A stretch of 64,000 nucleotides of DNA from a bacterium (lineage in GTDB: Bacteria > Oederibacteriota > CAKKQC01). This document shows, one piece after another, positions 1-64,000 of this stretch (positions are counted from its first letter, which is position 1; the number at the start of each line of letters is the position of its first letter). Made by a program: the position numbers and the translations under genes. The notes under the pieces were generated by a model. That model did not search any database, had not been told where the DNA came from, and saw only the letters and a program-made list of their open reading frames with translations. The DNA is taken from NCBI GenBank assembly GCA_919901855.1, contig CAKKQC010000008.1, forward strand, positions 20,345 through 84,344, read 5' to 3'.

Positions 1-368
1 CGGCCGAGGCCATCCTCGAGTACCTCGACGGGTCCGGCGTGATCCACACGTACAACGGCCACAGCTTCGACCTCCCCCGCATCAGGGGCGAGCTCGGGCT
101 GGACCTGCGCCGCCGGTTCCGAAGCCGGGACCTCATGCACGACTGCTGGAAACGCAAGTGGATGGGCGGGTTCAAGAAGGTCGAGGAGCGGGTCGGCATC
201 GCGCGCCAGTCGAAGGGGATCGACGGGTGGGCGGCGATGCAGTTGTGGGAAAAGTACATGGACGAGGACAACCTCGAAGCCCTGCAGACGCTCCTGCTCT
301 ACAACCGCGAGGACGTCGAGAACCTCTGGAAGCTGCGGGAAATCCTGGACGGAGCCGTCAGGCCCTAG
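1..368 (+). CDS. RNase H-like / DnaQ-type exonuclease domain protein (YprB-like), 5' partial
   Basis: Frame is open from the window edge (AEAILEYLDGSGVIH). Contains TYNGHSFDLP (ExoII-like) and YNREDV (ExoIII-like). Confidence 0.75.
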   Translation, partial: AEAILEYLDGSGVIHTYNGHSFDLPRIRGELGLDLRRRFRSRDLMHDCWKRKWMGGFKKVEERVGIARQSKGIDGWAAMQLWEKYMDEDNLEALQTLLLYNREDVENLWKLREILDGAVRP

Positions 369-2556
369 AAGAAGCTCTCCGCAGGGCGAAGCCGACCAGC
401 CCCGCGAACGCGAGGAAGCTGAGCCCCAGCCCCGCCGGGATCGTCCAGGGGGCGTAACGCAACCGCACCGCCCCGTGCCGGCCCAGCGGCAGGACGACGC
501 CGATCAGCCCTCCGGGGGCGGCGATGACCCGGGAACCCGGCGGCGCGCCCTCGAGGCGCCAGCCGCGGACATACGACTCGCTCACGATCACGAGCCCGGG
601 CGCCCGGAGGTCGACCGCGAGGTCCCACTCGCCCGGGTGGCGGCTCACGACGGTGCGCACCATGCCCGACTCGCCGGGCTCGACCCAGGCCGGACGCGGC
701 GCGCGCCCCGTCCGCTCATAGATACCGACGTAACCCTTGTGCACCAGCCGCAACCCCTCGCGATTGAGCCGGCTGTCGGTCACGAGCCACCTCACCCCCA
801 GCCGGTCGAAGATCTCGACGGCCTTCGGCTCCCACGGCTGCACGGGCAGACGCAGCGCGCCGTCGAGGTACGCCTCGGTCGCGGCCGGCCGCAGGGGATC
901 GTTGCCGCCCGCCTGCCGCAGCCCGCCCGCCGCGGGCAGGTTGGTCCGGAAAGCGGCCCGCATGTTCTCGAGAACGCCCCGGCGGCCTTTGCCCTCGTCG
1001 AACTCCCGGAAGTCGAGGCGGGGAGTGACCAGTACCCGGCCCCAGGTCCCCGGGCGGACGGCCCCCGTGAACCATCGCTCCGTCGGCGAGGCCGCCATGA
1101 TCCATTCGGACTTCCCGCCGGGTTGGAGCTGCGTCTGCAGCACCCACACGTCGGCACAGGTCAGCACTCCCAGCGCGATCACGGCGGTCCGGATCCCGAT
1201 CTCGCGTCGCACGGCCAGCCCGAGAAACACGAGTCCGCATCCGATCATGGCGGCGGGATACCATACGTTCCCCATCCGTCCCGCGAACACGATCGCCTCG
1301 GGCCCCCAGCGGGACTCGGCCAGCATCTGCCGGGGTTGGCCGAACTCCCACACCTTCGACCCCGCCCACATCGCACCGAGGAAGACGACGGCGAGCGCCC
1401 AGCCCGCCATGACGCGCCGGCCTTCGGCGCCGTGCAGCTTGCGCTCGATCTCGTCCGCGCCGACGGCAGCGAGCCACGCGACCCCGAATCCCGCCAGCGC
1501 GGCCCACAGCCCGGGATGGCGGATGAACGAGAACGGCGGCACCCGGAGCAGGAACGGGCCTACCACGGGCAGGTGGTGCCCCAGCGCCAGTGCGAGCCCC
1601 GCCACGATGAGCCAAACGGGCGCCCGCAGCCCGGGGTCCCGGCGGCGAAGGACGAGGACGCCCACGGCCAGCGCGAGCGGGATGGCGCCGGCGTAGTGCA
1701 GGGAGGTCCAGAGGCCCGGTGTGCCGAGGACCGGCACCTCGGTCACGGGCAGGAACGCGTGCGGCACGAGGAACCCGAGCACGCCCCAGAGCGGCATCGA
1801 TCCGGCGTCGGCTTCGGCCGGCGTGAACCCGTGCGCCCGCGCCGTGTCGCCGAGGTACCCCGCGAACGGGAGCAGGAGCGCGGCGGCGACCGCGGCGGCG
1901 ACGACGGCCGCCGCGAGCGAGGGAACCACCCATCGCCGCTCTCCGTCCCGGCAGGCCATCACGACGACCGCGAGAACGGCCGCGTAGAGGAGGGCGGGCG
2001 GGTATCCCGCGAGGGCCAGCCACCCGAAGACGACCGCGAGGCCCGCCGCCGCGCGCGCGCCTCCGCCCGCGGCCAGACGATCGGCGGTCCACGCCACCCA
2101 CGGAAGCCACGCATACGCGCACAGCACCGGCGGGACGCTCAGGAGCTCGGCCGGATGGGCGCCCAGCGCATAGGCGACGGCGGCCAGGCCCGCAGCCGGG
2201 CCGCCCACCCCCAGCCGCGTGACGAAGACCGCCATCCCCACCGCCGCCAGGACGAGGTGCAGGGCCAGGAAGCATCCGAACGCCACCGGGAATGGCAGGA
2301 AACGGTACAGCATCGCGGGCGGGTACCACGCCTGGAACGTCGGGTCCGCGAGCAGTGGGTGGCCGCAGAACAGGTACGGGTCCCAGCGCGGCAGCCGGGA
2401 AGGCGCCTCGGCCAGCAGCCGACTGGTCACGGCCTGGAACGGATAATGCTGGCGCAGGGAGTCGGAGAGGTAGACCATCTCCACGCCCGCGATGCGGGCC
2501 CACATGGGCACGCAGACCGCGACCAGGATCCAGAGCAGGAGCCGCCGGGGAATCAC
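358..2556 (-). CDS. YfhO-like polytopic membrane protein (putative GT-C glycosyltransferase)
   Basis: Many TM segments; PRWDPYLFCGHPLLADP..WYP motif; C-terminal VSESYVRGW...LRYAP typical of YfhO. Start set at GTG 2556, 6 nt after TATAAT; the 3111 start overlaps the divergent gene. Confidence 0.75.
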   Translation of the reverse strand: MIPRRLLLWILVAVCVPMWARIAGVEMVYLSDSLRQHYPFQAVTSRLLAEAPSRLPRWDPYLFCGHPLLADPTFQAWYPPAMLYRFLPFPVAFGCFLALHLVLAAVGMAVFVTRLGVGGPAAGLAAVAYALGAHPAELLSVPPVLCAYAWLPWVAWTADRLAAGGGARAAAGLAVVFGWLALAGYPPALLYAAVLAVVVMACRDGERRWVVPSLAAAVVAAAVAAALLLPFAGYLGDTARAHGFTPAEADAGSMPLWGVLGFLVPHAFLPVTEVPVLGTPGLWTSLHYAGAIPLALAVGVLVLRRRDPGLRAPVWLIVAGLALALGHHLPVVGPFLLRVPPFSFIRHPGLWAALAGFGVAWLAAVGADEIERKLHGAEGRRVMAGWALAVVFLGAMWAGSKVWEFGQPRQMLAESRWGPEAIVFAGRMGNVWYPAAMIGCGLVFLGLAVRREIGIRTAVIALGVLTCADVWVLQTQLQPGGKSEWIMAASPTERWFTGAVRPGTWGRVLVTPRLDFREFDEGKGRRGVLENMRAAFRTNLPAAGGLRQAGGNDPLRPAATEAYLDGALRLPVQPWEPKAVEIFDRLGVRWLVTDSRLNREGLRLVHKGYVGIYERTGRAPRPAWVEPGESGMVRTVVSRHPGEWDLAVDLRAPGLVIVSESYVRGWRLEGAPPGSRVIAAPGGLIGVVLPLGRHGAVRLRYAPWTIPAGLGLSFLAFAGLVGFALRRASSRA

Positions 2557-2590
2557 CGCCGGATTATACATAAGATAGAATGCTTGCGTG
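2556..2590. promoter_or_regulatory. Back-to-back leaderless promoters
   Basis: Minus strand TATAAT (2563-2568)-N6-GTG (2556); plus strand TAGAAT (2576-2581)-N6-GTG (2588). AT-rich island in a GC-rich background. Confidence 0.7.
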
Positions 2591-5326
2591 CTGTCAGCCT
2601 TGATCCTCTTCGTGTCCGCGGCGACCGGCGCGGCCGCCGCACCGCCTCCCCCGCTCATCGCCACGCTGTCGGCGCCGGGCGTCATCACGATCCGCGACGG
2701 CGCGCGCGAGGTGGCGTGGATCGGCGCGGGCTGCTTCCTGCCCGGCTGGCGGTGGCGCGAGCCCGCGACGGGCCGGTGCGACGGCCGCGGCTCGTGCGCG
2801 GGCACGATCGGACTTGGCGACGATCGGTCCGCCTCCGCCACCGTGACCGTGACCGCCGCCGGCCGCACGCTGACGCTGGCCTGGGACTTCGCCCCGTCGG
2901 CCAGCGTCGCCGTCGAGAGCCTGCACGCCTCCCTCACGGTCCCGGTCGAGGACTGGTTCGAGGCGCCTTTCACGGTCGCCGGCACGCGGGGGCGCATCTC
3001 GACCGCGCACCCAGCTTCGATCCACCTCGGCGACGGCACCGGCACCCGGATGACGCTGGGTCCCCGGGCCCCCGGAGGGCGGACCCTCACGGTCACGACG
3101 GCCTCCCGCACGGCGCTCGGACTTCAGGACAGCCGGCAATGGGGCGGCCGGCTGGATCTCCGGATCGGGGGCCTTCGCTCCCGCGTCTGGAAGGCCCGCG
3201 AACGCGTCCGCATCCGGTTCACGCTCGCGTTCGACCGCCCGGTGAAACTGGTCTACGATAGGCCCGTGAAACTCGAAGCGTCCGCCGACTGGATCCCCCT
3301 CGACGGCTCCCTCGATATCGCCCCCGGCTCGGCCCTCGACTGGTCCGGCATGCCGTGGCGGCACGAACCCGCGGGATCGCGCGGCTGGGTCCGGGCGGGC
3401 GCGACGAATCCCGGGGCCTTTGAATTCGAGAAGGCGCCAGGCATCCCGGCCCGGTTCAACGGAGCTAACCTGTGCTTCGAGGCCAACTTCCCGGATCACG
3501 CGGCCGCGGACCGGCTGGCCGAACGATTCGCCCGGCTCGGCTGGAACACGATGCGGATCCACCACTACGAAACGTCGTGGGGCGACATCGGAGGCCTGGT
3601 GGACCGCAACGCCGGGGACTCGCTGACGTTCAACCCCGAAGCCCTGGACCGGTTCGACTACTTCTTCGCCGCCATGAAGAAGCGTGGCATCTACCTCACC
3701 ACCGACCTCTACGTGAACCGGCGGGTGCTCGCGAGCGAGATCTTCGACGGCGGCGAGGGCGATGTCGCCTACCGGTTCAAGCAGCTCGTCGCCGTCTCGG
3801 ACCGGGCGATGGCCAATTGGCGGGAGTTCGCGCGGCGGCTCCTGACCCACGTCAACCCCTACACGAACCTCGCGTACCGCGACGACCCCGCGCTCGCCTG
3901 GATCTCGCTCATCAACGAGGGCGACCTCATGAACTCGCCGGACGAGCTCGTCCGGGATCCGCGCGAGAAGGCGCTGTGGGACGCCGCGTTCGCGAAATGG
4001 AAGAGGGAAACGGGGAGCACCGGGGAGTGGGGCTCCGAGCCGTGGAAGAGGTTCATGTGGGAGCTCCAGCGCGCGACCGACCGGAAGATGATCGCGTTTC
4101 TCCGCGATGAACTCGGGGTCAACGCGTTGCTGACCGACATCAATGCCTGGGCCGACCAGTGGGGCGCCCAGGTGGTAAGGGCGGATTTCGGATACGTCGA
4201 CAACCACTTCTACTGGGACCACCCGAACTTCATTGAGAAGGACTGGTCGCTGCCCTCGCGGGGCGGTTCCGGGAGCGGAAGCGCGATCGAGTCCGGAGGA
4301 GGGCTCAACGACCGCTGCCTTAACCGCCTCCTCGACCGGCCGTTCACGGTCACGGAGTGGAACTACGCGGGGCCGAATCCGAACCGGGCCGAGGGCGGCC
4401 TGGTCGCGGGCGCGCTCGCGGCCGTCCAGGACTGGGGCGGCCTCTGGCGTTTCGCGTACTCGCACGGGCTCGGGGGGATGCTGGAACCCGTCCCCGCCGG
4501 CTACTTCGACTCCGCCACGGACCCCCTGCGGCTGGCCTCCGAATATGCGGTCACGGCGCTCTTCCTGCGCGGCGACATCCCGCCGGCGAAGCACGCGGTC
4601 GCGGTCGCCGGTACGGCAGCCGAGTGGATGGCGGCGCCGGGGACGTGGTGCGGCGGCGACCTGAACGCCCTCGGTTTCGTGGTCCGGGTGGGCACCCTCG
4701 CCGGCGGCACGCCGGGCGCGGACGCCCTGGCGCTCCCGCTGGCCGAAGGCTTCGCGAAAGGCAACCTGGGCCCGGTAATCGAAAAGCTCCGCGGACGCGG
4801 ATTCCTGCCCGCGGCCAACGCCACCCGGCCGGACGGCGCCGTGCTCGAGAGTGAAGGTGGCGAGATCCGGCTGGAGCGGGGCGCCGGGGTCTTCTCGGTG
4901 GCCGCCCCGCGCACCGCCGGGCTGGCCGGCCCCGAGGGCACCGACCGGGCGCTGGGCGCGCTCACCGTAAAGCTGACGAAATCACGGGCGGCGATCTGGG
5001 CCACGAGCCTCGACGGCAAGCCGCTCGACGAAAGCGGACGCATCCTCCTCGTCCACCTGACCGACCTCCAGAACACGGGCGAGACGTTCCGCGGCCAGGA
5101 TCGCAAGGTCCTCGAAGCCTGGGGGAAAATGCCCTGGCTCGTCGCCGCCGGGTCCGCCTCGGTCCGGCTGACCCGGAAGTCCCCGGGCGCCCTGGAGGTT
5201 TGGCGGCTCGACCTGTCGGGCAAGCGGATATCGAAGGTGCCGGTGAAGGCCAACGGAACCGGGGTCGCCTTCGAAGTCTCGACGGGACCCGACGCCACGC
5301 TGTACTACGAGGTCCTCGCGCCCTAA
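2588..5326 (+). CDS. Secreted clan GH-A (GH5/GH42-like) glycoside hydrolase
   Basis: Signal peptide; GWNTMRIHH, GIYLTTDL, SLINEG (putative acid/base Glu), VDNHFYWDHP, FTVTEWN (putative nucleophile Glu). Confidence 0.65.
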   Translation: MLSALILFVSAATGAAAAPPPPLIATLSAPGVITIRDGAREVAWIGAGCFLPGWRWREPATGRCDGRGSCAGTIGLGDDRSASATVTVTAAGRTLTLAWDFAPSASVAVESLHASLTVPVEDWFEAPFTVAGTRGRISTAHPASIHLGDGTGTRMTLGPRAPGGRTLTVTTASRTALGLQDSRQWGGRLDLRIGGLRSRVWKARERVRIRFTLAFDRPVKLVYDRPVKLEASADWIPLDGSLDIAPGSALDWSGMPWRHEPAGSRGWVRAGATNPGAFEFEKAPGIPARFNGANLCFEANFPDHAAADRLAERFARLGWNTMRIHHYETSWGDIGGLVDRNAGDSLTFNPEALDRFDYFFAAMKKRGIYLTTDLYVNRRVLASEIFDGGEGDVAYRFKQLVAVSDRAMANWREFARRLLTHVNPYTNLAYRDDPALAWISLINEGDLMNSPDELVRDPREKALWDAAFAKWKRETGSTGEWGSEPWKRFMWELQRATDRKMIAFLRDELGVNALLTDINAWADQWGAQVVRADFGYVDNHFYWDHPNFIEKDWSLPSRGGSGSGSAIESGGGLNDRCLNRLLDRPFTVTEWNYAGPNPNRAEGGLVAGALAAVQDWGGLWRFAYSHGLGGMLEPVPAGYFDSATDPLRLASEYAVTALFLRGDIPPAKHAVAVAGTAAEWMAAPGTWCGGDLNALGFVVRVGTLAGGTPGADALALPLAEGFAKGNLGPVIEKLRGRGFLPAANATRPDGAVLESEGGEIRLERGAGVFSVAAPRTAGLAGPEGTDRALGALTVKLTKSRAAIWATSLDGKPLDESGRILLVHLTDLQNTGETFRGQDRKVLEAWGKMPWLVAAGSASVRLTRKSPGALEVWRLDLSGKRISKVPVKANGTGVAFEVSTGPDATLYYEVLAP

Positions 5327-5958
5327 GCCTTGTTCCTGCGGCGGTGGCGGAGGTATTCGAACACGATCGGAAGCAGGGACACCGCGATGATGACGATGAT
5401 GAGCAGGTCGATGCGCTTGATCACGGCGGGGAACGTCTTCCCCAGCGTGTAGCCCAGGAGCGTCACGGAACAGATCCAGCCGATCCCGCCCCACACGTTG
5501 AAGGTCGCGAACCGGCGGTAGGACATCTGCGCGATCCCCGCCACGACCGGAGCGAACGTGCGAATGATGGGAACGAACCGGGCAATCACGATCGTCTTGC
5601 CCCCATGGCGGTCGTAGAACTCCTTCGTCTTGAGAAGGTGGTCGCGCCGGAAGAACCACGTCTGCTTGCGGCGGTAGAGCGGCTCCCCCGCCTTGAGCCC
5701 GATCCAGTAGCCGGTCGCGTCGCCGAGGATCGCCGCGATCGAACCGCCGAGCAGGAGCCACCCGAGCGGGAGGTCGCCGCGCGCGGCGAACAACCCGGCG
5801 GCGACGAGCAGGGAGTCCCCCGGCAGGAAGAATCCGATCAGGAGTCCGGTTTCGCTGAAGACGATGAGCAGGATGCCCGCGAGGCCGCCCCAGCGGATCA
5901 CGCCTTCGACGTCGTAGACCTTCGAGAAGAGATGGATGAGGTCGTTCAGGGACTCCAT
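5323..5958 (-). CDS. dedA: DedA family (VTT domain) membrane protein
   Basis: FSETGLLIGFFLPGDSLL, GDATGYWIG, ARFVPIIRTFAP motifs. Confidence 0.92.
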   Translation of the reverse strand: MESLNDLIHLFSKVYDVEGVIRWGGLAGILLIVFSETGLLIGFFLPGDSLLVAAGLFAARGDLPLGWLLLGGSIAAILGDATGYWIGLKAGEPLYRRKQTWFFRRDHLLKTKEFYDRHGGKTIVIARFVPIIRTFAPVVAGIAQMSYRRFATFNVWGGIGWICSVTLLGYTLGKTFPAVIKRIDLLIIVIIAVSLLPIVFEYLRHRRRNKA

Positions 5959-5990
5959 TGGTGTTCCAACACTGTATCATGGAGCCTTCC

Positions 5991-7205
5991 ATGACGAACC
6001 GCCGAGACGGCGCCCAGGGCCTGGAGATGAAGTTCATCCAGCTCTACTTCTGGGTCTACTGGCTCCAGTGCCTGAACGGCACGTGGCTCAACCTCTACCT
6101 GAACCAGGTCACGGGCTACTCGAAGTCCCAGATCGGGTACCTCTCGTCCATCTTCATGATGTCCGGCGTCGTCCTCACGCCCCTGATCGCGATCCGGTTC
6201 GACGTCTCGCGGAAGCGGCCGGCCTTCCTGGCCGCCCTCGCCCTGCTCGCCGGCTTCACCTTCTGCCTCTACACCCTCCCCGTGCCCTGGCCGGTCCTGA
6301 TCCCCGTGGCCGTGGCCTTCGCCTGCGGCTGGATGCCCCTGGTCCCGCTCATGGACACCGTCGCCTCCATGGAGCACGTGACCGGCGCCTCGAAGCACGG
6401 GTACGGCGGCTATCGCCGCTGGGGCACGGTCGGATTCGCGCTCGCCGGCGTGCTCTCGGGCCGGCTCACCGGGGCGGCCGGGCTCTGGTCGGTCTTCCCC
6501 GCGTATCTCGCGTGCGCGCTCGCGGTCGCGTGGTTCGCGTGGTCGATCCCCGCGCACCAGGCCGCGCACCCATCCGAGGCCGGATCGACGAAGGTGCGGG
6601 TCCCCAACCCATCCGCGGTTCTGGAACTCCTCCGGCTCCCGAACTTCCGGCGGTTCCTGGCCGTGATCCTGTTCGCCTCGATCGGCTCCGCCATGTGCTA
6701 CACCTTCCGCTCGATCTACCTCTCGTCCATCGGACTCTCCAACGGCACCATCGGGATGCTCTGGCTGCTGATCATTCCCGGCGAGTTCGTCTGCTTCACC
6801 TGGGCGGCGCGGTGGATGAACCGCTGGGGCACCGGGCCCCTGGTCATGTTCGGCCTGGTGGTCGCGGGACTGCGCTGGATACTGCTCTCATTCGCCCGGC
6901 CGCCGTGGCTCTACGCGGTCGAGATCCTGCACGGCATCGGATTCGCGGTCTACTACCCCGCCGCCGTCGCCTTCGTCCAGGCCGAGGCGCCCGCGCGTCT
7001 CCGCGGCACCGCCCAGGTCCTGTTCTTCTCGGTCGCGGCGGGGCTGGGCAGCGCCCTCGGCGCGGCCGTGGCCGGCAGGATGTCCGACGTCCTCGGCATG
7101 CAGCCGGTCCTCTGGTTCGGCGGCGGGCTCCAGGTCGCCGGCGGCATCCTGCAAATCATCCTGGTAAGGCACCGGCCGCCCCAGCGGGAGGGCGGAGGGC
7201 AATAA
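5991..7205 (+). CDS. MFS transporter (MFS_1_like; nucleoside/oligosaccharide:H+ symporter-like)
   Basis: About 12 hydrophobic segments; YGGYRRWGTVGF, LRWIL, EILHGIGFA motifs. Start could be 5979, 5991 or 6027. Confidence 0.8.
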   Translation: MTNRRDGAQGLEMKFIQLYFWVYWLQCLNGTWLNLYLNQVTGYSKSQIGYLSSIFMMSGVVLTPLIAIRFDVSRKRPAFLAALALLAGFTFCLYTLPVPWPVLIPVAVAFACGWMPLVPLMDTVASMEHVTGASKHGYGGYRRWGTVGFALAGVLSGRLTGAAGLWSVFPAYLACALAVAWFAWSIPAHQAAHPSEAGSTKVRVPNPSAVLELLRLPNFRRFLAVILFASIGSAMCYTFRSIYLSSIGLSNGTIGMLWLLIIPGEFVCFTWAARWMNRWGTGPLVMFGLVVAGLRWILLSFARPPWLYAVEILHGIGFAVYYPAAVAFVQAEAPARLRGTAQVLFFSVAAGLGSALGAAVAGRMSDVLGMQPVLWFGGGLQVAGGILQIILVRHRPPQREGGGQ

Positions 7206-7232
7206 CCCGGGGCCCCGTGCGATCATAGGATC

Positions 7233-8555
7233 ATGGATATCCTGTCCGGGGCCCTGAAGGAGAACGAGGCCGAGATCATCGCCGGGTGGGTGCAGGCCCT
7301 CGACAAGATCCATGGCGACCCGTTCGGCGGCGGCTTCGCCGATCCCTACAAGGAGACCCGGATCGCCTTTCAGGCGCTCCTCGCGATCCTCGAGCGCAAC
7401 GACAAGAAGCCGGCGGAGGAACAGGCCGCCCGGCTCGTCGGCCTCCCGCCCCTGCGCGGCGCCGGGGTGACCGCCACGATCCGCGGCTACTACGCCCTCT
7501 TCGAGGCCGTGCGGCCGGCGCTGGATGAGGCGTACCCCGAGGGCCGGCGCGATTCGCTCCCCCACGATGTCGAACGGCTGCGCTCGGCGGTCGGACTGAT
7601 GACGGGCCTCCTGACCGCCGCCCACTTCGCGCACAGCGCGGAGTGGCAGAACACGTGGGACAAGATGGCGTTCCACGGGCTCAAGGGACCCGTCGCGCGC
7701 ATGACCTCGGAACTCCAGGCGCTGTCCGCCGGAGCCGGCGAGGCGATGCCCCACGCGTTTCGCGAGGTGCTCCGCGACGCCCTGCGGTCCAGCCGCCAGC
7801 TCATGAGCATCGTCGAATCGCTCTTCGCCATGCACCGGCTGGGCGAGGGCCTGCTCGACACGAAAGCCGAGCCGATGCCGATCTCCGCCCTGTTCGAGCC
7901 CGTGACCGGGGACCTCAACAAGCGGGCGTCCGCCGACCGCAAGACCCTGACGTGGGGAGACCTGCCCCCCGGGGTGGCCGTGTGCGCCGACCGCGAATTC
8001 ATGCGCCGCGCGCTCGTTCTGGTCCTGCAGCGGGCGCTCGACGAGACCGAACCGGGCGGCACGATCCGGGTGGATCCCGCCGCGGATTCGGGGACGGTCA
8101 AGGTCATGGTCCGGTACCAGAGCCAGGATCCTCCCCCGCCGGCCGACGCGCCCGAACCGGTTGAATACGCCTTCGCCCGGCTGGCGTTCGACCATGTGGG
8201 AGGCCGCGTGGATGTCACGCGCGATCCCGGGAACGTGGTGTCCGTCGTATTCCGGTTCCCCCCCGCGGCGGGCACGGCCTGCGCCGGGGTGCCGGCCACC
8301 GCCGCGACGGGCCCGGCCGCCGTTGCGGGCACCCCGGCCGCCGAACCCGCCCCCCCGTCCGGGATCAGGATCATCCGCACGGGCCCGGCCACACAGGCAT
8401 CCGGCGATTCCCCGAAGCCGGCCCCGCCGCCCCCGCGGGAGGCGCCGGCGCTCGGCGAAGGGAAGCCCGACGACTCCGCGCGGGGGGAACTCAAGATCGT
8501 CAGGGGCGGCATGGCTCCGCCCGTCTTCCCGGAGAACAAGGGCAAACCGGAATAG
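7233..8555 (+). CDS. Degenerate histidine-kinase-like protein (helical N-domain + HisKA-like + HATPase-like, Pro/Ala tail), paralog A
   Basis: H-box-like FHGLKGPV; N-box region LVLVLQRALDET lacks Asn; no DxGxG; clear similarity to 19522-20679. Confidence 0.6.
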   Translation: MDILSGALKENEAEIIAGWVQALDKIHGDPFGGGFADPYKETRIAFQALLAILERNDKKPAEEQAARLVGLPPLRGAGVTATIRGYYALFEAVRPALDEAYPEGRRDSLPHDVERLRSAVGLMTGLLTAAHFAHSAEWQNTWDKMAFHGLKGPVARMTSELQALSAGAGEAMPHAFREVLRDALRSSRQLMSIVESLFAMHRLGEGLLDTKAEPMPISALFEPVTGDLNKRASADRKTLTWGDLPPGVAVCADREFMRRALVLVLQRALDETEPGGTIRVDPAADSGTVKVMVRYQSQDPPPPADAPEPVEYAFARLAFDHVGGRVDVTRDPGNVVSVVFRFPPAAGTACAGVPATAATGPAAVAGTPAAEPAPPSGIRIIRTGPATQASGDSPKPAPPPPREAPALGEGKPDDSARGELKIVRGGMAPPVFPENKGKPE

Positions 8556-8591
8556 TGGCCGGCCCGGCCCGGTAGCCGGGCGAGCCGACAC

Positions 8592-9845
8592 CTAGAAGTT
8601 CGGAGCTTCCTCCAGGGGCTTATCCGCCGCGGGTTCCTTGACCGCCGCCGGTGGTGGGGTCGAGACGGCAGGCTCTGTCGCAGTCGAAACGGCGGGTTCC
8701 TTCCGGGGAGTGGCGACGGCAGGTTCCGACCGGGGGGTTGCGACGGCGGGTTCTGTTGGGGTCGAGACGGCAGGTTCCGACCGGGGGGTCGCGACGGCGG
8801 GTTCCTTCCGGCCGTCGATTGTCGACTGCACAGGAACCGCCGCCAGCCCCGCCTCCGTCTTGGCCGCGGAGCCCCGGAAAGCCCCGAGATTGAACCCGAG
8901 CGACATATGGTGGGTCGCGTCGAACGGCCCCAGCTTCCCGAGGTAGGCATAGTCCACTGAGATGCCGCGGATCGCGAGCCCAAGTCCGCCCGAGAACACC
9001 CCGCCGTCGCGCGCCATCCGAACCCCCACCCGCACCGCGACCGCGACCGTGGAGACGGGCCAGACCACCTCGACCCCCGTCCGCCCCTCGGGTTGGGCCG
9101 TGGCGCGGGGAACATCGGCCGCAAAGGACAGCAACAGCCGGGCGCGGCGCGAAAGGGCCTGCTCCACCAAAGCGCCGGATCGCCAGACGAGCGGCGACGC
9201 ATCCGAGGCGCCGCCGTAGTCGAACCGTTGACCGACGTTGGCCGCCGCGAACGAGAGCACGAGCCAGTTCGGGTTTTCCACCTGCGCCGTGTCCTCGTCG
9301 TACCAGTCGGGCGGCGATAGGCGGAGGCGCAGGCGAGCCCCGAGGTCGCCGAGCATCGCCGAGGACTTGTAGGTCCCCAGGAGCGTCGAGCTCACGTACT
9401 TGAGCGACGCGCCGGCGCAGAGCGGTCCCGTCCTCGCCGCGGCGGCCAGGGCCACGAGCCGGTCGGACTCCAGGTCGGCCGTGTACCGCGTCCCCACGTA
9501 GTCGTAAGTCTCGATGGTCCCCGCGCCGAGCGTCTGGAGCGCGATTCCGCCCGAGAACCATGGCAGGATGTCGCCCGCCGCCGCTAGCCCCTCGTACCGG
9601 ACATCCTCGACGCCCTGGTCCAGCCCGGCCTCGACGGCACCGGGGCCGACAGCCCCCGCCGCCGCGGGGTTCACGAGCAGGGAGCCCGGGGAGTCCGGGA
9701 GCGCCCCTTGGGCGCCCCCGAGCGCGAGCACGCGCGCGCCAAACGGCAGGCGTGCCAGCAGTCCGCCCGCGGACCCCGCGCCATCCGCCGCGAAGGCGGA
9801 CCCGGCCGCGAGCAGGACGGCGAGGCAGGCCGTTGCCGCGGTCAC
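8592..9845 (-). CDS. PorV/PorQ-like (FadL-fold) outer-membrane beta-barrel with repetitive C-terminal tail
   Basis: Signal peptide; LPFGARVLALGGA...NPA N-terminal signature; VDYAY..LG....HHMSLGF end of barrel. GTG start overlaps the upstream stop (GTGA at 9842-9845). Confidence 0.7.
   Translation of the reverse strand: MTAATACLAVLLAAGSAFAADGAGSAGGLLARLPFGARVLALGGAQGALPDSPGSLLVNPAAAGAVGPGAVEAGLDQGVEDVRYEGLAAAGDILPWFSGGIALQTLGAGTIETYDYVGTRYTADLESDRLVALAAAARTGPLCAGASLKYVSSTLLGTYKSSAMLGDLGARLRLRLSPPDWYDEDTAQVENPNWLVLSFAAANVGQRFDYGGASDASPLVWRSGALVEQALSRRARLLLSFAADVPRATAQPEGRTGVEVVWPVSTVAVAVRVGVRMARDGGVFSGGLGLAIRGISVDYAYLGKLGPFDATHHMSLGFNLGAFRGSAAKTEAGLAAVPVQSTIDGRKEPAVATPRSEPAVSTPTEPAVATPRSEPAVATPRKEPAVSTATEPAVSTPPPAAVKEPAADKPLEEAPNF
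8625..8810 (-). repeat. Coding tandem repeat, 24-27 bp units encoding EPAV(A/S)T(P/A)x
   Basis: KEPAVATPRS EPAVSTPT EPAVATPRS EPAVATPRK EPAVSTAT EPAVSTP; DNA units such as gacggcaggttccgaccgggggg recur. Confidence 0.85.
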
Positions 9846-12166
9846 TTGAGCACCGCGAGTTTCCGAATCTTGCGCGTCCCGTCGGGCAGATCGACCACCC
9901 CGAGGTAGCCGCCCGACGCCACCGGCCGGCCCTTCGAGTTGCGCCCGTCCCAGTCCAGGATCCACTTGCCCGGCGGGAGAGCCGCGTGGACTACCTCCCG
10001 CACCAGTTCGCCCGCGAGCGTGTAGACCGTGATCCGCACGGTGCCCGTCCCGGCCGGCACGTTGACGAGGAACTGGATGATCTCGCCCCGGTCGGGATTG
10101 ATGGCCAGCGGATTGGTTCCCATGCAGGCGACCCGGACCTCACCCGGCGCGTCGGGAATCTTGGCCGGCATGACCGAGACCTCCGCGGACATGGGCCCGG
10201 TCCCGTCGCCGTTCATCGCGGTCACCACGTAGTAGTAGCGCGTGCCGTTCACGAGCCCGGTGTCGTCGAACCACGTGTTCGACGTGGTGCCGACGAGCAG
10301 GGCGGGCGAGGAGGTCACCCCCGGAGACGCGCTCCGGTACACCTGGTACGCCGACACGTTCTCGTAGGACGGGTTGGGCAGCCAGGTCACGAGGGCCGCG
10401 GTGTCCCCCTGCCGGGTTCCCGGCCCCGCGGGGGCGGAGGGCATCGTCGACCGGTACCCGGTGGTCGTGACCGTCCCGAAGAGGGGGTCGGTCCCCTTCG
10501 TGTTGCACGTGAACAGGGCGTAGCCCGTCCCCGTGACCGAGACCGTCCAGGTGAAGGTCGTCGACGACATGGGGTTGATGATGACGGTGCCGGAGAGCAT
10601 GGCCATGGTGCCCAGCTGGGAACTCGGCACGCAGGCAAACACGGAGACCGGCGACCCCGCCGGAGAGACGACCACCCGGGCACTCGCGCTGAACACGGTC
10701 CCGCCGCCCTCGTTGGTCACCGTCAGGGACACCGTGAGCTGGCCGCCGGGCACGAGCGGGAGCGGGGAAAGCGTCACGGAAGAGACGAGCCGCGCCGGGT
10801 AGGCGCAGGTCAGCGGCCGGTCGTTCCACGCCGAGTCCGTGACCGGAAGGCCCCACTCGGCGTCAAGCCCGGAGGCGGTCGCGCTGAACCAGACCTGGCC
10901 CGCCGACGACGTCGCGATCGACCAGATGAAGCGCCCGGTGGCCCCCGGCGTGAGACTACCCGTGAACCAGGTGGCCGCGAACGGTCCGGCCGAGATCGAG
11001 GCGGCGCCGGCACCCGCCACCACCTCGGCTTCGCCCGTGATGCCGCTGACCGTCGCGTCGCCAGAGTTCGTGACATCCAGGTAGAGCGACCCCGTCAGCC
11101 CGACCGCGAGATGCGCCGGCGAGACGGAAAGACTCGCGACCATCGATCCCGGGTCCCGGTCGTAGCGCTCCGTGACGCCGTAGACCGTGCCCGAAGTCGC
11201 CCAGTTCCCCCCCCAGTCGTAGCTGGCCAGCGTCGCGGACTCGCCTCCGACCGCGTAGAGCACGGTCCCCGAGGGCGGCGCGGCCACGACGAGCCCGACC
11301 CGGCCCGGCCCCGCCGGCAGACCGGGAAGATTGAACGGGGCCCGGGCGTCCCACCGGTTCGCCTGCGGGTTGAACCGCTCGCAGGCGGGCGTCGATGTTC
11401 CCTTCGCGATCCCGCCCGCCACGTAGATCATGCCGTTGCCCGGCGAGGCTGCCCCGGCGCCCCCGCGCGGGGTCGGCATCGGCGCCATCGCCGTCCAGGT
11501 GTTGGTCGCGGGATCGTAGACCTCGACCGCGCCCACGTACTCGATCTTGACGTTCGTATTGCTGACCCCGCCGATCAGCGCCGTGATGCCGCCGATGCAG
11601 TAGATCCTCCCCCCGACCGCCACCGCGGAGTGCAGGAAGCGCGGTGTCGGCATCAGCGCCTTCGACGTCCACTGATTGGTCAGGGGATCGTACGCCTCGA
11701 CCGTGTTCAGGATCGTGCCGGAGACGACCCCGCCGGTGACGTAGAGCTTGCCGCCCACGACCGCTCCGGCCGCGAACCGGCGGGGACCCAGCATCGCCCT
11801 GCGGGCCACCCAGCAGTTGCAGCCGGGATCGTAGGCTTCGTTGTCCGCCAGCCCCGCCTCGCCCCTGGTTCCGGAGACGGCGTAGATCGTTCCCCCGATC
11901 GCCGCGACGACGAGTCCCGACCGGGTCACGCTCATGGACGCCATGGAGGTCCACACATCCGCCACCGCGTCGTAGACCTCGTTCGTGATGAGGTAGGTCG
12001 TACCCGTGAGGCCGCCCACGACGTAGAGCGTGGCCCCCCATGGCGACGTGCCCGCCGCGTACTTCCGGGGTGTGGGGCTCGACGCCACCGGCGACCAGGA
12101 GTCGGCCAGGGACGTGCCGGCGCCCAGAACCAGCAGGCAGACCGCCGCGATCCGCTTCACGTTCAT
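9842..12166 (-). CDS. Secreted Kelch-repeat + Ig-like + FN3 protein with FlgD-Ig/T9SS-CTD-like C-terminal domain
   Basis: Signal peptide; Kelch blades (LYVVGG...EVYD...W, EAYDP.TNQW); TVTNEGG Ig modules; FN3 (YQVYRS..DTGLVNGTRYYYVVTA); CTD VYTLAGELVR..WDGRNSKGRPVASGGY..KLAVLK. Confidence 0.85.
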   Translation of the reverse strand: MNVKRIAAVCLLVLGAGTSLADSWSPVASSPTPRKYAAGTSPWGATLYVVGGLTGTTYLITNEVYDAVADVWTSMASMSVTRSGLVVAAIGGTIYAVSGTRGEAGLADNEAYDPGCNCWVARRAMLGPRRFAAGAVVGGKLYVTGGVVSGTILNTVEAYDPLTNQWTSKALMPTPRFLHSAVAVGGRIYCIGGITALIGGVSNTNVKIEYVGAVEVYDPATNTWTAMAPMPTPRGGAGAASPGNGMIYVAGGIAKGTSTPACERFNPQANRWDARAPFNLPGLPAGPGRVGLVVAAPPSGTVLYAVGGESATLASYDWGGNWATSGTVYGVTERYDRDPGSMVASLSVSPAHLAVGLTGSLYLDVTNSGDATVSGITGEAEVVAGAGAASISAGPFAATWFTGSLTPGATGRFIWSIATSSAGQVWFSATASGLDAEWGLPVTDSAWNDRPLTCAYPARLVSSVTLSPLPLVPGGQLTVSLTVTNEGGGTVFSASARVVVSPAGSPVSVFACVPSSQLGTMAMLSGTVIINPMSSTTFTWTVSVTGTGYALFTCNTKGTDPLFGTVTTTGYRSTMPSAPAGPGTRQGDTAALVTWLPNPSYENVSAYQVYRSASPGVTSSPALLVGTTSNTWFDDTGLVNGTRYYYVVTAMNGDGTGPMSAEVSVMPAKIPDAPGEVRVACMGTNPLAINPDRGEIIQFLVNVPAGTGTVRITVYTLAGELVREVVHAALPPGKWILDWDGRNSKGRPVASGGYLGVVDLPDGTRKIRKLAVLK

Positions 12167-12244
12167 ATGTTAGCAAGCGGAGGCTTGCGGACGGGCCCTC
12201 ACGCTTGCGGCCCTGTCCCGCATTGCGGGAGAGTGGATACACCA

Positions 12245-14146
12245 GTGGACGCCACAGAGCGCCGGTTCCTCGCGATCGCCGCCGTGACGGCCCTGGCCGT
12301 CTCCTGCCTCCCCCACCTCTGGGCGGCCGTGACGGCCCCCGCGGGCACGCGCTTCGGCTGGGGCGTCGGGTTCCTGCCCGATACGCTGGGCAACCTCATC
12401 TTCGTCCGCCAGGCCGCCTCGGGGTCGATCCTCTTCGCCAACACATACACGGCCGAGCCGCACCCGGCCCGGTTCCTGCACCCGCTCTTTCTCCTCGTCG
12501 GCTGGGCCCAGGCGATCACCCGCCTCCCTCCCGGTCTCCTGCTCCAGTTCGTCCGGCTCGGCGGCGCGGCGCTCTTCCTGTTCGGACTCCGCGCGGCTGC
12601 ACGGCGGTTCTGCGGCGACGCGGCCGGCCGCCGCGCCCTCGCCTGGCTCGTGCTCACGGGCGGAGGACTGGGGTTCCTTGCCCCCGTCCTCCCCGCCCTG
12701 ACCGGATCCTCCGACGTCATGGGGGCGGAGATGACCACGTTCTTCAGCCTCTACGAGCAGCCGCACTTCATCCTCGCTCTCGCCCTGGCGCTGTGGGCCG
12801 TTCTCCACTTCCTCGACGCGATAGAGACCGGAAGCGCGCGCGCCACCCGGCTTGCATCGCTATTCCACTTTCTCCTCGCCGCGGTCCACCCCTACGACAT
12901 CCCGGTCACGACGCTGGCCGCCGTCGCTACCGCCGCGCTCGCGCGCCGGCGCCCGTTCCCGTGGGCGCCCCTGCTCGCCTTCGTCGCGGCCCCCGTCCCC
13001 CTCCTCGCCTGGGACGCGTGGCTCACGAGCTTCGTCCCCGTCTACCGCGACTTCGCCGCCGAGGGCCTGCTCGCCGCGCCCTGGCCGGTCCGCGACTATC
13101 TGCTGGGGTTCGCCCTCCTCCTGCCGCTCGCCCTCGCCGGAATCGCGCGCGCGCTTCGCGCCCGCGACTCCCGCTGGCTCCTGCCGGGAGCGTGGCTCCT
13201 CGCGGCGCCCGCGCTCATGTGCCTGCCACTGCCCGCCCGGCGCAAGTTCATGGAGGGTTACCATCTCATGCTCTGCCTTTTCGCCGCCCACGGCTGGTCC
13301 CTGGTCGCGCCGCGGCTCGGCCGGTGGCGGGGCGCCGTCGGGGCGACGGGCATCATCGTGATGAGCCTCTCCCAGGTCTACGTGCTGGCCCGCGACGTCT
13401 ACGCGATCGACCTCGCGCGTAGAGCCGAACGCGCCGCCGTCCGGCTCGAATCCGGCGCCATGCTCTTTCCGCTCCGGCGGGCCGTGGACCGCGTCTTCGC
13501 GCCGGACCCGTGGATGGGCGGCATCCTGTCCCGGGACGTGGACCGGTACGATGTGCCCGACGACCTCGCCCGGGTCCTCGCGTGGTCCGCCGCGCATCTC
13601 GACCGGTCGGCCGTGATCCTCGCCGCTCCCTCGACCGGTCTCCTCGTCCCCATGTACACGCCCCACCATGTCGTGGCCGGCCACCTATTCGAGACCCTCC
13701 GGATGACCGACAAGGTCCTCGGCATTCGCGCCGTCATGGATCGGCACCTCCCCGAGGAGGGCCGGCGGTTCCTCCTGGGCCGGCTCGGTGCGACCGCGCT
13801 CCTCGTGGACGACCGGCTACTCGCGCTCGGCGAGTGGCGGCCGGACGGCGCCCCCTGGCTCAACGTACTGGACGCGGAGGGGCGCGTGACGCTGTTCGCC
13901 GTGGCGCCCGAGCCCGACTGGGCGCCGCTGCCCCGGCTGGCCGTCGAAGCGCAGGTCACGGCGTGCCTCCTGGCGCTGTCGGGCCGGGACCTGCTCGACC
14001 AGGGCCGGTTCGGAGAGGCGGTGATGCGCCTGCGTCAGGCGCTCGAGGCGAGACCCCACGACCCCCGGATCCGGGACTGGCTCAGGGCCGCGGAGGCGGG
14101 CAGGTCCTCGACGCAAGCTCCTCGAGGAACTCGAAGCAGCGGTTGA
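12245..14146 (+). CDS. Polytopic membrane protein (possible GT-C fold) with C-terminal TPR-like helix pair
   Basis: Only the 3' part of ORF 9560-14146 is protein-like: about 10-12 TMs, LFANTYTAEPH, HPYD, VVAGH; C-terminal GRFGEAVMRLRQALEARPHD. Start GTG 12233 or 12245. Confidence 0.65.
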   Translation: MDATERRFLAIAAVTALAVSCLPHLWAAVTAPAGTRFGWGVGFLPDTLGNLIFVRQAASGSILFANTYTAEPHPARFLHPLFLLVGWAQAITRLPPGLLLQFVRLGGAALFLFGLRAAARRFCGDAAGRRALAWLVLTGGGLGFLAPVLPALTGSSDVMGAEMTTFFSLYEQPHFILALALALWAVLHFLDAIETGSARATRLASLFHFLLAAVHPYDIPVTTLAAVATAALARRRPFPWAPLLAFVAAPVPLLAWDAWLTSFVPVYRDFAAEGLLAAPWPVRDYLLGFALLLPLALAGIARALRARDSRWLLPGAWLLAAPALMCLPLPARRKFMEGYHLMLCLFAAHGWSLVAPRLGRWRGAVGATGIIVMSLSQVYVLARDVYAIDLARRAERAAVRLESGAMLFPLRRAVDRVFAPDPWMGGILSRDVDRYDVPDDLARVLAWSAAHLDRSAVILAAPSTGLLVPMYTPHHVVAGHLFETLRMTDKVLGIRAVMDRHLPEEGRRFLLGRLGATALLVDDRLLALGEWRPDGAPWLNVLDAEGRVTLFAVAPEPDWAPLPRLAVEAQVTACLLALSGRDLLDQGRFGEAVMRLRQALEARPHDPRIRDWLRAAEAGRSSTQAPRGTRSSG

Positions 14147-14681
14147 CCCAGATCTCCTCGCTCGCGCCCAGCAGGCCGGGGAGAAACAGCCAGACCGTGG
14201 CTCCGCGCCATCCGATCCGCGGCCGGGCCACGCCCGGCAGTTCACCCGCGAACCGGACGTAGGCCTGGGTCAGGTTTACCCCCGAAAGAAAGAACCCCCG
14301 GCCCGCGTTCCGGTCGCCCGGCAGGTAGAGACCGGGGGCGTCGCCGAAGACGGCCTCGGGCAGCTCGAACTCCATGACGGTGCCGGGGCGTCCCATGCCG
14401 GGCAGGGGGAACTCGAACCGCAGCCGGTACCGCACGGGCTGGCTGCCGCACATGCGCACGAATCTCAGCTCGACCGCCTCGGCGACCAGGGTCGCCCACG
14501 AGAAGGCCGTCCGGACGAATCCCCCGTACCGGGCGCTGAGGTTGTTCAGGAGTTTCGTGCGGCTCCGCGCCCCGTGCCACAGCCACGCCCAGCAGGCGAG
14601 GGCCACGGCCCAGAGCACGAGCGGGAACGGACCCGCGTGCCTCATCCGGCCGTCAGCCCGGCCGGGCACGTCGAAGGTCAC
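14082..14681 (-). CDS. Hypothetical protein with one N-terminal TM segment
   Basis: GTG overlaps the waaF-like stop; GC3-rich codons; hydrophobic FPLVLWAVALACWAWLW. 3' end overlaps the convergent gene by 65 nt. Confidence 0.45.
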   Translation of the reverse strand: MTFDVPGRADGRMRHAGPFPLVLWAVALACWAWLWHGARSRTKLLNNLSARYGGFVRTAFSWATLVAEAVELRFVRMCGSQPVRYRLRFEFPLPGMGRPGTVMEFELPEAVFGDAPGLYLPGDRNAGRGFFLSGVNLTQAYVRFAGELPGVARPRIGWRGATVWLFLPGLLGASEEIWVNRCFEFLEELASRTCPPPRP

Positions 14682-15700
14682 ACATTCCAGCCCTTACCTT
14701 CGACGACGGCTGTTCCGACAGCCGCCGTCACCCGGTCGACTGTGAGCGCGTCGAGACATCCGTAATCGCGACCCCGCACGCAGGCCCTACGGTAACACGG
14801 CGAGCACGAGACATTACCCCACAGGGCCTCGTGGCGCCCCCCCCGCGGCCCGGTCCAGTGCGGGTTCGACGACCCGAACAGCCCGATCGTCGGCACGCCG
14901 ACCGCCACCCCGACATGCATGAGTCCGGAGTCGTTGCTGACGAACGCCCGGCACCGCTTCAGGAGCGCGGCGGTGCCGCCGAGCGAGAGGAGGCCGGAGG
15001 CGTTCACGGGCGGCCGCGCCATGATCGCCGCAATCCCGAGCGAAGCCGCCTGTTCTTCCGGCCCACCCACGAGGACGGCCCGAACGCCGTTCTCGAGCGC
15101 CAGCCGGTCCCCGAGGGCGGCCCACCGCCGCGGAAACCACCGCTTGGCCGGGCCGTACGAGGCGCCGGGGGCGAATGCCACGAAGCGGTCGCCTCCCTCG
15201 GCGGAGATCCGGAGGAACCGGTCCACCTCGGCGTCGTCCTCGGGGCGCGTCTGCCAGACAAGATCTCGGACGCCCGGCGCATCAAGTCCCGCGGCCATGC
15301 CCAGCAGGAGGTAGTGCTCGATCTGGTGCGTCGACCGCGGGGGCGGCGGCACCGGCTCGGTCAGGAAGAGGTGCCGCCCGCCGCCCGCGAACCCGATCCG
15401 GACCGGGATCCGGGCGGCGCCGAAGGCCACGGCGACGCGCAGGGACGACGAGCACGAGATCGCGAGATCCCAGGTGCCCTCGCGCAGGAGGCGCGCGAAC
15501 CGCAAGGGCGACCCCTCGGGCTCGTCGACAATCTCGTCGACGGCGGGGCCCCGTTCGATGACTGGCCGGATCTTCGCCCTGGCCAGGACGCCGAGGTGCG
15601 CATCCGGCCAGTGCGCCCGGAGGGCAGCCAGGAGGGGCGTAGCGAGGACCGCGTCCCCGATCCAGTTCGGAGCCTTGACGAGGATGCGCGGGAACTTCAA
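14678..15700 (-). CDS. waaF: LPS heptosyltransferase II-like (GT9)
   Basis: ILVKAPNWIGDAVL, APGASYGPAKRW, SNDSGLMH, LFGS, CSPC motifs. TTG start overlaps the apgM stop. Confidence 0.88.
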   Translation of the reverse strand: MKFPRILVKAPNWIGDAVLATPLLAALRAHWPDAHLGVLARAKIRPVIERGPAVDEIVDEPEGSPLRFARLLREGTWDLAISCSSSLRVAVAFGAARIPVRIGFAGGGRHLFLTEPVPPPPRSTHQIEHYLLLGMAAGLDAPGVRDLVWQTRPEDDAEVDRFLRISAEGGDRFVAFAPGASYGPAKRWFPRRWAALGDRLALENGVRAVLVGGPEEQAASLGIAAIMARPPVNASGLLSLGGTAALLKRCRAFVSNDSGLMHVGVAVGVPTIGLFGSSNPHWTGPRGGRHEALWGNVSCSPCYRRACVRGRDYGCLDALTVDRVTAAVGTAVVEGKGWNV

Positions 15701-16914
15701 GCCCCGAACTTGTCGAGGCGCATGGCGTGGGCCATCGCCAGCGGCATCAGGTCCGTGGCGTGGATCCGGCCGAGCCCGCCCCGATCGCAGTTGAGTTCCG
15801 TGAACCGCGCCCGGCCGTCCGGGCGGCCCGTCGGCGACAGCAGGAGCACGGGGGAGGGGTGCCACGAGTGGCCCTTGAGGACCGACGGAGTCGAGTGGTC
15901 GCCGGTGACGAGCAGGCAGTCGGGCTTGAGCGCCAGGATCCTCGGCAGGAGCCCGTCGACCTCCTCGATCACGTGGATCTTGGCGTCCCGGTTGCCGTCC
16001 TCGCCGTAGGAATCGGTCTTCTTCACGTGGAGATAGACGAAGTCGTGGGTACTCCAGGCTCCCTCCAGGGCCGTGATCTCGTCCGCGACGCGCTCGCCGG
16101 TAACGGGAATGACGTCCATGCCGACGAGGCTCGCGAGCCCGCGGTACATGGGATACACGGCGATGGCGCCCGCCTTCAGCTTGAAGACCTCGCGGAACTC
16201 GGGCAGGGTCGGCGGCGCGTCGAAACCGCGGAGGAGCAGCATGTTCGCGGGCTTCTCGCTCGCCAGGATCTTCCCGGCCTGCATGATGAAGTCGCACACG
16301 ATCCCGTGGGTCTTGCGCCCCGCCGGCGTGTCGTTCGCATGCTCGGGGTCCAGCGGCTTCTTGCCCTCCTGCTGCGGGTCGGTGTCCGTAATCCCGTGGT
16401 CGAGGCCGGCCCCGCGGAACAGGACGGCGGCCCGGTGCTCGCGTTCGGCCTTCACCGTCACGGTCACGCCGGGAATCCTGATCCCGGCGTTGAGCTTCTC
16501 GCAGAGCTTGACGGCGGCCTCGGTCGGAATCCGACCAGCCCGGCGGTCCGTCACGACTCCGCCCTGGTCGACGGTGCAGAAGTTGATCCGCGCCGCGATG
16601 TCGCCCGCCTGCATCTCGAGCCCGAGGCCGGCGGCGGAGAGCACACCCCGCCCGATCATGTACTTGATCGGGTCGTAGCCGAACAGCCCCAGGTGGCCGG
16701 GGCCGCTCCCGGGCGTGATCCCCGGGGAGACGAGTTCGATGGCGCCGAGCGTGGCGCGGGGCGCGATTGCGTCGAAGTTCGGGGTCTTCGCCTCGTCGAG
16801 CCCGGTCAGGCCCTTCGGCCCGCCGGGGATGCCGCCGAGCCCGTCCATGACGACGAGCAGGATCTTGGTGGTGTTGGGGCGCGCCAGCTTCGCGATGAAC
16901 TCGAGTGAGACCAT
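15697..16914 (-). CDS. apgM: 2,3-bisphosphoglycerate-independent phosphoglycerate mutase (ApgM type)
   Basis: VVMDGLG, TPGSGPGHLGLFGYDP, DRRAGRI, HVKKTDSYGEDG, TGDHSTP, HSWHP. Confidence 0.93.
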   Translation of the reverse strand: MVSLEFIAKLARPNTTKILLVVMDGLGGIPGGPKGLTGLDEAKTPNFDAIAPRATLGAIELVSPGITPGSGPGHLGLFGYDPIKYMIGRGVLSAAGLGLEMQAGDIAARINFCTVDQGGVVTDRRAGRIPTEAAVKLCEKLNAGIRIPGVTVTVKAEREHRAAVLFRGAGLDHGITDTDPQQEGKKPLDPEHANDTPAGRKTHGIVCDFIMQAGKILASEKPANMLLLRGFDAPPTLPEFREVFKLKAGAIAVYPMYRGLASLVGMDVIPVTGERVADEITALEGAWSTHDFVYLHVKKTDSYGEDGNRDAKIHVIEEVDGLLPRILALKPDCLLVTGDHSTPSVLKGHSWHPSPVLLLSPTGRPDGRARFTELNCDRGGLGRIHATDLMPLAMAHAMRLDKFGA

Positions 16915-17397
16915 CTAGACCTCCTTAAGGGAAATGAGGGCCCTGCGGACGGCGTCCACGTGGCCCTTGACGACGACGGACCGGAAGACCTTTCGGATGA
17001 TGCCCTTTGCGTCGATCACGAACGTGCTCCGGTCCACGCCCGGGAACGCCCTGCCGTACAGCTTTCGGACGACGAGAACGCGGTACCGCCGGCAGACCCG
17101 CCGCGCGGGGTCGGACAGCAGGGGGAAGGGCACGCGCTTCGCGCGCGCGAACCGCCGGTGTGACGCCACCGTGTCGGGGCTCACCCCCAGCACCTCCGCC
17201 CCCGTCGCCCGGATCCGGCGGTAGTGGTCCCGAAAATCCTCGGCCTCGAGCGCGCACCCGGGGGTGAAGTCCCGGGGGTAGAAGTAGAGCACGACCGGCC
17301 GGCCGCGTAGCGTCGCCAGCGTGACGCGCCTGCCCCGCTGGTCGCGGAGACCGAACGCCGGCGCCCGCCGGCCCTCGAGGGGGTCCTTCCGTTTCAT
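16915..17397 (-). CDS. bcp: Peroxiredoxin, BCP/PrxQ family
   Basis: VVLYFYPRDFTPGCALEA, GVSPD, FPLLSD, RSTFVID. Confidence 0.9.
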   Translation of the reverse strand: MKRKDPLEGRRAPAFGLRDQRGRRVTLATLRGRPVVLYFYPRDFTPGCALEAEDFRDHYRRIRATGAEVLGVSPDTVASHRRFARAKRVPFPLLSDPARRVCRRYRVLVVRKLYGRAFPGVDRSTFVIDAKGIIRKVFRSVVVKGHVDAVRRALISLKEV

Positions 17398-17452
17398 CGC
17401 GGGACTAGGTTATCAAACGGGCCAGGCCCGTGCCACGGCGCGACGGGACGGC

Positions 17453-18955
17453 TCAGAGGTCGACGGTCACCGCCACGACAACCGTGAGCCCGCTGAGATC
17501 GAACGGCAGGTCGTTGTCGTGATCGTCCTTGTAGACCTCTCCATTCCTGACGTCGGGCCCGTTGACGTTGTCGATGACCCCGTCCTCATCGACGTCGACG
17601 TTCCTGGTGGCCATCATCGCCGGCACCTTGAGCAGGCGGTATCCCAGGTCCGCGCCGACCGAGATCGAGGGCGAGACCCGGCAGGCCGCTCCCACGAGCA
17701 GTTCCACCACGTAGCCGATCCCGGTTGTCGGAATGCTGTAGTTGTGGTCGACTTTGCCGGACAGATCGGACATGAGCCCCGTGCCCGTGGTGACCTGAGA
17801 ACTCGCGACGGTCTGCGTGGCGTTAGCGATTCCCAGGCCCACGAACAGGCCTCCCGACACGGACAACTCCGATCCCAGGGGATACTTCATCCGTCCACCG
17901 CCCTCGAGGAGAATCAGGGAAGCCGCAATCCTGTCCGCCAGGCTGAACTGCTGGTCGATAGAACCGAACACGCCGAGGTCTTCGTGCATGGCGGCCTTGA
18001 AGTTCGCCTCGCTCGTGCCCGCGCTCAGGTAGCCGATCCGCGCGGAAGTCACAAGCCCGGGCATCATGAGGTATCCGCCCTCCACGCCCGCAATCATGCC
18101 ACCCGAGAACGTGGTGAGCTTCTTGTCGGACACCGTCAGGCCCGCGTCCTCGACCGATGCCACGCTGTCATCGAAGTCCCGCTTCCACTGCGTATTCCAC
18201 GCCTTCAGCGAGACGGTCCCGTAACCGCCCCAGACGCCGACGCTTATCGGAGGCAGCGCGCGGGAGGACCGGCGTCCGGCGCCCAGCGTCGCCGCGGGGG
18301 CCGCCACCGCCGGCGCGGCCGCCGGAGGCGGCGACGCCGCGACCTCCGCGCGCATGGAGTCCGCGAAGGTCCGGATCCCCGGGTTGTCGGGGTGGAGCGC
18401 CAGCGACTTGTCGTACGCCTCGAGCGCGCCGCGCTTGTCGGCCCGCGCGTACCGGCAGTTCCCGAGCAGCTGCCACGCCTGCCAATGGTTCGGATCCGCG
18501 CGGACCGCCGCCGCCGCGCCCTGCATCGCGGTGTCGTAGCTGGCGGCGTTGTATTGCGCCAACGCGGCCTCGTAGGCGACCTCGGCGGGCGACGCCTGCG
18601 GCGTGGCCGCCGCGGCAGGAGCGGCTGCCGCCCCAGCCATCGAGTCCACGAACGCCTTGAGCTGGGGATTGTTCGGATTCACCTGGAGCGAGTACTTGTA
18701 GACCGTCAACGCTCCGGCTTGGTCCCCCATCGCATATCGGGCGTTTCCGTCGAGCTGCCACGCCTGCCAGTTCTGGAGGTCGAGCTGGACCGCGGCCTCG
18801 GCGTCCTTGATCGCGCCCGCGTAGTCGGCGGCGCCGTACTTGGCCGTGCCCGACGCGTAGAGGGCGTCGGCCCGGGGGTCGGACGCCAGGGCTCCGGACG
18901 CCATCCCCAGGGCCGCCCAAGCTGCCGCCATCGCCATCCGCCATCCGGCGTTCAT
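17453..18955 (-). CDS. TPR-repeat protein with C-terminal outer-membrane beta-barrel
   Basis: Signal peptide; two similar TPR blocks (WQAWQLDGNARY / WQAWQLLGNCRY ... P.NP); Ala/Pro linkers; alternating beta strands (VGADLGYR, LSGLTVVVAVTVDL). Confidence 0.7.
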   Translation of the reverse strand: MNAGWRMAMAAAWAALGMASGALASDPRADALYASGTAKYGAADYAGAIKDAEAAVQLDLQNWQAWQLDGNARYAMGDQAGALTVYKYSLQVNPNNPQLKAFVDSMAGAAAAPAAAATPQASPAEVAYEAALAQYNAASYDTAMQGAAAAVRADPNHWQAWQLLGNCRYARADKRGALEAYDKSLALHPDNPGIRTFADSMRAEVAASPPPAAAPAVAAPAATLGAGRRSSRALPPISVGVWGGYGTVSLKAWNTQWKRDFDDSVASVEDAGLTVSDKKLTTFSGGMIAGVEGGYLMMPGLVTSARIGYLSAGTSEANFKAAMHEDLGVFGSIDQQFSLADRIAASLILLEGGGRMKYPLGSELSVSGGLFVGLGIANATQTVASSQVTTGTGLMSDLSGKVDHNYSIPTTGIGYVVELLVGAACRVSPSISVGADLGYRLLKVPAMMATRNVDVDEDGVIDNVNGPDVRNGEVYKDDHDNDLPFDLSGLTVVVAVTVDL

Positions 18956-18982
18956 GGATTCCTTGTTATAGCATTACCCCGT

Positions 18983-19021
18983 TTGACGGGACGCCCGGGC
19001 CCCGGCTAGACTGGCGGCATG
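18983..19021 (+). promoter_or_regulatory. Leaderless sigma70-type promoter
   Basis: TTGACG (18983-18988)-N18-TAGACT (19007-19012)-N6-ATG (19019); no Shine-Dalgarno. Confidence 0.7.
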
Positions 19022-19456
19022 ATGACACGATTCGGATTACCCATGGCCCTGATGACCGCGATCCTGCTCGCCGCATGCCGCTCCAGCGACTCCGGCGGCG
19101 CGAAGCCCGAGGCGTCCGAAATGACGACCCCGTCGGGGCTCAAGTACGTCGACCTCAAGGTCGGCGACGGGGCGTCGCCCCAGCCCGGCCAGATCGCGGT
19201 CGTCCACTACACCGGCTGGCTGACCAACGGAACCAAGTTCGACAGCTCCCGCGACCGGGGCGCGCCGTTCGAGTTCCCGATCGGCCAGGGCCGCGTCATC
19301 AAGGGTTGGGACGAGGGCGTGGCGACCATGAAGATCGGAGGCCGCCGGAAGCTCACGATCCCGCCCGAGCTCGGCTACGGAGCCCGGGGAGCGGGCGGAC
19401 TGATACCGCCCAATGCCGTCCTGGTCTTCGACGTCGAGCTCCTCGGGGTGAAATAG
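19019..19456 (+). CDS. FKBP-type peptidyl-prolyl isomerase, probable lipoprotein
   Basis: Lipobox LLAAC; VHYTGWL..GTKFDSS, VIKGWDEG, IPPELGYG, LVFDVELL. Confidence 0.95.
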   Translation: MMTRFGLPMALMTAILLAACRSSDSGGAKPEASEMTTPSGLKYVDLKVGDGASPQPGQIAVVHYTGWLTNGTKFDSSRDRGAPFEFPIGQGRVIKGWDEGVATMKIGGRRKLTIPPELGYGARGAGGLIPPNAVLVFDVELLGVK

Positions 19457-19521
19457 CGCCCCGGCAGGGCTGGACCGGCCTCCACTGGCCGTGACTTGGC
19501 GTCCTGTGGGAAGATGAATTC

Positions 19522-20679
19522 ATGGACGCCCTGGCGGCCACCCTGGCCCGGCACGAGGAAGAACTCGCGGCCGGTTGGCTGACCCGCCTGGCAGCGATTG
19601 GGGGTGACCCCTTTGGGGGAACCCGGTGGACCGATCCCGCCAGGGAAGTGCGCATCGCGCTCAACGCCCTCATCGCCATACTGGAATCGGCCGACACGAA
19701 GCCCGCCGAAGAGCAGGCCGCGCGACTCGCTCGTCTGCCCTCCCAGCGCGGCGCCGGGGTCATGGCCACCATCCGCGGCTGCTACGCCCTCTTCGAGCCC
19801 CTTCGCCCGATCCTCGAGCGCGCGTACGTGGAACGTCCCCACGAGCTCCCAGGGGACATCGTGAGGCTCCGGGACGCCGTGGCGACGCTGACCGGCATCC
19901 TCGCGACGGCTCATCTCCGGCAGGGCTTGGCGTGGCAGGACGAGTCGGACCGGTTCGCGCGCCAGCGGCTCAACGGGCCCTTCGGCAAACTGGTCTCGGA
20001 CCTTCAGACGTTCCAGGCGGCCGCGGCCGAGCACCTCTCCATCCCGCTTCAGGAGAGCCTGCGAAACACCGTAACGTTCGGCCGGGACCTTCAGCGCGCG
20101 GCCGAGGGGCTGTTCATCCTGCACCGGCTCGGGGAAGGACGCCTCGATATCGCGAACGGACCGGTGCCGCTCGCGGAGACCCTCTCCCCCTCCGCCGAGG
20201 ATGCGCGGCGCCGGGCCTCGTTCGGCAACCGGACGTTCGTGTGGAAAGCCCCCGCTCCGGCCGTGTCAGCTACCGGCCATGCCGACATCCTGCGTCGCAC
20301 GTTCGCCCTGCTCCTCCTGCGCGCGATCGACGACACGCCCGAGGGTAACACGGTGAAGGCCGAGGTGCTCGACGATCCCGAGGCCGTGCGCATCGTGATC
20401 CGCGACGAAGGCGCGGGGGAGGAGCCCCCCGACGGCCGCGGGATCACGTTCGAGCACACGTTCGCCCGGATGGCGGCCGAGCACATGGAGGGACGGTTCG
20501 ACGTCTTCCATGAAGCCGGCCGCGGCACGATGGTCACGCTCAAGCTCCGCCGGGCCGCCGCAACCCCGGCGCCGAAGCCGGGGGCGGTCGCGGAGGACCC
20601 CACGCAGCCGAGCCCCAAGCTCGAGCTCAAGATCTCCCGGGGGACCCTGCCGCCGCCGCCGCCGCCCAGGACCGCCTGA
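19522..20679 (+). CDS. Degenerate histidine-kinase-like protein, paralog B
   Basis: Aligns with 7233-8555 (GDPFGG, PAEEQAARL..LP..RGAGV.ATIRG.YALFE). H-box His replaced (RQRLNGPF); G1-like IRDEGAG kept; ends GRGTMVTLKL. Confidence 0.6.
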   Translation: MDALAATLARHEEELAAGWLTRLAAIGGDPFGGTRWTDPAREVRIALNALIAILESADTKPAEEQAARLARLPSQRGAGVMATIRGCYALFEPLRPILERAYVERPHELPGDIVRLRDAVATLTGILATAHLRQGLAWQDESDRFARQRLNGPFGKLVSDLQTFQAAAAEHLSIPLQESLRNTVTFGRDLQRAAEGLFILHRLGEGRLDIANGPVPLAETLSPSAEDARRRASFGNRTFVWKAPAPAVSATGHADILRRTFALLLLRAIDDTPEGNTVKAEVLDDPEAVRIVIRDEGAGEEPPDGRGITFEHTFARMAAEHMEGRFDVFHEAGRGTMVTLKLRRAAATPAPKPGAVAEDPTQPSPKLELKISRGTLPPPPPPRTA

Positions 20680-20695
20680 CCGGCCGCAGCCGGTC
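20678..20695. terminator. GC hairpin between convergent genes
   Basis: gaccggc-cgca-gccggtc; no U-tract. Confidence 0.35.
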
Positions 20696-20757
20696 GGTCA
20701 GGCGCGTCGAAGTCCTCCTGCCGCCCCCCCAGCTTCGACGGAAGCTCGTCCTCGAGC

Positions 20758-22710
20758 CTACTTTTCCTCGTACTGCCGCTTGAGCTGGGCGACCACGCCC
20801 GGATCGGCCAGCGTCGTCGTGTCCCCGAGCACGCGGCCTTCGGCCACGTCCCGCAGCAGGCGGCGCATGATCTTGCCCGACCGCGTCTTGGGAAGCTCCG
20901 AGGTGAAGAAGATATCCTCCGGCCGGGCGAGCGCGCCGATCTTCTTGACCACGTGCGCCTTGATCTCCTTGAGGAGCTCGTCGCTCGGCTGGATGTGCGC
21001 CTTGAGCGTCACAAACGCTGAAACCGCCTGGCCTTTCATCTCGTCCGCGCGGCCGATCACGGCGGCTTCCGCCACGGCGGGATGGTCCACGAGCGCGGAC
21101 TCGACCTCCATCGTCGAGATGCGGTGGCCCGACACGTTCATGACGTCGTCCACGCGCCCAAGGAGCCAGAAGAACCCGTCCTCGTCGCGCTTGGCCCCGT
21201 CGCCGGTGAAATAGAACACGCCCCGATATCGGTCCCAGTACGTCTGCTGGTACCGCTTGTCGTCGTTCAGGATCGTGCGGAGCATCCCGGGCCAGGGCTT
21301 GGTCAGCACCAGGTACCCGGCCGCGGCCGGATCGCCCGCGTCGTTTACGACCTCGGCCGAGATGCCGGGGAAGGCCAGGGTCGCGGACCCGGGCTTCGTC
21401 GCCGTGAGCCCGGGCAGCGGGGCGATCAGGATGCCGCCGGTCTCCGTCTGCCACCACGTGTCCACGATCGGGCACTTCTTGCGCCCGATGTGCTCCTGGT
21501 ACCACATCCACGCCTCCGGGTTGATCGGCTCCCCCACGGTTCCCAGCAGCCGCAGCGAGGAGAGGTCGCGTCCGGCCGGGTACGATTCCCCCCAGCGCAT
21601 GAACGTCCGGATCGCGGTCGGGGCCGTGTAGAAGATCGTGACCCGGTACTTCTCGACGATGCGCCAGAACCGGTCCTTGTCGGGGAAGTCCGGCGACCCC
21701 TCGTACATGAGGACGGTGGCGCCGTTGGCCAACGGGCCGTAGACGATGTAGGAATGCCCCGTCACCCACCCCACGTCCGCCGTGCACCAGAAGACGTCCT
21801 CTTCCTTGAGGTCGAAGATGAGCTTCGTCGTCGCGTACACGTGGGTCAGGTAGCCGCCCGTCGTGTGCACGATCCCCTTGGGCTTGCCCGTGCTGCCGGA
21901 CGTGTACAGGACGTAGAGCATGTCCTCGGCATCCATCGGCTCCGGCGGGCACGTGAGCGCCGCCTTCGCCATCTCCTCGTGGTACCAGACGTCGCGAGCG
22001 GGGTCGAACGACGCCCCCGCCGCCTCGCCCACGCGCCGGACCACGACCGTCTTCGTGATCGTCGGGCAGTCCTTGACCGCCTCGTCGGCCACGGCCTTGA
22101 GCGGCAGGATCTTGCCCCGGCGCCAGCCGCCGTCGGCCGTGATGAGGAGTTTCGCACCCGCGTCGTTGATCCGCTCGCGCAGGGACTCCGCCGAGAACCC
22201 TCCGAACACGACGCTGTGGACCGCCCCGATGCGCGTGCACGCGAGCATGGCGACGGCGGCCTCGGGGATCATGGGCAGGTAGATGTTGACCCGGTCGCCC
22301 TTGCCGATGCCGAGCCCCTTGAGCACGTTGGAGAACTTCGAGACCTCGCGGTGAAGGTCCGCGTACGTGAGCACCCGCTCGTCACCGGGCTCGCCTTCCC
22401 AGATGATCGCCGCCTTGTTCCGGCGCCAGCCGGCGAGGTGCCGGTCGAGGCAGTTCTCGGAGACGTTCAACTGCCCGCCGACGAACCACTGGGCGTGGGG
22501 CGGGTTCCAGTCGAGCACCTTCGTCCACGGCTTCGTCCACTTGAGCTCGCCGGCCATCCGCGCCCAGAACGCCTCGGGATCTTTCGCCGCCTCCGCGTAG
22601 ATCGCGCCGTCGCGCGCGTTCGCCTGGTCCGTGAAGGCCTTGGGGGGCGGGAACACCCGCTTCTCCTCCAGCAGGGCCCTGATCGCGCTCTGGGGATCCT
22701 CGGTTGGCAT
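20758..22710 (-). CDS. acs: Acetyl-CoA synthetase
   Basis: [64 protein letters not shown] precedes ATG 22710. Confidence 0.96.
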
Positions 22711-22823
22711 GTCAGCACTTCCTCCTTGCTGCTCGGTGGTTCGGGGGCTATTGAACCAGATCGTCCCACTCATGACAACCGTCAGCCTGGTGGCTGAGTT
22801 GCATCATATATACAGCGCCAGCC

Positions 22824-23672
22824 TCAGCGCGGGTGGGATTCCCCCAGCAGGACCTTGAGGTCCCGGGCGTTGCGCACCGCATGGCCCTCGGGATGGTTAT
22901 TGAAGAAGGCGAACTGGCCCGACGCCTCGTGCGCCATGGCGCGGACCTTGGGCACCCACGCCTCGAGTTCGTCCGGGCGGTAGTGGTAGCGGTAGCGCTC
23001 CCCGGGAGACCGACCTCCCGTCTCGTCGTGTCCGATCGGTTGCGAGGGATCCGGCGCGGTCGGACTCCACCATGCGGCTCTGTTCCGGCCGTGGAACCGG
23101 ACGTACCCGACCGGCCCCGTGACCTCGGCCACCGGCGGCGGCAGGTTCGGCAGTTCGGGCTCGTCGACACAGCACAGGGAGATCGCGTGCTTCTTGAGCC
23201 ACGCGATGCCATCGGGCACGAACCAGTCCTTGTGCCGGAACTCGGCAATTACGGGAGCTCCCGTGATCCGGCCCACCAACTCGCGCACATAAGTGGCGTT
23301 CGGCGGGTTGGCCTTGAACGAGTACGGGAATTGGAGCAGGACACCGCCGAGCTTGCCCCCATCGACGAACGGCTTGAGCGCCATCTTGAACGAAGGGAGC
23401 ATCTCCTCGGCCGCCTTCCCCCGCTGGTGCGTGAGCGCCTGGTGGGCCTTCACCACGAACGAGAACCCCGGCGGCGTCCGCCGGACCATGCCCTCGAGGG
23501 ACTTCAGCGCGGGCAGTTGGTAGAACGTGGCGTTCAGCTCGACCGTGTCGAACTCGGCCGCGTAGTGCTCGAGGAACTTCCCCTTGGGGAGCTTGTCGGG
23601 GTAGAACACGCCCCGCCACTCCTCGTACGAGTACCCGCACGTCCCGATCCGGATTGCCGAAGTCCCTACCAC
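22824..23672 (-). CDS. DUF72 family protein (YecE-like)
   Basis: IGTCGYSY.EW.GVFYP, VELNATFY, LLQFPYSF, EFRHKDW, YVRFHGRN, FFNNH. Confidence 0.9.
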   Translation of the reverse strand: MVGTSAIRIGTCGYSYEEWRGVFYPDKLPKGKFLEHYAAEFDTVELNATFYQLPALKSLEGMVRRTPPGFSFVVKAHQALTHQRGKAAEEMLPSFKMALKPFVDGGKLGGVLLQFPYSFKANPPNATYVRELVGRITGAPVIAEFRHKDWFVPDGIAWLKKHAISLCCVDEPELPNLPPPVAEVTGPVGYVRFHGRNRAAWWSPTAPDPSQPIGHDETGGRSPGERYRYHYRPDELEAWVPKVRAMAHEASGQFAFFNNHPEGHAVRNARDLKVLLGESHPR

Positions 23673-23730
23673 CCTATCGCGACACCCGACTACTCATGAA
23701 GCGGAAGGACTTCCATGCCCCCTACACATA

Positions 23731-23853
23731 GAGGGGACGGGACGGAGGGGACGGACGGAGGGGACGGGACGTAGTTGCATAGTTGCATAACTCGGTCAAG
23801 CGTGCGGGATGTCTCAGCGCGGTCATGGAAATGCAACTATGCAACTACGTCCC
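23731..23853. repeat. Short GAGGGGACGG tandem array followed by a perfect 23-bp inverted repeat (REP/REPIN-like)
   Basis: gggacgtagttgcatagttgcat (23766-23788) and its exact reverse complement (23831-23853). Confidence 0.85.
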
Positions 23854-23872
23854 CTAGAATGCCATAGCTCGA

Positions 23873-23921
23873 GGGACATCCTTCGGATCACCGGATTCCT
23901 CCGGCTCGTGCGCCGGGCCCC
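23873..23921. repeat. 49-bp direct repeat, copy 1
   Basis: gggacatccttcggatcaccggattcctccggctcgtgcgccgggcccc; 47/49 identical to 24958-25006. Confidence 0.9.
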
Positions 23922-23958
23922 AGAACGGTCGCGCGCCGCGTCATGCCTCACCAGAGCG

Positions 23959-24303
23959 TCAGGCCTTGGGACCGAGCTCACGGAGAAGCCTTGCGATATC
24001 GGATTCGAGCCGGGGGATGTCGGTCACGACCGTCTCCCATACGAGCGGCGCATCGACGACGGCGTAATCATGGATGAGCTTGTCTCGCATGCCTGCTGCC
24101 TTGCGCCATTCGACCTCGGGGTGGAGTGCTTTCAGCCGATCCGAGACCCGCTTGGCCGCCTCCCCGATGATCTCGAGGTTCCGGTACACAGCATCCTGCA
24201 TCATACGATCGGAAGAGAACCGTTCCCTGCCATCCTTCGTGTAATTCTTGATCATCGCGATCGCATCCCGCATGTGGGCCAGGAAGACCGCGTCGTCCTT
24301 CAC
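23959..24303 (-). CDS. hepT: HepT-like HEPN ribonuclease toxin (DUF86)
   Basis: [15 protein letters not shown] and RDKLIHDY (RX4HxY); overlaps the upstream nucleotidyltransferase stop. Confidence 0.9.
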
Positions 24304-24590
24304 AAAGGGACGGCCTCCGCAAAGATGCGGTCCTTCAGGTAGGGGCTGACACCACGCTCGCTCACCACATCGACTTCGCGTCCGAGCAGGTCACCGACAT
24401 CCTGCCCAAAGCCGATGAGATCGAATAGCGAGCGGCCATCTCGAAAAGCCACGAGCAGGTCCAGGTCACTCTCGGCTCCCGCATCCCCGCGCGCGAAGGA
24501 ACCGAACACGCGAACCCGCTCCACCCCGTATCGGGCGGCCAGACGCATGATTTCCTCGCGGCAAGGCCCGATCAGCTCCTGTATTCCCAC
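24300..24590 (-). CDS. mntA: MntA-like minimal nucleotidyltransferase antitoxin
   Basis: [19 protein letters not shown] (GSX10DXD), [13 protein letters not shown]. Confidence 0.9.
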
Positions 24591-24659
24591 AGCGATTTCA
24601 TTATGCCACAGGGGACCTCAAGGCCAAGCTCCATCGCACGAATGCGGTATCCTGTTGGT

Positions 24660-24860
24660 ATGAGTCGGCGGGGCGTCCGAGCCCGAGATGCGGCGGTGGA
24701 GAAGCGATCCGTGGCGGGAGCGGGGCGGAAGAGGCTGCTCGCCTTGACCCGCTCGGCCGCTACTGGCGCTCCCACGGACTTGGCCCGCAACCACGACCAT
24801 TACCTCTACGGCGCGCCACGGCGCGGTTCCCGCCGACGGCGGCGCAGCCGACCCGAGTAG
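24660..24860 (+). CDS. Small antitoxin-like protein (VapB-type C-terminal motif), possibly a remnant
   Basis: DLARNHDHYLYG, a motif I associate with antitoxins of PIN toxins; TATCCT-N6-ATG upstream; no PIN gene follows. Confidence 0.45.
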   Translation: MSRRGVRARDAAVEKRSVAGAGRKRLLALTRSAATGAPTDLARNHDHYLYGAPRRGSRRRRRSRPE

Positions 24861-24957
24861 CCAGCCCACCGGGGGCAGTGTCCCACAGCTCCAATTGCGC
24901 GGGGGGCGCGGGAACGGGCGGGGCCTTCAACGCCCCGGGCGAGATCAGCAGGGCTCG

Positions 24958-25006
24958 GGGACATCCTTCGGATCACCGGATTCCTCCGACTCGTGCGCCG
25001 GGTCCC
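24958..25006. repeat. 49-bp direct repeat, copy 2
   Basis: gggacatccttcggatcaccggattcctccgactcgtgcgccgggtccc; starts GGGAC and ends GTCCC. Confidence 0.9.
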
Positions 25007-25082
25007 GAGACAGCCGCGGCGCGCATCATCTCGTCCCCCCGATCCTTCCGGGCGTCTTCCACGACCGTCAACCGTCACGCCG

Positions 25083-25289
25083 CTACCATTCCCGCGTCAA
25101 CCATGCCCCGTACTCGACCGCCTGCGAGATATCCGCACGCTCCAGGTCGGGATAGCCCTTGAGGATCTCCTCGAACGGAATGCCGTGGGCCACCTGTCCG
25201 ACGATCCCGGACACGGGGATCCGCATCCCCCTGATGCATGCGCGCCCCCCCATGATCCGCGGGTCAAAGGTGATCCTGTCGAATGTCAT
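25083..25289 (-). CDS. DUF433 family protein (antitoxin-like)
   Basis: RITFDPRIMGGRACIRGMRIPV...EEIL.GYPDL...DI.QAVEY; ATG overlaps the upstream stop (ATGA). Confidence 0.88.
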   Translation of the reverse strand: MTFDRITFDPRIMGGRACIRGMRIPVSGIVGQVAHGIPFEEILKGYPDLERADISQAVEYGAWLTREW

Positions 25290-25609
25290 GCCGCCTTCGC
25301 GGCCGGCTTGAACCTGAAGCCAAGCTCGAGCCTGCCCTTGCACGCGGCCGCAATGTGGGCCAAGAGCGGCAGGGTGGGCGTGCGCGTGTCGCTGCCACTC
25401 TCGAGCCTGGCGATCACGCTCTGCGTGCTCCCGATCTTCCTCGCCAGCGCGGCCTGCGTGAGGTGCGCCCGCCGCCGCGCCTCCCGCACCGCGAGGGCGA
25501 TCTTGGTCCTCGCCCGCTCCTGCTCGTAGTGGAACCTGACCTCGGGATCCTTCAGGAGCTTCCTGAAGAACGGACCCGAGGATTCGTACCGCTTCGCCCG
25601 TCCGTTCAT
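25286..25609 (-). CDS. XRE-family HTH protein (HigA-like antitoxin/regulator)
   Basis: ARRRAHLTQAALARKIGSTQSVIARLESG...PTL; SD AGGAGG upstream. Confidence 0.85.
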   Translation of the reverse strand: MNGRAKRYESSGPFFRKLLKDPEVRFHYEQERARTKIALAVREARRRAHLTQAALARKIGSTQSVIARLESGSDTRTPTLPLLAHIAAACKGRLELGFRFKPAAKAA

Positions 25610-25672
25610 GCGCCAAGCACCTCCTGTCCCCTACTCTATACCCCTCTGGCTATGTCTTACACCACTCCCATT

Positions 25673-27964
25673 TCAACCCCATAGCTTCATCTGCCCCGGT
25701 ACATCATGGCATCTGGGACCCCCGGCGCGCCGGGCAGACGGCTCGGGCGGAAGCCGGGCCGGCTGAAGCAGCGCCTGCAGGGAGGCCAGCGGCCAGCCGA
25801 AGGGGGCGAGGACCGTGGCGGCGGCGCGGAGGGCGAGCGCGACGTAGGCCTCGGTGTCATAGGGCTCCCCGCCTTCGCGGACCTGGAGCGCGAGCGGCCG
25901 GTCCGTGCCCAGGACGTACGCGACCTTCTCCCCCGCCTCCAGCACCGCCCCGCGGCTCACCAACTGCTGGGCCGCCACCGCCACCGGGGTCGGCCGCGCG
26001 TACTCGAGCGGGCCCTTGGACAGGTGCCGGTGGATGGCGAGGTCCGGCCCCCGGAGCCGGCCAGACCGGATCGTCTCCGCCGCCTCCCGGACCCGGTCCA
26101 CGAGGCCTGCCGCGATCACGCGGGCTTCCGCCACGGACGCCGACTTCGCCAGCTCCTCGACCAGCCCCACCTGCAGCGCGCGCACGAACGGGGCCGCGTC
26201 CACGCGCCGCGCTTCGATCCCGCGCGCCTTGACCTCGCCGCTCTCGAAGACGCCCAGATACCGCTGGGCCACCCCGCGCCGCTCGTCCGCCGTGCTCGGC
26301 AGGAACGCGATCCAGCGGTAGACGCCCTCGACCGCGATCGGGAGCCCCGAGCGCCGCTCGATCTCGGCCGCCAGCGCCTCGCACTCCGACACCGTCACGC
26401 GTCCCGTGGGCTTCTCGACCCAGAGGCTGTCCACGATCCCGTGGATCATCCGGTAGCCCAGGTCCTCGGCCGCCTCCTTCGCGCGCAGGAGGGCCTCCCG
26501 CCCCCACGCCGTCGTCGCCTCGTGCGCCTCGATCCGGCCGAACCGGGCGTTGCGGTAGCCCAGGTACCCGAAGGAACAGACGAGGAGCCACTTGTGCGCG
26601 GAGACGCGCGCCTTCGCCCGGGCCCGCCCGGCCTCCGTCGGCGCGGACTTCTTCAGCTCCTTGTACTTGGCCCGCTTCACGAGGAGCGGCGCGAGCACGC
26701 GCGGGATGAGCCCCTGGCGTTTCCGGCACGACCGCAGGCCGGTCTCGGGGATGAGGTCCCCGTCCTCGCGACAGCACGGGCATCCGACGGTCTCGGGCGA
26801 GAGGTTGTGCCCCACCATGATCGCGGGATACATCGAGGCGAAGTCGAGCTCCCCCGCCCCCTCGTGCACGCCCGGTTCCGGCTGGAAGACCAGCCCGCCC
26901 TTGTCCACGGTCAGGAGTTCCTCGCCCGTCTTGAACGACTCCGTCTGCGCCTTGTCCACGGGGATGAGGATGCCGTCGGCGACCGCCTGCGCCAACTGCA
27001 TCGACGAGATCCCGGTCCCCGTGCTCGTCCGCGCGCTCACCTGCACCGGGAGCCGCGAGAGCCGGGCGGTCTCGAAGAGGCCGTCGAACCCGGTCTCGTC
27101 CAGCGTGAACGAGTTTCGCTGGTCGAGGTGAAGCCGGCCGTGCAGGATCCAGGTCTGGTCCCGGTGCACGATGCGGCCGTAGGTGAAGTAGCTCCGGGAG
27201 TCGCTCACCTTCGGCGGCCGCGAGTCGTCGCGGTTGAGGTGGAGGGGGATGCCGTGGCGCTCCGAGAGCTCCCGGAGCCGCGGCAGGAGCCAGCCGTCGC
27301 CGTACTCGGTCAGCAGGAGGTCGGGGTCGTACTCACGGAGCAGCCCGTTGATCCGGTCGAGCATGGCGGCCGGGTCGTCGCCGTCGAGGACCCGGACCTC
27401 GCCCCCGGCCAGGTGGACCTCGATCGAGCCAGCATACCGGCCGTGCGCGGGATGGCCCCCGGTCCCCTCGGCCCGCAGCCCCAGCGTCGCGAACGGCGGG
27501 ATCTCGTAGTCGAGGTCCCAGATCGAGTCCAGGCACTCGAGCCCGCGCAGGATCTCCCCGTCGATCTCCACCCGGACCCGGGCCAGCGGGTGCCGGACGG
27601 TCTCGTAGAACCAGAGCCGGTCGGCCGCTATGTCGGCGTTATAGAACGCGAAATCCGGGAAGGTCCGCATCGCCCCGGCCATGAGCCGCATGGCCCGCTC
27701 GGCGTCCCCGATCCGGATAGCGAAAACCGGGACCTCGCGGCCGGACATGAAGTCGCGGCGCACGGCTGGTTCGAGCTCCACAGGCACCCCCTGCGCCTCG
27801 ATCCACGCCCGGACCCGCTCCGTTTCCGCGGGCGCCGCCTTGAGATACGACGTGGGCCGCCACGGCTCGACGACCCGGACCCGCCGGCCGTCGTCCAGGA
27901 TCAGCCAGACCGTCATCCCCTCGGGGACGGCATAGGCATCCAGTAACCAACCCAGGGTATCCAC
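25673..27964 (-). CDS. Family B DNA polymerase, archaeal PolB2/Dpo2-like (variant motif C, degenerate 3'-5' exonuclease)
   Basis: Motif A ELDFASMYP..NLSPET; motif B KWLLVCSFGYLG; motif C HGIVDSLWV; RYLG, KARGIE.RR. Confidence 0.85.
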   Translation of the reverse strand: MDTLGWLLDAYAVPEGMTVWLILDDGRRVRVVEPWRPTSYLKAAPAETERVRAWIEAQGVPVELEPAVRRDFMSGREVPVFAIRIGDAERAMRLMAGAMRTFPDFAFYNADIAADRLWFYETVRHPLARVRVEIDGEILRGLECLDSIWDLDYEIPPFATLGLRAEGTGGHPAHGRYAGSIEVHLAGGEVRVLDGDDPAAMLDRINGLLREYDPDLLLTEYGDGWLLPRLRELSERHGIPLHLNRDDSRPPKVSDSRSYFTYGRIVHRDQTWILHGRLHLDQRNSFTLDETGFDGLFETARLSRLPVQVSARTSTGTGISSMQLAQAVADGILIPVDKAQTESFKTGEELLTVDKGGLVFQPEPGVHEGAGELDFASMYPAIMVGHNLSPETVGCPCCREDGDLIPETGLRSCRKRQGLIPRVLAPLLVKRAKYKELKKSAPTEAGRARAKARVSAHKWLLVCSFGYLGYRNARFGRIEAHEATTAWGREALLRAKEAAEDLGYRMIHGIVDSLWVEKPTGRVTVSECEALAAEIERRSGLPIAVEGVYRWIAFLPSTADERRGVAQRYLGVFESGEVKARGIEARRVDAAPFVRALQVGLVEELAKSASVAEARVIAAGLVDRVREAAETIRSGRLRGPDLAIHRHLSKGPLEYARPTPVAVAAQQLVSRGAVLEAGEKVAYVLGTDRPLALQVREGGEPYDTEAYVALALRAAATVLAPFGWPLASLQALLQPARLPPEPSARRAGGPRCHDVPGQMKLWG

Positions 27965-27999
27965 ATCGCCATGATAGTGAACGGGCGTTCACGTATCAA
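27962..27999 (-). promoter_or_regulatory. Leaderless sigma70 promoter with a LexA-type palindrome (GAAC-N4-GTTC) in the spacer
   Basis: Minus strand TTGATA (27994-27999)-cgtgaacgcccgttcac (17 nt)-TATCAT (27971-27976)-N6-GTG (27964); palindrome GTGAAC-N4-GTTCAC at 27977-27992. Confidence 0.8.
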
Positions 28000-28015
28000 G
28001 CAACCCGGCTCCGGG

Positions 28016-28588
28016 TCAGGCTTTCCGCGCCTCCCAGCCCTCCCGGGTCATGACCACATCGGATTCGAACCGGCCCTTGGCCCCCGGCGCCTGCGCATAC
28101 ATCCCGTGGAGGGTATACCCGGCCCGCCGGAACGTCCGGAGGCTCCTCGGGTTGTAGTCCCCGATCGAGAGCCCGAAGATCATGTCCGCCCCCCGCTCCT
28201 CGAACCCGAACCGGGTCAGGAGCCGGACCGCCCGGGTCCCGATCCCGCGCCCCCAGAGCCCCTTCTCGCCGATCGACAGGTCGATCCGGAACAGGAGCTT
28301 TCCCCGGTAGAGGTCGAGCAGGCGCTGGAGGTTCATCCGCTGGAGCCAGCACTCACCCACGGGAATCCCCCCGTGCTCGATCATGAACATGAACGCGGAC
28401 TCCGAGACCTGGGCATAGAGCCCCTTCGTCTCCTCCATGGTCCGGGATCGGATGTCGTCACCCTCGGAGAAATACAGGACTTCGGGATCGTTGTTCCAGC
28501 GGTAGAGGACGTCCCAGTCGCCCTCCGTCAGCGGCCGGAGAACGACCTCCCCGTCCCGGAGCGTGACCTCGTGCGTCCGGAGCGGCAC
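28016..28588 (-). CDS. GNAT N-acetyltransferase (RimJ/RimL-like)
   Basis: VVLRPLTEGD..LYRWNNDPEV, IGEKGLWGRGIGTRAV, YNPRSLR.FRRAGY. Confidence 0.85.
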   Translation of the reverse strand: MPLRTHEVTLRDGEVVLRPLTEGDWDVLYRWNNDPEVLYFSEGDDIRSRTMEETKGLYAQVSESAFMFMIEHGGIPVGECWLQRMNLQRLLDLYRGKLLFRIDLSIGEKGLWGRGIGTRAVRLLTRFGFEERGADMIFGLSIGDYNPRSLRTFRRAGYTLHGMYAQAPGAKGRFESDVVMTREGWEARKA

Positions 28589-28592
28589 GGCC

Positions 28593-30359
28593 TCAGGACG
28601 ACGGCGAGAGGGCCGCCTGCTGGCGGTAGATGTCGGCGAAATAGCCGTGGCCGTCGCGGAGCTCGGCCGGCGGTCCCTCCTCGACGATGCGGCCCGCGTC
28701 CATGACCAGGATCCGGTCGCAACTGGCCACGGAGCCCACCCGGTGGCTGACGATGACCGCCGTGCCGCCCTTCATGAACGACCGGAGGGTGGCGAGCAGC
28801 CGCTGCTCGGTCTCGCCGTCCAGGGCGCTCATGGCCGAGTCGAGCACCAGGATCTCGGGGTCGGTCAGGAGGGCCCTGGCGATCGAGAGCCGCTGCTTCT
28901 GTCCGCCCGAGAGCGAGACCCCGCGCTCCCCTATCACGGTCTCGAGGCCCCCCTTATGCTCGCGAACGAAGTCCGCGGCCATCGAGTCGTCCAGCGCCTT
29001 CCAGATCGCGGCATCGTCGCGGGCGCCCTGGGTGTAGAGCACGTTCTCCCGGATCGTGCCCGAGAACAGGACCACGTCCTGGGGCACGAGGCCGAACGCC
29101 CGGCGCACGCTCGCCAGCTCCCACTCCCTCAAGTCCCGGCCGTTGAGGAGGATACGTCCCTCCGTCGGGTCGTAGTACCGGAGCATTAGCGCCATGAGCG
29201 TGGACTTGCCGCAACCGGACGGGCCGATGATCCCGACCTGCCGGCCGGCCTGCATCGTGACCGAGACGTTGCGCAGGGACCAGGGCAGGGCCGGGCCGTA
29301 TCGGAACGAGACCTTCTCGAAGACGATCTCGCGGACGGGCTCCGTCAGCCGCGGAGCCCCGGGGGCGCTCGCGATCTCGATCGGCTCGTCCAGGAGCCGG
29401 AAGACCTTGGTGAGCGACCCCGAGGCCTGCGCGACCATCTGGGGCAGGTTGCACACGGCGATCACCGCCGGGAACAGGGACCCGAAGTAGCCGTAGAACG
29501 CGACGATGGTCCCCAGGGTGGCCTGCCCCCGGAGGTAGAGATAGCCGCCGTACACGAACACGATCATGAACCCGATGTGGATGAGCAGTCCGTTGATGAA
29601 CCCGTAGGTCGCCGAGTAGCGGTTGTACTCGACGTGCAGGTCGCGGTGCAGGAACGCGCGCTTGCCGAACTTCTCCGCCTCGTAGTCCTCGGCGGCGAAC
29701 GAGCGGACGACCCGGACGGCCCCGACCTTCTCGACCACCATCCCGCAGAGGATGCCCCAGTTCTCGCGGATCTTCTCGCTCGTGCCCCGCATCTTGGGGC
29801 GGAGCCAGAAGAACGCGGCGATCATGCCCGGGAACACGGCCGTGATCGCGAGCGTGAGCGGCAGGCTCATCCGGATCAGGATCACGTACCCGCCGAGCAC
29901 GATCAGGGCGTTCGCCAGCGCGTTGATCATGCCCGCGGTCATGACGTGGGTGATGGCCCCGGGGTCGCCCACCGCGGTCATGAGCAGCCGGCCCGCGTGG
30001 GAGCCGTCGTAGAACTTCTGCGACAGCTTGAGCATGTGGTCGGCGAGCACGGTCCGCGAGCGCTGGGTCACGACGACGAGGAGCCGGAACAGGACGCGGT
30101 TGAACAGGAACACCAGGAACGAGTTCGCGAAGAGAATGCAGGCGCCGACCACGATGACGACGACGCCCACGCTCCAGGACCAGTGGTCGGAAACGAGCAC
30201 CCGGTCCACCATGGTCTTGTTCGCGTACGGCCACCACAGCCCCAGCGTCACGCGCACGAGGATGTTCGCGATCAGGATGGACACGACCGTCCGGTGCGGC
30301 AGGATGAACTCGCGGAAGAACCGCCAGAAGTACGATGGTTCGATCTGCGCTTTAGCCAC
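28593..30359 (-). CDS. ABC exporter half-transporter (TMD-NBD), non-canonical Walker B
   Basis: GPSGCGKST, LSGGQKQR, ILVLDS (Glu to Ser), SHR. Confidence 0.9.
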   Translation of the reverse strand: MAKAQIEPSYFWRFFREFILPHRTVVSILIANILVRVTLGLWWPYANKTMVDRVLVSDHWSWSVGVVVIVVGACILFANSFLVFLFNRVLFRLLVVVTQRSRTVLADHMLKLSQKFYDGSHAGRLLMTAVGDPGAITHVMTAGMINALANALIVLGGYVILIRMSLPLTLAITAVFPGMIAAFFWLRPKMRGTSEKIRENWGILCGMVVEKVGAVRVVRSFAAEDYEAEKFGKRAFLHRDLHVEYNRYSATYGFINGLLIHIGFMIVFVYGGYLYLRGQATLGTIVAFYGYFGSLFPAVIAVCNLPQMVAQASGSLTKVFRLLDEPIEIASAPGAPRLTEPVREIVFEKVSFRYGPALPWSLRNVSVTMQAGRQVGIIGPSGCGKSTLMALMLRYYDPTEGRILLNGRDLREWELASVRRAFGLVPQDVVLFSGTIRENVLYTQGARDDAAIWKALDDSMAADFVREHKGGLETVIGERGVSLSGGQKQRLSIARALLTDPEILVLDSAMSALDGETEQRLLATLRSFMKGGTAVIVSHRVGSVASCDRILVMDAGRIVEEGPPAELRDGHGYFADIYRQQAALSPSS

Positions 30360-32172
30360 GGATCACCCCCGCCGTGAAGTGGGCCGCGTGGAGCTTGGCG
30401 TAAACGCTCTCCGGGTTCGCGAGCAGGTCCGCGGGCTTGCCCATCTCGAGGATCCGCCCCCGCTCCATGACCACCACGAGATCGCAGTTCCGGATCGTCG
30501 AGAGCCGGTGCGCGATGATGAATGACGTCCGCTTCCGGAGCAGCTCGACGATGGCCACCTGCAGGAGCGCCTCTTCCTTGGAGTCGAGCGAGGACGTGGC
30601 CTCGTCCAGGATCACGATCGCGGGATCGATCAGGAGCGCACGCGCGATCGAAAGCCGCTGGGCCTCGCCCTCGGACGGCGTCACGCCCTCCTCGCCGCCC
30701 ACGCGGGTGTCGAGGCCCTTGGGCAGGCTCCGGACGTAGCCCGCGATCTGGGAGACCTCGAGCACGCGCCAGATATCGTCCTCGGTCGCGGCCGGCTTCC
30801 CGTACGCGACGTTGGCCCGCAGCGTGTCGCTGAACAGGACCACGTCCTGCGGGACGATGCCGATGTGCCGCCGCAGGTCCTGGGGGTGGATGTCCACCGT
30901 CGGCGTGCCGTCGATCAGGATCGAGCCTTTCGTGGGCCGGTAGAAGTCCTGGAGCAGGTTCACGGTCGTCGTCTTGCCGCACCCCGTATGCCCGACGAGC
31001 GCGACGGAGGTCCCCGGCGCGACGCCGTAGTGGATGTCCTGGAGGACCGGCTTGCCCGTCTCGTACTCGAAGTACACGTGCTCGAACCGGACCTCCCCCT
31101 TCACCCCGCTGATGTGCCGCCGCCCCTCGGATAGGCGGGCCTCCTCGACCTCCTCCAGGATCGTGGTGATGCGCTCGGCCGAGACCGCGGACTGCTGCCA
31201 GGTGTTCAGCAGGTTGAACGAGGTCTCGACGGGCGCCAGGATGTACCCGATCAGGCCGGACAGCGAGAGCAGCTCCCCGAGCTTCATGTCCCCGTTGATG
31301 ACCAGCAAGCAGCCCATGGCGAAGGCCGCGTGGCGCGAGACCCCCGAGGTGAGCCCGCCGAGGACGTTCATCCGGGTGCCCTCCATCGTCATCCGGTACC
31401 AGGTGTCGGACGCGACGTGCCCGAACTGGTGGTGCGTGAGCGCCTCCCGGCGCTCGCGGGTGAAGGCCTGGATCACGGTCATGCCCTTGAGCTTCTCGCC
31501 CCAGTTGCCCCACAGGTGGTCCTCGGCGCGGCGCCAGGCGCGCGCGGCCTTATGCACGAGCGGCAGGAACCGCTTGATGATCCCGGCGTAGATGGGGACG
31601 AAGCAGAGGACGACGACGCCGAGGCTCGTGTTCCAGGTCAGGAGGATGACGAGCGCGACGATCCCCATCATGAACTGGAGGGAAACGTTCACGAGCTCGC
31701 TGCCGACCAGGGTCAGGAGCTGGCGGGTGTCGTTCGTGACCCGGTTCACGATCTCGCCCGACAGGGTCCGGTCGAAGTAGCTGATCGTAAGCCGGTGGAG
31801 CTTGGCGTACACGGCGAGCCGCAGGTCCGCGACGACGGTCTCGATGATCCGGACCGTCCCCTGGATTCCGACGAGGTAGAGGGCGTGATAGACCAGGGCG
31901 TATATCCCGTAGCATGCGACGAAGAGCCAGATCGTGGGGAACGACTTCGAGGGCAGGACGGTGTCGAAGTAGATCTTGACCGCGATCGGGGTCAGGATCC
32001 CGCAGGCGAAGTACGCGCCGTAGATGAAGAACCAGGTGACGATCCGCCGGCGGTACGGGCGGAAGAACGGCCAGAACGACAGCAGGACCCGGAGCCCGAA
32101 GGAGGACTCCGCGGCCGTTGCGGCCGGCGCCGAAGGCGGGACCACCGGGATCGCCGACTCAGCCGCAGGCAC
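30352..32172 (-). CDS. ABC exporter half-transporter (TMD-NBD), non-canonical signature motif
   Basis: GHTGCGKTT, PSEGEAQR, ILDEATSSLD, AHRL. Confidence 0.9.
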   Translation of the reverse strand: MPAAESAIPVVPPSAPAATAAESSFGLRVLLSFWPFFRPYRRRIVTWFFIYGAYFACGILTPIAVKIYFDTVLPSKSFPTIWLFVACYGIYALVYHALYLVGIQGTVRIIETVVADLRLAVYAKLHRLTISYFDRTLSGEIVNRVTNDTRQLLTLVGSELVNVSLQFMMGIVALVILLTWNTSLGVVVLCFVPIYAGIIKRFLPLVHKAARAWRRAEDHLWGNWGEKLKGMTVIQAFTRERREALTHHQFGHVASDTWYRMTMEGTRMNVLGGLTSGVSRHAAFAMGCLLVINGDMKLGELLSLSGLIGYILAPVETSFNLLNTWQQSAVSAERITTILEEVEEARLSEGRRHISGVKGEVRFEHVYFEYETGKPVLQDIHYGVAPGTSVALVGHTGCGKTTTVNLLQDFYRPTKGSILIDGTPTVDIHPQDLRRHIGIVPQDVVLFSDTLRANVAYGKPAATEDDIWRVLEVSQIAGYVRSLPKGLDTRVGGEEGVTPSEGEAQRLSIARALLIDPAIVILDEATSSLDSKEEALLQVAIVELLRKRTSFIIAHRLSTIRNCDLVVVMERGRILEMGKPADLLANPESVYAKLHAAHFTAGVIRG

Positions 32173-32190
32173 GGTGGATTTCGCCGGTCC

Positions 32191-33561
32191 TTACTTGAGG
32201 GGCGGGAGGATGCGCTTCTGCAGGGTCAGCATCTCGTCCACCATCTCGACCGCGCCGCGGTAGGTGTGCACCACGGGCTCCAGCAGGATCGCCTGCACGA
32301 GTTTGGCCTTCGACTCCTCCGCGTACGCCTCGACCAGCAGCTTGTTGATGCTCGCCTGGGTGCGCAGCAGCGCCGCGATGCCCTCGGGCAGGGGCGCCAT
32401 CCGCCTCGTCCGGCACCCGCCCCGGTCGGAGGTCCCGGGCACCTCGACGACCATGTCGTCGGGCAGGTTCGGGATCGCGCCCCGGTTGGGCACGTTCATG
32501 GAGTCGAGATCGTGCGGCACGCCACAGAGCAGGGACTCGATGATCGTGGCCCCGAGCTCCCCGGACTTCTCGAGCTTGTCCTTCATGCCCCGGTCGTCGG
32601 GATTCCAATCCTCGGCCGTCCGGGCCTTCTTGGGCTTCATCGGCCGGTCGCAGTTCGTGTACTCGAGCGAGTAGATGAACTCCGGAACCGGCACCTTGCC
32701 CTGCCACGGGTGACCGTCGGCGGCGTCGTAGTAGTACTGGGGCTCGTCCGACAGGAACTCGTCGGCCCACCGGATGTACTCGCCGAAATGGTTGGTCCCC
32801 GGCGAGGGCCAGAGCCCGAACCGGCGGAACAGGATCCGGGCCATCGCGATCTCCTGCCAGTGCGAGAGCCAGTCCCCCCCGCGGTCGGCCTTGACGAGGT
32901 CGGGGTACAGGTCCCGGCCGGTCTTCTTGTCGCGGAGCGTCTGGAACCACGTGAAGTGGTTGAGCCCGCACGCCGCGTACTCCATGCTCTTGACGGGCCG
33001 GCCCAGGACCGTCGAGACCCACCCGATGCCCATCCCGATCCCGTGGCACAGTCCGATGGCCTTGACGCTCGTGAGCCGGGACACAGCCTCGACCAGCTTG
33101 GGCTCGGGGTTCGTGTAGTTCAGGAGCGGCGCGCCGGGGGCGAGCTTCTCCATGGTCCTGGCGATCTCGAGCGTGGGCCCCATGTTCCGGAGCGCGTGGA
33201 AGTCGCCGCCGGGCCCGCCGTTCTCGCCGTAGACCTGCCGGAAGCCGTACTTGCGGGGCACGTGGAAATCCATGGCCCAGTACAGGTACCGGTCCACCTC
33301 GATCGCGCTCACGACGGCGCCCGCGCCCTCGACCGCTTGTCTGAGGCTCGTCGTGGCCTCGACCACCACGTTCCCCTTCACCCGGCGGTTGACGGCGCGG
33401 GCGTACGCCGCCGTCTCGCGGACGTGGCTTCCGATCGTGTCCATGAGCGTCAGGGTCACGCCGAGGTCCTTGAGCGGCTTGCTGAGGAAGATGTCGCGAA
33501 TGGTGGCGGGACCGAACGACCGGCTGCCGGCCCCGATGATAGCGATCTTTGCGCGCGCCAT
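32191..33561 (-). CDS. Family 4 glycoside hydrolase (NAD+/Mn-dependent; alpha-galactosidase/glucosidase-like)
   Basis: IAIIGAGS, GENGGPGG, NYTNP, GLCHG, GLNHF, NVPNRGAIPNLPDD.VVEVP. Confidence 0.9.
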   Translation of the reverse strand: MARAKIAIIGAGSRSFGPATIRDIFLSKPLKDLGVTLTLMDTIGSHVRETAAYARAVNRRVKGNVVVEATTSLRQAVEGAGAVVSAIEVDRYLYWAMDFHVPRKYGFRQVYGENGGPGGDFHALRNMGPTLEIARTMEKLAPGAPLLNYTNPEPKLVEAVSRLTSVKAIGLCHGIGMGIGWVSTVLGRPVKSMEYAACGLNHFTWFQTLRDKKTGRDLYPDLVKADRGGDWLSHWQEIAMARILFRRFGLWPSPGTNHFGEYIRWADEFLSDEPQYYYDAADGHPWQGKVPVPEFIYSLEYTNCDRPMKPKKARTAEDWNPDDRGMKDKLEKSGELGATIIESLLCGVPHDLDSMNVPNRGAIPNLPDDMVVEVPGTSDRGGCRTRRMAPLPEGIAALLRTQASINKLLVEAYAEESKAKLVQAILLEPVVHTYRGAVEMVDEMLTLQKRILPPLK

Positions 33562-33591
33562 GGTGGATTATTCTACTACAATACTTCCATG
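33559..33591. promoter_or_regulatory. Back-to-back leaderless promoters
   Basis: Minus TAGAAT (33570-33575)-N8-ATG (33561); plus TACAAT (33577-33582)-N6-ATG (33589). Confidence 0.7.
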
Positions 33592-34167
33592 GCTTCGGAG
33601 AATCCCGTCGCAATCTTCAACCGCTGGTACGCCCACGCCGAGCGTGGCGGCGAGCACCTGCCCGACGCCGTGGCGCTGGCCACCTCGGACCGCGGTCGTC
33701 CCTCCGTCCGGTACGTGCTCCTCAAGGGCGCCGACGACCGGGGCTTCGTCTTCTACACGAACCTCGGGAGCCCGAAGGCGAAGCACCTGCGCGCCAACCC
33801 GCGGGCCGAGATGGCGTTCTACTGGGACAAGCCTGGCCGGCAGGTCCGGGTCGGCGGCCGGGTCGTGCCCGTGAGCGCTGCCGAGGCCGACGCCTACTGG
33901 GACACCCGGCCGCGCATCTCGCGGCTGGGTGGCATCGCCTCACAACAGAGCCGGCCGATGCCGAGCCGGGCCGCGCTGCTCGCGCGGCTCGCCCGCGTCA
34001 CGCTCCGGTACGCGGGCCGGCACATTCCGCGCCCCGCGAACTGGTCCGGGTTCCGGATCGTCCCGGATCGCATCGAGTTCTGGTCCCGCCGGTCGTGGCG
34101 CCTGCACGACCGCGCCCTCTTCCAGCGCACGCGCCGCGGCTGGAAGAAGACGATCCTCCAACCCTGA
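33589..34167 (+). CDS. pdxH: Pyridoxamine 5'-phosphate oxidase
   Basis: ALATS..PSVRYVLLKG, FVFYTN..S.K, RQVRV.G, YW.TRPR.S, SQQS, IEFW...RLHDR. Confidence 0.92.
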   Translation: MASENPVAIFNRWYAHAERGGEHLPDAVALATSDRGRPSVRYVLLKGADDRGFVFYTNLGSPKAKHLRANPRAEMAFYWDKPGRQVRVGGRVVPVSAAEADAYWDTRPRISRLGGIASQQSRPMPSRAALLARLARVTLRYAGRHIPRPANWSGFRIVPDRIEFWSRRSWRLHDRALFQRTRRGWKKTILQP

Positions 34168-34187
34168 TGTTCCCGAGAACAGGCTTC

Positions 34188-34211
34188 GAGTTGCCGCGAG
34201 AGCGGCAACTC
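34188..34211. other. Perfect 10-bp hairpin with GAGA loop between pdxH and the HAD gene
   Basis: gagttgccgc-gaga-gcggcaactc. Confidence 0.5.
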
Positions 34212-34217
34212 TAGTCC

Positions 34218-34937
34218 ATGCCCCCGCCCGCACGACCGCGGGGCCTCCTCTTCGACCTGGAAGGCACGCTTCTCACCCAGAAGCGCTGGGACCCCGCGGA
34301 GGGCGCCGTGCGCCTGCTCATGCTCGCCCGCAACGCGCTGGACACCACCCCCGAGATCGTGCGTCAGCGGATGGCCGAGCTCCACGCGGCTCTGCGCGTC
34401 CGCCGCGTCGAGGCCGGGATCGAGCTGCCCATGCGCGCGCGGCTCAAGATCCTGTTCGAGCGGCTGGGGATCGTGTTCGAAACCCCGGCGGCCGATCTCG
34501 AGTGGGAGATGTGGCGGGAATCCCTGTGGCTCATCCCCGAGCCCGGCGCCGTCGACGCCATGATCGATGTCATGCACCGCGAGCTCCCGGCGGGCGTCGT
34601 CACCAACAACCCATTCACGGGCGAGACCGTGATCCGCGAGCTCAAGATCCACGGCCTCGACGAGACGCTGCGGTTCGTGATCTCGTCGGCCGACTACGGC
34701 GTGCGCAAACCCGATCCCCTGATATTCCACACGGCCGTGGGCCGGCTGGGCGTTGACCCCACGAAGGTCTGGCACGTGGGCAACTCGTCCGAGATCGACA
34801 TGGTCGGCGCGAAGGCGGCGGGCCTGCGAACGGTCTGGTACAACCCCGAGGGCAAGGTCCTGCCCCCGAGCGTGAACCCGGACGGCGAGATCAGGTCCTG
34901 GGCCGACTTCCCCGCCCTGCTGGACAGGGGATTGTAG
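34218..34937 (+). CDS. HAD-superfamily hydrolase (YigB/YjjG-like)
   Basis: LFDLEGTL, VVTN, KPDPLIF, HVGNSSEIDMVGA. Confidence 0.8.
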   Translation: MPPPARPRGLLFDLEGTLLTQKRWDPAEGAVRLLMLARNALDTTPEIVRQRMAELHAALRVRRVEAGIELPMRARLKILFERLGIVFETPAADLEWEMWRESLWLIPEPGAVDAMIDVMHRELPAGVVTNNPFTGETVIRELKIHGLDETLRFVISSADYGVRKPDPLIFHTAVGRLGVDPTKVWHVGNSSEIDMVGAKAAGLRTVWYNPEGKVLPPSVNPDGEIRSWADFPALLDRGL

Positions 34938-34953
34938 CCCCGGCCGGGGCGGC

Positions 34954-35730
34954 TCAATGCGCAGCCGCGAAATCCTCCAGCGCCTTCAGGCCCGCCAAGG
35001 CGCCGCTGTGCGCGAACACGATCGCCTTCACGTCGGCCGGGTTGAGCCGGGCCGCCAGCGCCTTCAGCGACCGGCGGTTGGCGTCCAAGCTCTCGGAGAA
35101 CCACCACTTGGCGCCCCGCATGCCCCCCTTCTTCAGCGAGTCGGCGCTGTCCCCCATGAAGAGGACGCCCCGGGCCAGGTAGGCCGCGCTCCCCCGGGTG
35201 TGGCCGGGGACCGCGAAGACCCTGACCGCCAGGCTGCCGAACCTGACGGTCTCGCCATCGCGAAGGACCCGCGCCACCTTCACCCCGGTCGGCCGGACCT
35301 CCATCAGGCGCCCGAACGGGCTGGGGGTGCCCACCATGCCCTCGACGAGCGGGACATCGGCCTCCAGCGAGGACACCGGCGCCCAGGAGAAGACCTGCAG
35401 TCCGCCCAGGTTGGCGGCGTGGCCGTGCGTCAGCAGAACGGCCTCCACGGCATCGGACCCCATCCCCAGGAAGTACAGCGCCCGGAGGATCGCCTTGGCG
35501 TCCGGATCCATGCCGGCATCCACCAGGACCACCTTGCCGGGACGCGACTGCACCACGAAGCAGGCGCTGAACCGCCGCAGCTGGACGGTGTGGACCCCGG
35601 GCGCCGGCTCGAACTCGTTCTCGATCGGCGTCGTCGCCGTGAACGCGTGAAGGACGGAGAAGAAGAGCACGACGATCGCCACCAGGGGCACCGCCACGAC
35701 GACGGCCAGGATCGTCAACAGCTTCTTCAC
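34954..35730 (-). CDS. Membrane-anchored metallo-beta-lactamase-fold protein with degenerate metal motif
   Basis: N-terminal TM; LVDAG, LTHGHAAN (vs HxHxDH), PGHTRGS, LFMGDS, FAHSG. Confidence 0.75.
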   Translation of the reverse strand: MKKLLTILAVVVAVPLVAIVVLFFSVLHAFTATTPIENEFEPAPGVHTVQLRRFSACFVVQSRPGKVVLVDAGMDPDAKAILRALYFLGMGSDAVEAVLLTHGHAANLGGLQVFSWAPVSSLEADVPLVEGMVGTPSPFGRLMEVRPTGVKVARVLRDGETVRFGSLAVRVFAVPGHTRGSAAYLARGVLFMGDSADSLKKGGMRGAKWWFSESLDANRRSLKALAARLNPADVKAIVFAHSGALAGLKALEDFAAAH

Positions 35731-35760
35731 CGCATCCCCTGCCCCGTGATCACGGCCTCG

Positions 35761-36783
35761 TCAGGCGATCCGGACTTCCTTGCCGGTCTTCGCGGACTTC
35801 AGCGCCGATTCGATGATCTGCATGATCTTGACCCCGACGTGGCCGGGCGTGGACGGCTCGGGCTTCTTCCCCAGGCACGCGCTCGCGAAGTCCGACTGCA
35901 GGGACTCGAGCTTGCGCCCTTTCGTTTCCAGCTTGCGGTCGAACGTCTTGCCCTTGTCCTCGCCGAAATACGTGAGCGGGCGCAGCCTGATGCCGCCCTC
36001 GGTGCCGAAGACGATGAAGTCGTTCCCGTCCATGTTCGTCGCCCACGCCGTCTCGAACGTGGCCGTGCACCCGTCCGCGAACCGGACGAACGCGGTCACG
36101 TGCTCCTCGACGTCGTGGACCACGCCCTTGGGCACCCGCTGGCTCCCGATTCCGGTCGTGCACGCCGCCGACACCGCCACCGGCTGGGGCGCGCCGAGCA
36201 CCTTGAGCAGGAGGTCGATGTCGTAGCAGCCGATGTCCATGATCGCCCCGCCCCCGGACTTGCTCGAATCCAGGAACCACGTCACGTTCGGCCAGAAATC
36301 GAGGCCCGGCCGGCCGCGGCGCCGCATGGACGTCACGCGGGCGTAGTAGACCCGGCCCAGCTTCCCCGCCGCCACGTACTCGCGCGAGATCGCGATCTCG
36401 GGGACGAGGTTCGACCGGGCGGAGCAGACGCCGAGCTGGACCTTCGCCTTCGCGCACGCCGAGGCCATCTCCTTCGCCTGCGCCGCGTTCATCGTCAGCG
36501 GTTTCTCGCACAGGACGTGCTTCCCCGCCGCCGCCGCGTCCTTGGCGGGCTGGAGGTGCATGGCCGGGGGCGTGCAGATGCTGACCGCGTCGACTTCGCC
36601 GAGCACCTTCCGGTAGTCGGCGACCGCCTTGCGCACCTTGAACTGCTTCGCGCGCGACTTCGCCTTCTCCTCGATGACGTCCGCGACCCAGGCGATCTCG
36701 ACCCGGGGGTCCCTGGAGTAGTTCGTCAGGTGCTCCTCCGAAATCATGCCCGCCCCGATGATGCCGACCTTCAGCTTCGCCAT
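35761..36783 (-). CDS. Gfo/Idh/MocA oxidoreductase
   Basis: VGIIGAGMI, HVLCEKP, GGGAIMDIGCYDID. Confidence 0.92.
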   Translation of the reverse strand: MAKLKVGIIGAGMISEEHLTNYSRDPRVEIAWVADVIEEKAKSRAKQFKVRKAVADYRKVLGEVDAVSICTPPAMHLQPAKDAAAAGKHVLCEKPLTMNAAQAKEMASACAKAKVQLGVCSARSNLVPEIAISREYVAAGKLGRVYYARVTSMRRRGRPGLDFWPNVTWFLDSSKSGGGAIMDIGCYDIDLLLKVLGAPQPVAVSAACTTGIGSQRVPKGVVHDVEEHVTAFVRFADGCTATFETAWATNMDGNDFIVFGTEGGIRLRPLTYFGEDKGKTFDRKLETKGRKLESLQSDFASACLGKKPEPSTPGHVGVKIMQIIESALKSAKTGKEVRIA

Positions 36784-36798
36784 TGTGTATGCTCCCTT

Positions 36799-37821
36799 CT
36801 ACTTTCGCCGCGTCCGGCGTTCCAGGTCCCACTTCAGTCCCATCGACTCCCGGAGGCCGTCCAGGGCCTGCATGTTGCCCAGCGTGTCGCGCCAGCTCAT
36901 CTCGCGCGCCTCGCGCTTCCCCGCCAGGATGCACCGCGCCACGGTCTCGGCCTCGTGGGCGAAGTAGTGCTTGCCCTTGACGAGCTTCGATTCCGTCTTC
37001 CAGTCGTCGTACATCGTGATCTCGAGCTCGGCCTGCCCGTCCTCGGGGATCCACGGCGAGTTCAGCCGGACGCGGCCCTTGGTCCCGAAGACGGTCGCCG
37101 ACCAGTCCGAGTTCACCATCATCCCGCAGTCGAAGTACCCGATCGCGCCCGAGGGGAACTTCAACACGCCCGCGGCCCAGTGGTCCACGCGGCTCTTCTT
37201 CCCGATCACGGCCGTCGCCTTGACGTCGACGGGCTCCTGGCCCGCCACGAACCGCATGAACGACACCGGGTAGCAGCCGACGTCCATGAGCCCGCCCCCG
37301 CCCTCGGGGTTGCGCATCCGGACGTTGCTCTCGTTGATCCCGCCGAACGCGAACCCGGCCCGGATGAGCCGGATGTCGCCGAGCGCCCGCGACTTCAGGA
37401 GGGAGCGTAGCGTCTCCATCTGCGGGTGGCACCGGTACATGAACGCCTCCATGAGGAAGACGCCCCGCCGCTTCGCCGCCGCGATCATGGCTTTCGCCTC
37501 CGCGGCGTTCATGGCGAACGGCTTCTCGCAGAGCACGTGCTTGCCGGCCGCGATGGCCTTGAGCGTCCAGGGGCAGTGCAGGTGGTTGGGCAGGGCGATG
37601 TAGACGAGGTCCACGGACGGGTCCGCGACGACCTCCTCGTAGCTCCCGCACGCGGTCGGGATGCCGTAGCTGGCCGCGAACTCGCGCGCCTTCGCCGCAT
37701 TCCGCGACCCCACGGCCACGACCTCGGTCGACGCCGGCGGCGTGGCCTTGAACCCCTTCAGCACGCGGTGCGCGATGCCCCCCAGCCCGATGACGCCCCA
37801 GCGAACGGTCCTCTTGCTCAT
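36799..37821 (-). CDS. Gfo/Idh/MocA oxidoreductase (xylose dehydrogenase/glucose-fructose oxidoreductase-like)
   Basis: RWGVIGLGGIA, YIALPNHLH, HVLCEKP, MEAFMYRCHPQ, GGGLMDVGCY; SD AGGAGG before ATG 37821. Confidence 0.92.
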   Translation of the reverse strand: MSKRTVRWGVIGLGGIAHRVLKGFKATPPASTEVVAVGSRNAAKAREFAASYGIPTACGSYEEVVADPSVDLVYIALPNHLHCPWTLKAIAAGKHVLCEKPFAMNAAEAKAMIAAAKRRGVFLMEAFMYRCHPQMETLRSLLKSRALGDIRLIRAGFAFGGINESNVRMRNPEGGGGLMDVGCYPVSFMRFVAGQEPVDVKATAVIGKKSRVDHWAAGVLKFPSGAIGYFDCGMMVNSDWSATVFGTKGRVRLNSPWIPEDGQAELEITMYDDWKTESKLVKGKHYFAHEAETVARCILAGKREAREMSWRDTLGNMQALDGLRESMGLKWDLERRTRRK

Positions 37822-37882
37822 GGTGTTCCTCCTGTCAGGTCCTTCACGATACACCCGTCAGGCCGCCCGGTGCCCGGACTCG

Positions 37883-40800
37883 CTACGGCTTGACCTGGAT
37901 CTTGCCGATTTCGCGGGAGCCGGATGGGGCCTCGAAGACGTAGAAGTAGACACCCGCGGCGACGTGGGCCCCGCGCGTGTTCTTGCCGTCCCACGCCGCA
38001 CTGCCATTGACGTCCGCCGTCAGCCGGCGGATCAGTTCCGCGGCTGTCGAGTAGAGGCGGATCTCGGTGAACGGCGGCAGGTGCCGGAACTTGAGCGTGC
38101 CGCCCAGGGCGTCCCGCCAGTGGAACGGGTTGGGGAAGATGCGGCCGTCCACGAGGGAGCCCCCGGCCTCCACGATGACAACCGGATTGGAGGCCACGGG
38201 CGCCACGAGCGGAGCGTTGGCGCCGGTCGCGCCGGCCCGGAAGGTGACGGTTCCGCCGCGCATCGTCCGGTAGGTCCACGTGAACGCGCGGCAGGTGCCG
38301 GGAAGGATCGTGGCTCCAACCGGCTGGGGACCGCTCATCCAGGCCACCCCACCGTCGCCGGTCACGGCGATCGCCGTCGGGGACACGCCGTTGACCGTCA
38401 TCCCCCCCGTGTTCGACACGGTCATCACGACCGAGATGACGGCGTCCACCCCGGCGACGGACGGTGTCGCCACCAGCGACGCCGACAGGACCGGCCCCGC
38501 CTGGACGGTGATGCTCCGGACCAGGGATGCGGTCGCCGGCCCGCAGGCCGAAACGCCCGTCACTGTAAACGTCAGCGTCACGACGCCGGGTCCCGTGGCC
38601 GTGAACGTCCAGACGAATCCGACGGTGTCCCCCGGCGCGAGCGTCACCGGCCCCGGTGGCGCGGGCCCCGTAGGGCCGGCGACCGCCCCCAAGGCCGGGG
38701 AGACCGCAAGGACGGGTGACACCCCGGTGGCCGCGCTGCCGCCCGTATTCGTGACCGGCAGGACCGCGGTGAAGCACTGACCGATGGCCACCGTCGCAGG
38801 CGCGCCTATGGACAGGCCGAAGGCCGCGGACGTCAGGAACCACGAGGGGCCCGCCGCCGCCGGCGCCGCGACCGCCGCCCCCGAGTTGGCATCGGTGCCG
38901 GCCGGCGTAACCGTCCAGATGGCGCGGCCGCTTGTGCTCCCCGTAAACGTCCACGTGAAGGTCATCGCCGTCCCGCCTGGGACGACGGCCGGGAAGGGCG
39001 GCAGGGGCCCGGCGACAGCAGCCGCTCCCGCGCCGATCGCGGCGGGGGCGGGCGTGGCAACCCCCGCCGCGTCCGCCTGCCCCGTATTGGTCAAGGTGAG
39101 CGTCACGAGAATGCCCGTCCCCGTGCACACCGTGGTCGAGTAGACCGCGAGCGCCGCACGGAGCAAGGCGGGCGTCTGGATCAGGACGGTGCCCGAGACA
39201 AGCATACCCGGCGACAGCGGCAGGCCGGACACGGCGTCGGTGCCCGCGAGCGTCGCCGTGAAGTCCAGGCCGCCGGGCGCCGCCGCCTGGAAAACCCACG
39301 TGAAGGTCCGGCTCGCCCCCCCGGCCAGCACGGCGGGGAACGCGGGCGTGGGACCCGACGACCAGGTGACGAACGGGCCGTCCGGCTGGACCGGCGCCGC
39401 GGCCAGGTTTGCCGAGCCCCCCCCCGTGTTCGTAACCGTCAGCGTGACCCGCACGGCCTGGCCGACACTCACCCGGGTTGGGGCCGCCACCAGCGACGCC
39501 TGGAGGCCCGCCGGCGTCTCGACCGTCGTGGTCGTGGTCGCGGAAACCTGCGCCGGGCCGCAGGCTCCGGCGCCCGCCACGGTCATCGTGAACGTCACGG
39601 ACCCGGTGCCGGAGGCCGACCACGTCCAGGCGAAGGTGGTGGCGCCCCCGGGCGCTAGCGTGAGCGGACCGGACGGCGCCGACACCGGCACGACCAGACC
39701 GGCGCCGGGCCCCGCCGCGATCGCCGGGGTCGCGCCGAACAGCGCCGACCCTCCGGTGTTGGTCACGGTGACGCCCACGGTCAGCCACTGGCCGGTCACG
39801 ACCGCCGCTGGCACGGATGCGGAGACAGCCAGCGTGGGCGGCAGGACGACCGCGATCGCGGCGGCCGGGACCGGGCCCGTCGAGAGGCCGCCGCCGGTGT
39901 TCGCATCGGCGCCCGAGACGGTCGTCGAGAGCGTGAGCGCTCCGGGCGAGGCGCCCGAGAACGTCCACGTGAAGACGGCGGAGGCGCCGCCGGAGAGGGA
40001 TGCGGGCATGGCCGGGAACGGCCCCGCGACCGGGGACGCGGTCCCGCCGCCCGAGGCGCGGAACGCGGCCGTGGTCACGAGCGAGGCGGCCGCCCCGCCC
40101 GTATTCGTCACCGTCAGCGTCACCAGTACGGTCCCGCCCGCGCACACGGTCGCGGAGAGACACGCGAGCGACGCCTGGAGGGCCGCCGGAGCCTGGATGA
40201 GGACGCTCCCCGAGGCCGCCGGCCCCGCCGCCAGCGGCCACCCGGCGTTGGCGTCCGCCGCCGTAACCGTCGTGGTGAAGTCCACCCACCCCGGGGCCGT
40301 GCCCACGTACGTCCACGTGAAGGTCACCGCCGCCCCCCCCGCGAGCGGAACGGGGATTGAGGGGAACGGACCATCCGCCAGCACGGCTGCCCCCGTTCCG
40401 CTCGCGAAAGGCATGGCCGGGGCGACGGAGGTCGCCCCGGCCTGCCCCGTGTTCGTCACGGTCAGCGTGACGAGGAAGCCCTGACCCGTGTCCCGCGGCG
40501 ACGGGAAGGCGCGGAGCGCGGCCTCGAGCGAGGCGGGCACCTGGACCGTCGCCGAGACGCTCCCGGTCGCGAGGAGGACGGTCGCCTCGCACGTGTCTCC
40601 CGAGGCCGTCATCGTGAACCGGATGAGTCCGGCCCCCGCCGCCGACCACGTCCACGCGAAGGTCGTGGCACCCCCGGCCGTCAGCGTGAGCGGACCGGAC
40701 GGTGCAGACTCCGGCGCGACCAGACCGGCGCCGGGCCCCACCGCGATCGATGGAGTGACGTTCCGGACGTCCGACCCGCCCTCGTTCGTGACGGTCAGCG

Positions 40801-43800
40801 CGACGGTTAGCCACTGCCCCGCGGACACGACCAGCCCGGCCGACGCCGCCGACACCAGAACCCCGGGGGCCCGGACGGTTACGGGCCCCGCCGTCAGCGG
40901 CCCGGTCGCGATCGCCGCGCCCGAATCGGCGTCCGTGCCGGTGACCGTGGCCGTGAACCCGGCCGCGCCCGGCGACGCGCCAGAGAGCGTCCAGGTGAAG
41001 ACCACCGACCCGCCGCCCGGCACGCCCGCCGGCGGCGCCGGCCACGGCCCCGCGACGAACACCACGCCGGGCTCGCCGCCGATTGCGGGGGTAACGCCGG
41101 CGGCCGCCGCTTCACCCGCATTGGTGACCGTCAGGGTCACCAGAAACGTGTCGCCGATGCAGACCCCGTCCGCCAGCACGGTGAGCGTGGCGCCGAGCGC
41201 GGCCGGCGCCTGGACCGTGGAGGCGACCAGGGCCGTCGCTGTCAGCGCCGTCGACCCGCACGTGACGCCGGCCACCGTGGCCGAAAAGACGACGGGACCG
41301 GTCCCGGTCGCAGTGAAGGACCACACGAACGTCTGCGCGGCCAGCCCGGCCAGCGTCACCGGCCCCGGCGGCTCGGGCCCCAGCGCCGCGCTGAGCAGGG
41401 CGGCGCCCGGCCCCGCCGCTAGCGCGGCCACGACCCCCGTGACGCCGGCGGCCCCCGTGTTCGTCGCCGTCACCGTCACCTGGAACCACTCGCCCGTCGA
41501 GACAGCGACCGGGGCCGAAGCCGCGGCCTCCAGCGTCCCGGGCGCGAGGACGGCGACCGTACCGGACTGGACCGGGCCCGTCGTCAGCGGCGCCCCGCTG
41601 TTCGCGTCCGCCCCCGTCACCGTCGCCGTCAGAGCCGAGACGCCCGGTGCGGTCCCGGCATAGGTCCAGGTGAAGGTCATCGCGCCCCCGCCGGGCAGGA
41701 TCACGGGGAACGCCGGGGACGGTCCCGACCCGGGCGCCGCCGCTCCGCCGGTCTCGAGCAGGGGTTCTGACGCTACCCCGGTAGCGTCCGCTTCGCCCGT
41801 ATTGGTCACGGTCAACGTCACGAGGAAGCTCCCCCCCGCGCAGACGGACGCCGGCCACGCGATGAGCGTGGCGTCGAGCCGCGCTGGCACCTGGATCGTC
41901 GTCGAGGCCGCCGTGGCGGCAAGCACGGCCGTCCCCGCGCAGGTCGAGCCGGATGCAGTCGCCGTGAACCCCGCGAGTCCCGCCCCGGAGGCGGAGAACG
42001 TCCACGTGAAGGTCGTCGCGCTCCCGGGCGCCAGCGTCACGGGGCCCGGCGGCGACGGCCCGCTTTCCGGCACAACGAGCTCCGCGCCGGGCCCAGCCGC
42101 CACATCGGGCATGATGCCATCCACCGCCGACCCGCCCGTGTTGGTCACGGTCAGGCACACGGTCACCCACTGGCCGACGGACACTCGGGGCGTCGACGCC
42201 GCCGCCACCTCCAGCACGCCCGCGGTCACGACCGTCGAGGACGCCGCCTCCGTCGCGTACGTCGTCGCCCCGTTCGCCATCGTCGCGAGCGCCGCGTTCG
42301 CGATCACGGTGCCCGTGGAAAGCGTCGAGGACACGCGGACCTGGAACTGGAGGCTGCCCGTGGCGCCCGGCGCGACCCGGTCCACGATCCAACGCAGGAC
42401 GAGCGGGCTCCCGGCGCCGTCCGGCGGCTCGCCGGCGGTCCACGGGCCCGCCGCCGAGGCCGCGTAGGCCGACGCCGCAGGCGCCGGCGTCCCCCACCCG
42501 TCCGCGCCGGCCGTGTAAACGACGCTGGGCGCGATCCAGGCCACGCCGCCCGGGAGCGTGTCGAGGAGGACCAACTCAAGGACCGTCGCGACGCCGGCGT
42601 TGCTCCACGACAGCGTGTAGGCGAGGATCGAGCCCGCGCAGACCTCGCCCGGCGGCTCCACCGACTTGTGCACGACCGGCAGGCCCCAGACCACGTCCAC
42701 CCAGACCGTGTTGCTCGTGACCCCGGACAGCGGCGTCCCCGGCGGATCCGTGTAGTCGAGGCGGGCGACGTTGGGCCCGACCGGAGCCGAGGCCCCCGTC
42801 ACCGACACCGTCAGCGTGACGAAACCGGCCATGCCGGGGTCCAGCGACGGCAGGCTCCAATCCACCTTCGTGCCGTCGAAGACGCCGCCGTCCGAGGCCG
42901 CGACGAAGACCGTCCCCGGGGGCAGGGTATCCCACAGCGCGAGGTTCGCCGCCGTCACCAGGCACGCATTGCCGAACGCGATCGTGTAGGTCACGGGCGC
43001 GCCCGCGGTCACGGCCCAGGCGCTCGGCGTCATCGTCAGCTCCACGGCTCCGCGGTACACGGCCGCCTCCTCGGTGTCGTAAACGCGGCAGTCCCCGGCC
43101 TGCGTCGCGGAGGCGCGGTTGGCAATCACGGTCGCCACCGGGACGGCCGACGCGACCGACGCCCGGAACTCGAGCCAGCCGGACTGGCCGGGTGCCACCC
43201 GGTTCACGACCCAGCGCAGGATCACGGGCGGCGCCGTGGCGTCCGGCGGCTCGCCCGGCGTCCACGGGCCCGCGACGGACGCCGCCCAGGCGCTCGCCGT
43301 TACCGCGGGAACCCCCAGCCAGTCCGCGCCCAGCCAGCTCCCGAACGACGGCGCGACCACGGTCAGCCCCGCCGGCAGGGTGTCCGTCAGCGTGAGCCCG
43401 TACACGGTCGCCGCGCCCGCGTTGCTCCACGCCACCCGATAGGTCAGGACGCTGTCCCCGCAGGCGTAGCGGTCGGGCGACACGGTCTTGTGGACGACCG
43501 GCGTGGGGCAGGACGGCGCCACGCCCGAGGCCAGGAGGTACGGCGTCCCGGCGGTGCCGTCGCACGCCGTCCACACCGTGCCCCAGAGGGCCACGGCGAG
43601 CGGCATGTAGCCGGCCGGCCAGTCGAGGAACCCCTCCCGCGTCGAACAGCCCCAGTTCGAGAGGTAGGCGTCGTCGATGGCCGCCAGCGCCGGATGGTCG
43701 GCCACCTTGTGCGCCGCGTCCACGCAGACGGTCGCTCCGATCGCGGCCGTCGTGAAGTCCCCGAGCCCGGCCAGGAGGTCCACAGCCACCGGCGCCGCGC

Positions 43801-46800
43801 CCTCGTACGCGCAGCTCAGCGAGGCGTAGAGCCCCGTCGCGGGAGCGCCGCGCTCCGCGGCGAAGAGGACGGCCTGGTGAACGAGCTCGGACTTCCCGGC
43901 CGCGTCCGGCGACGCGCCCATGAGGATGACGTTGCCGGTCACGGCCAGACTCCAGACGTCCCGCGTCGCGATCGCCGCGTCCCAGATCGTCGCGCTCGCG
44001 TGGCAGGCCGGCTGGTCGCCAAACACGATCGCGTCGAACGCGGCGAAGTCCGCCGTGGTCTTCGTGGCCCACGTGGCCTCGTTCCAGACCGTGATCGTGA
44101 TGCCGGGCGTCGTCGCGGCCAGCCCGCCCGCGTCGGGGCCGTAAAAGAGGATTCTCTTGCGGGGCAACTGGATCACGAGGTCGGCGGCCGCAACCCCGGT
44201 CACGGTCCCGGACAGGCCGGTGTCGACACCCACAGCCGTCAGCGTGAAGTGCACGGTGCCGGCCGCGCTGCCGCTCACGGTCCACGCGAACGTCGCGGAA
44301 GCCCCCGGGGCCAGGCTCCCCGCGAACGGCGGGGTCGGCCCGTCGAGGACCGCGGCGAGCGCGGCCCCCGGCCCCATCGCCAGCGCGGGGGTCACGTTCA
44401 CGAGGTCGGTGCATCCCGTGTTCGTCACCGTGAGCGCCACCCGCGACCACTCGCCCACGGAGATGACGGATGCGGAGACGGATGCCGCGACCCCCAGGCC
44501 CATGGTCACGTACCGCCGGATCAGCCAGTTCTGGCTCTGGCCCAGGTCCGCGCGCGTCGCCGTCCCCGCCGCGATCAGGGCATGCCCGTCCGCCGGCACC
44601 GCGCATGCCATCACGTAGTCGTCCGTGCTGCCGGGACTGCTGTGGGTCACACTCCAGACGAGGGTTCCACCCGCCGCGTACTTGCGGATGAGCCAGTTCA
44701 TCCCCTGCCCGGTCACGGTCTCCATACCGCCCACCACGACGTCGCCGTTCCCGTCGACGGCGCAGGCGTCGGCCTCGTCCGCCAGGTTGGCGGCGCCGTT
44801 GTACCCCTGGCTCCAGAGCAGGTTCCCGGACGCGTCGTACTTGCGAACCAGCCAGTTCCTCCCCTGGCCGACGTCGGTCCGTGTCTCGACCCCGGCGACG
44901 TACGCGTTCCCGGAGCCGTCCACGGCCACCCCACACGCGAAGTCGTCACCGTTGGCCGGACCGTTGTATGTCCGACTCCAAAGGAGGGCCCCCGAGGCGT
45001 CGTACTTTCGAACGAGCCAGTTGAATCCTTGTCCGGTCACCGTCTCCATGCCGGCCACGACGGGATTCCCCGACGAGTCGACGGCAACCGCCCATGCCTC
45101 ATCCGAGCCGCTGGCCGGGCCGTTGTACCCCCCGCTCCACAGCAAGGCCCCGGTGTTCGAGTACTTCCGGAGCAACACGTTCAACCCCTGTCCCCCCGCC
45201 GCCTCCCAGCCCGCGACCCACGCATTGCCGCCCGCGTCGACCGCGACGCCGCGCGACTCGTCGGAGGCGACACCAGCGGAGGAGTACGTCCGGCTCCAGA
45301 CCAGATTCCCCGCGAGGTCATAGCGCCTGATCATCCAGTTGTAGTCGGCCGGAGAGACCTCCTCGCGGCCCGCGACCACAGCATCGCCGTTCGCCGCATC
45401 GATCGCGACCGCGTACGGAAAGTCGTACCGCGCGGCGGCGTTCTTGTAGGTCCGGTCCCACTGCAGGTTTCCATCCGGATCGTACCGGCGGACGCGCCAC
45501 TGGAAACTCGGGCCGGCGTACTGGTCCCACCCCGCGATGACGGCGTTGCCGGCGCCGTCCATGGCCACACCCGACACGACCTCGGTGCCATTGACCGGAT
45601 CGTTGAACGTCCGGGACCACGACAGGACCGGCGCGCACGACGGCGGAGCCGGCGGGAAGATCTGGAGTTGCGCCGTCCCGGAGGCCGCCACCGGTCCCCC
45701 ACCCCCGGTGTCCGTCCCCGAGGCGGTGAGCGTGAAGACGGTAGTGCCCGCCGCGAGGGTGCTGTAGGTCCAGGTGAAGCTCGCGGACGACCCGGGAGCG
45801 AGCGAGGCGATGGAGGCGGGCACGGGCCCCGACGAGAGGCTCACGAGCGCGGCACCGGGCGCGACCACGATCGCGGGCGTCACCCCGGTGAGCGTATCGC
45901 ACCCCGTGTTCGTCACCGTGAGCACTACCTCGACGGGGTCCCCGGCCGTCGCCGTCGACGGGGTGACAGCCGCCGACCCCGCCAGGTGGGCCGCGGCCAC
46001 GGTCACGTACTTGCGCACCAGCCAATTGGGTGCCTGCAGGATGTCGTTGCGCCATTCCATGCCCCCCGCGGCCACCGTGAGCCCGTCCGGGGACACCGCG
46101 CAGCCGTAGAGGGCGTCGTCCGCGCTGGACGGGTTGTTGTACGTCACGCTCCAGGCCAGCGTCCCGCCGGGGCCATACATCCGCATGAGCCAATTCGTCA
46201 GCTGGCCCGTCACGTTCTCCATGCCCGCGACCACGGCGTCACCCGCCCCGTCCACGCACACGGCGTAGGCTTCGTCCGCGCCGTTGGCGGCCCCGTTGTA
46301 CGTCACGGTCCAGAGCAGGGCCCCGCCCGGCGCGTACTTGCGCATGATCCAGTTGGTGCCTTGTCCCGTCACCGTCAAGTAGCCCGCCACGTACACGCTG
46401 CCCGAGGGGTCGCAGGCTACGCCCCGCGCGACGTCGTCGCCGTTCGCCGCCCCGTTGTAGCCGGCGTTCCAGAGGACGTTGCCGCCCGTGTCGTACTTGC
46501 GGACGAGCCAATTCATCCCCTGCCCCGCGACCGTCTCCTGCCCGGCCACCACAGGGTTGCCGGCCGGATCGACGGCGACCGCCCAGGCGATGTCGGCCCC
46601 GTTGGCGGCGCCGTTGTACGACACGCTCCAGACCAGTCCCCCGGCGCTCGTGTACTTGCGGATCAGCCAGTTGTTCGACTGCCCCGCGCGGGTTTCGTGG
46701 CCCACGGCGTAGACGTTGCCGCTCGCGTCGACCGCGACGCCCTGCGGGGAGTCCGCGACCGTCCCGGGGCTCGTGTACGTGGCCGCCCAGCCGAAGATGC

Positions 46801-49800
46801 CCGCGCTGTCGTACTTCCGGATCATCCAGTTGAAGTTCCCGGCGGAGACCTCCTCCATCCCCACCGCCACCACGGCCGCCGTCAACGGGTTCACGGCGAC
46901 GGCATGGAGGAAGTCGTGGGCAGCGTACGCGTTGCGGTAGGTCTGGGTCCACTGCACGTTCCCGTTGGCATCGAACTTCCGGAGGAGCCAGCCGAAGCTG
47001 GGCCCCGCGTACTGCTCGCGGCCCCCGACAATCACGTTCCCGGCGGCGTCCATGGCAACGGCCTCCACGTCGTCGTCGCCGTTCACGACGTTGTTGTAGG
47101 TGCGCGACCATATGATGGCCGGCGGCCCGCACGCGCCGGGAGGCGGCGGCGTCCCGATCGTGAGGACCGCCGTGGCGGACGCCTGGAGGCCGGCGGCGGT
47201 CACGACATCGATGCCCGAGGCCGTCATGGTAAATGTCGCAGTACCAGCCGCGATCGTGTCGTACGTCCACGTGAACGTCGCCGACGCGCCCGGGGCCATG
47301 AACCCCACCGAGGCCGGGACGGGCCCCGACGAGAGGCTCACGAGCCCGGCACCGGGCGCGACCACGATCGCGGGCGTCACCCCGCTGAGCGTGTCGCACC
47401 CGGTGTTGGACACGGTCAGCGTGACGACGGCCGGGACGCCGACGTTGACAGATGACGGGGCCACGCTCCCCGCGGCCGAGAGCGACGGCCCCGGTCCGTA
47501 TTGGCGCACGACGAGGTCCGTGGCCGCAATGTCCCAAGAAGTCCCGGCCAGGGCGAAGACGCCGCCCGGCGCCGTGGCCACGCCCCACGCGTCGTCCGTA
47601 TCGTGCGCGGGCGAGTCGTAGGTGTCCTCCCAGACCAGGTTGCCGCCGGGATCGTACTTCCGGACTCTCCAGTTCCAGTCCTGCCCGAGGTCGGCACGAT
47701 CCTCGATGCCCAGCACGATGACGTTGCCGTACGCATCGGACGCGGCCGAATAGGCGAGGACGTCCTGCCCCGGGACGGCATAGGCTTTTGTCCATATTGT
47801 CTGGCCCGCGCCGTCGTACTTGCATACGCGCCAAACGGCGTTGAAGGAGGGCCCGATCTCGTAGCCGGCGACGATGACGTTCTGCGACGGGTCCACGGCC
47901 ACCCCGAACCCCGCGTCACCCTGGCCCAGCGGACCGTCGTACGTCCGGCTCCAGAGGAGGGTGCCGGACGAATCGTATTTCAGGACGAGCGCGTTGCTGC
48001 TGAACCCCACCGGATCGAAGTACTCCCCCGCGACGACGCTGTTCCCCGATCCGTCCACGGCTACCGCATACGCCGTGTCAAAGGAGAACCCCGTGGGTTC
48101 GCTGGTGTAGCTCACGCTCCAGAGCAGGGCTCCGGCGCTGTCATACTTCCTCGTCAGCCAGTTCGTCTCGGTGCCCAGATCGTATCGCGTTTCCATCCCG
48201 GCCACGACGACGTTGTCGGCGCCCTCCACGGCGACGTCGTAGGCCACGTCATCCTGCCATCCAGGGCTGGCATAGCTCACGCTCCATAGCAGGGTGCCCC
48301 CGCTGTCGTACTTCCGGATCCGCCAGTCGCCCCCCTGGACCAGGTCGGGGCGGTCCTCGATCCCGCAGACGACGATGTTGTCCCCGGAATCGACGGCGAC
48401 GCCGTAGGCGATGTCGACCCCGCTCGCCGGACTGTCGTAAGTCCGCTCCCAGACGAGCACCCCCGCGCTCGTGAATTTGCGGATCTCCCAGTCGCCCGGG
48501 TCCGTGTCGCCGACGACGATCACGTTCTTAAGGGAGTCGTACGCCACATCGCGCGCACCAGCCCAGCCCAGGGCGGGGGTCCCCGCGTACGTGCGCGTCC
48601 ACTGCTCGGAGGAGGGGCACGCGACCGACGGGGGGACGATCGTGACGGAGCCGGAATCCCCGGCCGCCACCGGCCCGCCGGACAGCAGGTCGGTTCCCGT
48701 CGCCGTGCCGGCCATGGCGACCGTTCCCGTCGCCAGGGCGTTGTACGTCCAGACGAATGTCTGCGCCTTCCCCGCCGCGATCGTGACCGGCCCCGCCGGG
48801 ACCGGGCCGCTCGCGTACCCGGCCAGCGCCGCCCCGGCATCGAACCCGATGGAAGGCAGGACGCCGGTCGCATCGGCATCCCCGGAGTTCGTGACGAGCA
48901 GCAAGGCCGTGAACTGGTACCCCACCTCGACCGGCGACGGGACGAACGACAACGCCGCCGTCAGCGCGGCACCGCTCAGGGCGCCGAACGAACTCGTGGC
49001 GGACGCCGCGAACGAACAGCCCGAGACCGCATGCTGGCCGGTCGCGGTCCCGGTCACGTTTACGCTCCCCGTACCGGCGACCGAGTATGTCCAGACGAAG
49101 GTCTGGGCCGCCCCGGCGCCGAGGGCGACCGGCGGCGCCGGGACCGGCCCGCTCTCCCACGTCAGGAGCCCTTCGCCGGCGTTGAACTGGAGCGCGGGCA
49201 CGACGTTGCCGGCCGCGGCGCCCCCCGAGTTCGTGACCGTGAGCGCGATCGTGATCCACTGGCCGGCGGTGCAGGCCGGGGGGACCGCGAGCGCGACCGC
49301 GAAGGCCCCGGAGGCCGGGACCGTGATCGGGTTCGAGGACCGGGGACCCGTCGACACCGTCGCGGACGAGTTGGCATCCAGGGCCGTGATCGTCGCCGTG
49401 AACTTGAGCGTGCCCGGGGCGGTCGGCGAGTACGTCCAGGTCAGGTTCGCCGAGGCGCCGCCCGCCAGCGCCGGGATCGAGGCGGGATTCGTCAGCCGTA
49501 CCGCCGCCCCCGTCCCCTCGACGCGGAGGTTCGGCGACCCCGTGACCGCGCCCAGGGTCGCGCCCCCGGTGTTCGTAACGGTGAGCACGACGGAGACCAC
49601 CCCGCCGACGCAGACCGGATCGGGCGAGGCGGTCGCCGGGCTCCCGGCGAGCGCCGCCGGCGTCTGGATAAGCTCCACGTTCGAGACCACGGGGCCGGCC
49701 CGGAGGGAGGAGCCGAACGCGGGGTCGGTCGCCGTCACCGTCGTCGAGAAGACGACGGGACCCGCGGCGACGGCCGTGTACGTCCAGGTGAACGTCACGG

Positions 49801-52800
49801 AGGTGCCCCCCAGCAGGCTGACCGGCATCGCCGGCGTCGGCCCCGCCGTGAGTGCGGCGACGCCCGGGCCCGTCATCCGGATCGCCGCCGCGGTCACTCC
49901 CGTCGCGACGACATCACCCGTGTTCGTCACGGTCAGCGCGACCAGGAACTTCTGCGTCACGTTCCGCGGGGAGGGCCAAGCCGTCAGCGATGCGGCGAGA
50001 ACGGCCGGCCACTGGATCGCGGTTACGACCGCGACCGGACACGCGGTGCCGGTGGCCGTGAGCGTGAACTCGACCCACCCCTTGGCCGTGCACGACCAGG
50101 TCCAGGCGAATGTCTGGACGCCGCCGGGCGGGAGGAGCGCGGGGCCGGGCGGACTCGGGCCGGACACGAGGACGACGACAGAGGGGTCGGGACCCGGAGT
50201 GCATCCGGGCGCGACGGAAACCGGCGCCGCGCCGTTGTTGGTCGCGGTCAGCGTGACCGTGATCACGGATCCCGGCGGCGCGCCCCGCGGCGCCGATCCT
50301 GCGAGCCGAAGTGAGTCCGCGCCGTTGACCGTGACCACGGCCGCTTCCGACAGTCGCGGGGGGGTCCCCGTGCCATACCAAGCCGCCGCCCGGTTGGCCA
50401 CAGTGGCGCCCCCGGTCAGCGTCGAGGAGACCTTTACGCGGAACTCGAGCCAGGCCGACTTGCCCGGCGCGATCCGGTCCACGACCCACTTGAGGACGAG
50501 CGGCCCGGCGGTGCCGTCGGCCGGCTCCCCCGGGGTCCATGGCCCCGCGGCGGCGGTGGCCCACATGGACGAGACGAGTTGAGGCGTGCCCAGCCCGTCG
50601 GTCTGCGCCCAGAACCGCGTCCCCGGAGCGCGGTACCGGGTGCCGTTCGGCAGGGTGTCCAGGAGAACGAGGTTCAGCGCGGTCGACAGCCCGATTTTGC
50701 TCCACGACACCGTGTAGGTCAGCACGCCGCCGGCGCAGACGGGCGAGGGATCCACACGCTTGTGCAGAGCCAGCCCCTGCGATCCCGTAATCGTGAGGCT
50801 GAACTGCATCCCGGTCAGCCCGGTCGCGCTCACGGAGAAGACGACGAGATGGTTTCCCTCGACGGACGAGAGCATCGCCGTGCACGAGAAGGCCGCGGGA
50901 CAGCCCGTGGTCTTTCCCCACGCCGGCGCGAGACTGGCCCCCGGGCCGGGCCACGCGACCAGCCTGCCCGACACGGGCACGTTCCGGATCGGGTTCCCCG
51001 AGGCGTCACGAACCACGACGGTGACGGCCGACTTCGAGCCCGCCTCCTGCGGGTTGGGCGACGCCGTCGCCTCGATGGTCGCCGGGATTCCGACCGCGGG
51101 CCGGTAGGCGGGGAGGGGGATCTGGGTGACCGTCCCGCCGTTGTCCATGAACTTCGCCGTCGGCACGAACAGCGTCGCCGAGAACTCGAGCTGGGCGCAG
51201 TAGTCGACCGAGTACAGGGCCAGCCGGCTCGTGATCGGATTCGCCGCCATCGGCACCGTGTCCTTCGTGGTCCCCGGCCCCATGATCTCGACCACGGCGC
51301 CCGTGATCGTGACGGCATCCCGGTCGTCCGCGAGGACCGTAAACGTCACGGTCCCGGGCGTGGCCGGGGTGAAGACGTGCCGGGCCACCGGGTTCGTCCC
51401 CGACGCGTCCGAGAGGATCGTCTTCGAGTCGCGCAGGCACACGCTCGCGGCGTACCAGGGCTTCGTCGCGATCCCGCCCAGCGCCTGGTACGCGTTCACG
51501 CGCCCGTACCCCATGTGCATCTCCCAGCCGTCGGCGTTGTACGGCGCGGCGCCGGGCGCCGGCACCTTGTCGGCGGTCCGCGTTAGCCGGCGGTAGACGG
51601 TCTCGGGCGCCCAGTCCGGGTTCTGCCCGAGGACGAGCGTCGCGACGCCGGCCGCGTTCGGCGACGCCATCGAGGTCCCGCCCTCGTCGAGATAGCCGCC
51701 GTTGAACCAGGTGCTGATCACGCGCAGGGGCCACATCCCCTCGCCGGTCGCCACGACGTCGAGCTGGGGACCGTAGTTCGAGTAATACGCGAGGGTGTCG
51801 GTCCGCTCCACGGATCCGACCGCGATGCACTCGGGGTACCACGCGGGATAGCTGACGGCCATCTGGCCGTTGTTCCCGCTCGCCGCCACGAGCACGATCC
51901 CCTCGGCCGCCAGCGCGCGGAGCATGGCCTGCTCGGCGCTGGACCCGCTCGCACTCCCGAGGCTCATGTTAACGACGTTCGCCCCGTTCTGCCGGGCGAA
52001 GTCGAGTCCCTGCACGACCGCCCACGTCGTGCCCCAACCGGAGCCGGTCAGCACCTTGACCGGCATGATCTTGGGCTCCCACGTCATCCCCGCCACGCCG
52101 AGGCCGTTGTTGGCGGCCGCCCCCATGATCCCGCCCACGTGCGTCCCGTGCCCGTTGTCGTCCATCGGATCGTTGTCGTTGTTGGCGAAGTCCCAGCCCA
52201 CGATCCGGCCCCCGGCGAATGCCGGCCCCGGCCCCGTCGGCGTCACAAGGATCCGCGTGGCCCCGCCGCCGAGCTGGAAGTCCTCGTGGTCGTACCTGAC
52301 CCCGGTATCCACGTCGGCCATGATCTGGTCGGCCGTCCCCTTCGACCCCACGAGGTCAGGGTCGTTCCAGGCGCGGTCCGCTTCCATATTGACGAGCGAG
52401 AATTGCCCGTACCCGGGCGCGGCAGCCTGCTGGTAGTAGGGATCGTTCGGCACGGGGTAGACGAACTGCCGGACGTAGACGTTGGGCTCGGCCCATTCGA
52501 TGTCCGGATCCACGGCGAGCCGGTCGAGCGCGCGCGCCAGCGCCTGGCCGTTCCCCACCGTCACCAGGTGGGCGCCGATTCGGTCGATCCGCCCCCCGGG
52601 GGTGAGTCCGTGCCGGGCAAAAGCAGCCTCCCGGCCGGCCGGTGTGACCCGGTCTCCGAACTTGAGGATGATCTGGCCCGGCACCACGGGCGTCCGCGCG
52701 CCCTGCCAGGTCATCTCCTCGGAGCCGGGAGGCCGGCCTGCGGCCCAAACGGTCGCAGAAGAGCCGGCGATTGGAGACGCAGCCCCGGACGCTCCCAACC

Positions 52801-52846
52801 CCAGCACCGCCACGGCCACGGAGAGGCGACATGGACCCCAGGTCAT
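37883..52846 (-). CDS. Giant (~4990 aa) secreted S8 subtilase / DUF11 / triple beta-propeller / Ig-repeat surface protein with FlgD-Ig/T9SS-CTD-like C-terminus
   Basis: Signal peptide; prodomain (VPGQIILKF..WAEPN); triad DVDTG, HGTHVGG, GTSMASP; about 20 TVTN(T/S)G Ig modules; 4 DUF11-like units; three 7-bladed W..TY..D.A..VAVD..GN repeats; CTD FPNPF..WDGKN.RG..VAAGVY. Start uncertain (52846 or 52912). Confidence 0.88.
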   Translation of the reverse strand: MTWGPCRLSVAVAVLGLGASGAASPIAGSSATVWAAGRPPGSEEMTWQGARTPVVPGQIILKFGDRVTPAGREAAFARHGLTPGGRIDRIGAHLVTVGNGQALARALDRLAVDPDIEWAEPNVYVRQFVYPVPNDPYYQQAAAPGYGQFSLVNMEADRAWNDPDLVGSKGTADQIMADVDTGVRYDHEDFQLGGGATRILVTPTGPGPAFAGGRIVGWDFANNDNDPMDDNGHGTHVGGIMGAAANNGLGVAGMTWEPKIMPVKVLTGSGWGTTWAVVQGLDFARQNGANVVNMSLGSASGSSAEQAMLRALAAEGIVLVAASGNNGQMAVSYPAWYPECIAVGSVERTDTLAYYSNYGPQLDVVATGEGMWPLRVISTWFNGGYLDEGGTSMASPNAAGVATLVLGQNPDWAPETVYRRLTRTADKVPAPGAAPYNADGWEMHMGYGRVNAYQALGGIATKPWYAASVCLRDSKTILSDASGTNPVARHVFTPATPGTVTFTVLADDRDAVTITGAVVEIMGPGTTKDTVPMAANPITSRLALYSVDYCAQLEFSATLFVPTAKFMDNGGTVTQIPLPAYRPAVGIPATIEATASPNPQEAGSKSAVTVVVRDASGNPIRNVPVSGRLVAWPGPGASLAPAWGKTTGCPAAFSCTAMLSSVEGNHLVVFSVSATGLTGMQFSLTITGSQGLALHKRVDPSPVCAGGVLTYTVSWSKIGLSTALNLVLLDTLPNGTRYRAPGTRFWAQTDGLGTPQLVSSMWATAAAGPWTPGEPADGTAGPLVLKWVVDRIAPGKSAWLEFRVKVSSTLTGGATVANRAAAWYGTGTPPRLSEAAVVTVNGADSLRLAGSAPRGAPPGSVITVTLTATNNGAAPVSVAPGCTPGPDPSVVVLVSGPSPPGPALLPPGGVQTFAWTWSCTAKGWVEFTLTATGTACPVAVVTAIQWPAVLAASLTAWPSPRNVTQKFLVALTVTNTGDVVATGVTAAAIRMTGPGVAALTAGPTPAMPVSLLGGTSVTFTWTYTAVAAGPVVFSTTVTATDPAFGSSLRAGPVVSNVELIQTPAALAGSPATASPDPVCVGGVVSVVLTVTNTGGATLGAVTGSPNLRVEGTGAAVRLTNPASIPALAGGASANLTWTYSPTAPGTLKFTATITALDANSSATVSTGPRSSNPITVPASGAFAVALAVPPACTAGQWITIALTVTNSGGAAAGNVVPALQFNAGEGLLTWESGPVPAPPVALGAGAAQTFVWTYSVAGTGSVNVTGTATGQHAVSGCSFAASATSSFGALSGAALTAALSFVPSPVEVGYQFTALLLVTNSGDADATGVLPSIGFDAGAALAGYASGPVPAGPVTIAAGKAQTFVWTYNALATGTVAMAGTATGTDLLSGGPVAAGDSGSVTIVPPSVACPSSEQWTRTYAGTPALGWAGARDVAYDSLKNVIVVGDTDPGDWEIRKFTSAGVLVWERTYDSPASGVDIAYGVAVDSGDNIVVCGIEDRPDLVQGGDWRIRKYDSGGTLLWSVSYASPGWQDDVAYDVAVEGADNVVVAGMETRYDLGTETNWLTRKYDSAGALLWSVSYTSEPTGFSFDTAYAVAVDGSGNSVVAGEYFDPVGFSSNALVLKYDSSGTLLWSRTYDGPLGQGDAGFGVAVDPSQNVIVAGYEIGPSFNAVWRVCKYDGAGQTIWTKAYAVPGQDVLAYSAASDAYGNVIVLGIEDRADLGQDWNWRVRKYDPGGNLVWEDTYDSPAHDTDDAWGVATAPGGVFALAGTSWDIAATDLVVRQYGPGPSLSAAGSVAPSSVNVGVPAVVTLTVSNTGCDTLSGVTPAIVVAPGAGLVSLSSGPVPASVGFMAPGASATFTWTYDTIAAGTATFTMTASGIDVVTAAGLQASATAVLTIGTPPPPGACGPPAIIWSRTYNNVVNGDDDVEAVAMDAAGNVIVGGREQYAGPSFGWLLRKFDANGNVQWTQTYRNAYAAHDFLHAVAVNPLTAAVVAVGMEEVSAGNFNWMIRKYDSAGIFGWAATYTSPGTVADSPQGVAVDASGNVYAVGHETRAGQSNNWLIRKYTSAGGLVWSVSYNGAANGADIAWAVAVDPAGNPVVAGQETVAGQGMNWLVRKYDTGGNVLWNAGYNGAANGDDVARGVACDPSGSVYVAGYLTVTGQGTNWIMRKYAPGGALLWTVTYNGAANGADEAYAVCVDGAGDAVVAGMENVTGQLTNWLMRMYGPGGTLAWSVTYNNPSSADDALYGCAVSPDGLTVAAGGMEWRNDILQAPNWLVRKYVTVAAAHLAGSAAVTPSTATAGDPVEVVLTVTNTGCDTLTGVTPAIVVAPGAALVSLSSGPVPASIASLAPGSSASFTWTYSTLAAGTTVFTLTASGTDTGGGGPVAASGTAQLQIFPPAPPSCAPVLSWSRTFNDPVNGTEVVSGVAMDGAGNAVIAGWDQYAGPSFQWRVRRYDPDGNLQWDRTYKNAAARYDFPYAVAIDAANGDAVVAGREEVSPADYNWMIRRYDLAGNLVWSRTYSSAGVASDESRGVAVDAGGNAWVAGWEAAGGQGLNVLLRKYSNTGALLWSGGYNGPASGSDEAWAVAVDSSGNPVVAGMETVTGQGFNWLVRKYDASGALLWSRTYNGPANGDDFACGVAVDGSGNAYVAGVETRTDVGQGRNWLVRKYDASGNLLWSQGYNGAANLADEADACAVDGNGDVVVGGMETVTGQGMNWLIRKYAAGGTLVWSVTHSSPGSTDDYVMACAVPADGHALIAAGTATRADLGQSQNWLIRRYVTMGLGVAASVSASVISVGEWSRVALTVTNTGCTDLVNVTPALAMGPGAALAAVLDGPTPPFAGSLAPGASATFAWTVSGSAAGTVHFTLTAVGVDTGLSGTVTGVAAADLVIQLPRKRILFYGPDAGGLAATTPGITITVWNEATWATKTTADFAAFDAIVFGDQPACHASATIWDAAIATRDVWSLAVTGNVILMGASPDAAGKSELVHQAVLFAAERGAPATGLYASLSCAYEGAAPVAVDLLAGLGDFTTAAIGATVCVDAAHKVADHPALAAIDDAYLSNWGCSTREGFLDWPAGYMPLAVALWGTVWTACDGTAGTPYLLASGVAPSCPTPVVHKTVSPDRYACGDSVLTYRVAWSNAGAATVYGLTLTDTLPAGLTVVAPSFGSWLGADWLGVPAVTASAWAASVAGPWTPGEPPDATAPPVILRWVVNRVAPGQSGWLEFRASVASAVPVATVIANRASATQAGDCRVYDTEEAAVYRGAVELTMTPSAWAVTAGAPVTYTIAFGNACLVTAANLALWDTLPPGTVFVAASDGGVFDGTKVDWSLPSLDPGMAGFVTLTVSVTGASAPVGPNVARLDYTDPPGTPLSGVTSNTVWVDVVWGLPVVHKSVEPPGEVCAGSILAYTLSWSNAGVATVLELVLLDTLPGGVAWIAPSVVYTAGADGWGTPAPAASAYAASAAGPWTAGEPPDGAGSPLVLRWIVDRVAPGATGSLQFQVRVSSTLSTGTVIANAALATMANGATTYATEAASSTVVTAGVLEVAAASTPRVSVGQWVTVCLTVTNTGGSAVDGIMPDVAAGPGAELVVPESGPSPPGPVTLAPGSATTFTWTFSASGAGLAGFTATASGSTCAGTAVLAATAASTTIQVPARLDATLIAWPASVCAGGSFLVTLTVTNTGEADATGVASEPLLETGGAAAPGSGPSPAFPVILPGGGAMTFTWTYAGTAPGVSALTATVTGADANSGAPLTTGPVQSGTVAVLAPGTLEAAASAPVAVSTGEWFQVTVTATNTGAAGVTGVVAALAAGPGAALLSAALGPEPPGPVTLAGLAAQTFVWSFTATGTGPVVFSATVAGVTCGSTALTATALVASTVQAPAALGATLTVLADGVCIGDTFLVTLTVTNAGEAAAAGVTPAIGGEPGVVFVAGPWPAPPAGVPGGGSVVFTWTLSGASPGAAGFTATVTGTDADSGAAIATGPLTAGPVTVRAPGVLVSAASAGLVVSAGQWLTVALTVTNEGGSDVRNVTPSIAVGPGAGLVAPESAPSGPLTLTAGGATTFAWTWSAAGAGLIRFTMTASGDTCEATVLLATGSVSATVQVPASLEAALRAFPSPRDTGQGFLVTLTVTNTGQAGATSVAPAMPFASGTGAAVLADGPFPSIPVPLAGGAAVTFTWTYVGTAPGWVDFTTTVTAADANAGWPLAAGPAASGSVLIQAPAALQASLACLSATVCAGGTVLVTLTVTNTGGAAASLVTTAAFRASGGGTASPVAGPFPAMPASLSGGASAVFTWTFSGASPGALTLSTTVSGADANTGGGLSTGPVPAAAIAVVLPPTLAVSASVPAAVVTGQWLTVGVTVTNTGGSALFGATPAIAAGPGAGLVVPVSAPSGPLTLAPGGATTFAWTWSASGTGSVTFTMTVAGAGACGPAQVSATTTTTVETPAGLQASLVAAPTRVSVGQAVRVTLTVTNTGGGSANLAAAPVQPDGPFVTWSSGPTPAFPAVLAGGASRTFTWVFQAAAPGGLDFTATLAGTDAVSGLPLSPGMLVSGTVLIQTPALLRAALAVYSTTVCTGTGILVTLTLTNTGQADAAGVATPAPAAIGAGAAAVAGPLPPFPAVVPGGTAMTFTWTFTGSTSGRAIWTVTPAGTDANSGAAVAAPAAAGPSWFLTSAAFGLSIGAPATVAIGQCFTAVLPVTNTGGSAATGVSPVLAVSPALGAVAGPTGPAPPGPVTLAPGDTVGFVWTFTATGPGVVTLTFTVTGVSACGPATASLVRSITVQAGPVLSASLVATPSVAGVDAVISVVMTVSNTGGMTVNGVSPTAIAVTGDGGVAWMSGPQPVGATILPGTCRAFTWTYRTMRGGTVTFRAGATGANAPLVAPVASNPVVIVEAGGSLVDGRIFPNPFHWRDALGGTLKFRHLPPFTEIRLYSTAAELIRRLTADVNGSAAWDGKNTRGAHVAAGVYFYVFEAPSGSREIGKIQVKP

Positions 52847-52940
52847 GTCACCAGCATCATCGCACACCCCTCGCGGCCGTGCGCTGCCCCCGGGCCACCC
52901 ACGGCAGGTCATTGGAGCATAATGGAGGCGGGGACAGGGA

Positions 52941-55900
52941 ATGACAGCCAGGACGGATTCCGGAGCGGGACAGGGCAGGGGAGCGTGGCTGGCGCTGCTG
53001 GGCGTTGCGATGCTCGCGGCCTCCCCCGTCCGGGCGATCAAGGTCACGGCGGTCACGGTGGATCTCGAGCCCGGGGGCAGCGGGCCATGGACGATCGGCA
53101 TCACGCCGGCCACCCCGATCCACACCGGCGACTGGATCCGGGTCAACCTCACGCTTGAGAACGACACGGGCCTGATCGGCAACTCCGTCGTGGACATGGG
53201 GAGCTCCTGTCCGCCCGTTCCCTACACGTGTCCACCGGGGCCGCCCACGAACACCCTGACCGCCTTCGATCCGTTCGACTGGGTGGCCAACAACGACGGC
53301 GCCTCGGGGCAGTGGCCGGGCCAGTACTGGGTCTGGCCGTACGCTCCCCCGCCGAGCGAGTCGTGCGGCTACTTCCCGGGAAGCCCGTCGGCTCCGCTGA
53401 GCCTCGTGAGCGCCGACCCTATCATGACCTTCGCCTACAACGGCTACACGTACGCCCCGAACGCGGCGAACGACACGGAGACGGTCTCGTGGGTCTTCCG
53501 GGCCGACCTCGCGGCCTGCGGCGTCGACCTCGACATCTACGCCATGGATCAGGACGACTTCACGGGCGGCTGGAGCCACGCCCCCACGGAGGGGAGCTGG
53601 CGGGACGCCGGATGCGCCCTGACGACTGACGGCTCGGCGCACAACGTACTGGCGGCCGCCTGGGGCGGCACGCTCTGCCTGCTGCCTCCGGTCAGCGTGA
53701 CCGCGGCCGTCGTCGTCACGAGCACGGGCACGCGGCCGGCCGGCGTCGCCTTCGTCGGCGACTCGGTCGAGATCCGGGTGGACGCAACCAACGGCATCGC
53801 CTCGCCGGTCGTGGTCAACCCGGGGCAGGCCTGCCTCGGACTCGACGCGGCGCCCCTGACCGCCCCCTCCGTCTGCCCCGTCTCCATGGACGCGAAGGGC
53901 GGATGCCTCCCGGGCCGCACCGAGGCCGGCTCGCCCGTCCTCCCGGACACGATCCCCGTGGGGGCCACCCACCGGTTCACGTGGACGGAGACGATCATGG
54001 GAGCGAACGTCTGCGGCGCGTTCGGCGGCTGCACGGCCGGCGGCGCGGGCTCGGGCGCGGCCTCCTGGACCGCCGTCGTCGCCTCGACCGCGACGACGGC
54101 CGCCCTCACGGTCCAGCGCGGGCCGATCGAGATCACGGCGACCGTGTGGGTGGACCCGGACGGGGCCGGGATCGTCTACGGCGCGTCGCCTCTGGGCGTT
54201 ATCGCGCCGGGGTCGAGCGAGGCAGGCCCCTTCTATTACATGGGTGCCGAGACGCTCGAGACCAGGTTCACGTACCGGAACACCTCCGGGTACACGTTCG
54301 ACATCACCCCCGCGATCATGCCGAGCAACGTCGCGACCGAGGTGGACCTGGTCGGAGGCCCGACCCCGGCCGGCGCCTTGACACTCGCACCAGGTGCGAG
54401 TGTCTCGGCCACGTGGACGTGGGCCAAGCGCCCCGGCGGCGGGCTCGACGGGTGCACAACCGCGACCTACGACCTCGAGTTCACCTCCGCGGCGCGCGGG
54501 AACTGCCTGACCCAGTCCGTCCAGGCCAGGGACCTGCCGTTCCATCCGTACGACGTCTGCGCCGGCGGCTGCTCGCCGCCGGGGTCGCGGGCGCTGACCT
54601 TCGTCGTCCCCGCCAATGTCAACACGGGATCCGACTACCCCGTCGTCCTGCACGCGAGGAACACGGACAGCCGGCCGTTCGTGTTTGAATCCCCCCCGGG
54701 CGCGGTCTGGATTTCGTACACGCCGTCCCCGGGAACCGCGACCCCGGTGTCCTCCCCTCCCGTACCGCCCCCGCTCTACGCGTGGAACCCCGGTGAGACG
54801 AAGTCGTTCACCTGGACCTACCACGCCGACACGGACGGCGCGGTCCAGTACTGCGCCGGCATCGACTTCGCGGCGGGCTCGCCGCCATGCCATGGCGCCT
54901 GCCTCGAGACCCCCCCGTACTGCGGGTCGTCGTTCGGCTTCGTCCAGCAATCCACCCCGGGCGCCCTCGAGATCACGAGCTTCGCGGCCTCATCCGCGGT
55001 CGCCGTCGCCGGCCTGGACGGGGCCTTCAACCTCCAGATGAACCTGAGGAACAACGGGGCCGACTGCCTCCGCGTCATCGGCTTCTGCTCGCTCGGTTAC
55101 CCGGATGTCCAGCCGACGGGCAACGCGTGGGACGCAGCCTCGCCCCCCGCCCCGTCCGCGTCTCCCAACCCCGCGGTGCCCTTCATCATCCAGCCCGGCG
55201 CCACCCAGCTCGTGACCTGGTACATGACCGCAAACTGCCCCGACGCCACGTCGGGCGCGATCTCTTTCGCGTGCGGCTCATCCATGGTCAAGGCCGAGAG
55301 CATCGATTGCGTGACGAAGGCGGTCATCACCCCGTCCGTGGTCGCGGACTGGACCGGCCCCCCCCTGCCGCCGGTCCAGATGACCTCGGCTGCGTACCTG
55401 TCGGCGTCCATCTGGACGGACCAGGCCCAGTACTCGATGGGGCAGGTCGTCACCGTGTTCCTGAGCGTGTCGAACTCGGGCGGCAACGACGTGACTGCGC
55501 TCGGCATCACGATGACCCCGAACACGTTCGCGGGCGCCGCCGTCGTCGCCGTCGCGGGGCCGGTCCCCGCCGTGCCCGCGACGTACCCGGGGAGCGGCCA
55601 GTGCACGTCCCCCGAGCCGTATAACTCCCGCACGACCTTCGTCTGGAACTACACGGTCGCGGCCGCGGGGTTCGTCAGTTTCACCGCCAAGGCGGTGGGC
55701 ACGGATGGCATCTCCGGGCTCGACGTCGGGACGACCGCCACGACATCCAAGGCCGGACTCAGCACCGGCTCGGGACTCGAGTGCGCGATCCTGGCCCCGC
55801 CCGTGGACGTGGTCACGATGACGGCCACGTGCGCCGGCTGTCCGGCAGTCTCCAACTGCGATTCCACCACCGGGAACGGCTGTCTCGACATCGTAATGGC

Positions 55901-56897
55901 GGCGTCGAACCTGGGCGGCATCGACCTCGTGAACGCGACGGTGTCGCAGGGGACGGCGGTGCTCAAATCCTGCGCGCCCGGCTCGTGCGCCGCGCCGGGT
56001 GTCTTCCCCGCGACAGCCTGCCCCGCGCCCACGTGCGAGCCCGCGGAAGCGACCGTCCCCGGGACGATCCCGGCCGGATCGACGCGCAACTACACGTGGC
56101 GGTACGATCCGGCCGGTCTCGGGTGCGTGCGCGCGCTGGCCCAGGTGAGCGGCTTCGACGGGGCCACGGGGGCGCCCCTGCTCCAGAGCGCGTGGGGCCC
56201 GTGCGTCGAGATACTGCCCCGCTGGCCGGTCGAACTCACGCTGCTGTCCGCCCCGCCGCAGATCGCCCCCGGCCAGCGGTTCGAGATCCCGGTCCGCGCG
56301 TGCAACCCGGGGATGACCCCGGTGGCCCTCCAGGGCGGCCAGCCGGCCCTCCAGTTCTCGCTCGGGGGCGCGGCCGTCACCGACCAGTACGACACCGACC
56401 CGCCCCCCTCCGGCACCATCGCGGTCGGCGGGTGCCGGGACCTCGCCATCGGGGTGGTCGCGCGGCGGGACGCGACGCCGGGCGTCGTCACCATCCGCGT
56501 CCCCCAGGGCTCGCAGTACGTGGCGATGGACGCAACGACCGGACTGCCCGTCACCGCCCTCGACGGGGGGGGCGCGCTGACCATCCGGGTCTCCGATCCC
56601 CGGAGCCGCCTCTTCGTCACGGGAGAGCATCCCGTCCATATCCTCCGCGATCCCGCGCTCCTCGAGTACGTGCTCGCGGACGCCGGCCGGGGCAACGGCC
56701 GGCTGACCCTCAGGATCTACACCCTGACGGGCGAAATGGTCCGCTCGCTCGTCGACAAACCCGCGGTCATCGAGGATTGCGTGGTGCCCTGGGACGGCCG
56801 GAATGCCGCCGGCCAGCTCTGCGCCGGCGGCGTCTACCTCGCCAGGCTGGAGGCCCCCGGCTTCTCCACCACCGCCAAGGTCGCGATAGTCAAGTAG
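52941..56897 (+). CDS. Secreted Cys-rich Ig-repeat protein with FlgD-Ig/T9SS-CTD-like C-terminus
   Basis: Signal peptide (AWLALLGVAMLAASPVRA); repeated ..N..G..L.PG....FTWTY modules; CTD IYTLTGEMVRSL..WDGRNAAG..CAGGVY..KVAIVK. Confidence 0.8.
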   Translation: MTARTDSGAGQGRGAWLALLGVAMLAASPVRAIKVTAVTVDLEPGGSGPWTIGITPATPIHTGDWIRVNLTLENDTGLIGNSVVDMGSSCPPVPYTCPPGPPTNTLTAFDPFDWVANNDGASGQWPGQYWVWPYAPPPSESCGYFPGSPSAPLSLVSADPIMTFAYNGYTYAPNAANDTETVSWVFRADLAACGVDLDIYAMDQDDFTGGWSHAPTEGSWRDAGCALTTDGSAHNVLAAAWGGTLCLLPPVSVTAAVVVTSTGTRPAGVAFVGDSVEIRVDATNGIASPVVVNPGQACLGLDAAPLTAPSVCPVSMDAKGGCLPGRTEAGSPVLPDTIPVGATHRFTWTETIMGANVCGAFGGCTAGGAGSGAASWTAVVASTATTAALTVQRGPIEITATVWVDPDGAGIVYGASPLGVIAPGSSEAGPFYYMGAETLETRFTYRNTSGYTFDITPAIMPSNVATEVDLVGGPTPAGALTLAPGASVSATWTWAKRPGGGLDGCTTATYDLEFTSAARGNCLTQSVQARDLPFHPYDVCAGGCSPPGSRALTFVVPANVNTGSDYPVVLHARNTDSRPFVFESPPGAVWISYTPSPGTATPVSSPPVPPPLYAWNPGETKSFTWTYHADTDGAVQYCAGIDFAAGSPPCHGACLETPPYCGSSFGFVQQSTPGALEITSFAASSAVAVAGLDGAFNLQMNLRNNGADCLRVIGFCSLGYPDVQPTGNAWDAASPPAPSASPNPAVPFIIQPGATQLVTWYMTANCPDATSGAISFACGSSMVKAESIDCVTKAVITPSVVADWTGPPLPPVQMTSAAYLSASIWTDQAQYSMGQVVTVFLSVSNSGGNDVTALGITMTPNTFAGAAVVAVAGPVPAVPATYPGSGQCTSPEPYNSRTTFVWNYTVAAAGFVSFTAKAVGTDGISGLDVGTTATTSKAGLSTGSGLECAILAPPVDVVTMTATCAGCPAVSNCDSTTGNGCLDIVMAASNLGGIDLVNATVSQGTAVLKSCAPGSCAAPGVFPATACPAPTCEPAEATVPGTIPAGSTRNYTWRYDPAGLGCVRALAQVSGFDGATGAPLLQSAWGPCVEILPRWPVELTLLSAPPQIAPGQRFEIPVRACNPGMTPVALQGGQPALQFSLGGAAVTDQYDTDPPPSGTIAVGGCRDLAIGVVARRDATPGVVTIRVPQGSQYVAMDATTGLPVTALDGGGALTIRVSDPRSRLFVTGEHPVHILRDPALLEYVLADAGRGNGRLTLRIYTLTGEMVRSLVDKPAVIEDCVVPWDGRNAAGQLCAGGVYLARLEAPGFSTTAKVAIVK

Positions 56898-56914
56898 CTC
56901 CCGCCCTGCATTCG

Positions 56915-57161
56915 GGGCGGGAAGTGGATCTGGGTCTCGGCGGAGCTCGGAGGCCGATCCGACATCGCGGCGCGGGCCGGTCGCGGCCGGACGACATGGG
57001 CCACCGCGCGAGCAGGGATCGCCCATCGGCGTTCGGACGCGACTGCCTTCGGAACGCGCCAGCGATGGAGGAAGCTCCACTAGAGCTAGGCCGACGGCAG
57101 CGAGGCGAGATCTCACATGACCGCCGAGCGGTCCGCAGAGACCCAGATCCACGTCCCGCCC
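56915..57161. repeat. ~250-bp intergenic element bounded by 30-bp imperfect inverted repeats (REPIN/MITE-like)
   Basis: gggcgggaagtggatctgggtctcggcgga (56915-56944) vs reverse complement of 57132-57161, gggcgggacgtggatctgggtctctgcgga (28/30). Confidence 0.75.
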
Positions 57162-57191
57162 GCAGTCACGCGAGGCGCTATAATCCCCCCC

Positions 57192-58268
57192 ATGGAACGC
57201 AACAGCCTAGCCTTCCTCGAACGGTTCATGGCCATCCCCAGCCCCAGCGGCGCCGAGGAGGCAGCCGCCCGCGAATGGGCCGCTTGGATGAAGCCCGCCG
57301 CGGACCGCATCGAGAAGGACACGCACGGCAACGTCATGGCCGTCCTCAACCCGAGGGGCACCCCGCGCGTCATGCTCGCCGGCCACATGGACGAGATCGG
57401 GTTCATGATCACGCAGATCGGCGACGACGGGTTCCTGCACTTCGCCCAGGTCGGCGGCCACGACCTCCAGATCATCCAGGGCATGCGGGTCGCGATCCGG
57501 ACCGCGAAGGGCACGGTCAAGGGCCTGCTCGGCAAGAAGGCGATCCACCTCATGAGCGGCGAGGAGGGGCGCAAGGTCCCCTCGACCGAGGACCTCTGGA
57601 TCGACATCGGCGTCAAGGACCGCAAGGAGGCCAAGGGTCTCGTCGAGATCGGCGACTGGGCCGTGATCGACATGGGCTACGAGCCGATGCGCAACGGGTT
57701 CGCGACGGCGCGCGGGTTCGACGACCGGATCGGCGCCTGGGTCGTCGGCGAGGCCCTCCGGATCCTGTCGAAGAAGCGTCCCGCCGCCTCCGTCTACGCC
57801 GTCGCCACGGTCCAGGAGGAGATCGGCCTCCGCGGCGCGCGGACGAGCGCGTTCGGCATCGACCCCCTGGTCGGGATCGCCGTGGACGTCACCCACGCGA
57901 CCGACAACCCCGGGGCGGGCGGCAAGGAGAAGGCCAAGCTCGGCACCCTCAAGCTCGGCGGCGGCCCCGTGCTCGCGCGGGGGCCGAACATCAACCCCAA
58001 GGTCTACTCCCGTCTCCAGGACGCGGCCAAGGCCGCCAAGATCGCGGTCCAGGTCGAGGCCGCCCCCGGCGGGACCGGCACCGACGCCAACGTCATGCAG
58101 ACCACCCGGGCCGGGATCGCGACGGGACTGGTCTCGATCCCCCTGCGCTACATGCACACGCCCTGCGAGATGCTGGCCCTTAGGGACGTCGAGGACGCGG
58201 CGAAGCTGATCGCGGAGTTCATCGCCCGGCTCGACCGGAAGGCCAACTTCATCCCTTCGGAGCCCTGA
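57192..58268 (+). CDS. M42 family metallo-aminopeptidase (TET/FrvX-like)
   Basis: AGHMDEIG, FDDRIG, VQEEIGLRGA, AVDVT, GTDA, RYMHT; TATAAT-N7-ATG at 57179-57194. Confidence 0.92.
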   Translation: MERNSLAFLERFMAIPSPSGAEEAAAREWAAWMKPAADRIEKDTHGNVMAVLNPRGTPRVMLAGHMDEIGFMITQIGDDGFLHFAQVGGHDLQIIQGMRVAIRTAKGTVKGLLGKKAIHLMSGEEGRKVPSTEDLWIDIGVKDRKEAKGLVEIGDWAVIDMGYEPMRNGFATARGFDDRIGAWVVGEALRILSKKRPAASVYAVATVQEEIGLRGARTSAFGIDPLVGIAVDVTHATDNPGAGGKEKAKLGTLKLGGGPVLARGPNINPKVYSRLQDAAKAAKIAVQVEAAPGGTGTDANVMQTTRAGIATGLVSIPLRYMHTPCEMLALRDVEDAAKLIAEFIARLDRKANFIPSEP

Positions 58269-58336
58269 CCGGATCAAGGGGAATTCCTTACGGCGGTCAT
58301 ATCCGTCCCCGTGATGGGGCGTGTTACCCTGCCTCC

Positions 58337-61300
58337 ATGTCCAACCAGTCCCGGACGCCCCGCCCCTTCGCCCGGCTGACCAACCCGCTGCCCCAGCTCG
58401 TCCCCCAGCGGTTCGTCCGCGTGAAGCAGATCGTGGACGGGCTCGCCTGGGAGCGATCGGAAGACCTCGAGGTCTTCGGGGGCCGGGCGACCGCGACGCA
58501 GGTTCCCTACGCGAAGGGCGTCCGCCAGCCCATGCGGCGCGTGAGACCGGGCGACACCTTCGGGAAGCCCTGGGGCAGTTGGGGGCAGCGGTGGATGCGC
58601 GTGCGCGTTCCGGCCCCGCGGCCGGGCGAGCGCGGCCGGCGCCACCTGCGGTGGGAGTGCCCGGGCGAGGCCACGGTCTGGATCGACGGAAAGCCCTGGG
58701 CCGGGCTCGACCCCGGCCACGGCACGTGTCCGCTTCCCGATCGGGCCGCGACCCTGATGATCGACTCGTCCCTGTGGCAGTCCATGGGTGGCGACTGGAG
58801 CATCGGGAGATTCGGCCTCCGGTTCGTGGGCGCGAGTCTCCGGGTCCGCAACGAGGCCGCGTGGGAGGCGAAGTGGGACCTGGCCGTGCTCGAGTCCTAT
58901 ATGAACTTCCTCATGGGCGACCTCGGCAGCGCGTACAGCTTCGGGTTCCGGAAGACCCTCGAGAGCGCGCCGCCCCGGTTCCGCCGGCTCCTGCGCCTGC
59001 TCGACCTCGCGTGCGACGCCTGGGATGCGGGCGGCCTTCCCGCGCTGGCCCCGGCTCTGAAACGCGTCTATCGCGAGTTCCCGGCCGAGTCGTACCAGCC
59101 CGGCGGCGCGCTCGTCGGCCACGCCCACCTCGACCAGGTCTGGCTCTGGCCCGAGTCCGCCTCCGAGCACAAGGCCGTCCACACGGCCGCCAACCAGCTC
59201 CGGCTCATGGAGCGGTATCCGGAATACGTCTTCTCCCAGAGCCAGGCCTCCCAGTACCGGATGGTCGAGCGGCTGGCGCCCTCGCAGGCGCGCGAGATCC
59301 GCGCCCGCATCCGGTCGGGGCAATGGGAAGCCACCGGCGTCTTCGAGGTCGAGTCGGACACGAACCTGCCCTGCGGCGAGTCGCTCGCCCGCCAGACCCG
59401 GGTCGGCCAGGGCAAGTTCGCGGAGCTTCTCGGCGGGAAACTCTCCCGCGTCTGCTGGATTCCGGACGTCTTCGGCTACTCGGGCTGCCTCCCCCAGATC
59501 CTGGCCCTCGGCGGCGCCCGGTACTTCTTCACGACCAAGATGACCTGGTCCCAGATCACGAAGTTCCCGTATTCGAGCTTCGTCTGGCGCGGCCTCGACG
59601 GCACCGAGATCGTGACGCACCTGTGCTCGACCACCTACAACGGCGACGTGTCGATCCAGAACAACGTGACCGCGCTGAATGAGCACAGGCAGTCGGACGT
59701 ACACCCCGAGATGCTGCTCCCGACCGGCTGGGGCGACGGCGGCGGCGGCGTGACCGAGGAGATGATCGAGCGGGCGCGCCGGACCGCGAACCTCGCGGGC
59801 GTGCCCAGGACGACCTGGACGACCGCCGAGGAGTTCTTCCGGCGCCTCGACCGCGTTCGGGGCGACCTCCCCGTCTACCAGGGCGAGCTCTACCTCGAGT
59901 ACCACCGTGGCACGTACACGACCCAGGGCGAGTACAAGCGGCGGCACCGGGCCCTCGAACGCGCGCTCCAGGCCCACGAGGCCGTCCGGGTCGCGCTGGG
60001 CCGCGGCCCCGTCGACGAGAAGGACTGGCAGAGGCTCCTGTTCGGCGAGTTCCACGACGCTCTGCCCGGCAGCTCGATCGGGATCGTCTACCGCCAGCTC
60101 GGGGGAGAACTGGAAGCCCGCGGGAAGACGGTCCTCGACCGGGCGACGGCGGAGTTGTCAGCCGGCCGCCGCGGGGCGGGCTGGAACGTATTCAACCCGG
60201 TCGCGATCCCGCGCCGCGCCGTCGTCGACATCCCCGGCCGTTGGGAACCCGTTCTCGTGGCGCTCGCCGGACTGGAGGGGAAATCCGTCGCCGACGCCGA
60301 GCGCGGCGGACCGGGCACGATCCGCGAGGCCACCGCGCAGGTCCTCGACAACGGCGCCCTCCGCGCCGAGTTTGGAGCACATGGCCACCTGGTGGGCATG
60401 TGGGTTGATGGAGAGCCGCTCGCGATCGAGGGGGCCGGGTTCTCGACCTATCACGACGACCCGCATGGCTGTGACGCCTGGGACATCGACCATGGGGTGC
60501 TAAGGCACCCCCGGTTCGAAGCGAACCGCGTGGACCTCAAGCTCGTGGAGCGCAACGCCTTCCGCGCGACTCTGGAGGGGAGCACCCCCCTGGGGAAGAA
60601 AAGCCGGATGACGGTCCGGTACATCCTCGATGCCGCCTGCCCGCACCTCAAGATCGAAGTCGCCGTCGACTGGCACGAGAGCCACAGACTCCTCAAGTAC
60701 AACGTCCAGACCGGCTACCGCGGCCGGCGGGCCGTCTTCGGGACCCCCTTCGGGTCGATCGACCGGCCGCAACAGCCCGGAACCGAGCGCGAGGAGGCGA
60801 TGTGGGAAGTGCCGGGCAGCCGCTGGGCGGCGGTCCTGCGGGACGACGGCACCGGGCTCGCGGTCGTGACGGAGGCCAAGTACGGGTTCTCGTGCCGCGA
60901 CGGCAACCTCGGACTATCGCTGCTCCGGTCCCCCAAGGGCCCGGACGGCACCGCGGACATGGGAGTCCACCGCATCCGGTTCGCCCTCGGAAGGTTCGAG
61001 CCGAGCACCGGGGAGGGCGTACTCTCGACCGCCGCGTGCGCCGAGGCGCTCTATGCGCCGGTCCTCGTTACGCGGGGGGCGGCCGTGAAGCCGCCGTTCG
61101 CGATCGAGGAGCCCGGATCCCTCGTCGCGAGCTGGGTGCTGCCGTGCGCGGAGTCGAAGGGGTTCGTCATCCGGCTTCACGAGACGGCCGGGAGCCCGGG
61201 CACGGCCGTCCTGCGGCTGGCCAGGCCGAGGCAGGTGGATCTCGTCGACTTCCTCGAGCGCCCGATCGGGCGCGTCCGGCACCGCCCGGACGGTTCGTTC

Positions 61301-61348
61301 GCCCTCGAGTACCGCCCCTACCAGATTCTGAGCGTCAGGGTCCGCTGA
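58337..61348 (+). CDS. Alpha-mannosidase, GH38
   Basis: HAHLDQVWLW, ESDTNLPCGESL.RQ, WIPDVFGYSG (nucleophile), GELYLEYHRGTYTTQ, FHDALPGSSI; TGn-TACCCT-N6-ATG upstream. Confidence 0.92.
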   Translation: MSNQSRTPRPFARLTNPLPQLVPQRFVRVKQIVDGLAWERSEDLEVFGGRATATQVPYAKGVRQPMRRVRPGDTFGKPWGSWGQRWMRVRVPAPRPGERGRRHLRWECPGEATVWIDGKPWAGLDPGHGTCPLPDRAATLMIDSSLWQSMGGDWSIGRFGLRFVGASLRVRNEAAWEAKWDLAVLESYMNFLMGDLGSAYSFGFRKTLESAPPRFRRLLRLLDLACDAWDAGGLPALAPALKRVYREFPAESYQPGGALVGHAHLDQVWLWPESASEHKAVHTAANQLRLMERYPEYVFSQSQASQYRMVERLAPSQAREIRARIRSGQWEATGVFEVESDTNLPCGESLARQTRVGQGKFAELLGGKLSRVCWIPDVFGYSGCLPQILALGGARYFFTTKMTWSQITKFPYSSFVWRGLDGTEIVTHLCSTTYNGDVSIQNNVTALNEHRQSDVHPEMLLPTGWGDGGGGVTEEMIERARRTANLAGVPRTTWTTAEEFFRRLDRVRGDLPVYQGELYLEYHRGTYTTQGEYKRRHRALERALQAHEAVRVALGRGPVDEKDWQRLLFGEFHDALPGSSIGIVYRQLGGELEARGKTVLDRATAELSAGRRGAGWNVFNPVAIPRRAVVDIPGRWEPVLVALAGLEGKSVADAERGGPGTIREATAQVLDNGALRAEFGAHGHLVGMWVDGEPLAIEGAGFSTYHDDPHGCDAWDIDHGVLRHPRFEANRVDLKLVERNAFRATLEGSTPLGKKSRMTVRYILDAACPHLKIEVAVDWHESHRLLKYNVQTGYRGRRAVFGTPFGSIDRPQQPGTEREEAMWEVPGSRWAAVLRDDGTGLAVVTEAKYGFSCRDGNLGLSLLRSPKGPDGTADMGVHRIRFALGRFEPSTGEGVLSTAACAEALYAPVLVTRGAAVKPPFAIEEPGSLVASWVLPCAESKGFVIRLHETAGSPGTAVLRLARPRQVDLVDFLERPIGRVRHRPDGSFALEYRPYQILSVRVR

Positions 61349-61352
61349 ATGA

Positions 61353-63998
61353 CTAGCGCGAAAGCGCCTGGATCGCGGCGGCCGCCTCGGCGCGGAGGGC
61401 GTCGAGGTCCAGCCAGTCGGGGCGGGGGCGCTCCCCAACCTTGAGCCGCGAGACAAACGAGGCCAGCACCTTGCGGGCCGCCGCCGCATTCGGCCCCTTC
61501 GCCCCCGACGCCAGCCGGTCGAGGGTGGCGAAGTACCGGAAGTCCGTCAGGCCCATCCGCACCCGCTCGAGGTCGAGCGTGGGCCGCAACCCCCTGGTCG
61601 TGACCATGATCACGCCGTCGTCCGGCTCCCGGCCGTCGAGGTCGAAGAACTGGTACCCGTGCGTGGCGAACATGTGCCACTGGAGGAAGCCCTTGACCCC
61701 CTTGGTCTTCTCGCTCCAGAGGTACGCCCCGAACGTGTACCGGTCCCGGCCCTGGTTATAGATGAGGACGTCCTTCTTCAGCCGCTTCCCCTCCGCCAGG
61801 ATGGCGGCGTCATGGTCGTTCAGCAGGGATACGTCGAGGACCCGGAACAGGGCGTGGGTAAGGACCGGGTCCTTCGGGTCATGGTCGACACTGTAGCTCC
61901 CGGCCAGCGTCAGCCACGGCGCCACCTTGCGAAGAAACGCGATGGAGGCCAGGATCCGCTCCGTCTGGTCCCGGACCCGGGGCTCGTCGGCCATGGCGAA
62001 CACGAACGGTAGCCAGTTCTTCTCCTTCGCGTGGGCCTTGATCGCGCCGAATACGCGCCTGCCCGCCTCCGCCGCGGTCAGTTTTGCCGGCTTGCCCCAT
62101 TCCGCGAAGACGGCCTCTATGCCCTCGTACCGGACATCCTCGAGGTTCGCGGGGCCGCCGTAGCTCAGGACCCGGCCCGTGTACCCGGCCGCCCTGATCG
62201 CATCCATGTAGTCGTCCACGGCGGCGAAGTCGATCCGGGGCAGACTCCCCGCGTCGAATCCAATGAACCGGATGTTCGGTCCGCCCGAGACCGTGGTCAT
62301 CCCATACTCGCGCATGTACCCCAGCCAGTCCTTCTGCATCCCATAGAACCCGACCGGGAACTCCACCGCATCGAGCTCGAAGGGAAGCACCTCGACCACG
62401 AGCGGGACCAGGTCCACCTGCCCTCCCGCTTCGCTCAGCCGGACAGCTCCCTCGTAGCGACCCGGCGCGGCATCCTTCGGCACCCGGACCGTAACCCAGA
62501 ACTGCCGGGTCGTGCGCTCTTTCACCAGATAGCCGTCGTCATCCCGTAGCCACCACGGCGTCAGCTTCCACCTGATCGTGTTGTACCCACGCTTGGCCAG
62601 GTGCAGGACCGACCGTACCGTGACGGCCGAGGCGGGGATCTCCCCCGCGGGACCACGCAACCCGTCGCACTGCACCGCCAGCCTGTCGATCCTGCGAAGC
62701 GGACGGATCGCGAACGTGAACGGCACATCTTCGCCTCTTGCCCCGTCCCGGGGAACCGGGTCCACCGGGGCACCCCGCTTCGGAATCGCATTCGCGTAGA
62801 CGGTCTCCTCCAGTCCGGGGGCGAACCGCACCCAGCCGCGGTAGCCGGCGGCCTCCGGCAGGTATCCGTACCCGGACAAGCCCGCTGGATCGGGAAGCCG
62901 GATCTCGGTCGCCCGGGCCTCGAACTCCCTCCGGTTCGCGGCCTCAATGCCGTTCACCCACGCCTGGGCCTCCCGGTCGACGGCCGGCCATATCTCGACC
63001 GCAGCCACCTTGACCGACCACGGCGCGTCGGCCTTGAAAGCCAGGTTGAGCTGGCCGTCGGCCACCTCGACCTCGAACTCCCTCGGCCTGAACAACTTGT
63101 CGAAGTACAGCGGCGCCACGCCGGGGGGACCCATGGCAACCGCCTCGGGCGCCCGGAACGGAAAGTCGCTCAATAGATGTGTCGTGAATCTCCCCGGCTC
63201 GACTTCGACATCCTCGAAGAGATGGAGCGCCTCCCAGTCGCCGCCGCGATCACCCCGGTCTTCGCGTACGGCTTCCTTGCCCTCGGCGGAGATGGTCCGG
63301 ACCGTATGGCGAGCGTACTCGCCGCCCCAATATCCGCAATCGGCGAAGACGACCCGGACCTGGTACCTCCCGTTCGGGAGGTCGACCCGGAAGTCGCCGT
63401 CTGCCAGCCAGACCCAGTCCTGGTAGAGGCGGGTCGGGAAGGTGTCGTCCCGCGCCCAGTTTGAATGTGGAAACGCGTGCGACAGCCCGAATCCGCGATC
63501 CTTCGTGTAGACCGTGTTCCACGTCACCGGCGTGAATCCCGGCCAGACGGTCTGGCTCTCGGGCCCGAAGTCGAACGCGCGCACGGACGGGGGGCGGCTT
63601 CCCTTCACGAGCCGGAACGCGTCGAGGTACACGGCGCCCGGCGGCCCCGCGAACCCGAGGTCGAGGCGCACGATCTCGCCGGGGTCGATGTTCCGCTTGA
63701 TGTCGTTGTTCCGACTCCCGGGCTCGCCGCGGAAGAGGCCCTCGACGGGGAGGGAGACGCGGCTGGCTCCTGGAGCCACGTTGACCTCGGAGTTGTGCCG
63801 GTTCCAGTAGGTCCCGCCGCCCTTCTCCTTCCACGCCCTGTCGCCGACCAGGACACTCACGACCACGACCCCGTTCGTCGCGTTGAACGCGTCGAACGCG
63901 AACTCCTCGTACCCGCGCCAATCGCCGGGAAGCCGGCCGGTGTACAGGTAGCTCGACGACGAGATCAGGAGCGAACGCGATCCTTCCGTGGCGTACAT
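61353..63998 (-). CDS. Putative multidomain glycoside hydrolase (CBM-like sandwiches plus TIM-barrel; DUF4091/GH123-like), probably 5' partial
   Basis: FDFGP....PGF..VT....Y...RGFG and DLPNG.Y.V sandwich; QFWVTVRVPKDAAPG.YEG; ADEPR; KGFLQW; LERVRMGLTD.RY. Confidence 0.55.
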   Translation of the reverse strand: MYATEGSRSLLISSSSYLYTGRLPGDWRGYEEFAFDAFNATNGVVVVSVLVGDRAWKEKGGGTYWNRHNSEVNVAPGASRVSLPVEGLFRGEPGSRNNDIKRNIDPGEIVRLDLGFAGPPGAVYLDAFRLVKGSRPPSVRAFDFGPESQTVWPGFTPVTWNTVYTKDRGFGLSHAFPHSNWARDDTFPTRLYQDWVWLADGDFRVDLPNGRYQVRVVFADCGYWGGEYARHTVRTISAEGKEAVREDRGDRGGDWEALHLFEDVEVEPGRFTTHLLSDFPFRAPEAVAMGPPGVAPLYFDKLFRPREFEVEVADGQLNLAFKADAPWSVKVAAVEIWPAVDREAQAWVNGIEAANRREFEARATEIRLPDPAGLSGYGYLPEAAGYRGWVRFAPGLEETVYANAIPKRGAPVDPVPRDGARGEDVPFTFAIRPLRRIDRLAVQCDGLRGPAGEIPASAVTVRSVLHLAKRGYNTIRWKLTPWWLRDDDGYLVKERTTRQFWVTVRVPKDAAPGRYEGAVRLSEAGGQVDLVPLVVEVLPFELDAVEFPVGFYGMQKDWLGYMREYGMTTVSGGPNIRFIGFDAGSLPRIDFAAVDDYMDAIRAAGYTGRVLSYGGPANLEDVRYEGIEAVFAEWGKPAKLTAAEAGRRVFGAIKAHAKEKNWLPFVFAMADEPRVRDQTERILASIAFLRKVAPWLTLAGSYSVDHDPKDPVLTHALFRVLDVSLLNDHDAAILAEGKRLKKDVLIYNQGRDRYTFGAYLWSEKTKGVKGFLQWHMFATHGYQFFDLDGREPDDGVIMVTTRGLRPTLDLERVRMGLTDFRYFATLDRLASGAKGPNAAAARKVLASFVSRLKVGERPRPDWLDLDALRAEAAAAIQALSR

Positions 63999-64000
63999 GG

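Follow-up and report, generated by a model that had tools for sequence, protein, structure and literature searches.

Paired sorting-domain proteins and PorV/PorQ-family barrels suggest a reduced type-9-like export and surface-display system in a Coatesbacteria-like bacterium

The Bacteroidota have one general PorV. Type 9 secretion (T9SS) is placed in the Bacteroidota or in the FCB group, and is taken to be powered by the GldLM/PorLM motor (PMC7463736, PMC11611037, PMC11205867, PMC10994853, PMC12635249). In Porphyromonas gingivalis, an uncleaved type-A-like C-terminal domain (CTD) holds a surface protein on a barrel of the PorV/PorQ family in the PorZ-PorQ and PorU-PorV pairs (PMC10202324). 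Type-B cargo and PorP/SprF carriers, such as SprB-SprF of F. johnsoniae, come as one carrier per cargo, encoded by adjacent genes; the cargo stays bound and displayed, and the carrier features a functional periplasmic C-tail (PMC12618676, PMC9143113, PMC12635249). A Cys-x-Cys tail motif couples the Bacteroidota carriers to GldK (PMC12635249). The choice of carrier by the CTD was left open for type-B pairs by Paillat et al. 2025 (PMC12618676).

The locus reported here lies in a 64,000-nucleotide stretch of DNA, referred to as the window. The preliminary description, made from the letters alone, had listed three secreted cargo proteins and one barrel in this region, and all three cargo reading frames exist as claimed (Table 1). 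Their N-termini are signal-peptide-like, judged by eye from the sequence. The rest of the window is without a further secretion gene, and encodes, among others, an MFS transporter, a heptosyltransferase, a phosphoglycerate mutase, a peroxiredoxin, an FKBP, an acetyl-CoA synthetase, a family-B DNA polymerase, ABC exporters, and GH4 and GH38 proteins.

Table 1. Cargo and carrier genes in the window.
Feature	Position	Strand	Organization
PorV/PorQ-family outer-membrane barrel, 417 aa	8592..9845	-	Signal peptide; barrel to ~residue 320; then Pro/Thr-rich repeat tail
Cargo 1, secreted Kelch protein, 774 aa	9842..12166	-	Kelch beta-propeller, Ig-like/CARDB-like spacers, fn3, C-terminal sorting domain ~9845-10129
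Cargo 2, giant subtilase, 4987 aa from ATG at 52846	37883..52846	-	DUF11/CARDB/SBBP repeats; sorting domain ~37886-38170; no adjacent barrel
Cargo 3, secreted, Cys-rich, 1318 aa	52941..56897	+	C-terminal sorting domain ~56610-56894; no adjacent barrel

The last ~95 residues of the three cargoes align on the motif Y(T/S)..(G/A)E.(V/I)R....WDG(R/K)N..G..(V/C)A.G.Y....K..(V/I), previously proposed to mark a shared domain of ~90 aa, and are 30-31% identical to one another. The isolated tails of all three match FlgD_ig (PF13860) at E<=1. In the Kelch protein, FlgD_ig covers residues 694-754 and scores 32.6 bits, over the gathering cut-off of 27 (34.7 bits for the isolated tail). FlgD_ig is named for a fold likeness to the Ig domain of flagellar FlgD, and no flagellar role is implied. 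Among the matches listed, the Kelch tail has FlgD_ig and not TIGR04183. The tail of cargo 2 matches the C-terminus of PorZ (24.1 bits). Searched with the iterated tail HMM built from the genome, the tails of cargoes 1, 2 and 3 gave E values of 2.6e-21, 8.6e-17 and 1.4e-19, respectively. Upstream of the tail, Pfam detects Kelch_1 (E 1.9e-48) and fn3 in cargo 1, and Peptidase_S8 (E 2e-47), DUF11 and CARDB in cargo 2. The whole cargo 3 protein matched no Pfam or NCBIfam family, its sorting domain being the sole recognisable part; the tail shares 71% identity with the tail of a cargo on contig C27 that likewise has no paired barrel. Cargo 3 is transcribed divergently from cargo 2, the reading frame of which is open to 53197.

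As previously noted, the Kelch and barrel genes share the tetranucleotide GTGA on the minus strand, in which the Kelch stop codon (TGA, 9844-9842) overlaps the barrel start codon (GTG, 9845-9843). The barrel gene most likely begins at this codon and does not extend to 9965; a putative signal peptide follows right after it. The assignment to PorV/PorQ-like barrels is borne out, though the window barrel scores 54.3-55.5 bits on NCBIfam PorV_fam (NF033709), under the cut-off of 90, and 44 bits on PorQ. The AlphaFold model of the barrel (pLDDT 87.7, pTM 0.82) has PorV chains as its best solved matches in Foldseek, 8gl6_F (E 3.2e-11, TM 0.71/0.66) and 6h3i_F, and FadL structures make up the second tier (TM ~0.5). 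A word search of 5.8 billion proteins retrieved three close homologues and one distant homologue of the window barrel; with a 4-row orthologue alignment, no relative was found among the genome contigs searched. Co-folding of the barrel with a CTD, suggested in the preliminary description, yielded a predicted complex of window barrel and Kelch tail with a score of 0.86, the best of three controls scoring 0.00. Among solved complexes 116/157 attain the mark applied, and among mismatched pairs 2/215. Contacts agreed to at least 95% between runs, and partner pLDDT was at least 82. The co-fold covered the cognate pair. Because a comparable PorV-CTD complex has been solved, the pass may reflect likeness to it and not binding by this particular copy.

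In the genome as a whole, 68 ORFs, the longest of 10,753 aa, end in the tail (genome tail HMM, E<=1e-5). These ORFs total 105,902 aa, and the tailed cargo genes alone make up ~7% of the genome. Among 30 tails tested, all match FlgD_ig (E<=1), 24 match the type-A model TIGR04183 (E<=1, best 7.6e-10), 17 match PF18962, 27 the PorZ C-terminus and 28 the PorU C-terminus; a single tail matches the type-B model TIGR04131. Judged by these profiles, the tail is probably a divergent T9SS type-A CTD. The genome also carries 67 barrel ORFs. Of 25 barrels tested, 24 match PorV_fam (E<=0.01), 23 match PorQ and one matches PorP (TIGR03519). The profile of the barrel family aligns over its full length with solved PorV 6h3i_F (E 2.6e-28); the value for CymD, a channel of the FadL family, is 3.7e-6. 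OmpA, CsgG/LpoB/TolB_N-like, TPR and fn3 domains occur in the C-terminal extensions of the barrels. The Cys-x-Cys motif was found in none of 65 barrel tails.

Tailed genes and barrel genes are closely associated. In 41 of 68 cases, a tailed gene is directly followed by a same-strand barrel gene starting within 223 nt, and in 40 of these pairs within 86 nt. Random placement (1000 trials) yielded 0.23 pairs on average and never more than 3. The single pair initially described in the window understated the pattern. The remaining 27 tailed genes have no adjacent barrel; in the window only the Kelch gene has one, and the giant protein (nearest following same-strand barrel 28 kb off) and the 1318-aa protein do not. 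About 20 barrels are without an upstream tail. One carrier per cargo is thus the majority pattern, not a rule. Distances between tails correlate with distances between partner barrels (Mantel test, r = 0.57; none of 5000 permutations gave a value as high). This correlation could also arise without binding specificity, if whole pairs were duplicated together. A tail lies upstream of the best barrel in 13 of 29 other genomes. The same holds for 19 of 30 barrels from three Elusimicrobia records, one Goldiibacteriota record and one record labelled Clostridia. Firestonebacteria records, like those of Elusimicrobia and Goldiibacteriota, contain cargo-barrel pairs.

The preliminary description also understated the machinery, as one SprA translocon gene is present elsewhere in the genome. 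This gene, located on contig C23, encodes 1951 aa and scores 263.5 bits on TIGR04189 (cut-off 200); similarity to solved F. johnsoniae SprA (6h3i_A) is weak (E 8e-19). It is followed by a gene for a tailed protein and then by a barrel gene scoring 106.4 bits on PorV_fam (cut-off 90), and this SprA-tail-barrel operon is kept in three Coatesbacteria-type loci. The nearest named SprA belongs to Candidatus Coatesbacteria (66-67% identity), and the next nearest records belong to FCPU426, Goldiibacteriota, Firestonebacteria and Elusimicrobia. In a sample of 61 genomes of the phylum, SprA was detected in 58 and barrels in all 61.

The search for the remaining T9SS parts, which had been recommended along with that for SprA, had a different outcome. 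In the 93.5% complete genome, TIGR03513 and TIGR03517 (GldL and GldM) and the Bacteroidota-trained GldN model gave no matches. In the 61 genomes of the phylum, the Bacteroidota-trained GldM model had no match even at E<=0.001, and GldL never exceeded its cut-off, with one weak match. The motor, ring and sortase HMMs are all Bacteroidota-trained, and none of 14 control genomes matched SprA, GldL, GldM or GldN, so the sensitivity of the GldL, GldM and GldN models is uncalibrated. GldK was represented in the genome by partial matches of the FGE-sulfatase type only (<=69 bits, cut-off 350), and like matches occur in 3 of 14 unrelated controls (Bacillus, Caulobacter and Methanosarcina). The PorU peptidase core was not found in the genome, all nine NF033707 matches falling at model positions 957-1094, which correspond to the PorU CTD. 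None of the 61 genomes exceeded the PorU cut-off; weak matches to the peptidase region (35-62 bits) in six other genomes of the phylum leave room for a sortase-like step in some members. Clustering of the genes flanking SprA in 75 loci revealed no conserved energy-coupling gene; the recurrent neighbours are a ComF-like gene (47/75) and housekeeping enzymes. FliG_C and MotA_ExbB have three matches each in the genome, none within 9 kb of a barrel, and relaxing the thresholds revealed neither barrels nor tails on the contigs with FliG-like genes (C54 and C88). A flagellar cluster of ordinary look maps to C19. The kinship of SprA with Coatesbacteria and the failure to find GldL, GldM, GldN and the PorU core argue against a member of the Bacteroidota with a canonical T9SS. 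The idea of a divergent CTD/barrel pathway for secretion or display outside the Bacteroidota, put forward in the preliminary description, is supported.

In this reading, a reduced type-9-like system for export and surface display extends across the genome, and the window holds three of its clients and one of its carriers. Cargo would cross the inner membrane by Sec, and its C-terminal tail, a putative beta-sandwich and divergent type-A CTD, would target it, by homology, to the single SprA-type translocon. A PorV/PorQ-family barrel of the 14-strand type would then take over the tail. Each cargo would have a private carrier, because most of the ~67 barrels are encoded immediately after the cargo they would serve; the giant protease, the 1318-aa protein and other cargoes not paired with a barrel would rely on an orphan barrel or share one. 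Since no PorU sortase was found that could remove the tail, the cargo most likely remains bound to the carrier. The barrel would thus serve both as extraction device and as permanent surface anchor, like PorQ for PorZ or SprF for SprB, and the periplasmic OmpA, CsgG/LpoB-like, TPR or fn3 modules of many barrels could tether these to the cell wall. We infer that cargo leaves through SprA, keeps its tail and is anchored, and consider it probable that export depends on SprA and that every cargo remains with a carrier of its own, in the way PorZ remains with PorQ.

Other explanations have to be weighed against this reading. The genome might encode a complete T9SS, in which the PorL/M motor, PorK/N ring and PorU sortase are present but have diverged beyond the reach of the Bacteroidota-trained TIGRFAM/NCBIfam models, so that only the expansion of carriers would be unusual. 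The uncalibrated GldL/M/N models, the weak similarity of SprA itself to its F. johnsoniae counterpart, the partial GldK matches and the PorU peptidase-region matches in six genomes all speak for this possibility. It is nevertheless unlikely, as SprA and PorV homologues are readily found at the same evolutionary distance at which GldM is missed in all 61 genomes, partial GldK matches of the same kind occur in the three controls, the genome's own PorU matches are confined to the CTD part of the model, and the motif coupling carriers to GldK is missing from all 65 barrel tails. We give similarly little weight to the view that the barrels are mobile shuttles only, with cargo freed to the medium or passed to another anchor and no permanent display. 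Type-A cargo of F. johnsoniae does leave PorV after export (PMC10994853), the tails resemble type A and not type B, and among the cargoes are many proteases and glycan-binding proteins, which could function unattached. However, no PorU-type peptidase was found for tail removal, a one-to-one gene ratio would be wasteful for a recycled shuttle, and the barrels bear peptidoglycan-binding OmpA and other periplasmic domains. Moreover, the best NCBIfam matches of the tails are the uncleaved tails of PorZ (27/30) and PorU (28/30), and these two proteins stay on PorQ and PorV (PMC10202324).

It is less likely still that the pairs work without SprA, the barrel being a private translocator of the upstream protein, as in two-partner secretion or a split autotransporter, and SprA having another role. 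Tight translational coupling, seen in the GTGA overlap and in the 40 pairs within 86 nt, would fit such an arrangement, as would the fruitless search for an energy source of SprA and the location of SprA among housekeeping genes and a ComF-like neighbour. Yet the barrel is homologous to PorV, its N-terminal segment lying within or against the barrel, and members of this family are known as carriers, not pores (PMC10994853). Furthermore, 27 of the 68 tailed proteins lack their own barrel, SprA shares an operon with a tail-barrel pair, and throughout the phylum SprA is found together with barrels and tails. Given the known sizes of barrels, proteins as long as 10,753 aa with folded domains would not pass one of ~14 strands. 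An ordinary FadL-type channel for hydrophobic substrates, lying beside a secreted protein by chance, is hardly credible. FadL structures do rank second among fold matches, but PorV chains come first both by fold and by profile, 41 pairs were observed against 0.23 expected, and the co-fold of barrel and tail passes its controls. The plain FadL transporter, named in the preliminary description as an alternative, is contradicted on all these counts.

On the preferred reading of SprA-dependent export with retained cargo, a broader evolutionary proposal can be made, which we regard as possible but rather doubtful. In Coatesbacteria, in Elusimicrobia and in related candidate phyla, SprA, a PorV-type carrier and the CTD may form an old, self-sufficient outer-membrane export core, with neither GldKLMN motor or track nor sortase, in which the private carrier of each cargo would also act as a cell-wall-tethered anchor. 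The Bacteroidota T9SS, with its general PorV, motor and PorU, would be a later elaboration of this simpler display system with one carrier for each cargo.

Our literature search, confined to main texts outside subscription journals, found no paper tying Elusimicrobia, Coatesbacteria, Firestonebacteria, Goldbacteria or FCPU426 to T9SS parts. In their available text, PMC12204202 mentions Elusimicrobia and T9SS without connecting them, and the Goldbacteria paper PMC7031533 mentions type IX in a reference only. Similarly, no paper describing a motor-less type-9-like system of cargo-carrier pairs was found in the literature searched. A lineage far from the Bacteroidota/FCB group that keeps translocon, carrier and tail raises the question of what the minimal type 9 machine is, and, with motor, ring and sortase not found here, of how SprA frees its cargo without a motor. 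The 41 natural pairs of one genome provide a ready-made matrix for CTD-carrier specificity. The proposed system may also explain how uncultured groundwater phyla build a surface of very large proteins. In annotation, giants with an FlgD_ig tail and the 'hypothetical' barrels beside them could be interpreted as pairs for display.

Of the known systems, FadL-family outer-membrane channels share with the barrels the same broad fold class, but the barrel scores lower on FadL than on PorV by fold and by profile. We know of no link between FadL and protein tails. The SprA-PorV-CTD translocon of F. johnsoniae (PDB 6H3I, 8GL6; PMC10994853) has homologues of all three parts here. In contrast to F. johnsoniae, however, the host is Coatesbacteria-like and allied to Elusimicrobia, and thus belongs to a different phylum; SprA is ~450 residues shorter (1951 vs 2403 aa); the GldLM motor, GldKN and PorU were not found; and many carriers take the place of one general PorV. 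The likeness to SprB-SprF, proposed here, lies in adjacent genes and one carrier per cargo and, presumably, in bound and displayed cargo and a functional periplasmic C-tail on the carrier. The barrels nonetheless belong to the PorV/PorQ and not the PorP/SprF family (1/25 match PorP), the tails are type-A-like and not type B (1/30), and neither the Cys-x-Cys motif (0/65) nor the GldK/GldJ track was found. The 4.7-Mb genome has ~41 pairs, against 12 type-B substrates in F. johnsoniae (PMC12618676, PMC9143113, PMC12635249). The likeness to PorZ and PorU lies in sequence, the tails here matching best the C-termini of these proteins (27/30 and 28/30) and the barrels matching PorV_fam (24/25) and PorQ (23/25). 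P. gingivalis has two such pairs, which serve the sortase machine, whereas this genome, in which no PorU core was found, has ~41 or more. Unlike those of P. gingivalis, the pairs here are encoded by adjacent genes, and their cargoes are enzymes, adhesin-like giants and propellers instead of machine parts.

The terminal ~95 residues of three proteins encoded in the window, the Kelch protein, the giant subtilase and the 1318-aa Cys-rich protein, are 30-31% identical and fit the consensus proposed in the preliminary description, so the shared C-terminal domain (hereafter, tail) is present as claimed there. The last 70 residues of the subtilase also weakly match the C-terminus of PorZ. The Kelch stop codon (TGA, 9844-9842) is overlapped by the GTG start of a gene encoding a PorV/PorQ-type outer-membrane barrel, which corresponds to the GTGA junction described earlier. 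The giant protease and 1318-aa genes, which are divergent and lack a private barrel, may be co-regulated. The remaining window genes are housekeeping genes unrelated to those encoding tails and barrels. A family-B DNA polymerase, as matched by one ORF, is unusual in a bacterium, and three overlapping candidate ORFs in the 358-5326 interval have no Pfam match.

Features of the window and of other contigs of the same genome (positions without a contig prefix refer to the window)
Feature	Position	Strand	Description
Kelch cargo, 774 aa	9842-12166	-	five Kelch repeats, fn3, C-terminal FlgD_ig (32.6 bits, cut-off 27)
Giant cargo, 4987-aa subtilase	37883-52846	-	DUF11, CARDB and SBBP repeats
1318-aa Cys-rich cargo	52941-56897	+	whole protein without family match
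PorV/PorQ-type barrel, 417 aa	8592-9845; GTG start 9845-9843	-	signal peptide, barrel, Pro/Thr-rich tail
Pro/Thr-rich repeat tail of the barrel	8592 to ~8830
Spacer, giant protease to 1318-aa gene	52847-52940		94 bp, if the giant gene starts at 52846
Family-B DNA polymerase match	25673-27964	-	PF00136, E 5.5e-27; 763-aa ORF adjoining a GNAT gene and two ABC exporter genes
Candidate ORF	358-3111	-	>900 aa, high GC3
Candidate ORF	475-3261	+	>900 aa, high GC3
Candidate ORF	2588-5326	+	>900 aa, high GC3
Tailed open frame	C40:156456-188714		10,753 aa, same sorting tail at its end
Tailed open frame	C40:103109-122224		6,372 aa, same sorting tail at its end
FliG_C-like gene	C54:16461-16712		outside the C19 flagellar cluster
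FliG_C-like gene	C88:1495-1773		outside the C19 flagellar cluster
C-terminal barrel module	C33:38024-38503
C-terminal barrel module	C19:4689-5168
C-terminal barrel module	C38:112756-113313
C-terminal barrel module	C32:42599-44044
C-terminal barrel module	C23:53390-54361
C-terminal barrel module	C63:72147-72443

The window (C8:20345-84344) belongs to a 4.68-Mb assembly of 91 contigs that is 93.5% complete. A tail HMM, seeded with the three window tails and iterated over all six-frame ORFs of the genome, converged at 82 ORFs; in 68 of them the domain ends at most 15 residues from the stop with E<=1e-5. The tailed ORFs are 69 to 10,753 aa long and total 105,902 aa. Five, the window's giant included, exceed 4,700 aa. 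A jackhmmer search with the window barrel as query yielded 67 ORFs at convergence, and sampled paralogs are 19-28% identical to the query. The coupling of tailed cargo and barrel noted at the Kelch gene recurs throughout the genome, as 41 of the 68 tailed genes are followed by a same-strand barrel that starts within 223 nt of the tail end (40 of them by one within 86 nt), compared with a mean of 0.23 and a maximum of 3 chance pairs in 1000 random placements of the 67 barrels. The pair count is 40 when one domain is kept per barrel ORF. Among the 26 unpaired barrels, six are preceded by a weak or offset tail-like stretch and two lie at a contig edge; the others have no tail-like stretch upstream. 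The giant subtilase and the 1318-aa protein both belong to the group of 27 tailed genes that have no dedicated barrel.

Distances among tails are correlated with those among partner barrels (Mantel test on 41 pairs, r = 0.57, a value reached in 0 of 5000 permutations; r = 0.37 with barrel pairs of <35% identity only). This shows that each pair behaves as a unit in inheritance or evolution, and co-duplication and co-adaptation fit the Mantel result alike. In a FastTree of the 68 tails, which is short and weak, the paired/unpaired label changes 14 times, fewer than with shuffled labels (mean 21.4; 14 or fewer in 0 of 300 shuffles), and barrel-less cargo therefore tends toward tail groups of its own. 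The window barrel (residues 21-335) was co-folded with its cognate Kelch tail in three runs alongside three controls. Contact between the two, which the preliminary description proposed to check in this way, was predicted, with a score of 0.86 against 0.00 for the best control; at least 95% of contacts were common to all three runs, and the partner pLDDT was at least 82. Of 157 solved complexes, 116 reach the co-fold mark, as do 2 of 215 mismatched pairs. Because a PorV-CTD complex has been solved, this pass may reflect likeness to that complex rather than binding by this copy.

A single gene encoding SprA, the outer-membrane translocon of the T9SS, was found in the genome (1951 aa, TIGR04189 263.5 bits, cut-off 200; E 8e-19 to the solved SprA). 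It is directly followed by genes for a 709-aa tailed protein and a 309-aa barrel (PorV_fam 106.4 bits, cut-off 90). Of the T9SS components to be sought, SprA was thus recovered, while the motor (GldL/GldM), GldN and the peptidase part of the sortase PorU were not, and GldK was matched in part only. For GldL, GldM and GldN, "not found" is the proper wording, because the same models were silent in control genomes and have no positive control. The partial GldK matches are of FGE-sulfatase type and also occur in Bacillus, Caulobacter and Methanosarcina controls, and all nine PorU matches fall in the CTD part of the model. Across 61 genomes sampled from the GTDB phylum of this organism (18 families), SprA is present in 58 and the barrel profile matches in all, with 9 to 38 matches each, 37 being the most scored; none gave a match to GldM, or to GldL or PorU over the cut-off, with models that are silent in controls too, and one GldL match has an E value of 6.9e-4. 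Nearly all PorU matches in this sample lie within the CTD part. Weak peptidase-part matches (35-62 bits), in ORFs of 596-1508 aa, occur in six genomes (G031, G012, G040, G035, G048 and G019), none of the family of this genome, and by sequence could represent C25-type peptidases or a distant sortase.

No conserved motor-like gene was found in the flanks of SprA loci, and no FliG-like or MotA/ExbB-like gene lies near barrels in this genome. The two contigs carrying additional FliG_C-like genes have neither barrel nor tail. SprA is flanked by housekeeping genes, and in 47 of 75 loci (L052-L126) the gene that follows it encodes a ComF-like protein, combining a double zinc ribbon with a phosphoribosyltransferase. 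The housekeeping context suggests that SprA is long-resident and vertically kept.

Two more routine readings were considered. The barrel might be a plain FadL transporter, and the FadL-family channel CymD is indeed the second-best solved match of the barrel family profile (3.7e-6). However, F. johnsoniae PorV (6h3i_F) matches over its full length at 2.6e-28, and the best fold matches of an AlphaFold2 model of the window barrel (pLDDT 87.7, pTM 0.82) are PorV chains of SprA translocon entries 8gl6 (E 3.2e-11, TM 0.71/0.66) and 6h3i, with FadL behind at TM ~0.5; the FadL reading was rejected. When 25 barrels were compared with models, 24 matched PorV_fam, 23 PorQ, 12 PorV, 11 "PorV2" and one PorP/SprF. 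The window barrel reaches 54.3 bits for PorV_fam (cut-off 90) and also matches PorQ. As to the tails, 30 were compared (three from the window, one SprA-linked and 26 from other genomes): all match FlgD_ig and 17 match Pfam Por_Secre_tail, the two models named for this purpose in the preliminary description. The type-A domain TIGR04183 is matched by 24 (best 7.6e-10), the C-termini of PorZ and PorU by 27 and 28, respectively, and the type-B domain by one.

The other reading, a Bacteroidota member with a canonical T9SS, is ruled out by the relatives of SprA; motor, ring (GldK/GldN) and sortase were also not found, with models lacking a positive control. The nearest named SprA is from a Candidatus Coatesbacteria record (66-67% identity), followed at 25-37% by FCPU426, Goldiibacteriota, Firestonebacteria and many Elusimicrobia records. 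The organism is therefore neither Bacteroidota nor FCB, in agreement with the different phylum proposed earlier.

The pattern extends beyond this genome. The operon of SprA, tailed protein and barrel is kept in three Coatesbacteria-type loci, i.e., those with enough flank, and Firestonebacteria and Elusimicrobia loci also have tail-then-barrel pairs close to SprA. Considering the best-scoring barrel in each of 29 other phylum genomes, a terminal tail lies <400 nt upstream of 13, and 524 nt upstream of a 14th. Five named records (three Elusimicrobia, one Goldiibacteriota, one Clostridia-labelled) gave 14, 27, 55, 26 and 31 barrel-profile matches, with a tail directly upstream of 19 of the 30 best barrels. 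SprA relatives were seen in three Clostridia-labelled records (L113, L118 and L125), whose label is probably wrong; in the genome to which L113 belongs, 31 PorV-like barrels are matched, with a tail upstream of 4 of the 6 best.

Many barrels are extended, as at least 40 residues follow the barrel in 39 of 65. Ten sampled extensions contain CsgG/LpoB/TolB_N-like (3), OmpA (2), TPR (2) or fn3 (2) modules, or have no match (1); a CsgG/LpoB-like type motif occurs in 13 of 65. OmpA modules are peptidoglycan-binding. Since the C-terminus of an outer-membrane barrel is normally periplasmic, these extensions look like periplasmic or cell-wall contacts. The Cys-x-Cys motif, which links Bacteroidota carriers to GldK according to one report (PMC12635249), is found in none of the 65.

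By homology, gene order and prediction, the genome encodes tailed cargo, PorV-type carriers and an SprA-type translocon, with cargo and carrier genes arranged in pairs. The observation in the preliminary description is confirmed, and its interpretation is supported. SprA-dependent export followed by retention on the cognate barrel is, in our judgement, the probable mechanism. Cargo would reach the periplasm by Sec export, enter SprA in a tail-dependent manner and be captured by the cognate barrel; the uncleaved tail would then stay on the barrel, which would anchor the protein. Orphan or shared barrels would serve cargo that lacks a private one, such as the giant protease and the 1318-aa protein. 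Published work describes comparable steps: CTDs are captured by PorV inside SprA (PMC10994853), tails are retained in PorZ on PorQ and in PorU on PorV (PMC10202324), and type-B cargo is retained on PorP/SprF carriers (PMC12618676, PMC12635249).

Each part belongs to a known family (SprA, PorV/PorQ or type-A-like CTDs) or lies close to one, and the system is partly implicit in annotation because database models already name such proteins. Our literature searches gave no paper on T9SS parts in Coatesbacteria, Elusimicrobia, Firestonebacteria, Goldiibacteriota or FCPU426, and the reviews retrieved confine the T9SS to Bacteroidota or the FCB group (PMC7463736, PMC11611037). In contrast to known T9SS, the host lineage here lies outside both, and no motor, ring or sortase was recovered with models that have no positive control. 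The principle of a dedicated carrier is already known for type-B cargo; here, the carriers are of the PorV/PorQ family, are private to type-A-like tails and form tens of pairs per genome.

Follow-up and report, generated by a model that had tools for sequence, protein, structure and literature searches.

A bacterial PolB2 gene with a LexA-type operator, unlinked mutasome partners and an insertion-derived C-terminal tail

Background

A bacterial PolB2 clade was reportedly described by Makarova et al. in 2014. Bacterial PolB2 has since been treated by Kazlauskas 2020 (PMC7544198), by Timinskas et al. 2025 (PMC11791011) and in PMC12926913 (2026). As set out in PMC11791011, PolB2 members lack the first Asp of motif C and the exonuclease site, and with the partners iRadA and PPB2 they are predicted to form a "mutasome". 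Kazlauskas 2020 (PMC7544198) likewise reports the loss of the exonuclease active site in PolB2 of group G2, and groups G1 and G3 are described with intact sites (PMC12926913). Bacterial operons are described in PMC11791011 only as iRadA-PPB2-PolB2 within ±5 genes, and DUF72 genes are given as enriched near polB2 loci (section 3.1). The idea of a PolB2 mutasome is already published (PMC11791011, PMC12926913); the kind of enzyme described here is known, and the picture of the family is unchanged.

The sole biochemically studied PolB2, according to PMC8764526 and PMC7390963, is the archaeal Dpo2 of S. islandicus. It is accurate on undamaged DNA, extends mismatches and lesions, and is active in vitro when purified alone (PMC8764526). 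Dpo2 resembles the gene analysed here in belonging to family B, in the absence of exonuclease activity and of the first Asp of motif C, in being induced by DNA damage and in being encoded together with iRadA and PPB2 (in the present genome, damage control is read from an operator sequence and the two partner genes lie on another contig than polB2). It differs in being archaeal, so that any clamp partner would be PCNA, bound through a PIP-type rather than a QLxLF-type motif; its regulation is not by LexA, and its motif C is IID (PMC11791011, section 3.2) as opposed to HGIVDS. No assayed bacterial PolB2 was found in the literature searched, so that activity, fidelity and clamp dependence are extrapolated throughout.

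Family B in bacteria also includes E. coli Pol II (group G1), which is induced in the SOS response and has a β-clamp motif, QLGLF, at its C-terminus. Unlike the present protein, to which it is only distantly similar, Pol II acts as a single subunit, its DEDDy exonuclease is active and its motif C is the canonical DTDS. Pol V (UmuD'2C-RecA), ImuA-ImuB-DnaE2 and yeast Pol zeta work in a similar way, sharing damage induction, several subunits with a RecA-family or accessory partner, tethering to the clamp and the absence of proofreading, a comparison drawn in the discussion of PMC11791011. Pol V and ImuA-ImuB-DnaE2 differ in their catalytic families (Y or C) and in having unrelated subunits.

The closest described system is the G2 mutasome. 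A single-Asp motif C, an exonuclease domain predicted to be dead and a full PolB fold are shared with it, as are iRadA and PPB2 (with its MGRT arm) in the genome, a lexA adjoining them, DUF72 near polB2 and a putative β-clamp-type motif at a C-terminus. The locus departs from it in three ways. The polB2 of the window (the whole 64-kb stretch of DNA analysed) is preceded by a separate copy of the promoter and operator, on a different contig from lexA-iRadA-PPB2; PolB2 and iRadA both seem to carry clamp motifs, which is called rare in PMC11791011; and the PolB2 motif stands on a tail replaced by an insertion. Taken together, the evidence makes it probable that the product of this gene is the catalytic subunit of a bacterial PolB2 (G2) translesion mutasome under predicted LexA control.

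Results and discussion

The gene and its family

25673..27964, minus strand: polB2 coding sequence (763 aa, GTG start, TGA stop), from the list of open reading frames and its translation

The open reading frame is real, and every string quoted from it in the initial annotation was found in its translation. GC3 in this frame is 0.94, and the product matches Pfam DNA_pol_B (E 5.5e-27). An overlapping plus-strand frame (25706..27946), rich in Arg, Pro and Gly, was rejected as an antisense shadow. The neighbouring genes are unrelated (GNAT, ABC transporters and toxin-antitoxin genes), and a scan of 22500-28700 against Rfam gave only sub-threshold chance matches to microRNAs. Related loci were collected by single-protein search, three from genome contigs and nine from metagenome contigs, not counting the contigs that carry the homologues P0003 and P0015. 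Conservation was counted in an alignment of 118 full-length relatives.

An AlphaFold2 model built on the 118-row alignment shows a complete PolB fold, with N-terminal, exonuclease-like, palm, fingers and thumb domains (pLDDT 91.8, pTM 0.90); an earlier model from a 16-row alignment (pLDDT 64.1) was discarded. Its best Foldseek matches are archaeal PolB3 structures (5mdn, 1.9e-39), whereas E. coli Pol II ranks 50th. Alignments of about 820 columns to archaeal PolB structures have TM 0.6-0.74. Sequence comparison with the PDB gave 162 bits for archaeal PolB3-type enzymes, 74 for S. solfataricus PolB1 and 43.5 for E. coli Pol II. The best NCBIfam match is NF004416 (type B DNA-directed DNA polymerase, equivalog) at 382.8 bits, below its cut-off of 516; since none of 14 control genomes passes this cut-off, the model is uninformative as a clade marker.

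Assignment to the PolB2 type had been proposed from the HGIxDS motif, and it is supported by the presence of iRadA and PPB2 in the genome and by relatives with 39 to 44% identity that are located in canonical iRadA-PPB2-PolB2 operons. On motifs, partner genes and similarity scores, the gene is assigned to bacterial PolB2, group G2. Several homologues carry JGI names such as 'DNA polymerase II' or 'DNA polymerase-2', and the window protein resembles E. coli Pol II in its candidate C-terminal clamp motif, as would suit an accurate, proofreading polymerase orthologous to Pol II or to the Pol-epsilon-like group G3. Sequence already rules this out, leaving it a negligible probability: the Pol II models of NCBIfam score 40 to 62 bits (cut-offs 570 to 1435) as against 383 for NF004416, E. 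coli Pol II is the weakest of the PDB matches quoted above, and neither the intact DEDDy exonuclease nor the DTDS motif C of G1 is found in the window protein, its exonuclease residues being lost where G1 and G3 are described as intact.

Active site and exonuclease-like domain

26816..26851, minus strand: motif A, ELDFASMYPAIM, with catalytic D374 and Y379 (LDFASMYPAIM at 373-383)
26726..26782, minus strand: four-cysteine cluster C395-x-C397-C398 ... C413, downstream of motif A
26555..26593, minus strand: motif B variant, KWLLVCSFGYLGY, with K458 retained, Val462 for the canonical Asn and Phe465 for the canonical Tyr
26426..26443, minus strand: motif C variant HGIVDS (508-513), first Asp absent and second Asp (D512) retained
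27065..27577, minus strand: degenerate exonuclease-like domain, about residues 130-300

Motif A is almost invariant, with D374, F375, S377 and P380 in all 118 relatives and Y379 in 116. The altered residues of the other motifs are equally constant. The substituted motif B that had been noted, KWLLVCSFGY, lies at 458-467, and K458, W459, V462, F465, G466, Y467, G469 and Y470 are each present in 118/118. The absence of the first Asp from motif C, also pointed out earlier, proved to be family-wide: H508 and D512 are found in every relative, position 509 is Ala in 112 and Gly in six but never Asp, and position 510 is Ile, Leu or Asn, again never Asp. On this alignment the substitutions are features of the family and not chance.

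Such changes, which affect one Asp in motif C and both Asn and Tyr in motif B, could be the mark of a catalytically dead relic, and older literature predicted inactivation of PolB2 proteins (cited in section 3.1 of PMC11791011 and in PMC7544198). This is very unlikely here. Besides D374, D512 and K458, K579 is kept in 117/118 relatives, and R581 is among further residues that vary little or not at all; dN/dS of polB2 is 0.24 against the 82%-identical homologue at locus L010 (733 codons), and the predicted fold is confident and complete. Furthermore, S. islandicus Dpo2 has the same Asp loss and is a robust polymerase (PMC8764526).

The CPCC cluster that had been seen after motif A is present at 395-398 and conserved in the relatives (C395, C397 and C413 in 118/118, C398 in 117/118). 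HMMER places a Cys pair of P. abyssi PolB opposite C398 and C413, and the four cysteines may form a metal site.

Proofreading is predicted to have been lost. The two strings on which the initial annotation had based this, FATLGLRAEG (158-167) and YGDGWLLPRL (221-230), are in place, and L226 is the residue that HMMER aligns with the Exo II Asp of P. abyssi PolB; this position is Leu in 65 and Ile in 53 of the 118 relatives. The Exo I Asp position, aligned by eye only, is R164, close to a retained E166 (Glu in 94 and Asp in 16 of 118), and no Exo III YxxxD motif is recognisable in the sequence. The 3'-5' exonuclease site is, by these residues, lost. The label 'error-prone' in the initial annotation is only partly apt, because Dpo2 is accurate on undamaged DNA (PMC8764526).

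Promoter, LexA operator and SOS regulon

27971..27999, minus strand: sigma-70-like promoter, -35 TTGATA (27999-27994), 17-nt spacer, -10 TATCAT (27976-27971)
27977..27992, no strand assigned: LexA (SOS)-type operator GTGAAC-N4-GTTCAC, filling the spacer of the polB2 promoter

This is the only promoter-like site in 25500-28700 (10 of 12 matches; shuffle mean 0.2). As it ends six nucleotides ahead of the GTG, the polB2 mRNA may be leaderless. The operator is the only GAAC-N4-GTTC in the 64-kb window, and the exact sequence GTGAAC-N4-GTTCAC occurs four times in the genome, where about 0.1 would be expected from base composition. Three of the four copies lie in promoter spacers, those of lexA, iRadA-PPB2 and polB2. 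The same arrangement of box and promoter precedes polB2 at loci L010 and L009, and the identity of LexA was confirmed by Pfam. The operator position points to polB2 being switched on by DNA damage through LexA.

No LexA box was seen within about 600 nt upstream of recA, and a search of the genome (93.5% complete) for Y-family polymerases (PF00817) gave none.

Partner genes on another contig

The genes for iRadA (E 8e-28) and PPB2 (E 8.6e-27) are adjacent and follow lexA on contig C6 of the same genome. iRadA is a P-loop-less homologue of RadA, and its profile matches RadA/Rad51 weakly (E 0.0012); PPB2 is a small helical protein that starts with the MGRT motif. PolB2 thus co-occurs with both partners but is not linked to them in an operon, as polB2 is on another contig. 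The three genes form canonical iRadA-PPB2-PolB2 operons at six related loci (L003, L004, L011, L012, L013 and L014).

The separation could mean that the unlinked PolB2 works as a single-subunit SOS polymerase and that the iRadA-PPB2 pair has another role or none. It has its own promoter and unrelated neighbours, the unlinked layout is repeated at L010, and purified Dpo2 is active alone in vitro according to PMC8764526 and PMC11791011. Even so, this is unlikely. Both iRadA and PPB2 are intact and PPB2 retains its MGRT arm, the operator and the promoter position are identical at all three units, and a relative (G003) still has iRadA, PPB2 and PolB2 in this order on one contig. Among five genomes of the family, the three genes are present together in four and all are missing from the fifth (G002, 90% complete). 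Membership of a three-protein complex remains the preferred reading.

An insertion at the 3' end of polB2

24955..25765, no strand assigned: 811-bp insertion in the polB2 3' end, holding the last 30 codons and stop of polB2 and two small genes
25286..25609, minus strand: XRE-type HTH gene in the insertion, 107 aa (Pfam HTH_3, E 1.7e-10)
25083..25292, minus strand: DUF433 gene in the insertion, 69 aa (Pfam DUF433, E 4.8e-23)
24958..25029, no strand assigned: 72-nt repeat at the downstream end of the insertion, with a second copy (85% identical) at 23873-23944
24844..24954, minus strand: relic of the ancestral C-terminal tail, ALLISPGALKAPPVPAPPAQLELWDTAPGG..., its old stop now TGC
23959..24590, minus strand: MNT (24300-24590) and HepT (23959-24303) toxin-antitoxin pair, between the relic and the DUF72 gene
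22824..23672, minus strand: DUF72 gene (Pfam DUF72, E 2e-64)

DNA alignment shows that homology to L010 ends at 25779 and restarts downstream. The inserted segment is flanked by imperfect 9-bp direct repeats, GCNCTGCTN, at 25766-25774 and 24946-24954. Its junction with polB2 (25765/25766) is bridged by contigs of four out of four sequencing runs, all of one study, and these runs may be the source of the assembly. At the other end, Logan contigs break at a 31-nt repeat, and the order over 24958-24988 is taken from the assembly, from even depth and from synteny with L010.

The first 26 nt or so of the 72-nt repeat are dispersed, with 14 copies in the genome, several of them as inverted pairs. 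By eye, no inverted copy of this 26-nt repeat was seen at the polB2-side end of the insertion.

Beyond the insertion, the relic was recognised by translating its frame against the tails of P0003 and P0004 and by aligning its DNA, stop included, to the L010 tail. By this comparison the QMKLWG tail is not ancestral: the insertion severed a tail of the type ...AQLELWD, whose relic lies about 0.8 kb downstream. Among the matches listed by tblastn against the genome and all loci, the new 30-residue tail found only itself. An origin of the new tail by tandem duplication is unsupported, because the similarity between new-tail and relic DNA is not significant.

Further downstream, L010 carries the same MNT/HepT pair after its polB2 (88% identity to L010 8055-8698; for the window genes, MNT matches Pfam NTP_transf_2 at E 9.7e-15 and HepT matches HepT-like at E 2.7e-27). 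In G003 a DUF72 gene immediately follows polB2. The DUF72 protein of the window has, by eye, no obvious QLxLF-type ending.

The C-terminal tail and the β clamp

25676..25756, minus strand: disordered C-terminal tail, residues 737-763 (pLDDT <50)
25679..25693, minus strand: putative β-clamp-binding motif QMKLW, residues 758-762

Recruitment by the clamp had been proposed from the resemblance of the QMKLWG ending to a QxxLF-type motif. Compared with QLxLF, QMKLW matches at Q and L and has M for L and W for F; it ends one residue before the C-terminus, and the W recurs in the QLELW of relatives. The tail (DVPGQMKLW) was modelled on the DnaN of the same genome and gave ipSAE values of 0.69, 0.70 and 0.68, against 0.00 for the best of three controls. 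In calibration the mark was reached by 116/157 solved complexes and 2/215 mismatched pairs. In the model, PolB2 residues 754-762 contact DnaN 171-176, 241-246, 276-279, 319, 343-345 and 359-364, which lie in the canonical hydrophobic pocket between domains II and III. At least 58% of the contacts are shared between runs; the partner pLDDT is 46-50, which makes its fold uncertain. The model resembles many solved clamp-peptide complexes, and its high score may come from that likeness. In silico, the proposal of clamp recruitment is supported, and PolB2 is probably tethered to the sliding clamp.

The ending itself fared less evenly. QMKLWG does form the last six residues (758-763), but it is conserved only in the 95%-identical P0015, which ends in QMTLWG and keeps Q, M, L, W and G with five differences in the 24 residues before the motif.

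Because it lies on insertion-derived sequence, QMKLW could be an accident, the read-in of inserted DNA, with no clamp binding of its own; the clamp would then be reached only through iRadA, whose tail (...PQMVFGFPE) contains, by eye, the candidate QMVFGF. The last 30 codons come from the insertion, the new tail is unlike the ancestral one (568 of 2000 shuffles score as high) and the motif departs from QLxLF. Section 3.3.3 of PMC11791011 reports that clamp motifs are commoner in iRadA and that an organism hardly ever has them in the two proteins together, and good candidates are present in the iRadA of this genome and in that of G003 (...RQLVLPFAPASSL). On the other side, in 200000 trials of random read-through into genome DNA, a clamp-type motif arose somewhere in the tail 4508 times, and no more than three residues from its end 226 times. 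P0015 retained the motif through the changes just described, the complex model passes well above its controls, and the ancestral tail had a motif too: 8 of 18 tails in the close clade match the published type of clamp pattern, where shuffles average 0.82. An accidental motif is a possibility to be taken seriously but not the favoured one; a functional clamp contact by the tail of PolB2 is preferred.

The fuller account of how the locus arose is tentative, and doubtful as a whole. In it, a mobile 811-bp insertion would have removed the QLELW tail, the gene would have gained a working QMKLW from unrelated DNA, and QMVFGF of iRadA would be a second motif. The mutasome genes would be split into two units with identical promoter-operator modules which, with lexA, make up all strict promoter-context LexA sites.

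Conclusions

Bacterial PolB2 is a family B polymerase gained from archaea, and the window protein retains the two Asp residues predicted to bind metal for synthesis, D374 in motif A and D512 in motif C. LexA would repress lexA, iRadA-PPB2 (contig C6) and polB2 through the same spacer operator, observed at all three; upon DNA damage, LexA would cleave itself and all three units would be transcribed. PolB2, iRadA and a PPB2 trimer may then assemble as in published models (PMC11791011), which, with the shared regulation, are the grounds for expecting such a complex where polB2 is unlinked. Where a primer end has stalled, the complex would be kept in place by the β clamp, bound to the QMKLW ending of PolB2 as the in silico model suggests, and the QMVFGF tail of iRadA is probably a second contact. 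Lacking proofreading, the enzyme would extend mismatched or lesion-paired primer ends, by analogy with S. islandicus Dpo2. In the lineage of the window, polB2 is not linked to its partners, and its putative clamp-binding tail is a replacement that arose through the 811-bp insertion. The inference of the initial annotation, an error-prone, clamp-recruited enzyme adapted to the bacterial replisome, held as far as it was computed; the LexA-controlled three-protein system and the replacement of the tail were not part of it.

PolB2 is a candidate SOS mutagenesis polymerase for many uncultured bacterial lineages without Pol V or DinB. In this genome no other translesion polymerase is apparent, and PolB2 seems to stand at the centre of a very small LexA regulon; if true, the SOS response would be a minimal one, serving a single polymerase. 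The window copy suggests that the genes of the system can occupy two separate loci and still be regulated together, each locus having a copy of the promoter-operator. It may also offer a dated, readable example in which an insertion removed a clamp-binding peptide and another took its place, which bears on how easily short motifs originate and on whether PolB2 itself needs the clamp. If both motifs are functional, the locus would be a natural experiment. It would point to selection that maintains direct binding of the catalytic subunit to the β clamp, and would hint that a mutasome can occupy both of the clamp dimer's pockets.

A bacterial member of the PolB2 family

As G+C in the window is approximately 70%, long ORFs arise on both strands, and two of them overlap at this locus: 25673..27964 (minus strand, 763 aa) and 25706..27946 (plus strand, 746 aa). 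The minus-strand frame is the true gene, with a third-position G+C of 0.94 and a product matching Pfam DNA_pol_B (E 5.5e-27). The plus-strand ORF was rejected as a gene, its translation being an Arg/Pro/Gly-rich shadow. This gene, polB2, encodes the only family B polymerase in G000, the bacterial genome containing the window, which also carries dnaN. Over 733 codons shared with the 82%-identical homologue at L010, a locus of a relative, dN/dS was 0.24.

Features of the PolB2 system in the window and on contig C6 of G000
25673..27964, minus strand: polB2 ORF, 763 aa
26726-26782, minus strand: four-cysteine cluster C-x-C-C ... C, residues 395-413, from the alignment of 118 relatives
27977-27992: LexA-type palindrome GTGAAC-N4-GTTCAC, occupying 16 of the 17 bases between the polB2 -35 and -10 boxes
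24955-25765: 811-bp insertion in the 3' end of polB2, set by the break in homology with L010
23873-23944 and 24958-25029: two copies of a 72-nt repeat
G000:C6:128461-130474 (L031 4461-6475), outside the window: lexA-iRadA-PPB2, the second part of the split PolB2 system

The initial annotation had noted PolB2-type substitutions in motif C (HGIVDS, a mark of the PolB2 group) and motif B, and an apparently inactive exonuclease domain. All strings that it quoted occur in their places in the translation, and its reading of a PolB2-type polymerase is supported, this being a family already in the literature. The bacterial subclade G2 is nested in archaeal B2 (Kazlauskas et al. 2020, PMC7544198); both groups lack Exo III, show no conservation of Exo I and keep a single conserved Asp in motif C (PMC7544198), and inactivation of the G2 exonuclease domain is restated in a 2026 survey (PMC12926913). 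Because the family is already published, polB2 is an addition to a known group. Dpo2 of S. islandicus has robust polymerase activity and no exonuclease (Feng et al. 2022, PMC8764526); it copies undamaged DNA accurately and is a very good extender of mismatched or lesion-paired ends (PMC8764526). Full-text literature searches turned up no bacterial PolB2 that had been studied at the bench.

Sequence affinity points to archaeal-type family B polymerases. The best NCBIfam model was the archaeal-type NF004416 (382.8 bits, below its cut-off of 516), with only 40-62 bits for the Pol II models, and among solved structures P. abyssi PolB scored 162 bits, S. solfataricus PolB1 74 and E. coli Pol II 43.5. 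Of 8000 candidates scored in a protein search, 3904 were relatives (E ≤ 0.001); the best 120 are each about 750 aa long, and the named sources among them are Nitrospira, Leptospirales, Armatimonadota and other uncultured bacteria. In an alignment of 118 full-length relatives, D374, S377, K458, Y467, G469, D512, R581, R586, R587 and D589 were present in all 118. In this alignment the unusual motif residues are as invariant as the polymerase core: H508 of motif C, followed by A or G at 509, and V462 (for Asn) and F465 (for Tyr) of motif B were found in 118/118, and the Exo II Asp position was Leu or Ile in every relative.

A first structure model from 16 sequences was poor (pLDDT 64.1). The model from the 118-row alignment (pLDDT 91.8, pTM 0.90) has the whole PolB architecture, with residues 737-763 disordered. 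In Foldseek, archaeal PolB3 enzymes came first (5mdn, 1.9e-39); E. coli Pol II ranked 50th.

The four cysteines are invariant or nearly so among the 118 relatives; two of them line up with a pair of cysteines in Thermococcales PolB, and the remaining two are additional. Together they may form a metal site. In the two papers searched, the cluster goes unmentioned for the PolB2 group: PMC11791011 contains neither 'cysteine' nor 'zinc', and PMC7544198 has only unrelated mentions of them.

A split locus under probable SOS-type control

The PolB2 operon passed from archaea to bacteria (Timinskas et al. 2025, PMC11791011), where its order is iRadA-PPB2-PolB2 (PMC11791011) and the predicted complex is PolB2-iRadA-(PPB2)3 (PMC11791011); lexA and DUF72 are enriched nearby (PMC11791011). 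In the window, iRadA and PPB2 were not found upstream of polB2, where a GNAT acetyltransferase gene and two ABC transporter genes lie. The GNAT gene (28016-28588, minus strand) separates polB2 from the ABC transporter genes; the otherwise syntenic L010 is without it and has its ABC gene right next to the polB2 promoter.

Queries aligned from canonical operons of distant relatives (L003, L004, L011-L014) located iRadA (E 8e-28) and PPB2 (E 8.6e-27) side by side on contig C6 of G000. The order there is lexA, iRadA (221 aa), PPB2 (99 aa, starting MGRT) and a PIN-type toxin gene, then unrelated genes. The lexA product has Peptidase_S24 (4.4e-32) and a LexA DNA-binding domain; the iRadA profile matched RadA/Rad51 structures weakly (E 0.0012).

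Across the GTDB family of G000 the three genes occur consistently together: G000, G001, G003 and G004 each have PolB2, iRadA and PPB2, and none of the three was found in G002 (90% complete). Among 36 genomes drawn from the phylum's other families, PolB2 was found in none. In G003, iRadA, PPB2 and PolB2 are in order on one contig with other genes interspersed, and DUF72 directly follows polB2. A gene with Schlafen/AlbA_2 and HATPase_c_4 domains lies there between PPB2 and polB2 (L007, G003:C101, 3847-5139, minus strand), another sign that the operon is breaking up in this lineage.

The stretch 25500-28700 yielded a single sigma-70-like promoter (TTGATA, 17 nt, TATCAT), which lies in the 51-bp spacer before polB2. 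Its arrangement of -35, one base, 16-nt palindrome and -10 is common to the lexA and iRadA promoters on C6, and also precedes polB2 in L010 and in L009 (G004). Four exact copies of the 16-mer occur in the whole 4.68-Mb genome (approximately 0.1 expected from base composition), three at the polB2, lexA and iRadA promoters and the fourth within a gene; a contig end truncates a fifth copy, which differs by one base. In G000, lexA, iRadA-PPB2 and polB2 are the only units with a strict LexA site in promoter context. No LexA box was found in about 600 nt upstream of recA in G000, nor was a Y-family polymerase domain (PF00817) found in this genome (93.5% complete). Together these observations suggest a minimal SOS regulon. 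Since the -10 box stops 6-7 nt short of the polB2 start codon and of the lexA start (taken as its second Met), both mRNAs may be leaderless.

Replacement of the C-terminal tail

Close relatives (57-84% identity) usually end in QLELW, QLELAF, QLEF, QQTLAF or a Q-less LLFPF type. The published-type clamp pattern was found in 8/18 of their tails (shuffled-tail mean 0.82; 0/2000 shuffles reached 8), a count that measures conservation and not independent origin as the tails are related. In the window, homology to L010 runs up to 25779, is interrupted and resumes past a relic of the ancestral tail. This relic, on the minus strand about 0.8 kb downstream of the polB2 stop (...ALLISPGALKAPPVPAPPAQLELWDTAPGG...), matches in translation the tails of the homologues P0003 and P0004, and its DNA aligns with the L010 gene end up to the stop codon, which is TGC in the window. 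As homology breaks at the insertion, the last 30 polB2 codons, QMKLWG included, come from inserted DNA.

On either side of the insertion stands an imperfect 9-bp direct repeat (GCNCTGCTN; 7/9 matching, both differences synonymous). The insertion contains two small genes, one of XRE-type HTH and one of DUF433 type, and ends in the 72-nt repeat. The initial ~26 nt of the 72-nt unit (GGGACATCCTTCGGATCA(A/C)CGGATTC) have 14 copies in G000 (C5, C12, C37, C40, C46, C56 and C73), one of them at the downstream end of the insertion, and often occur as inverted pairs (several of them) 50-130 bp apart, resembling the ends of a small or miniature mobile element. The polB2-side junction is bridged by contigs of four sequencing runs, from one study and two samples that may be the source of the window DNA; the run contigs break, as expected, at a 31-nt repeat.

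Nearby, a truncated ribbon-helix-helix relic (24603-24860, plus strand) matches in its C-terminal part the intact RHH gene (100 aa) found next after polB2 in L010. A perfect 23-nt inverted repeat (23766-23788 / 23831-23853, 42-nt spacer) lies upstream of DUF72, with similar sequence on C1, C6 and C21; Rfam returned chance microRNA matches only.

No similarity of the new-tail DNA to the relic was detectable (568/2000 shuffles scored as high). Among 200000 trials of translating from random places in G000, a clamp-type motif fell ≤ 3 residues from the end in 226 and anywhere in the tail in 4508; shuffles of the new 30 residues gave 609/50000. The 95%-identical homologue P0015 shares the new tail, keeping Q, M, L, W and G, with five changes in the preceding 24 residues.

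A predicted clamp contact

Clamp recruitment through QMKLWG, proposed in the initial annotation, was examined by modelling PolB2 700-763 (16-row alignment) with the DnaN of G000 (30-row alignment from relatives). The models scored 0.69, 0.70 and 0.68, the best of three controls 0.00; the mark applied is reached by 116/157 solved complexes and 2/215 mismatched pairs. Contact agreement between runs was at least 58% and partner pLDDT at least 46. Residues 754-762 (DVPGQMKLW) are predicted to contact DnaN 171, 173-176, 241-242, 245-246, 276-279, 319, 343, 345, 359 and 361-364, which by E. coli beta numbering corresponds to the pocket, between domains II and III, where such peptides usually bind. 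Because many clamp-peptide complexes are already solved, this pass may reflect likeness to them and not binding.

Beta-clamp motifs are described in PolB2 or iRadA, 'almost never' both (PMC11791011). Judged by eye, the iRadA ends of G000 (...PQMVFGFPE) and G003 (...RQLVLPFAPASSL) look like hexapeptide-type clamp motifs.

Set against the known family, the local features are modest but real: a mutasome locus that is split, with its SOS promoter-operator duplicated; what appears to be a very small LexA regulon in a genome where no Y-family polymerase was found; the invariant cluster of four cysteines; a PolB2 C-terminal tail that has been replaced, the old one remaining as a relic; and putative clamp-type motifs, carried by PolB2 and iRadA alike.

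Follow-up and report, generated by a model that had tools for sequence, protein, structure and literature searches.

The window (the whole 64-kb stretch of DNA analysed here) carries on its minus strand a 763-codon open reading frame annotated as polB2, together with a promoter in which a predicted LexA operator fills the spacer between the -35 and -10 hexamers. The features of this locus are as follows:

25673..27964, minus strand: polB2, an exonuclease-deficient B-family (PolB2/G2 type) DNA polymerase of 763 aa with a GTG start (from the open reading frame, Pfam and alignments)
27999-27994, minus strand: -35 hexamer TTGATA (direct reading and promoter scan)
27993-27977, minus strand: 17-nt spacer cGTGAACgcccGTTCAC (direct reading)
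27977..27992, no strand assigned: predicted LexA operator, perfect palindrome GTGAAC-N4-GTTCAC, occupying 16 of the 17 spacer bases
27976-27971, minus strand: -10 hexamer TATCAT, the same hexamer as at the lexA promoter
27970..27962, minus strand: 6-nt gap ggcgat followed by the GTG start (27964-27962), without a Shine-Dalgarno sequence and predicted to be leaderless or near-leaderless

The order TTGATA, 17-nt palindrome spacer, TATCAT, six nucleotides and GTG reads exactly as the original prediction had described it, and the promoter scan likewise bore out its description of a near-consensus sigma70 promoter: 10/12 positions match, and this is the sole sigma70-like site in the region 25000-29000 (shuffle mean 0.1). 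The GTG at 27964-27962 is the first start codon of the open reading frame. Because the GNAT gene upstream of polB2 ends at 28016, the intergenic gap between both genes is 51 nt. Small toxin-antitoxin-like genes follow polB2. A mobile-element origin of polB2 was considered and rejected, as its ABC-transporter flanks are kept in a metagenomic relative (L101) and its GC content is unremarkable.

The polB2 product has PF00136 (5.5e-27) as its only Pfam match, and no Pfam match was obtained for the exonuclease domain PF03104. In an alignment with Pyrococcus abyssi PolB, a Leu (in GDGWLLP) is found at the position of what we take to be the Exo II Asp. Both motif A (LDFASMYP) and motif B (KWLLVCSFGYLGY) are found and, like the second Asp of motif C, are invariant among 20 aligned homologues. 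Motif C reads HGIVDS, so that the first Asp of DxD is gone; this column holds I or L in 20/20 homologues, while H508 and D512 are invariant in all 20. The same kind of substitution has been reported for PolB2 of Sulfolobus islandicus, where motif C is IID (PMC11791011). The best PDB matches were to archaeal PolB (1.8e-46, versus 1.3e-10 for E. coli Pol II), and the NCBIfam Pol II models reached 40-62 bits against cut-offs of 570-1435; on these values, together with the missing exonuclease domain and the lost DxD, an identity as E. coli-type Pol II was rejected. The model NF004416 was also tried as a PolB2 marker and discarded, with 0 control genomes above its cut-off. Judged from its sequence, the polB2 product is a bacterial PolB2 that has lost the first motif-C Asp and in which no exonuclease domain is detected.

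Copies of the predicted operator in the genome and its relatives

Within the window the perfect 16-mer GTGAAC-N4-GTTCAC occurs once, and sequences with up to two mismatches to it were matched at least once in 86/100 shuffles of the window, so that such a match is not significant within the window alone. In the source genome (G000; 4.68 Mb, 91 contigs, 93.5% complete), the perfect 16-mer is present in 4 copies versus 0.134 expected under a first-order Markov model (Poisson P(>=4)=1.2e-5). The palindrome is not a chance occurrence. The whole genome was then searched for boxes embedded in a promoter (TTGNNN, a 16-18 nt spacer with GAAC-N4-GTTC allowing at most one substitution, and TANNNT), which identified exactly 3 sites, at lexA, iRadA-PPB2 and polB2; eleven permuted half-site controls gave 0-2 sites apiece and 6 in total. 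The two sites outside the window are:

G000:C6:128459-128474: LexA box at lexA, half-sites identical to those of the polB2 box
G000:C6:129475-129490: LexA box at iRadA-PPB2, half-sites identical to those of the polB2 box

The three promoters share a common design, consisting of TTGnnn, one base, GTGAAC-N4-GTTCAC, TAnnnT, 6-9 nt and a start codon, the last gap being 6 nt to GTG for polB2, 7 nt to ATG for lexA and 9 nt to ATG for iRadA; the polB2 start would accordingly be leaderless or near-leaderless. In the genome-wide search no box-in-promoter site was found beyond these three, and none of the additional near-consensus sites showed the promoter architecture. The fourth perfect box (C1:223384) is internal to a Wzy_C/TPR gene, and perfect boxes thus need not mark promoters. 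A further box is cut by the end of its contig (C60:1-16), and in an assembly that is 93.5% complete and consists of 91 contigs the regulon may have additional members. A perfect 14-mer at C10:122280, located in the opening codons of a small ORF, was set aside, and so was a sorting of 37 near-consensus sites by crude GC3-based gene calling, a method that over-called "intergenic".

GAAC-N4-GTTC is one of the classes of LexA box, and the original prediction had proposed looking for it upstream of both lexA and recA. The genome contains one full lexA, which carries the same box and design in its own promoter (TTGCAT-cGTGAACgatgGTTCAC-TATCAT, 7 nt, ATG), as in an autoregulated gene. The LexA protein (198 aa, encoded at G000:C6:128488-129084) combines LexA_DNA_bind (PF01726, 1.7e-10) with Peptidase_S24 (PF00717, 4.4e-32) and scored 153.8 bits on TIGR00498 (cut-off 110.95); it is a single match in the genome. 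Its sequence includes GRVPAGAP, GDSM and TVKR, in which the Ala-Gly cleavage site and the Ser/Lys dyad are present, if, as we presume, these are represented by the Ala-Gly pair, the Ser of GDSM and the Lys of VKR. The result was different for recA, which is present with an AAGGAGG Shine-Dalgarno leader and shows no box in the 340 nt upstream. Because recA is without a box, there is no sign of a classical SOS regulon, with recA and excision-repair genes under LexA, and the repressor may serve the cassette only. DnaE is present as a single copy, and neither a Y-family polymerase (IMS domain) nor DnaE2 was found in the genome.

Seven promoters from three genomes or contigs were aligned, in which the half-sites and the TTG of the -35 hexamer are invariant (7/7 each) and N4 is variable. 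In G004, which represents a second genus of the same family, three boxes of the same design are located at lexA, iRadA and an unlinked polB2, and in L101, whose PolB2 is 82% identical, the polB2 promoter reads TTGATC-tGTGAACgtttGTTCAC-TACCAT, 6 nt, GTG. The polB2 orthologues of a second genus and of this relative therefore have the palindrome upstream; both this conservation and the box at lexA agree with the prediction that LexA directly controls a PolB2-type polymerase through a spacer operator. A box with 1 mismatch lies upstream of iRadA in G001. In G003 no box was found directly upstream of polB2; there iRadA, PPB2 and PolB2 are on one strand of one contig, with inserts of 3.4 kb and 1.65 kb, and the iRadA promoter is missing where the contig ends. 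Among canonical operons in other phyla, an exact GAAC-N4-GTTC was found at the start of iRadA or lexA in 7/64 (background 0.007 per interval searched), three of these seven having the design TTGACA-box-TATAAT.

Partner genes iRadA and PPB2

PolB2 had been described in the original prediction as a stand-alone enzyme with no RadA-like accessory gene next to it. The latter holds: no iRadA or PPB2 homologue was found within 6 kb upstream of polB2 in this genome or in G004, and polB2 in two further genomes (L033 and L081) is likewise without these neighbours, so that the adjacency typical of the family is missing here. The unlinked copy in L081 has a predicted LexA operator of its own, specific to its lineage. 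The enzyme does not stand alone in its genome, since both partners are present next to lexA on contig C6, where ORFs of 221 aa (iRadA) and 99 aa (PPB2) follow the second box of that contig, a third copy of the operator-promoter. Each occurs as one copy in the genome, on another contig than polB2.

Pfam and NCBIfam searches of iRadA and PPB2 returned no family, and both were identified by profile, fold and synteny. Counterparts of the 221-aa and 99-aa ORFs immediately precede PolB2 in 66/80 and 68/80 homologous loci, respectively, and both partners are present in 66 of the 70 PolB2 loci with at least 1100 nt upstream; a LexA homologue is found in the flank of 34/80 related PolB2 loci. The iRadA family profile matches archaeal RadA at 6.4e-10, the top fold matches of its AF2 model (pLDDT 86.9) are DMC1, RAD51 and RadA, and its Walker A motif is degenerate (GEGTRH). 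PPB2 begins with MGRT, an N-terminus that has been reported as the hallmark of PPB2 (PMC11791011). All four proteins (LexA, iRadA, PPB2 and PolB2) were detected in G000, G001, G003 and G004; searches of G002 (90% complete) yielded none of them.

The complex model of PolB2 and iRadA scored 0.71 (best of 3 controls 0.00), its runs agreeing in at least 50% of contacts with a partner pLDDT of 76-77. The mark for such scores was reached by 58/80 solved complexes and 2/110 mismatched pairs, counts which apply only roughly to this complex because our own alignments were used. The predicted iRadA interface on PolB2 comprises residues 337-351, a stretch that closely precedes D354 of the "DK" motif, and in this region E342, F344, K345, D354, G356 and G357 are invariant in 20/20 homologues. 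Its position agrees with that of the iRadA-binding loop before the D(K/R) motif described in 2025 (PMC11791011). The high score may be due in part to solved Rad51-FxxA interfaces that the model has memorised; the complex model supports the binding of iRadA by PolB2. PolB2 and iRadA have the C-terminal tails QMKLW and QMVFGF, respectively, which are candidate sites of beta-clamp binding.

A proposed LexA-coordinated polymerase system and its alternatives

We propose, with a probability of roughly 0.8, that polB2 encodes the catalytic subunit of a PolB2 mutasome (PolB2, iRadA and PPB2) whose genes occupy two loci and owe their coordination to LexA rather than to an operon. This proposal draws on the promoter architecture, its genome-wide exclusivity and conservation, the homology of the four proteins and the predicted PolB2-iRadA interface, and it predicts LexA binding, induction by damage, leaderless starts and polymerase activity. 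Three units, lexA and iRadA-PPB2 (both on C6) and polB2 (in the window), would be governed by one promoter design. Bound to the 16-bp palindrome that separates the -35 and -10 hexamers, a LexA dimer would block RNA polymerase, and DNA damage would activate RecA and so cause LexA self-cleavage, leading to the joint derepression of all three units. PolB2 would then bind iRadA via an FxxA/G-like loop (residues ~337-351), PPB2 would join via its MGRT arm, and the complex would perform translesion or extender synthesis. A damage-induced polymerase system is predicted because the LexA site is found in the polB2 promoter as well as at the partner genes and at lexA.

A further-reaching version, to which we give somewhat less than an even chance, holds that LexA has been reduced to the switch of a single machine. 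All of the SOS regulon that can be detected would then consist of three leaderless promoters, and the PolB2 mutasome would be the only translesion polymerase, given that neither a Y-family polymerase nor DnaE2 was found. Despite their physical split, LexA and the mutasome would have been gained and lost as a unit, so that a regulon would have taken the place of the operon.

That the palindrome arose by chance in a promoter of the ordinary kind, on which no repressor acts, is most improbable. Although a match with up to two mismatches is expected in a 64-kb window (86/100 shuffles), the genome holds 4 perfect copies versus 0.134 expected, three copies occupy identical promoter positions at functionally linked genes, and across genera the half-sites are kept with N4 variable. 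A PolB2 working without accessory proteins, alone under LexA control, would fit the lack of iRadA and PPB2 within 6 kb upstream of polB2 here and in G004, and the similar situation in L033 and L081. We consider it improbable, as single-copy iRadA and PPB2 lie behind the same operator in the same genome, the four genes are jointly present or jointly missing in five family genomes, the predicted interface between PolB2 and iRadA passes while its controls stay at 0.00, and E342, F344 and K345 of the iRadA-binding loop are invariant in 20/20 homologues.

The operator may also be real and its reading different, with a LexA that is dedicated to the cassette and responds to a signal other than RecA-mediated damage, or with another regulator binding the box. 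This is unlikely as well, if marginally less so than an unaided polymerase: the detectable regulon comprises only lexA and the mutasome genes with recA outside, and LexA was not found in G002, the sole family genome without the mutasome, but the LexA of this genome is a full equivalog in which the Ala-Gly site and the Ser/Lys dyad are intact, recA is present in the genome, and the box falls in the GAAC-N4-GTTC class of LexA boxes. Finally, PolB2 could be a catalytically dead relic with a structural or regulatory role, in line with the replaced first DxD Asp (IVD), the missing exonuclease signature and the term "inactivated" used for this group (PMC4104785). Dpo2 of S. islandicus, which has IID, has however been reported as TLS-active (PMC11791011; PMC8764526; PMC7390963), and in PolB2 motifs A and B are invariant, as is the second Asp, which makes a dead enzyme very unlikely.

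Relation to known systems

The original prediction implied that a LexA-linked bacterial PolB2 was new, a view that the literature does not sustain, as operons of the type lexA-iRadA-PPB2-polB2 were published in 2014 (PMC4104785) and 2025 (PMC11791011). The Leptospirillum ferriphilum operon LFML04_0990-0993, lexA-iRadA-PPB2(arCOG07300)-polB2, comprises the same four families (PMC4104785; PMC11791011) and, as far as described there, operons of this type share with the mutasome proposed here a PolB2 without the first DxD Asp, a dead iRadA ATPase site, the MGRT of PPB2 and the linked lexA. They differ in that polB2 is unlinked here, being located on a different contig with its own copy of the operator-promoter, and in G004 it lies at least 18.8 kb from any partner. 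For bacteria, only the order iRadA-PPB2-PolB2 was reported in the 2025 analysis, which took genes near each other, and its sections 3.1-3.3 do not give the operator sequence (PMC11791011). Among the papers searched, none combines PolB2 with an "SOS box" or "LexA box", and PolB, PolB2 and RadA are unmentioned in a paper on Bacteroidetes LexA (PMC8565304).

New in the present case are an operator with its explicit sequence, a layout divided among three LexA-box promoters and an apparently minimal regulon. To our knowledge, bacterial PolB2 mutasomes have so far been known in silico only, with gene neighbourhood as the link to SOS. The operator is concrete and testable: three copies of GTGAAC-N4-GTTCAC, which differ naturally in N4, fit closely between the -35 and -10 hexamers. 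With the gene for the catalytic subunit located apart from those of its partners, coordination would depend on the repressor alone, and the genome would offer a natural case of repressor-only coordination of a PolB2 mutasome. Should a closed genome bear out the minimal regulon and the lack of further TLS polymerases, bacterial mutagenesis by PolB2 could be studied here without competing polymerases.

Dpo2 of S. islandicus resembles the PolB2 described here as an exonuclease-dead B-family enzyme with an I-x-D motif C, with damage inducibility (predicted here) and with iRadA and PPB2 as partners. It is shorter than the bacterial PolB2, and its clamp is PCNA and not the beta clamp. Its regulation is described as Orc1/Cdc6-type, without LexA (PMC11791011). 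E. coli DNA polymerase II (polB/dinA) is also a B-family enzyme under LexA repression (predicted here), but it works as a single subunit and retains an active proofreading exonuclease together with an unaltered DxD, features that this PolB2 does not have. The lexA-imuA-imuB-dnaE2 cassette of Proteobacteria and Actinobacteria encodes a LexA-controlled mutasome with an inactive RecA-like ImuA, sometimes split into several LexA-regulated units. Its C-family DnaE2 and Y-family-like ImuB have no homology to PolB2 or PPB2, and, in contrast to genomes with this cassette, the one studied here has a single DnaE and no IMS domain. The E. coli Pol V mutasome (UmuD'2C-RecA) is likewise a LexA-controlled multi-subunit TLS polymerase with a recombinase-fold subunit, an architectural analogy that has been drawn for PolB2 before (PMC11791011), although Pol V combines a Y-family catalytic subunit with active RecA, whereas the PolB2 system uses a dedicated inactive paralogue.

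Predicted LexA-box promoters in the source genome

The promoter originally predicted upstream of polB2, with a palindromic 17-nt spacer between TTGATA and TATCAT on the minus strand followed after 6 nt by GTG, was confirmed by reading the sequence.

Features of the polB2 promoter (window coordinates) and genes on contig C6 of the source genome
27999-27994, minus strand: -35 hexamer TTGATA (sequence read)
27993-27977, minus strand: spacer cGTGAACgcccGTTCAC, 17 nt (sequence read)
27976-27971, minus strand: -10 hexamer TATCAT (sequence read)
Between -10 hexamer and GTG, minus strand: ggcgat, 6 bases (sequence read)
27964-27962, minus strand: GTG, earliest possible polB2 start codon (ORF call)
25673..27964, minus strand: polB2 ORF, 763 codons
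C6:128488-129084: lexA, 198 aa (domains and TIGR00498)
C6:129506-130171: iRadA, 221 aa, degenerate Walker A GEGTRH, behind the second box
C6:130175-130474: PPB2, 99 aa, N-terminus MGRT (PPB2 hallmark), behind the second box

A consensus scan of window positions 25000-29000 returned this promoter as the sole sigma70-like site (10 of 12 positions matched; shuffle mean 0.1). The upstream GNAT acetyltransferase gene ends at 28016, leaving an intergenic gap of 51 nt.

The palindrome is not significant in the window alone, where a match with up to two mismatches occurred in 86 of 100 shuffles; the count and architecture across the source genome (4.68 Mb, 69% G+C, 91 contigs, 93.5% complete) were decisive and place it beyond chance. 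The perfect 16-mer box, GTGAAC-N4-GTTCAC, is present in four copies compared to 0.134 expected under a first-order Markov model (P(>=4)=1.2e-5). A search of the whole genome for TTGNNN and TANNNT separated by 16-18 nt containing GAAC-N4-GTTC (at most one substitution) identified exactly three sites. These are the promoters in front of lexA, polB2 and a two-gene iRadA-PPB2 operon, which lies downstream of lexA at a distance of 390 nt. Control searches with eleven permuted half-site palindromes returned 0-2 hits apiece (six in total). The fourth perfect box (C1:223384-223399) lies within a Wzy_C/TPR (O-antigen-ligase-like) gene, and may be a chance occurrence or an intragenic LexA site.

LexA is encoded by a single copy, with no match in the genome but itself, the remaining S24 and HTH matches being marginal (24-25 bits). 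It carries LexA_DNA_bind (1.7e-10) and Peptidase_S24 (4.4e-32) domains, scores 153.8 bits on TIGR00498 (cut-off 110.95) and still has the Ala-Gly site together with GDSM and VKR. The lexA promoter, TTGCAT-cGTGAACgatgGTTCAC-TATCAT, 7 nt, ATG, has the box in a position that predicts classic autoregulation. The proposed motif was found at lexA but not at recA, which is present with an AAGGAGG leader and had no box in the 340 nt upstream. As read from sequence, the detectable LexA regulon would comprise three promoters; this list is possibly incomplete, because a further box (ATGAACGACTGTTCAC, C60:1-16) is cut by a contig end. Its 14-mer core, with identical N4, was also found in a same-family genome (G004:C104:6700).

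iRadA and PPB2 as partners of PolB2

Bacterial PolB2 reportedly belongs to iRadA-PPB2-PolB2 operons, in many cases together with lexA (parts of PMC4104785; PMC11791011). Among 80 loci fetched around PolB2 homologues, ORFs directly upstream of PolB2 matched the 221-aa protein in 66 and the 99-aa protein in 68, and LexA was matched in 34. Of these loci, 70 included 1100 nt or more upstream of PolB2; both partners were present in 66 of the 70, one had PPB2 alone and three had neither (L012, L033, L081); the PPB2 end was within 400 nt of PolB2 in 63. A profile from 48 iRadA-like proteins matched archaeal RadA (6.4e-10), and the AF2 model of the 221-aa protein (pLDDT 86.9, pTM 0.82) had DMC1, RAD51 and RadA as top fold matches. 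The two proteins are iRadA (inactivated RadA) and PPB2, a small partner protein. A PIN_3-domain gene follows PPB2 (C6:130751-131296; L008 6752-7297) in the canonical polB2 slot, and could be a trace of the rearrangement by which the operon was split.

The PolB2-iRadA complex model scored 0.71 (runs 0.75, 0.71 and 0.70; best of three controls 0.00), with at least 50% contact agreement between runs and a partner pLDDT of 76-77. The mark for this score was reached by 58/80 solved complexes and 2/110 mismatched pairs, counts that hold only roughly because our own alignments were used. The predicted interface on PolB2 comprises residues 337-351, with the F344-K-T-G stretch directly preceding the invariant "DK"-motif residue D354. 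This region has been predicted to imitate the oligomerisation motif of Rad51 (part of PMC11791011); the good score may in part stem from Rad51-FxxA interfaces already solved. PolB2, originally described as stand-alone, is thus alone locally but not functionally, as its partners lie behind the second box on contig C6 and a complex with iRadA is predicted.

Tails resembling beta-clamp motifs end both PolB2 (..PGQMKLWG, window 25673-25700) and iRadA (..PQMVFGFPE, C6:130140-130171); such motifs are reported almost never to occur in both proteins of one organism (part of PMC11791011).

Conservation of the box promoters

A search of 60 further genomes from the phylum detected PolB2 in three of the four same-family members (G001-G004) and in none of the remaining 56. 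The box is kept at polB2 in G004, which belongs to a different genus, and in locus L101 (PolB2 82% identical), where the promoter directly follows an ABC-transporter gene.

Box promoters outside the source genome
G004 lexA: TTGCCT-tGTGAACactaGTTCAC-TACACT, 6 nt, ATG
G004 iRadA: TTGACA-tGTGAACgaatGTTCAC-TAGCCT, 9 nt, ATG
G004 polB2 (unlinked): TTGATA-gATGAACgttcGTTCAC-TAGCAT
L101 polB2: TTGATC-tGTGAACgtttGTTCAC-TACCAT, 6 nt, GTG

In an alignment of seven promoters, TTG, TGAAC, GTTCAC and TA...T are invariant and N4 varies freely, a typical footprint. Between lexA and iRadA, G001 carries a box with one mismatch. In G003, iRadA, PPB2 and PolB2 share one strand of one contig, with inserts of 3.4 kb and 1.65 kb; no box was found directly upstream of its polB2, and the contig breaks off at its iRadA promoter. 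Searches of G002 (90% complete) found no LexA, iRadA, PPB2 or PolB2. Exact GAAC-N4-GTTC occurs at the iRadA or lexA start in 7 of 64 canonical operons from other phyla (background 0.007 per window), three of them with a TTGACA-box-TATAAT design (L037, L048, L079), so the box-promoter design is older than the operon split.

After the G004 polB2 promoter (C18, L090/L007, ~1400-1495) comes a leaderless upstream ORF of 19 codons, which ends 7 nt before the polB2 ATG and may provide translational coupling instead of a leaderless polB2 start. A second unlinked polB2, in the Ignavibacteriales MAG locus L081 (~5890-5960), has another palindrome, ACGACAAATTTGTCGT, between TTGACA and TATAAC and again just downstream, probably the LexA operator of that lineage. 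The GNAT gene (window 28016-28588, minus strand), which here separates polB2 from the ABC transporter, is absent from L101, where the ABC-transporter stop codon overlaps the -35 of the polB2 promoter; this difference is an insertion or deletion at the promoter edge.

The enzyme, a proposed mechanism and the polB2 neighbourhood

A Pfam search of PolB2 returned the B-family polymerase domain only, with no exonuclease domain found. Its closest solved structures are archaeal PolB (1.8e-46; E. coli Pol II 1.3e-10), and alignment to solved archaeal PolB places Leu at what we take to be the Exo II Asp. Motif C reads HGIVDS; at the first DxD Asp all 20 aligned homologues have I or L, and H508 and D512 are invariant. 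Homologues numbered 3904 proteins at E<=1e-10 (8000 scored candidates), those with a named source coming from Nitrospirota, Armatimonadota, Leptospirales and others. The enzyme's features are those given for bacterial PolB2 (G2) in parts of PMC11791011 and PMC12926913.

The source genome encodes one DnaE-type and one B-family polymerase, and a search for IMS (Y-family) domains found none; within the limits of 93.5% completeness, the sole specialised polymerase may be the PolB2 complex. At the three promoters the operator fills the -35/-10 spacer, and start codons lie 6-9 nt past the -10 hexamer without a Shine-Dalgarno sequence. A LexA dimer on the operator would occlude RNA polymerase, and RecA-dependent LexA cleavage would jointly derepress the three units; the predicted leaderless mRNAs would be translated, and PolB2, iRadA and a trimer of PPB2 would assemble to perform translesion or extender synthesis on the beta clamp.

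Systems of this kind are already known, with lexA-linked PolB2 operons described in 2014 (part of PMC4104785) and a PolB2 mutasome model in 2025 (part of PMC11791011). Unlike the published bacterial iRadA-PPB2-PolB2 operons, polB2 is here unlinked and has its own box promoter. Literature searches and main-text passages of PMC11791011, PMC4104785, PMC12926913 and PMC8565304 yielded no mention of the operator sequence itself, of an unlinked polB2 with its own operator-promoter copy, or of a LexA regulon limited to the mutasome genes.

A DUF72 gene (2e-64; window 22824-23672, minus strand) is located on the strand of polB2, 2 kb further downstream, with no LexA box at it in the window; DUF72 is reported to be enriched in the polB2 neighbourhoods of both archaea and bacteria and to be a relative of UV-damage endonuclease (part of PMC11791011). 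Between the two genes (23800-25620) are small toxin-antitoxin-like genes (XRE-type HTH, DUF433 and MNT-like NTP_transf_2); GC falls to 0.61 at 24200-24599, and L101 has PIN and MNT/HepT genes in the equivalent place (4773-6226).
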